A stretch of 15,676 nucleotides of DNA from Candidatus Eiseniibacteriota bacterium (GCA_052390515.1 JBQTGV010000042.1:1-15676); one strand, 5' to 3'. Numbered from the stretch's first letter, positions 1 to 15,676 are shown. Made by a program: numbers and translations. Notes: generated by a model from the sequence alone, not told the origin.

Positions 1-450
1 CGAACCGGCGATATCGCGCTGCCCTATCCCGTCGGCACCTGGGGCCCGCTGTCGCCACGGACGGGCTGGGTGGCCGGATCAGAGGCCCTGGCCTCGGCCT
101 TGGCGTTCTACCGCGCCGTCGACGTCGCCTTCTTTCCCTCGGGCCACGTCATCACGCGCCCGTCGTTCGTGCCCGCCACGCTGCTCAACAACATCAACCT
201 CGGCTATCCGCGGCTCACGCAGTGCCTGAAGCCTGGGATGCCGCCGGCGCTCTGGGAATTCGCGCAGCCCGCTATCGACGGCAATTACCTGTGGGTCTAC
301 TACGAGCCGCGGACGTGCTGCATCGACCCGGTCGGGATCTGTACGTCGTTTACGGAACACACGGATCCCCGCATCCGTATGGCGTGCGCCGAGTTGACCT
401 CACACGGCGGCTTACGCCGGCTCCTCGGCAAGCGCGCCGTCCTCGGCTAA
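1..450 (+). CDS. traU: TraU-family conjugative transfer protein, C-terminal part (5'-truncated by window edge)
   Basis: Frame 1 is open from base 1 to TAA 448-450. The segments GTWGPLSPRTGWV..ASALAFYRAVDV..PSGHV..QC..DGNYLWVYYEPRTCC follow the TraU/PFL_4710-type C-terminal pattern as recalled (WGxxYPRxG, AAxxAxRAxD, DGxYxWxxWxxxxCC). Confidence 0.7.
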   Translation, partial: RTGDIALPYPVGTWGPLSPRTGWVAGSEALASALAFYRAVDVAFFPSGHVITRPSFVPATLLNNINLGYPRLTQCLKPGMPPALWEFAQPAIDGNYLWVYYEPRTCCIDPVGICTSFTEHTDPRIRMACAELTSHGGLRRLLGKRAVLG

Positions 451-512
451 GTGCTGCAGCAGGTCCGCGCGGGCGATCCGGTGGCCGTCCGTGGCGTGCG
501 GGTCGACAGGTC

Positions 513-2420
513 ATGAAGACGCGGACGCTCCGCCCGTATCAGGTCGCCTGCCACGACACGACGATTTCGGCGTTCGAGCGGCACCGACGCGTCCTGAACG
601 TCTTGCCGACCGGGGCCGGCAAGACCGTCGTCTTCGCCAAGGTGGCGGAGACGATGCGCGAGCGCGGGCGCGTGCTCGTTCTCGCGCACCGTGAGGAATT
701 GATCGAGCAGGCCCGCAACAAGATCGGCGCCTGGACCTCGCTCACCACGGCGGTCGAAATGGGCCAGCAGCGGGCTTACGGTTCGCTCGGGGCGGGCGCC
801 GACGTCGTCGTGGCCTCAGTCCAGACCCTCTCGCGCCCTGCCCGCCTGGAGCGGTTCAAATCGGGGGACTTCGGACTCGTGATCGTGGACGAGGCCCACC
901 ACGCGCCGGCAGAGACCTACCAGCGTGTCATCGACCACTTCGCCGAGGCCAAGGTGCTCGGCATGACGGCGACCCCCGACCGCCTGGACACGACGGGGCT
1001 GGAAACGACGTTCGACACGGCGGGCTTCGTGTACGAGCTCCGCGACGCGATCCACGACCGCTGGCTCGTGCCGATCCGCCAGCTGATCGCGCATATCGAC
1101 GGGCTCGATATCTCCAGTGTCCGTACGGTCGCCGGCGACTTCAACGAGCAGGACCTGGAACGCGAGATGATCCAGGCGGACTCCCTGCACGGCGTCGCAA
1201 AGGCGACGGTCGCCGCCGCCGGTCCCGATCGGAAGGCCCTCGTCTTCGCGACGACGATCGCCCACGCCCATGCGCTGGCCGAGACGTTCGGGCACTACAC
1301 GGACCGCGCCGGCGTGCTCGCGCTCAGCGGCCAGGACTCGGACGAGGACCGGAAGGAGGGGCTCCGGCGCTTCGCGAACGGCGACGTCCGGTTCCTCGTG
1401 AACTGTCTCCTATTTACGGAGGGCTTCGACCAACCGGACATCGGACTCGTGGCCATCGCGCGGCCGACGAAGAGCCGCGCCCTCTACAGTCAAATGGTCG
1501 GGCGCGGGACGCGGACGTGGTGTCCGAAGGGGTGCGACGGCTACTGCGACCACGAGAAGCGGAAGCCCGATCTCATCATCGTAGACTTCGCTGGCAACGC
1601 CGGCAACCACGCCCTGGTCAACTGCGTGGACATTCTCGGCGGCAACGCCGACCACGAGATCCGCGCGCGCGTGATGCGGCGGCTCGCCAAGGCCGATGCC
1701 GTGGACGTCTTGAGCGAGCTCGACGAGCAGCAGCGGCAGATGGCCGAGTCCCTCCGGCGGGAGGCGCTTGAAGCGGCGAAGCGCGAGCGCGAGCGCCAGG
1801 CGCTTGAAGCGGCGAAGGACGAGCGCGAGACGACGGTGGCCTTCACGGAGGTGGACCCGTTCACGACCGTGTTCTCCGTGCTCAAGGTCCGCCCGATCGC
1901 CGGCCTCAAGGGCGGCCTCGAGCCGACCCCCGCCCAGGTCGACGAGCTCAAGAAGCACAGGGTTGACCTGGACCTCAAGGCCGCCTTCAAGAGGCTGGAC
2001 CGGGGCCAAGCCGAGGAAATCCTGGCCGCCATCCGAAGCCGGCACCGAAACAACCTCTGCACCTACAAGCAGGCCCGGGTGCTCGTCCGGTTCGGCTTCA
2101 ACCCGGATGTCTCGTTCGGGAACGCGAGCGCGATCATGGACGCGCTGGCGCAGAACAACTGGCGCCCGCTGCCGCCAGCCGAGCACGAGCGGCTCGCGGC
2201 GGCGCACGTGCCGGTGCCGGCGCCGAAGCAGCGCGCGATGCCGGAGGCCCTCCTGGCGGATCTCCGCGGCCGGGGCTTCGCCCTAAGGCGCGTGGACGGT
2301 GACACCATCCGGGTCACGCCGGGGTCCAAGCTCACGCCTGACGACGTGGCGGCAATCCGGGAGGCCAAGGGCGCGCTCGTGGACCTGCTCAAGGCGGAAC
2401 GCAACGACGGGCAACGATGA
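513..2420 (+). CDS. SF2 DEAD/DEAH-box helicase, Irc3/ResIII-like, about 635 aa, with C-terminal TubC_N-like domain
   Basis: Q motif LRPYQ, Walker A LPTGAGKT, motif Ia LAHREELIEQA, II DEAHH, III MTATP, V FTEGFD, VI QMVGRGTR. Start set at ATG 513 because the track's extension to 222 overlaps traU. Confidence 0.92.
   Translation: MKTRTLRPYQVACHDTTISAFERHRRVLNVLPTGAGKTVVFAKVAETMRERGRVLVLAHREELIEQARNKIGAWTSLTTAVEMGQQRAYGSLGAGADVVVASVQTLSRPARLERFKSGDFGLVIVDEAHHAPAETYQRVIDHFAEAKVLGMTATPDRLDTTGLETTFDTAGFVYELRDAIHDRWLVPIRQLIAHIDGLDISSVRTVAGDFNEQDLEREMIQADSLHGVAKATVAAAGPDRKALVFATTIAHAHALAETFGHYTDRAGVLALSGQDSDEDRKEGLRRFANGDVRFLVNCLLFTEGFDQPDIGLVAIARPTKSRALYSQMVGRGTRTWCPKGCDGYCDHEKRKPDLIIVDFAGNAGNHALVNCVDILGGNADHEIRARVMRRLAKADAVDVLSELDEQQRQMAESLRREALEAAKRERERQALEAAKDERETTVAFTEVDPFTTVFSVLKVRPIAGLKGGLEPTPAQVDELKKHRVDLDLKAAFKRLDRGQAEEILAAIRSRHRNNLCTYKQARVLVRFGFNPDVSFGNASAIMDALAQNNWRPLPPAEHERLAAAHVPVPAPKQRAMPEALLADLRGRGFALRRVDGDTIRVTPGSKLTPDDVAAIREAKGALVDLLKAERNDGQR
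1762..1829 (+). repeat. In-frame 36-bp-period tandem duplication in the helicase (ALEAAKRERE / ALEAAKDERE)
   Basis: AGGCGCTTGAAGCGGCGAAG is exact at 1762-1781 and 1798-1817; the match extends to 32 nt with 2 mismatches. Confidence 0.85.
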
Positions 2421-2737
2421 TTCAACATCGCCTTCAAGACGCCGACACGCGCGTGCGCTGGAGAACCCGGCCGGCCAGCGACGACAACTGGGGCGTCTCG
2501 TCATGCGGACAGAGACCGTGCCGACCGAAGTGCAGGCTATCGCCGCCGCGCTCGTAGCATTGGTCCGTGGTGGCCTTCCGCGTCGCGTTCCTACGCGCTG
2601 CCATGAACAGGGGTGCGACAAACCCGATCTGTCCGCCAATCTAGCCAGCCGCTCGACGCGGGACGGCTCACCCGTCGCAATGGACTGATACGACTTCGGT
2701 GGTCGGGACGCCCCCGGCGCTCCGATAAAACGTGCGC

Positions 2738-4501
2738 ATGTCCCCAGCGCAAGAGAAGGCTGGCGCCGTCGCCGAGTCCGCCCCGTCCGCACCTGCGTCG
2801 GCCTCCGCTGTGTCCGCGCCCGCGGCGACCGCCAACCTGCGAGGCTTGGCCGCCGTCCTCGTCGAGCGCGGGTGGGTGCGAGTGGACGAGATCGAGGCCG
2901 CCCTCCAGGTCGCTGAGCGTACAGGGGAACGCGTCGGCACGATCCTCGTCCGCCGTGGGCGCATCACCGACATGCAACTCGCCGAGGCGCTTGCCGTCGC
3001 CTACCAGATGCCGTGGACCGCCCTCGACGAGAGCGAGGTCGATGTCGACGCGCTTCGCAACGGGGTCGTCTCGTTCGAGATCGCGGAAACGAGCCAGGTC
3101 ATCCCGTTGCTGGGACCGACGGGACAGCGGCGCCTCGGCATGGCGGACCCGGGGCGACTCGACATCATCGACCAGTTGCGCCGGGCCGGCGTGCGCGTCT
3201 CCCCCGTGATCGTCCCCGCCTCTCGGCTGAGCCTCGTGCTCTCGCGCCTCGACCCGGAAGACCCGAAGACGAAGATCAATCGGCTGATCCAGCGCGCGCA
3301 GGGGACGACCGTCGCAGCCGACGAGGGCTACGTCCTGCAGCTCACGAAAGTGCTGCTCACGCAGGCGATGCAAGTCGGCGCCTCGGACATTCACATCGAG
3401 CCGGATCAGACCACGGTGCGCGTGCGACTCCGTATCGATGGCGTGCTCACCCAGGTCTACACATTCCCTGGCAACCTGCACCAGACACTCATCAACGCCA
3501 TCAAGATCGCCGCCAGCATGGACATTTCCGTGAGGCACCTCCCGCAGGACGGCCGGCTGGTGCACCACGGGCTCGGCCGGACCATCGATGTCCGGATCGC
3601 GACGTATCCCGGCGTCTACGGCGAGCACGTCGTCCTGCGGCTCCTCGACAAGCTCACCGCGCTCCGTCCGCTCGAGGACATCGGGTACACGGCGCCGCTC
3701 CTCGAACGGATGCGCGGCATCCTGACGCGGCCGCACGGCATCTTCCTCGTCACAGGCCCGACGGGCTCGGGAAAGACGACGACTCTCTACGCCTGTCTCG
3801 TCCGGATGACGTCGTCGGAAGTCTCGATCATGACGATCGAGGATCCGGTGGAGTACGAGCTGGCGCTCGTCAAGCAGGCGCAGATGGACGAGAAGGCCGG
3901 GTTCACGTTCGAGAACGCTCTCCGATCGATGTTGCGCGCGGACCCCGACGTCATCCTCGTTGGCGAGATTCGCGACGCCGAGACCGCGGCGCTGGCGTGT
4001 CAGGCCGCGCTCACGGGCCACCTGGTGCTCTCCACCCTGCACACCAACTCCGCCCCGGAGGCCATCTCGCGGCTGCTGGAGTTTCAGGTGCAACGCCACG
4101 TGCTCGCCGCGGCCCTTCGCGGCATCGTCGGCCAGCGCCTCGTGCGGCGCGCCTGTCCTGCCTGTGCACGGCGTCGGCCGCCAACCGAGGACGAGGCGGG
4201 CTGGTTCCGAGACGCCCTCGGCGAGGTTCCTCTGAGCGTGCCCGAGGCGGTGGGGTGTGAGCGGTGCCGGAAGACGGGCTACGCGGGGCGCACCGCGATC
4301 GCCGAGTTCTTTGCGGTCACGCCGCAGATCCAGGACAGCATCGCCACCGGCGAGAGCCTCGGGCGGTTGATGCAGCAGGACCCCGGCTACAAGCCCCTGG
4401 CGTTCGACGGGCTGGAGAAAGTCGCTCAGGGGCAGACGACCATCGCCGAAGTCATGCGCGTGGCGGAATGGCAACTATTGTCTCGCGTGTCGACCACGTA
4501 A
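2738..4501 (+). CDS. pilB: PilB/GspE/MshE-family pilus assembly ATPase
   Basis: N-terminal MshEN-like helices, ASDIHIEP, RLRIDGVL, LPQDG, Walker A GPTGSGKTTT, Asp box TIEDPVE, Walker B DPDVILVGEIRD, His box TGHLVLSTLH, Zn motif CPAC...CERC. Start is ATG 2738 (alternative GTG 2732). Confidence 0.95.
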   Translation: MSPAQEKAGAVAESAPSAPASASAVSAPAATANLRGLAAVLVERGWVRVDEIEAALQVAERTGERVGTILVRRGRITDMQLAEALAVAYQMPWTALDESEVDVDALRNGVVSFEIAETSQVIPLLGPTGQRRLGMADPGRLDIIDQLRRAGVRVSPVIVPASRLSLVLSRLDPEDPKTKINRLIQRAQGTTVAADEGYVLQLTKVLLTQAMQVGASDIHIEPDQTTVRVRLRIDGVLTQVYTFPGNLHQTLINAIKIAASMDISVRHLPQDGRLVHHGLGRTIDVRIATYPGVYGEHVVLRLLDKLTALRPLEDIGYTAPLLERMRGILTRPHGIFLVTGPTGSGKTTTLYACLVRMTSSEVSIMTIEDPVEYELALVKQAQMDEKAGFTFENALRSMLRADPDVILVGEIRDAETAALACQAALTGHLVLSTLHTNSAPEAISRLLEFQVQRHVLAAALRGIVGQRLVRRACPACARRRPPTEDEAGWFRDALGEVPLSVPEAVGCERCRKTGYAGRTAIAEFFAVTPQIQDSIATGESLGRLMQQDPGYKPLAFDGLEKVAQGQTTIAEVMRVAEWQLLSRVSTT

Positions 4502-5610
4502 TCCGCGAGATGGACGCCGCCGACGCGGCGCCGTCGCTCGTGGACCGCACGTACAGGGTGGTCGACGTGCTGCGGGACCGGTACGAGCGCAAGGCCCGCC
4601 AGCTCACGAAGCGGCAGATGGCCGACATGCTCGACGAGCTCGGCGACCTCCTGGAGGCTGGGCTCGGGTTGACGACGGCGCTCAACGTCGTCGCCGACGC
4701 CGCCTCGGTGCCGATCGTGCAACGCGCGGCGCTCGGCATTCGGCGTCGCCTCGAACACGGCTCCACGCTGTCGGCCGCGATGGAACAGGAGGGCTTCTCC
4801 TCGCTCGCCTCCTCGGCCGTGAAGGCGGCGGAGGAGACGGGCGAGTTCGCGCACATCTTTCGCGATATCAGCCAGACGATTCGCCGAGAGATCGGCACCC
4901 GGAGCGAGGTGCTGAAGGCGATGGCCTACCCGGCGTTCATCCTGCTCTTGCTCGGCGGTGTCATCGTTCTGTTCCTGACGTACGTCCTGCCGAGGATCGA
5001 ACCCCTGCTCGGCGACGAGCGCCCCCTCGCGACGCGGCTGTTGATCGGCATGGCGGACCTCGTCACGCGCTACTGGCTGTTGCTGCTCATCGCCGGCGGC
5101 ATCGGGATGTACCTGCTGCGCGGACTGTTCCGCTCCTCGGCGCGCTTCACGCTCCCGGTGCTCGGGCCGTTTTTCCGCACGCTCGCGCTCGAGCGCCTGT
5201 TCGGCTACCTCGGCCTCCTCGTGCGGAGCGGTGTCCATCTGATCCGCGCCTTGGACGTCACTGCCCTCGCCGTCCAGGACCCCGTCCTCTCCGGGCGGTG
5301 TCAGGCGATCGTCCGGCGTCTGCAACACGGCATGCCGCTCGCCGAGGCGATGCGCGCCGAGCCACTCATCCCGCCGATCGCGGTCCAGCTCATCGCGGTC
5401 GGAGAACAGGCCGGGATGCTCGACAAGCAATTCACGAAGATGCACACGCTGATGAAGTTGCGGATCGAGAAGCAGATCAAGGCGCTGGTCGCCATGGTCG
5501 GCCCGACGATGCTGATTGTCTCGGCGGGCTTCATCCTGCTGCTGTTCTTCGGCTTGTTCCTTCCCATGTACGAGAACATGTCGAGCCAGCAACTCCTGAA
5601 GAAGTTCTGA
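4468..5610 (+). CDS. pilC: PilC/GspF inner-membrane platform protein
   Basis: Two T2SSF repeats (LGDLLEAGLGLTTAL..AAEETGEF..AMAYP; LLVRSGVHLIRAL..AVGEQAGML) and three hydrophobic segments. Start is ATG 4468 (overlapping the pilB end) or ATG 4510. Confidence 0.93.
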   Translation: MATIVSRVDHVIREMDAADAAPSLVDRTYRVVDVLRDRYERKARQLTKRQMADMLDELGDLLEAGLGLTTALNVVADAASVPIVQRAALGIRRRLEHGSTLSAAMEQEGFSSLASSAVKAAEETGEFAHIFRDISQTIRREIGTRSEVLKAMAYPAFILLLLGGVIVLFLTYVLPRIEPLLGDERPLATRLLIGMADLVTRYWLLLLIAGGIGMYLLRGLFRSSARFTLPVLGPFFRTLALERLFGYLGLLVRSGVHLIRALDVTALAVQDPVLSGRCQAIVRRLQHGMPLAEAMRAEPLIPPIAVQLIAVGEQAGMLDKQFTKMHTLMKLRIEKQIKALVAMVGPTMLIVSAGFILLLFFGLFLPMYENMSSQQLLKKF

Positions 5611-5665
5611 GCATGCGCCTGCACGCGTCGTGGAGGAGGACGTCTCCCATGCTGTCGAGGTCCGC

Positions 5666-8041
5666 GTGAACACCGCGTCGAGAACTATTCTGTCCGTGGC
5701 GGTCGCCGTGCTGGCGGCCGGTGGCTGCGCCACCACCGAGCCCGACAGCCGGATTCCACCCGCGTTCGGCCCCGGACAGTTCCGACTCGTGTCGCAATAC
5801 TTTCCCGGTGCGTTGCCACCGACGCACACCGACACCACCGCGCGCGCGGCAGCGCCGGAGCCGGTGTCGACGCCTCCCGTCGACAGAGCGCCCACGGCGC
5901 CCTCCCGCGGCTCCATCGCGCCTCCCGGCGTGATCGCCACCGTGCCCGCGCCGACCGAGAGGGGCTCGCTGGACAGCGGCGAGCGAGGTGCGACCTCATC
6001 CGCAGAGCCCGGTGTGGACCGGATGGACGGACGTCGGGTGGTGCTGCCGCCAACGGCGCCGCTCGTCGAGCAGTTGCCGAATGACGTCGTGAGCGCGCTG
6101 CTGCCGCCTGCGTCGCTTCCTGCGCCCGCTGGTCCAGCGGACGGATCGGACGCATCGACGCCACCACCAGCGCTGCAGACGGCACGAGCCGGCACGCCCG
6201 TTCCGACCGTCGTCGCGCCTACTTCGCCACCGACGACGGCCCCTGTGGTTTCGGCGCTCGTGCCCCGGGCTACAGAGCCACCGGCCGAGGCGCCTCGCGA
6301 GGCTCTGGCGCCAGCACCCACGGCTCCCACGCCCCCGCAGGCGAGTGCCCCATCAGTGACAATGCCGACGCCGATCCCGCCGGCTGTCCCGACCGTCGGC
6401 TCGCCGCCTGCACCAATGCCGGTGCCCGCCGCGCCAACGCCGCCCGCGGTGATCTCCCCACCGGTCGCGGCCACACCGGCGCCGACGGTCCAGTCGCCGA
6501 CGCCGGCACAACCGCCGGCTCCGCCCGCCGTCGCGACGGCATCGGTGCCGCTCGTGTCGCTGCGTGCGGAAGAGGTGCCGCTGTTGACCATCCTGCGCTT
6601 GTTGAGCCAGAGCGCAGGGCTGAAGCTTGAGCTCGGCCGCGGTATCGAGCGCAAGCCTCCCATCAGTGTGGAGTTCGTGGACGAACCGGTCGACGCGGCC
6701 GTGCGGTCTCTGGTGAACGACTACGGATGGGAAGTTGTGATCGACGGCGATCGCCTGCGGGTGAGCGGTGAGGTCACGCGTCGCCTGCGCCTCAACTTCC
6801 CGCACATGAGCCGGACATACGCGACAACGATCGGCGGGAACACCTTCGGCGGGGAGGGCGGCGGCTCCGCGGCCACCGTGGCCGTGAGCTATGAAGGCGG
6901 CAGTGAAGATTCTTGGAAGGCCGTCGACCAGCACGCCAAGACAATTCTGGGTCAGTTCGGGACGGTCCAGATCCACAAGGACACCGGCGTTGTCTGGATC
7001 AAGGGGCGGCCCGATGTTGTGCAAGAGGCAGTGCGCGAACTGGAGCGCATCGACTACGAGCTGTCGCGCCAAGTGTTCCTCGACGTGTCCGTGATCGATG
7101 TCACTATCAGCGATCGCCAGCGCTACGGCATCGACTGGGGCAAGGTCTTCGAGCTGGGGCAGGCCGCCGCGTGGGGGAGCCTGAGCATCGCGCAGCCGTT
7201 GAGTGGCATCGGCGGCGGGCTCGTCGGGAGCGCCTTCTCCGTCACGCTCTCGCGCCGCGAACGGCCCGACCAGATCGTGCTGCGCGCACTGTCCGAGCAG
7301 GGCAACGCCCGGATCCTCTCGCAGCCGAAGATCCTCGTCACGAATGGCCAGACGGCGACGATGCAGGTGGGCGAGGTGCTGCCCTACGTGTCGAAAGTCA
7401 CCCTCGCGACGCTCCCCGGCGTCGTGGTGCCCCAGGCGACACCACAGACCGGACAGCCCGGCACGACCGACCAGGGAACGCAAGCGCCAGCAGGCGTGGC
7501 CCAGACGGGCCAGCCAAGTGCGGCTCCGAACAGCACCGCAGCTGGGGCCCCCACCACCCCCGGCGCGGTGACGACACCAAACTCGTTCGGAACGTCGAGC
7601 GTGGTGGCGACGCCAACGATCGATCGCGTGCAGTCCGGCCTCACGATCGGCATCAGTCCGCGCATTCAAGAGGACGAGATTCTGCTGCAACTCACGCCCG
7701 TGCTGAACGAAGTCACCTCGTTCAAGTCCTTCACCGTCGGAACGACGAGTTTCGAACAGCCGGTCATCGCCACGAAGTCCCTCGCCACGGTGGCGCGAGC
7801 ACGAAGCGGTGAGACCGTGATCCTCGGCGGCCTCATCGACGGCAAGACGCGCAAGGCCGTCGACGGGGTCCCCGTAATTTCCCGCATTCCGATTCTCGGG
7901 GTGCTGTTCCGCAGCGAGGACTACAGCGTAACCAGCCGCGAGCTGGTCATTCTCATCACACCGTCGATCCGTCCGGCTGGCCCTCTCGCGCCGGCGCCTG
8001 CCTCCGCCGCGCCCGCCGCCACGCCGGCCTCGCGCCCGTAA
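5666..8041 (+). CDS. Outer-membrane secretin (MshL/PilN-like, probable lipoprotein) with long Pro/Ala/Thr-rich N-terminal linker
   Basis: Secretin core motifs RQVFLDVSVIDV..YGIDW, LSQPKILVTNGQTA, SGETVILGGLI and VPVISRIPILGVLFR..RELVILITP. GTG 5666 (GAGG upstream) gives the signal peptide MNTASRTILSVAVAVLAAGG|C. The Gly/Ser segment followed by EDSWKAV resembles MshL-type N domains. Confidence 0.92.
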   Translation: MNTASRTILSVAVAVLAAGGCATTEPDSRIPPAFGPGQFRLVSQYFPGALPPTHTDTTARAAAPEPVSTPPVDRAPTAPSRGSIAPPGVIATVPAPTERGSLDSGERGATSSAEPGVDRMDGRRVVLPPTAPLVEQLPNDVVSALLPPASLPAPAGPADGSDASTPPPALQTARAGTPVPTVVAPTSPPTTAPVVSALVPRATEPPAEAPREALAPAPTAPTPPQASAPSVTMPTPIPPAVPTVGSPPAPMPVPAAPTPPAVISPPVAATPAPTVQSPTPAQPPAPPAVATASVPLVSLRAEEVPLLTILRLLSQSAGLKLELGRGIERKPPISVEFVDEPVDAAVRSLVNDYGWEVVIDGDRLRVSGEVTRRLRLNFPHMSRTYATTIGGNTFGGEGGGSAATVAVSYEGGSEDSWKAVDQHAKTILGQFGTVQIHKDTGVVWIKGRPDVVQEAVRELERIDYELSRQVFLDVSVIDVTISDRQRYGIDWGKVFELGQAAAWGSLSIAQPLSGIGGGLVGSAFSVTLSRRERPDQIVLRALSEQGNARILSQPKILVTNGQTATMQVGEVLPYVSKVTLATLPGVVVPQATPQTGQPGTTDQGTQAPAGVAQTGQPSAAPNSTAAGAPTTPGAVTTPNSFGTSSVVATPTIDRVQSGLTIGISPRIQEDEILLQLTPVLNEVTSFKSFTVGTTSFEQPVIATKSLATVARARSGETVILGGLIDGKTRKAVDGVPVISRIPILGVLFRSEDYSVTSRELVILITPSIRPAGPLAPAPASAAPAATPASRP

Positions 8042-8101
8042 CGCCCGGCTACTCCGCCCGTCGCATGCGGCGCGGCGGAGTACGTCGCTTCTTCCGTTAC
8101 G
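8037..8101 (+). promoter_or_regulatory. Extended stem-loop between secretin and major pilin genes (possible terminator/processing site)
   Basis: TACTCCGCC 8050-8058 pairs with GGCGGAGTA 8074-8082; inner CGTCG/CGGCG surrounds CATG; outer CGTAACG 8037-8043 pairs with CGTTACG 8095-8101. Only a weak pyrimidine tract (CTTCTTCC) follows. Confidence 0.5.
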
Positions 8102-8290
8102 CGTCTCCACGCTCGTCCATTCTCGGGTGCAGAACCCTACGGCGTGGTGAGCCGCCTTTGCTGCGGCGGGCACCGCGCCGTCTCCGTACGCTGCACCTCG
8201 TGACTGGAACGACAACGTCGCCGCATGGAGGGCCCCCAGACCGTGGTGAACGGGTCAGTTCTGGCGCACACACATCACCAGCAGTCCCAC

Positions 8291-8296
8291 AGGAGG
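8291..8296 (+). promoter_or_regulatory. Consensus Shine-Dalgarno for the major pilin
   Basis: AGGAGG lies 6 nt upstream of ATG 8303. Confidence 0.8.
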
Positions 8297-8302
8297 ATGT
8301 TC

Positions 8303-8764
8303 ATGCAGGCGATCCGTCGGATGTTCAACCGCAAGAGCCGCGCCTTCACGCTGGTCGAGGTCGTCATCGCGATGGCCATGGTCGCCGTGATCGCGGGTGC
8401 CGTCACCTTCACGATCCTCGCGAAGATCGCCGAGGCCAAGATCCAGCGCGGCCTCACCGAGATCGGCACCCTGGAGAAGGGCGTGGCGAGCTGGGTCTAC
8501 CGGACCGGCAACACGGACTACAGCGCGCTCACGGGGACGTCGGTCCTCACCAGCTCCGGCGCCGTCCCGGCCGGGCTGGGGAGCGCGACCGCCAACCCCT
8601 GGGGTGGGGCCTACAACGTCACTGGCTCGGGCAGCAGCTTCACGATCGAAGTGACGACCGTTCCGGCGAGCGCGTCGGGCGCGCTCCTCGCGGCCTTCGG
8701 CCCTCGGTCGACCGAGAGCTACAACAGCACCACCTCGGTGCTCACGCTGCAGTTCACGGAGTAG
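8303..8764 (+). CDS. Type IV major pilin (prepilin, 153 aa), PilS-like globular domain
   Basis: Basic leader MQAIRRMFNRKSRA|FTLVE with E+5 and a hydrophobic helix; NPWGGAY..FTIEVTTVP resembles PilS-type pilins. The perfect SD and flanking hairpins fit a highly expressed major subunit. Confidence 0.88.
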   Translation: MQAIRRMFNRKSRAFTLVEVVIAMAMVAVIAGAVTFTILAKIAEAKIQRGLTEIGTLEKGVASWVYRTGNTDYSALTGTSVLTSSGAVPAGLGSATANPWGGAYNVTGSGSSFTIEVTTVPASASGALLAAFGPRSTESYNSTTSVLTLQFTE

Positions 8765-8791
8765 CAGCAGCAGCGGACGGCACGGCCGTCA

Positions 8792-8833
8792 CCCGGCCGG
8801 CGGGGGCCCCGGCTCTCGTCGGCCGGGAGTTTC
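8792..8833 (+). terminator. Strong hairpin after the major pilin (partial terminator or 3' stabiliser)
   Basis: 16-bp stem, 8792-8807 with 8812-8827 (13 G-C and 3 G-U pairs, loop CCCG), followed by AGTTT. The G-U pairs favour a + strand RNA. A small GACGGC/GCCGTC hairpin precedes it at 8776-8790. Confidence 0.7.
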
Positions 8834-8939
8834 CCTGACGCCAAAACCACCCAGGACGGAAGATACCCATGCGCAAGGACGAAAATGAGATCTCGGTGAC
8901 CCCTCGCGGCCCGTCGCGGTCGCGCGCCGTTCTCGTCTA

Positions 8940-10118
8940 ATGCCGCCGCAGTCAGGCCGCCTCACCGGAATTCTCTGGGCTCCCCGTAATCTCGTCGCGA
9001 CTATCGGTCCAGAGGGTCTCGTCTGGATTCCGTTTCAGCACTTCGTGACCCGCGCGAAGACAATGCAGACGCGGCTGGCCTACTTCTCAGGGGACGACGC
9101 GGTGCGCACCTTGCCTGCCCATGCCACGGACGAGGAGATCCAGAAGGCCTTCGGCGCGTCGGACCTTGTCGCGGTCGAGCGGCTCCCCGCGCACCTCCAG
9201 ACCTTCGCGCTCAATGAGGTGGTCGTCGAGCAATTGCATCAGACGATCCCGACGCTCGAGGTGCTCACGCTCTATGCCGCCGTCCTACGGAACGCGATCG
9301 TCGACGTCCACGAGACGGCCGATGTACGGCCGACAGTCCGAGTGCTCGCCCACAGCACCGCAGACCAGCCGTGGATCTTCGCGTTCCGCGGGCCGCTGGT
9401 CGCGCAGGTGCGCCCGAGCGAACTCGACATGCTGCTCGTCGACGTCCGGCAGACGCTCGGGGCGATGGAATTCGACCCGAAGACCGATCGTATCCTCGCG
9501 ACGGCGACGGAACGTGAGGCGCTGGCGCTGCTGGGCGAGGTGGAGCGGTTCGACTTGTCGGCGCTCCTGACCTGGTTCGCCGATGCGCCCGTCGAGACCT
9601 TGCCGCGATTCGCGCCCGCCAAGTCGCGGGAGCGCGAGCATCTCGCCCTCAACGCCTCACGGCGGCGCTTCATCCTGGGGGCCGGGGTCGGCGCCGTGGG
9701 GCTCCTTCTGCCAGCCGGCGGTTGGACCTGGCTGGAACGCATGCGCGCCGAGTGGCTGCGCCAAGACGTCGCCAACGAGCGGCGCGAGCTCGACACCGCC
9801 ATTCAGGACCTTCGGATCCGCAACTACGGGGCGCTCCTTCGTCGTCGCGAGCCGGACTGGGCCGACGTGCTCCTGGCGCTGAGCCGCGCATGGCCCGACG
9901 GGCTGCAACTGGAGACCTTCACGGTCACAAGCCTGAAAGGGCAACGCTGGGAGGTCCGTGCGACGGGCGTCACTACGGACGACGAGGGCACCTCAGGGAT
10001 GCAACTCGCGACCGAACTGCGCGCGCGCCTACAGGGCGACCCCGTATGGCGCAAGACCAGCGTCACGCCGGCGTTCGTGAAGAGCCGTGTCGGCGTCATC
10101 ATCACGCTGAGCGTGTGA
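8940..10118 (+). CDS. Pilus alignment-complex protein, GspL-like / PilM-PilN fusion-like
   Basis: About 240-aa soluble N-terminal region, one TM helix (FILGAGVGAVGLLLPAGGWTWL), a coiled coil, and PilN-type WADVLLALSRAWPDGLQLETFTV; lies before the PilO-like gene. Confidence 0.65.
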   Translation: MPPQSGRLTGILWAPRNLVATIGPEGLVWIPFQHFVTRAKTMQTRLAYFSGDDAVRTLPAHATDEEIQKAFGASDLVAVERLPAHLQTFALNEVVVEQLHQTIPTLEVLTLYAAVLRNAIVDVHETADVRPTVRVLAHSTADQPWIFAFRGPLVAQVRPSELDMLLVDVRQTLGAMEFDPKTDRILATATEREALALLGEVERFDLSALLTWFADAPVETLPRFAPAKSREREHLALNASRRRFILGAGVGAVGLLLPAGGWTWLERMRAEWLRQDVANERRELDTAIQDLRIRNYGALLRRREPDWADVLLALSRAWPDGLQLETFTVTSLKGQRWEVRATGVTTDDEGTSGMQLATELRARLQGDPVWRKTSVTPAFVKSRVGVIITLSV

Positions 10119-10119
10119 C

Positions 10120-10683
10120 ATGAAGATCCGAGAACTCCTCTCCTTCGAGCGCATGGCTGCTGCGTTCGGCGTGCTCAGCGTCCTCGGCACCGCCGGATGG
10201 TGGATGCATCGAGAGACGCGGACCAAGGACGACGTGCTGCATCAAGGCGAGGCCCAGCTTGGCCCCCTGCGTCGCGAGCGTGGCGCGCTGGCCTCCGTTC
10301 TCGCGTCGCCGTATCCACGTCGACGGCTGATGGTGGCGTACGCGGATGCCATGCGGTACCTCACAGACCTGCTGCCTGCGCTCGATCTCGAGGCGCGCAT
10401 CGCCATGCCGCCTGGTGACGGCACGGCCATCGCCCAGAACTTCATCACGACGGAGTGGCCAGAGATTCGCGCAGTACCGCTGACGATCGAGTTCTCGTTC
10501 TGGACGTATCCGGGCGTCATCCGGCTCCTCCAGGCCTTGCGGGAGCGCTATCCGATGTCGCTCCAGGAACTGACGCTCGGAGGAACGCAGTCCCGCCTCG
10601 TCGTCCTCTTGTACGGCGAGTCGTCGGCGCAGGACGAGGCGGGGGCGAGCAGCGCGGCGCCGCGACGCCCGAGACGGCGATGA
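10120..10683 (+). CDS. PilO/GspM-like bitopic membrane protein
   Basis: N-terminal TM helix, coiled segment, and C-terminal VPLTIEFSFWTYPGVIRLLQAL..MSLQELTL typical of the PilO ferredoxin-like fold; synteny agrees. Confidence 0.65.
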   Translation: MKIRELLSFERMAAAFGVLSVLGTAGWWMHRETRTKDDVLHQGEAQLGPLRRERGALASVLASPYPRRRLMVAYADAMRYLTDLLPALDLEARIAMPPGDGTAIAQNFITTEWPEIRAVPLTIEFSFWTYPGVIRLLQALRERYPMSLQELTLGGTQSRLVVLLYGESSAQDEAGASSAAPRRPRRR

Positions 10684-10717
10684 GCCTGCACGCGACGAGG
10701 AAGAGGGAGACGAGAGT

Positions 10718-11599
10718 ATGCAACTGCCACTGACGAGGCTCGCCAGTTCATTCCGCGGGCGGGGCCACGGGGACGGCGCCCAACGCTGGAAGCGCGTCCT
10801 GGCCCTGGGGGCCACGGCCGCGATGATCGTTGTCGGAAGCGCGGTCTGGAGGACGGTGAGCGTCAGCGGCCTATGGCCCTCGTCGCCGACCCGGTCAGCC
10901 GCGGCGCGGCCCGCGCCCGCGCCATCGCCGGCCGCTGTTGCGCGGCCGGCGCCCCCCACCGTGAACGTCCCGCCCCCGGCAGCGCTGGCTCCCGCGCCGG
11001 CTCCGACGACGGCCGCGTCGTCCGCGCCGACGCTCCCACCCGCCCCCGCGGCGGATCCTCGTCTTGCGGGCATCCCGGATCCGTTCGAGGGGCAGATGGG
11101 TGGACACCCGTCGCTCAGGATGCTCGAGCGACAGCTGAAGATCACCGAAGCGCAGATCAAGCTCGCGCGGCTGAACCAGCAGCTGAGGGAGGAACTCCGC
11201 GAGGGCCAGCCCGACGAGAAGAGGCCCGATCTGATCGCGCGCGGCCGTCTCCCGGCGCCTCCGACCGCCGGCCTGCCAGTGCCGCCGCCACCCACTGCGG
11301 GCCTGCCGCCGCTGTCGACCCCGCCGCTCGCGCAACCTCCGGTCGCGCAAGCGTCGGCGCCGCCTGCGCCGCCAAAGGTGGAGCCGGTGAAGGACTGGCC
11401 ACGGGTGCGCGCGGTGGCACGGGGACGCGGCCACCAGTTCGCGATCGTTCAGCACGGCTCCGTCGTCCGGCAGGTCGCGTACAAGGAGCGGTTCGCGAAC
11501 TTCATCGTGGAGGAGATCTCGCACGACGGGGTGCAGTTCGTGCACGAGCCAACGCACCAGGCGCAGTTCGTCACGCTCTCGACGCTCGATCTCAAGTAG
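10718..11599 (+). CDS. PilP/GspC-like protein with Pro-rich linkers
   Basis: SD-like GGAG upstream; N-terminal hydrophobic segment, PDPF motif, coiled coil LERQLKITEAQIKLARLNQQL, and a C-terminal beta domain RVRAVARG..FAIVQ..FIVEEISHDGVQF. Confidence 0.65.
   Translation: MQLPLTRLASSFRGRGHGDGAQRWKRVLALGATAAMIVVGSAVWRTVSVSGLWPSSPTRSAAARPAPAPSPAAVARPAPPTVNVPPPAALAPAPAPTTAASSAPTLPPAPAADPRLAGIPDPFEGQMGGHPSLRMLERQLKITEAQIKLARLNQQLREELREGQPDEKRPDLIARGRLPAPPTAGLPVPPPPTAGLPPLSTPPLAQPPVAQASAPPAPPKVEPVKDWPRVRAVARGRGHQFAIVQHGSVVRQVAYKERFANFIVEEISHDGVQFVHEPTHQAQFVTLSTLDLK
11258..11311 (+). repeat. Peptide-level tandem repeat PPTAGLP x2 in the PilP-like linker
   Basis: PPTAGLPVPPPPTAGLPP, with synonymous divergence between the two copies. 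Confidence 0.6.
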
Positions 11600-11604
11600 G
11601 CGGC

Positions 11605-12078
11605 GTGGCCCATTCGCGCGCGTCAGCGCCCGGCTTTGCGTTGCTCGAGGTGCTCGTCGCGGTTGCGGTGATCGCGTTCGTAATCGGCGCAGTCATGCCG
11701 TCTGGACAACGCCGTCTGGACACGGCACGGCTGGAGCGAACGCTGAGGGACCTTGAAGTCCTCCGGGAAGGCCTCCAACGGGTGGAGGAAGCCTCTGGGG
11801 CTTGGCCAGCGACGCGCGACGAGTTGCACGGCCGCGTCATCAGCGAGGGGGTGGCACTGCAGACGCCCTGGGGGACTCCCTACCTGCTCATGCAGGACGG
11901 CTCCGACGTCTCCCTGGCGGCCGACATCCCGGTAGGGCTGGAAAGCGGGACATCGCTCGGAGCGTGGATCGCCGTCCTCAACCTCGGCGGCGGCATGTCC
12001 CGCCTGATCGGGGCCGTTCGGCCGTCCGCCGCGCAGGCTGAGGTGTCGCTGGAACGGCGCCGGGTCCAGGGCGACTGA
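11605..12078 (+). CDS. Minor pilin / GspG-like pseudopilin (157 aa)
   Basis: GTG 11605 lies 5 nt after the previous stop. Leader MAHSRASAPG|FALLEVLVAVAVIAFVIGAV, then WP and TPWGTPY motifs (compare GspG DPWGxPY). The track's 10873 start overlaps the PilP-like gene and is rejected. Confidence 0.85.
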   Translation: MAHSRASAPGFALLEVLVAVAVIAFVIGAVMPSGQRRLDTARLERTLRDLEVLREGLQRVEEASGAWPATRDELHGRVISEGVALQTPWGTPYLLMQDGSDVSLAADIPVGLESGTSLGAWIAVLNLGGGMSRLIGAVRPSAAQAEVSLERRRVQGD

Positions 12079-12193
12079 GAGCTGCCCTCAGCGGACGAGC
12101 CTGAAGGTCCCTTCGGCCACGGCGCAACTCTGCGCCGAGGGTGAGCCTTCATCGCGCCTCTCGGCCTGCCGCCTCCGCACCCAGGATGCAGGC

Positions 12194-12922
12194 ATGCGCG
12201 CTCCGTCACGTTCGCGATTGTCCCACCCATGGCGTTGTGGATTCTCCCTCCTCGAGGTCGCCATCGCGCTCGCGGTGCTCGGGATCATCGCAGGGGCAAT
12301 TACGCCGCTGATCATCCAGCGCGCACGGGACGAGGCGGCGCGGCAGTCGGCGCGCGAGATGCTCGCGCTGCTCGATGCCGCGAAGAACTTCTACGTGTCG
12401 CAGCCGATCAACGCGCTCCGCTGGCCCGAGGACCTCGCCGAGCTTCAGGCCGACGGGTTCGTGCCGGGCGACTTCTCCGGCATCACCCGCTTCGGCACGG
12501 CGTACGGGACGTCCTCAAACCCCGCGACCTTTTCGGTCCGCGCGATCTTTCCGACCGCCATCACGCCAGGCATCGCGCGCGCGCTTCCGTTCAGTGCGAT
12601 GACCGCCGCGGAGGGCGGGACGGAGGTCGCGGCGTCGGTCCCCGCCCCGGGGCTCTCCGCGGACCTCTCGCAGGTGCTGCATCGCGCCGGGACCGGGATG
12701 GAATCGACGATGTACGGGCCGCTGAAGATCGAGGACGGCACGCAGGGCCAGTATCGCGTCCTGATGTCCGATGTCGACGGCGTGGGGCGCTGGAGGCCCC
12801 TACTCGCGCCGGACGCCGTCATCTACTTCGCCAGGGTGGCGTGCCCGGAGGGCTGGTCAGACTCCGCCGGCGCGCTACCGCCTCGGCAGGGCCTTATCGC
12901 CTGCCGAAAGGACACGCCGTGA
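12194..12922 (+). CDS. Minor pilin with C-terminal extension; candidate tip adhesin (PilV-like position)
   Basis: G|FSLLEVAIALAVLGIIAGAITP prepilin motif, AAKNFYV..WPEDLAEL, and an extra C-terminal module with a Cys pair (CPEGW...LIACRK). Confidence 0.85.
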   Translation: MRAPSRSRLSHPWRCGFSLLEVAIALAVLGIIAGAITPLIIQRARDEAARQSAREMLALLDAAKNFYVSQPINALRWPEDLAELQADGFVPGDFSGITRFGTAYGTSSNPATFSVRAIFPTAITPGIARALPFSAMTAAEGGTEVAASVPAPGLSADLSQVLHRAGTGMESTMYGPLKIEDGTQGQYRVLMSDVDGVGRWRPLLAPDAVIYFARVACPEGWSDSAGALPPRQGLIACRKDTP

Positions 12923-12997
12923 GTGCATGCGGTTGTGGGTTCGCACCACGAGCATTCCGATGAGCGGTGTTCGCTCCGCGGTGGAAGGGAGGTACGC

Positions 12998-14002
12998 ATG
13001 AGGTCCACGGTCCTCGTTGCGCTCGCGATGCTCGGACTGGCCCCTAGCGGCGCCGCGGCGGAGCTGAGCGGGTTCTTTGCGTGTCAGCAGATCGTCTTCT
13101 TCGGGCCGTGCCCGAAGGCCGAGCCCGTGAAGACTGCTGGACCGACGCCGCCCGCACCGCCGGCCGAGAAGACCGCGGCGGCCTCGCAGGTCGTCGTGCA
13201 GCCGGCGCCCGCGCCGACCACGCCTCCTGGCGCGCCGCGCGAGCGCGTGGAGGAGTCGCTGTGGGCGGAGCCCATGAAGGGGCCGGACGGCCAGCTCCGC
13301 GTCTACGTGCCGCCGAAGCCCGTCCGCGACTTCCTGGAGAAGCCGACCGCCGAGAACGCGCGCGCGTATCTCGGGTGGAACCAGGCGCGCATGCGGAAGA
13401 TGGACGAGGCGGTCGACGTGCTCCGTGAGGTCTCGGCGCGGCACTTCGGGACCACGGCTCCAGCCCCCGAGGGTCCGCCGATCCGCGGCCCGCTCCGGGT
13501 GGCGCCGACGCCAGAGCCCGCGCTGCGTCTGCCCGTGCTTCCCGGCCCCGGCCTCACGCCGAGTCCGACCATCCCGACACCGCAGCGTGGCCCGATCCTG
13601 GTCAACGCGCCGAGCCCTGAGGGAGCCACGCGCGCCATCTCGGTGCTCTACGCGTTCGCGCCGTGGTGTCAGTATTCGCGCCAGCAGACCCCGATCATGA
13701 ATCGGCTCGCGGCGCACCTTCCAATCCGATCGCTCGTGTTCGATGCGACGCGCGACGACCTCGAGATGCTCCGTGGCGCCCTTGCGTTCGCCGTCGCGCC
13801 TGGCACCTCGGAGCAACGACGACAGCTCGCCATCCAGAGCTATCCGACTACGTTCTTCCTCGAGGGGACGCGAGTCGTCCACGTCGCGCGCGGGTTGCAG
13901 TCGGCAGAGCAGCTCGTCACCACGCTGGCGACCTTGGCCGGTCGGCAGCCGTTGCCGGTGAACGCCGTCGCACCCGACGAGACGTGCCAGGTGAAGACAT
14001 GA
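12998..14002 (+). CDS. traF: TraF-family periplasmic thioredoxin-fold conjugative pilus assembly protein
   Basis: SD GGGAGG before ATG 12998; Sec signal MRSTVLVALAMLGLAPSGAAA; TraF-like FLEKPTAENARAYLGW; thioredoxin fold FAPWCQYSRQQTPI...IQSYPTTFF..ARGLQS; precedes traH/traG-like genes. Confidence 0.72.
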   Translation: MRSTVLVALAMLGLAPSGAAAELSGFFACQQIVFFGPCPKAEPVKTAGPTPPAPPAEKTAAASQVVVQPAPAPTTPPGAPRERVEESLWAEPMKGPDGQLRVYVPPKPVRDFLEKPTAENARAYLGWNQARMRKMDEAVDVLREVSARHFGTTAPAPEGPPIRGPLRVAPTPEPALRLPVLPGPGLTPSPTIPTPQRGPILVNAPSPEGATRAISVLYAFAPWCQYSRQQTPIMNRLAAHLPIRSLVFDATRDDLEMLRGALAFAVAPGTSEQRRQLAIQSYPTTFFLEGTRVVHVARGLQSAEQLVTTLATLAGRQPLPVNAVAPDETCQVKT

Positions 14003-15300
14003 GGAGATTCGCCGTGCGTCTGCATGCCTCGTGGACGGTGGTGGCCATCGGGGCGCTCGTCCTTCTGTGCGCCGCCCCCGCCCGCGCCGACCTCTGGAGC
14101 TGGGACCAGATGGTGCGACAGAGCACGCCGGACAGCCAGTTCCAGTACCTCGATAGCGCGAGTCAGTCAGGCCTCACGTACCGCGGCAACCCGGGGTTGC
14201 CGCTGCCCCGGCCCGATGGCGGAGGAGGCACGATCGGCCAGATCTCGGGCAGCACCGGCCGCGGCTGCGGCATCGACTTCGCGAGCGAGTTCACCGCGCT
14301 CTTCAACGTCAACGCGCTCGAAAGTTACTTCAAGGGCCTGGCCTCATCGGCGATCTCCGCGGCCCCCCTCGTGCTCATGTGCTACGCCTCGCCGACGCTC
14401 TGCGATGCCTACAAGCACTTCAAGGCGATGGCCTCGGGGCTCCTGCAGGCCCGCGCGGCCGAGTGTCAGGCGGTCGAGCAGGCGGCGATGGGCATCGGCG
14501 ACAAGATGGCGAAGAAGCGGGAGCTCGAGTGCATCGAGGAGAAGACGGCCGCCGGCGTCCCGCGCTATCAGGCGCAGGACGACTGTCGCGCGGTGGCCGC
14601 CTCCGAGATCGTCGGGTTTGACATGAAGAAGGTGCCGAACGTGAACGTCACCGAGGATGGGCTCAAACACGTTGGCGCCAGCCCGGAAACGCAAGAGTTC
14701 GCTAAGGCGATCCTCGGGGACATCTCGTTCAAGACGAGTGGCAGTGGGCGCCAGACGGAACTGAAGAAGGTCCCCGTCGACGGCGTCGAGCGCGAGTGGG
14801 GCCGCCTCTATCAGGACTACGTGGACGAACTCACGACGCTGATCGACACGGTCGCTCAGGGTGGCGTGCCCCAGCCCGACGCCTTGCGGAAGGTCTCGGC
14901 TCCCGGGGTGCCGATCACACAGAGCGTGCTGCAGCAGATCGTGCTGGAGCCCCCGCACACACGGGCGATCGTCATTCAGCAGATCGCCAGCGCGTTGACG
15001 CGCGCGCGGCTCGACTTCGAGTTCCACCGGCTGCGTGTCCACCTGGCCGAGGCGGCACGGAGTGCCGCGGCGTCGAACCAGACCCAGGAGGAGATCGAGC
15101 GGCAGCTCCGCGTTGTCGACGCGCTCCGCGCGCGCCTGCCCGCGCTCAAGGAATCGCAGGACGATCTCGTCGCGGTCCTGCGGCAGATGGAGCGCCGCGC
15201 CGCGGAGGAGCGGGCCACAGCCCGAGGCCGGACGCCCGTCGTGACCGTGCCCGACCCGCACGTCGATCTCGGCGGCGGGCTGAAGCTCCGGCCGCGATAA
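13999..15300 (+). CDS. traH: TraH-like (TraH / PFL_4711-type) secreted conjugative transfer protein
   Basis: Signal peptide ending APARA|D. GCGIDF..SAAPLVLMCYASPTLCDAY..ECQAVE resembles TraH GCGGID..CPQC..SCEAA; C-terminal coiled coil. Start is ATG 13999 (ATGA overlap with traF) or GTG 14014 (SD GAGGAG 14001-14006). Confidence 0.65.
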   Translation: MRRFAVRLHASWTVVAIGALVLLCAAPARADLWSWDQMVRQSTPDSQFQYLDSASQSGLTYRGNPGLPLPRPDGGGGTIGQISGSTGRGCGIDFASEFTALFNVNALESYFKGLASSAISAAPLVLMCYASPTLCDAYKHFKAMASGLLQARAAECQAVEQAAMGIGDKMAKKRELECIEEKTAAGVPRYQAQDDCRAVAASEIVGFDMKKVPNVNVTEDGLKHVGASPETQEFAKAILGDISFKTSGSGRQTELKKVPVDGVEREWGRLYQDYVDELTTLIDTVAQGGVPQPDALRKVSAPGVPITQSVLQQIVLEPPHTRAIVIQQIASALTRARLDFEFHRLRVHLAEAARSAAASNQTQEEIERQLRVVDALRARLPALKESQDDLVAVLRQMERRAAEERATARGRTPVVTVPDPHVDLGGGLKLRPR

Positions 15301-15307
15301 TCGGCCG

Positions 15308-15676
15308 ATGTTCACCCCCCAGTCCCCGACGGGGTTCACCCCGGTCGATGCCGTCCTCGTCCTCACGGGCTCGATCTGGGCGGGACACCTCCACGCCTTC
15401 TTCTGGAAGAACGGCGTCTACGCGGTGATCGTCCTGCTCGGCGTCTTCGCGGCGGCGATGCGCGCGGCCCCGCGAGGATCCTGGGGCCCGGCCGCGATCA
15501 CGGTCCTCACGAGCCTCGGCGTCGTGTTCGTGTTCGGCTCGTCCCCGGTCACTCTCATTCATGCGAAGTCAATCACGCAAGAGGCGAACGCGGCACTCAT
15601 CGACGGCACGGAGACACCACCGCCGCAAAGCAGCGTCGGTCTCCCGATGGGGTTCCTGCTCGTCAACCATGCCATG
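15308..15676 (+). CDS. traG: TraG N-terminal membrane domain protein (3'-truncated by window edge; absent from the ORF track)
   Basis: Open from ATG 15308 to the window end: MFTPQSPTGFTPVDAVLVLTGSIWAGHLHAFFWKNGVYAVIVLLGVF...AITVLTSLGVVFVFG...LPMGFLLVNHAM. The multi-TM layout and the LPMG motif match TraG_N as recalled, and it directly follows traH. Confidence 0.62.
   Translation, partial: MFTPQSPTGFTPVDAVLVLTGSIWAGHLHAFFWKNGVYAVIVLLGVFAAAMRAAPRGSWGPAAITVLTSLGVVFVFGSSPVTLIHAKSITQEANAALIDGTETPPPQSSVGLPMGFLLVNHAM

Follow-up and report, generated by a model that had tools for sequence, protein, structure and literature searches.

A divergent type IV pilus module between traU and traF of a rare F-like conjugation locus, a candidate accessory pilus for recipient capture

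A 12.5-kb block, made up of a RadD-like helicase gene and the genes of a type IV filament, is inserted between traU and traF of a rare F-like conjugation locus in the genome of an uncultured soil and groundwater bacterium (Candidatus Eiseniibacteriota). We lean, with some reserve, towards the interpretation that the block encodes an accessory, donor-encoded pilus within the distal transfer operon of a putative mobile element, which would capture recipients for the F-like channel. The window analysed here is one entire contig of 15,676 bp (C42; JBQTGV010000042.1) from a 223-contig assembly, and its ends cut traU (5') and traG (3'). Profile searches and the ORF layout recovered every gene that an initial annotation had listed, all on the + strand and in the order it gave (Table 1), while the "flanks" to which it also referred are absent, the window being an entire contig. 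The genes are co-oriented throughout, with short or overlapping gaps. The major pilin lies in a reading frame other than that of the longest ORF at its position, and third-position GC favours the pilin frame; long antisense ORFs are a common by-product of a GC content of 69%. Bit scores were judged against Pfam or NCBIfam cut-offs, given in brackets as < or >.

Table 1. Features of the 15,676-bp window and the basis of each assignment.
Feature	Coordinates	Strand	Basis
TraU-like protein, C-terminal 149 aa	1..450	+	Pfam TraU 18.8 bits (<26.5)
SF2 helicase, RadD/XPB-like	513..2420	+	ResIII 116 bits, Helicase_C 50 bits
Non-coding gap, 311 bp, before pilus ATPase	2421..2731	.	no frame with coding-type GC3
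PilB/GspE/MshE-type extension ATPase	2732..4501	+	T2SSE 388 bits
Inner-membrane platform, PilC/GspF	4468..5610	+	T2SSF 153 bits in two stretches
Secretin	5630..8041	+	Secretin 113 bits
Major pilin candidate	8303..8764	+	N_methyl 31.8 bits
g7, GspL-like / fused PilM-PilN-like bitopic protein	8940..10118	+	Foldseek on AF2 model
g8, GspM/PilO-like partner of g7	10120..10683	+	language-model neighbours, complex model
g9, bitopic Pro-rich protein with C-terminal globular part	10718..11599	+	one N-terminal hydrophobic segment (26-45)
Minor pilin 1 (G/FALLE)	11605..12078	+	N_methyl 19.6-19.8, GspG 30.7 bits
Minor pilin 2 (G/FSLLE), 242 aa	12194..12922	+	N_methyl 24.3 (>21.2), TIGR02532 25.7 (>16.3)
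TraF-like periplasmic thioredoxin-fold protein with signal peptide	12998..14002	+	Pfam TraF 26.4 bits (>23)
TraH-like secreted protein	13999..15300	+	Pfam TraH 19.2-20 bits (<25)
TraG_N (VirB6-like) multi-pass membrane protein, first 123 aa	15308..15676	+	open at 3' end

Insertion of the block between traU and traF

All six related loci that hold both genes (L003, L005, L006, L009, L015 and L017) have traU adjoining traF, with no helicase or pilus gene between the two at E<=1e-5, and the same adjacency is seen in a second T4SS copy of the same genome (contig C100, clade A). Because traU abuts traF in 6/6 relatives, the 12.5 kb of helicase and pilus genes represent an insertion, which bears out the earlier description of the pilus block as embedded in the transfer locus. 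Metagenome contigs from other studies bridge both of its junctions at about 98% identity, the one from traU to the helicase in X2 record 1, X3 record 9 and X4 record 16, and the one running from minor pilin 2 through traF to traH in X3 record 15, so that the locus is not an assembly chimera. Pilus genes also occur on the far side of traF-traH-traG, since a prepilin peptidase gene (A24) lies 3' of traG on contig C180.

No such module turned up in what has been sequenced of the six related loci, nor in the whole genome G061. As most relatives are without it, the T4SS does not need the module and the family does not carry the insertion as a constant feature. There is probably a second lineage with both systems: the TraH-like protein (63% identical), PilB (70%) and g7 (48%) have homologues that each map to Logan contig(s) of exactly 26,610 nt, and we take them to lie together on one 26,610-bp contig from the equal contig sizes rather than from its sequence. 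As a positive control, all three proteins of the window's own lineage map to 21,135 nt, a contig from another source. The remaining 11 genomes of the phylum yielded neither the TraH-like protein nor g7, and the host has a T4aP cluster of its own, the PilB of which is 36.5% identical to that of the window; the module is thus accessory and not part of the host core.

A filament machine of MSH/T2SS-like type

Every part of the generic type IV filament set was matched, namely the extension ATPase, platform, prepilin-type pilins, peptidase and secretin, and the machine appears complete, an assignment supported by the GspL-like fold predicted for g7 and by the modelled g7-g8 complex. The ATPase exceeds the cut-offs of the MshEN domain (39.4 bits, >23.1) and of the c-di-GMP-motif model NF053729 (41.4, >38), and its N-terminus is accordingly predicted to bear a motif of the c-di-GMP-binding type. 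The platform protein, which may start at either 4468 or 4510, has hydrophobic segments, and in the secretin a lipoprotein-like signal (LAAGGC) is accompanied by an extended linker rich in Pro and Ala. The major pilin has a 14-aa leader ending RA/FTLVE and a cysteine-free mature part of roughly 139 aa; its frame has a GC3 of 0.95 and an AGGAGG motif 6 nt 5' of the ATG. Minor pilin 2, the last gene of the block, has an enlarged C-terminal domain and is a candidate tip adhesin. The peptidase, about 0.9 kb past traG on C180, matches A24_N_bact (106 bits) and Peptidase_A24 (59 bits). No retraction ATPase or shufflon-like adhesin switch was found in the pilus module.

Between the major and the minor pilins stand three genes (g7, g8 and g9) whose products gave no Pfam or NCBIfam match. 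The g7 protein is predicted to span the membrane once (TM segment 244-262), with an actin-like domain on the cytoplasmic side and an alpha-beta domain in the periplasm; its AF2 model (pLDDT 67.6) was matched by Foldseek to the actin-like fold 3hrg (E 1.6e-4) and to the periplasmic domain of PulL (5hl8, TMt 0.59), and its language-model neighbours bear PilN/GspL_C. The protein is rare, with only six relatives among 1.84 billion representatives. Translation of g8 would begin 1 nt after the g7 stop; its language-model neighbours are T2SSM_b/T2SSM/PilO (0.92-0.93), and a complex model with g7 residues 225-392 scored 0.65, compared with 0.00 for the best of three controls. The position of g9 in the gene order suggests a PilP/GspC-like role.

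Judged by its sequences, the pilus module is MSH/T2SS-like and very divergent, and the ATPase, the secretin and the GspL-like g7 all agree with the initial proposal that it resembles MSHA/T2SS and not the pilL-V system of R64. In addition to the MshEN and c-di-GMP-motif matches, it shares with MSHA/T2SS a secretin that scores best on MshL, GspF-, GspG- and GspL/GspM-like parts, and encoding at a single locus, g7 and g8 being plausible analogues of MshI/J/K. It differs in that all equivalog scores fall short (MshL 187, <250; GspE 447.8, <630; GspF 182, <424; GspD 126, <351), in its gene order and in having only three pilin-like genes, and neither MshM nor MshN was found. The system also includes a prepilin peptidase, which MSH loci are described as lacking (PMC6668835). 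With the Gsp equivalogs all under cut-off and three pilin-like genes in place of five pseudopilins, we rejected a T2SS identity.

The conjugative type IVb pili of R64/IncI1, IncI2 and PAPI-1 likewise are donor-encoded pili beside a T4SS and have their own prepilin peptidase, and they resemble the present system in their lipoprotein secretin, few pilins and a weak PilS-like pilin signal (21.5 bits, <22). However, the ATPase here is PilB/GspE-like and not BfpD-like (330-370 bits to PilF, PilB and EpsE in the PDB, compared with 105 to BfpD; 442.5 bits to the PilB model), and it has an MshEN/c-di-GMP-type N-terminus; a GspL/GspM-type alignment complex is also predicted, whereas type IVb systems are described as having a PilMNOP-type complex rarely or not at all (PMC6668835). 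The secretin scores lower on PilQ (95) and on the PilN of type IVb pili (86), both under cut-off, its PDB matches being GspD, PilQ and BfpB. Neither a shufflon nor Rci was seen, and the pilus lies inside the tra operon with an F-like T4SS as partner, unlike the separate clusters and I-/G-type partners of those pili. The ATPase, the sub-threshold PilS score and the GspL/GspM-like g7 and g8 led us to reject a type IVb conjugative pilus.

The helicase heads the block and is missing between traU and traF in the relatives. It has a zinc-ribbon-like Cys cluster and a coiled-coil C-terminal extension of roughly 200 aa; it reaches 180 bits with the RadD model, far under the cut-off of 720, and 132 bits with RadD in the PDB (6jde). 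RadD-like helicases are frequent on plasmids of every mobility class (554 PLSDB records match). The 311-bp gap that follows carries indels among metagenome versions (2398-2461 and 2557-2561), and no Rfam family, consensus promoter or terminator was found between 2421 and 2731. The gap would be the likeliest site of a promoter for the pilus genes, and it allows for independent regulation.

A rare transfer family with F-like and MPF_G-like signals

The genes that flank the block belong to a true conjugation-type T4SS family. The TraU-like gene, which runs beyond the 5' contig end, is 58-63% identical to the TraU-like gene preceding traF in the six related loci, and the TraF of the window is 46-49% identical to that of clade A relatives. 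The start of traH overlaps the traF stop (ATGA). The TraH-like protein has six invariant cysteines (alignment A1), and 10 of 18 family members match Pfam TraH at E<=0.01 (best 6.9e-5). The TraG N-terminus on the window has no profile match of its own and shares 47% identity with the N-terminal part of the TraG_N protein of L017. The gene continues into C180 through a 25-nt end overlap with an unbroken reading frame, and the C180 portion scores 48.9 bits (>36.1) with TraG_N, so that both of the MPF_F proteins TraF, on the window, and TraG_N, on C180, exceed their Pfam cut-offs. TraG is short, about 460-480 aa, and consists of TraG_N only.

In the relatives the gene order is pilin, traL, traE, traK, traB, traC, then traU, traF, traH, traG; the VirB2/TrbC pilin, TraL and TraE are supplied by L017 and L022, and the public contig L015 adds TraK_C (28.3 bits), TrbI (71.3), TraC_F_IV (59.6), TraF (26.3) and TraG_N (43.2). 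TraC, which is not on the window, passes TraC_F_IV in the relatives (58-60 bits, >28.1) and scores best among the VirB4 models with the F-type TIGR02746 (292, <567), compared with 93.5 (<521) for the MPF_G model TIGR03744, and TraB also scores highest with an F-type model. Conversely, TraH and TraU score highest with the ICE families TIGR03755 (35.9 bits, E 3.8e-9, <270) and TIGR03756 (16.7, <188), TraE matches DUF2895 and TraE alike, and a RAQPRD-like gene is present. The other scores from the MPF_G set are 16.9 (<139) for TIGR03749 and 28.8 (<241) for TIGR03752. Three genes lie between traC and traU in the relatives, one with a sub-threshold Peripla_BP_6 match; no matches to TraN, TraW, TrbC or TraV were obtained among them, although divergent homologues are possible. 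The zone 3' of traG in the relatives holds variable cargo, such as a Dcm methylase, AAA/SMC-like ATPases and a patatin.

The family thus mixes F-like (TraC, TraB) with MPF_G-like (TraH, TraU) signals, as had been suspected. It is also rare and unnamed, in line with the possibly undescribed lineage first proposed: a search of 5.8 billion proteins yields 21 relatives of the TraH-like protein and tblastn against 72,556 plasmids yields no match, TraC is only 23-25% identical to any TraC in PLSDB, and the hosts belong to uncultured lineages of soil and groundwater. On sequence grounds the transfer system is a deep-branching F-like lineage with some MPF_G-like features. The relatives' gene order, the F-type TraC and the TraF and TraG_N scores resemble F-type systems (MPF_F; F, R27, IncC/SXT); the differences are the divergent TraC, the TraH-like protein without plasmid match, TraU and TraH scores under the Pfam cut-offs, the short TraG, the VirB2/TrbC-like pilin, the unrecognised TraN, TraW, TrbC and TraV, and the type IV filament module of this locus. 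MPF_G is given as the sole other class with homologues of TraU, TraF, TraW, TrbC and TraH (PMC4027160). The best matches to TIGR03756/TIGR03755 and the DUF2895 and RAQPRD-like signals recall MPF_G ICEs (ICEHin1056 tfc, ICEclc, PAPI-1/pKLC102), and in PAPI-1 a type IV pilus is reported to be coupled to transfer (PMC12857230). However, every TIGR037xx score is far under its cut-off, TraC favours the F-type model and the pilus here is not type IVb. We rejected membership in the MPF_G ICE set on the TIGR037xx scores and because the MOB_H relaxase TraI_2 (PF07514) had no match in the genome (95% complete).

The only TraC of the genome is on C100 and belongs to the clade A copy; a second TraC, and the upstream half of the present element from pilin to TraC, are not in the assembly. 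Searches for a relaxase or coupling protein (PF02534, PF07514 and PF08751) found none in this fragmented assembly, in which the element is incomplete, and PF10412 gave one marginal P-loop match of 20.1 bits on C150. Since relaxase, coupling protein and second TraC are lacking from the assembly, the element is a candidate self-transmissible unit only.

A possible role in mating and alternative explanations

In the interpretation that we favour, the contig would be the distal part of a transfer operon ordered traU-traF-traH-traG, into which the helicase and a self-sufficient filament machine (MshE-like ATPase, platform, lipoprotein secretin, major pilin, GspL/GspM/GspC-like trio and two minor pilins) would have entered between traU and traF. 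Co-expressed with the tra genes, the filament would be assembled at the donor surface, c-di-GMP binding by the ATPase N-terminus may control its extension, and the adhesive pilus would bring or hold recipients there, allowing the F-like channel to engage. Recipient capture is proposed by analogy with R64 and PAPI-1, and pili that aid conjugation have precedent (PMC12857230; PMC12282955). More tentatively, and with the balance tipped against it, an undescribed deep-branching F/G-intermediate family may have recruited, in at least two lineages, a previously unseen c-di-GMP-gated MSH/T2SS-like filament as an integral part of the mating apparatus. If true, a type IV pilus would have been united with a T4SS independently for the third time, after I-complex plasmids and PAPI-1, and no earlier case would have had an F-like channel or a PilMNOP/GspLM-type pilus.

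That the majority of the T4SS family manages without the module would also suit a passenger, adaptive or selfish, such as a pilus for adhesion, biofilm formation or twitching, or else a small exporter of T2SS-like type, that occupies a permissive tra intergenic site and serves the lifestyle of the host instead of DNA transfer; we consider this rather unlikely. The variable cargo zone after traG in the relatives, the spread of RadD-like helicases on plasmids, the frequent transfer reported for single-locus type IV filament systems (PMC6668835) and the room for a promoter of the block's own in the 311-bp gap are consistent with cargo. Against it, the block sits co-oriented in a tightly packed assembly operon and, with the peptidase beyond traG, pilus genes bracket traF-traH-traG; the same rare pilus and T4SS families probably occur together again on a second contig, and the host already owns a T4aP system.

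The opposite extreme, an obligate hybrid machine of the kind proposed for PAPI-1, in which the filament is essential to the transfer route or is the sole mating pilus and the helicase processes the transferred DNA, seems improbable, given that relatives possess a complete F-like set, including a VirB2/TrbC-like pilin of their own, and yet have no such module, and that the helicase is of a generic RadD/XPB type with no relaxase domain. It would accord with the helicase heading the block directly 3' of traU, with the PAPI-1 pilus, described as essential under all mating conditions in a source that also discusses hybrid models (PMC12857230), and with the lack of a VirB2-type pilin, relaxase or coupling protein for this element, the upstream part of which is missing. 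Many bacteria use type IV filaments for DNA uptake and the helicase adjoins the pilus genes here, but cargo consisting of a competence pilus and a helicase is very improbable, as the contig holds no ComEA, ComEC or DprA-like gene, the retraction ATPase is absent and the helicase is RadD/XPB-like. Finally, we give next to no credence to an assembly or binning artefact fusing a pilus locus to T4SS genes, since, despite the 223 contigs, the breaks in traU and traG and the second, different T4SS copy in the bin, contigs from other studies cross both junctions, the proteins co-occur on the 21,135-nt contig of another source, the junctions fall in intergenic spacers after which the operon resumes in register, and the composition is like that of the host (GC 0.689 compared with 0.701; tetranucleotide correlation 0.98).

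A filament module between traU and traF

The window comprises all of contig C42 of a 4.27-Mb assembly in 223 contigs (G000), and its GC content lies between 0.67 and 0.73 along the entire length. Profile searches and third-position GC, which indicates a single coding frame per segment and the + strand every time, bear out the co-oriented array of traU, helicase, pilus genes, traF, traH and traG read in the initial annotation. Long antisense ORFs were rejected as genes, being by-products of the high GC. An Rfam scan of the window returned 0 families, and a promoter and terminator scan returned 1 promoter-like and 5 terminator-like sites versus 0.5 and 4.4 expected. The coiled-coil C-terminal extension of the helicase contains a tandem 36-nt duplication (1757-1828, 89% identical) that encodes two 'EALEAAK..ERE' repeats.

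Gene array of the window with the evidence for each assignment (g7, g8 and g9, alignment-complex-like genes)
Feature	Position	Strand	Evidence
TraU-like, C-terminus	1-450	+	profile search
SF2 RadD/XPB-like helicase	513-2420	+	profile search
Gap, 311 bp	between helicase (ends 2420) and ATPase (starts 2732)		
PilB/GspE/MshE-like ATPase	2732-4501	+	profile search
PilC/GspF platform	about 4468-5610	+	profile search
Lipoprotein-type secretin	5630-8041	+	profile search
Pilin	8303-8764	+	prepilin motif, GC3
g7	8940-10118	+	
g8	10120-10683	+	
g9	10718-11599	+	
Minor pilin 1	11605-12078	+	profile search
Minor pilin 2	12194-12922	+	profile search
TraF-like	12998-14002	+	profile search
TraH-like	13999-15300	+	profile search
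Membrane protein, open at contig end	15308-15676	+	

The 3' end of C42 and the start of reverse-complemented contig C180 share 25 nt, and the reading frame is unbroken across the join. [quoted passage not shown] The C180 part of the open membrane protein matches TraG_N (48.9 bits, cut-off 36.1), and a prepilin peptidase (A24_N_bact 106, Peptidase_A24 59 bits) is encoded approximately 0.9 kb past traG, beyond one oppositely oriented ORF. With this peptidase the filament machine is therefore complete, its genes flanking traF-traH-traG on both sides. The intervening ORF (L019, G000:C180, 1266-1943, +), on the opposite strand, encodes a 225-aa multi-pass membrane protein without a Pfam match.

Window positions 451-12997 are an insertion into the traU-traF spacer, because TraU is followed directly by TraF in all six related loci containing both (L003, L005, L006, L009, L015 and L017) and on C100; the embedding of a pilus operon plus helicase in a tra locus, as initially annotated, thus holds. 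Nowhere in the fetched stretch of those six loci was a helicase or pilus gene found at E<=1e-5. The C100 copy (L020:1-9739), which belongs to clade A (see the tree below), encodes TraK, TraB, TraC, three unknown genes, TraU and TraF, is 69-86% identical to L017 and is without pilus genes. Its TraC frame contains a TGA near the N-terminus. The presence of two T4SS copies in G000 could mean that a single cell carries two elements or that the bin is mixed. No flanking repeats or insertion scars were found, only short repeats at chance level, and the composition of the insert, of the T4SS flanks and of C100 is host-like throughout, so that it gives no clue to the origin of the insert.

An assembly or binning artefact that joined a pilus locus to T4SS genes is effectively excluded, since independent contigs of other studies bridge the junctions. 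Runs of four other studies supply metagenome contigs that match the window at ~98% identity and bridge both junctions, that of traU and helicase being spanned by X2 record 1, X3 record 9 and X4 record 16, and that of minor pilin 2, traF and traH by X3 record 15. A 21,135-nt contig of different origin likewise encodes TraH, g7 and PilB, at 98-99% identity. The stretch is carried, at least in part, by 20 metagenome runs (X1-X20) of 11 studies, with near-identical DNA over window 5677-15676 and ~98% identity confirmed by alignment in four of the runs (X2, X3, X4 and X7), so the element or its host is widespread. Contigs of X2 reach 2.6 kb beyond the window on the upstream side and 1.9 kb on the downstream side. 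The run labels, unverified for small-share runs, are groundwater, alkali sediment, peat, wetland, estuary and soil; none of the runs found to contain the stretch was an RNA run. Among the otherwise ~98% identical contigs, the non-coding gap between helicase and ATPase (2398-2561) shows several short indels, and a 62-nt stretch of the window is replaced by 75 nt, marking a hypervariable spacer.

A transfer system with F-like and G-like traits

A search of 5.8 billion clustered proteins yielded 21 relatives of the TraH-like protein, none informatively named and most unnamed or 'hypothetical protein'. Relatives are encoded at 14 metagenome loci and at two loci of Rokubacteria-labelled MAGs. The TraH-like protein gave no tblastn match in 72,556 PLSDB plasmids and was absent from the 11 further genomes searched of the host phylum; viral contigs scanned with the TraH and g7 alignments yielded no relatives. 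At L015, on a public 86-kb contig, the neighbours are TraK_C (28.3 bits), TrbI/TraB (71.3) and TraC_F_IV (59.6, with P-loop_TraG and AAA_10), followed by three unrecognised genes, TraU (20.4), TraF (26.3), TraH (23.5) and TraG_N (43.2). The same set occurs in the Rokubacteria-labelled MAG G061 (L017/L022), where a RAQPRD-like gene, a VirB2/TrbC-type pilin, TraL and TraE/DUF2895 lie upstream of it, assignments for which G061 is the sole basis.

The TraC of the family scores 292 bits with the F-type model TIGR02746 versus 93.5 bits with the MPF_G (ICE-type) model, and shares only 23-25% identity with any plasmid TraC. The best models of the TraU-like and TraH-like proteins are those of ICEs (MPF_G; TIGR03756 and TIGR03755), with scores far under the cut-offs, and Pfam TraH was matched at E<=0.01 by 10 of 18 family members. 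We read the family as a putative deep F-like lineage with some G-like traits, because such mixed scores fit the published sharing of TraU, TraF and TraH, for which the available text of PMC4027160 gives MPF_G as the sole class besides MPF_F with homologues. The F/G-intermediate character suggested for the transfer system at the outset is thereby upheld.

A maximum-likelihood tree of the 21 TraH-like sequences resolves three groups. Clade A is tight (support 100/99; L017, L015 and P0002-P0009), the window sequence forms a separate branch beside it with a best identity of about 62-63%, and the more distant groups include L018. The clade C relative in G062, a 9.1-Mb MAG labelled Rokubacteria, is split, with TraK, TraB, TraC and TraU on contig C74 (L024, 10131-17079), where TraU matches in two frames, and TraF, TraH and TraG (L018) on another contig. 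Approximately 3 kb of ORFs before traF in L018 had no Pfam matches, nor had the ORFs that separate TraF from the o490-like gene in L012, also of clade C. The zone past traG is variable; the cargo encoded there among relatives includes a Dcm methylase, an AAA_13/SMC-like ATPase, an adenylate cyclase-AAA-TPR protein and a patatin (L017 13112-14398; L015 13910-16495, - strand; L018 6805-10248, - strand, and 12457-14847).

The filament module

The ATPase scores nearly equally with GspE (447.8 bits) and PilB (442.5 bits), both under cut-off, and passes the MshEN model (39.4>23.1) and an MshE-related c-di-GMP-motif model (41.4>38). Against solved structures it reaches 330-370 bits with PilF, PilB and EpsE, and only 105 bits with the type IVb BfpD. 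The secretin ranks MshL first (187 bits), followed by GspD (126), PilQ (95) and the type IVb PilN (86). The prepilin motif of the pilin is clear, whereas its PilS score stays under the threshold (21.5 versus 22).

The family of g7 has only six representatives among 1.84 billion proteins, and among 12 genomes of the host phylum it was found in G000 alone. A search of 251 genomes from the phylum to which G061 belongs gave six weak matches (20-27 bits, in the TM/PilN-like part), which were judged non-members. The AlphaFold model of g7, of moderate confidence (six-sequence alignment, pLDDT 67.6, pTM 0.50), begins with an actin-like domain (3hrg, E 1.6e-4), continues through a single TM helix and ends in a domain resembling the PulL periplasmic domain (5hl8, TMt 0.59) and PilO. 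Language-model neighbours, which serve as leads only, carry PilN/GspL_C for g7 and T2SSM_b/T2SSM/PilO for g8. A complex model of g7 residues 225-392 with g8 scored 0.65, against 0.00 for the best of three controls, with three runs agreeing in at least 95% of contacts and a partner pLDDT of 81; the calibration mark was reached by 58 of 80 solved complexes and 2 of 110 mismatched pairs, counts that are approximate here, where our own alignment was used. Since complexes of PilN with PilO and of GspL with GspM have already been solved, this predicted pairing shows likeness to known pairs and does not prove binding. A PilP/GspC-like role is assigned to g9 by position only. The TraH-like protein, with 21 relatives, and g7, with six, stand out as members of two families for which no profile library has a recognised model.

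According to the available portion of PMC6668835, T4aP, MSH and T2SS have PilMNOP-type components, which T4bP lack or rarely have. The module, with its putative components of this type, is therefore of the MSH/T2SS/T4aP kind and not of the R64/PAPI-1 kind, in keeping with the MSHA/T2SS-like, non-R64 character first proposed from the MshEN and MshL resemblances, to which the GspL/GspM-like g7 and g8 now add. Compared with the host T4aP cluster on contig C133, PilB is 36.5% and the peptidase 40% identical, so the module did not arise by recent duplication in the host. Other module genes had no second copy in G000; two short contigs, C193 and C49, carry secretin fragments that share 31% (N-domains) and 44% (C-domain) identity with the window secretin.

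Possible role and recurrence of the pairing

Within the pilus-assembly/mating-pair part of the conjugation operon sits a complete filament machine, whose tightly packed genes share the orientation of the operon. The R64-type thin pilus promotes liquid mating via the PilV adhesin (PMC12857230, PMC12282955, available text) and the PAPI-1 pilus is reported to be essential for transfer (PMC12857230, excerpt). By this precedent we lean, modestly, towards an accessory mating pilus, of which the 242-aa minor pilin 2 may be a tip adhesin and whose extension would be tied to c-di-GMP through the MshE-like N-terminus. For the helicase, either a passenger status of its own or an activity on donor or recipient DNA is conceivable. 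That the filament genes are passenger cargo is a less probable alternative, an obligate hybrid machine seems improbable, and a role in competence is very doubtful. Of the interpretation offered initially, the hybrid F/G lineage and the MSH/T2SS-like pilus stand, and recipient capture stays conjectural. A self-transmissible set was not found: profile searches of G000, a fragmented assembly from which the 5' half of the element is absent, returned no relaxase (part of the relaxase families), coupling protein or second TraC, a negative that carries little weight in view of the fragmentation.

Accessory type IV pili determine which recipients are within reach of a conjugative element and whether transfer takes place in liquid. 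Where the available portions of PMC4027160, PMC12857230 and PMC12282955 describe accessory conjugative pili, these belong to I-complex plasmids or PAPI-1-type islands and are of type IVb in every case. Literature searches found no publication joining Rokubacteria, conjugative and type IV secretion, and no case comparable by title and abstract for MshE with a conjugative plasmid or mating pair. Pilus-assisted elements themselves are known; this one combines an undescribed F-like T4SS lineage with an undescribed MSH/T2SS-like filament. If functional, the combination would have arisen anew from different building blocks, in phyla whose conjugation has received very little study, and transfer might be linked to c-di-GMP, a surface/biofilm signal.

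The pairing may also recur. PilB relatives fall in identity from 99% to 70%, 69%, 58%, 58% and 50%, then <=48% (full-length relatives about <=42%), a steep fall that matches the tiny g7 family. The longest Logan contig of each of P0031 (PilB, 70%), P0024 (g7, 48%) and P0009 (clade A TraH, 63% to the window) is exactly 26,610 nt; as a control, the same equal-size fingerprint groups the proteins of the window lineage correctly at 21,135 and 15,676 nt. These equal sizes, from which a shared contig is inferred, are strong circumstantial evidence of a second, divergent element with both pilus and T4SS. Conversely, the whole genome of G061 contains no g7-family match, and the pilus module has thus been gained or lost within the T4SS family.
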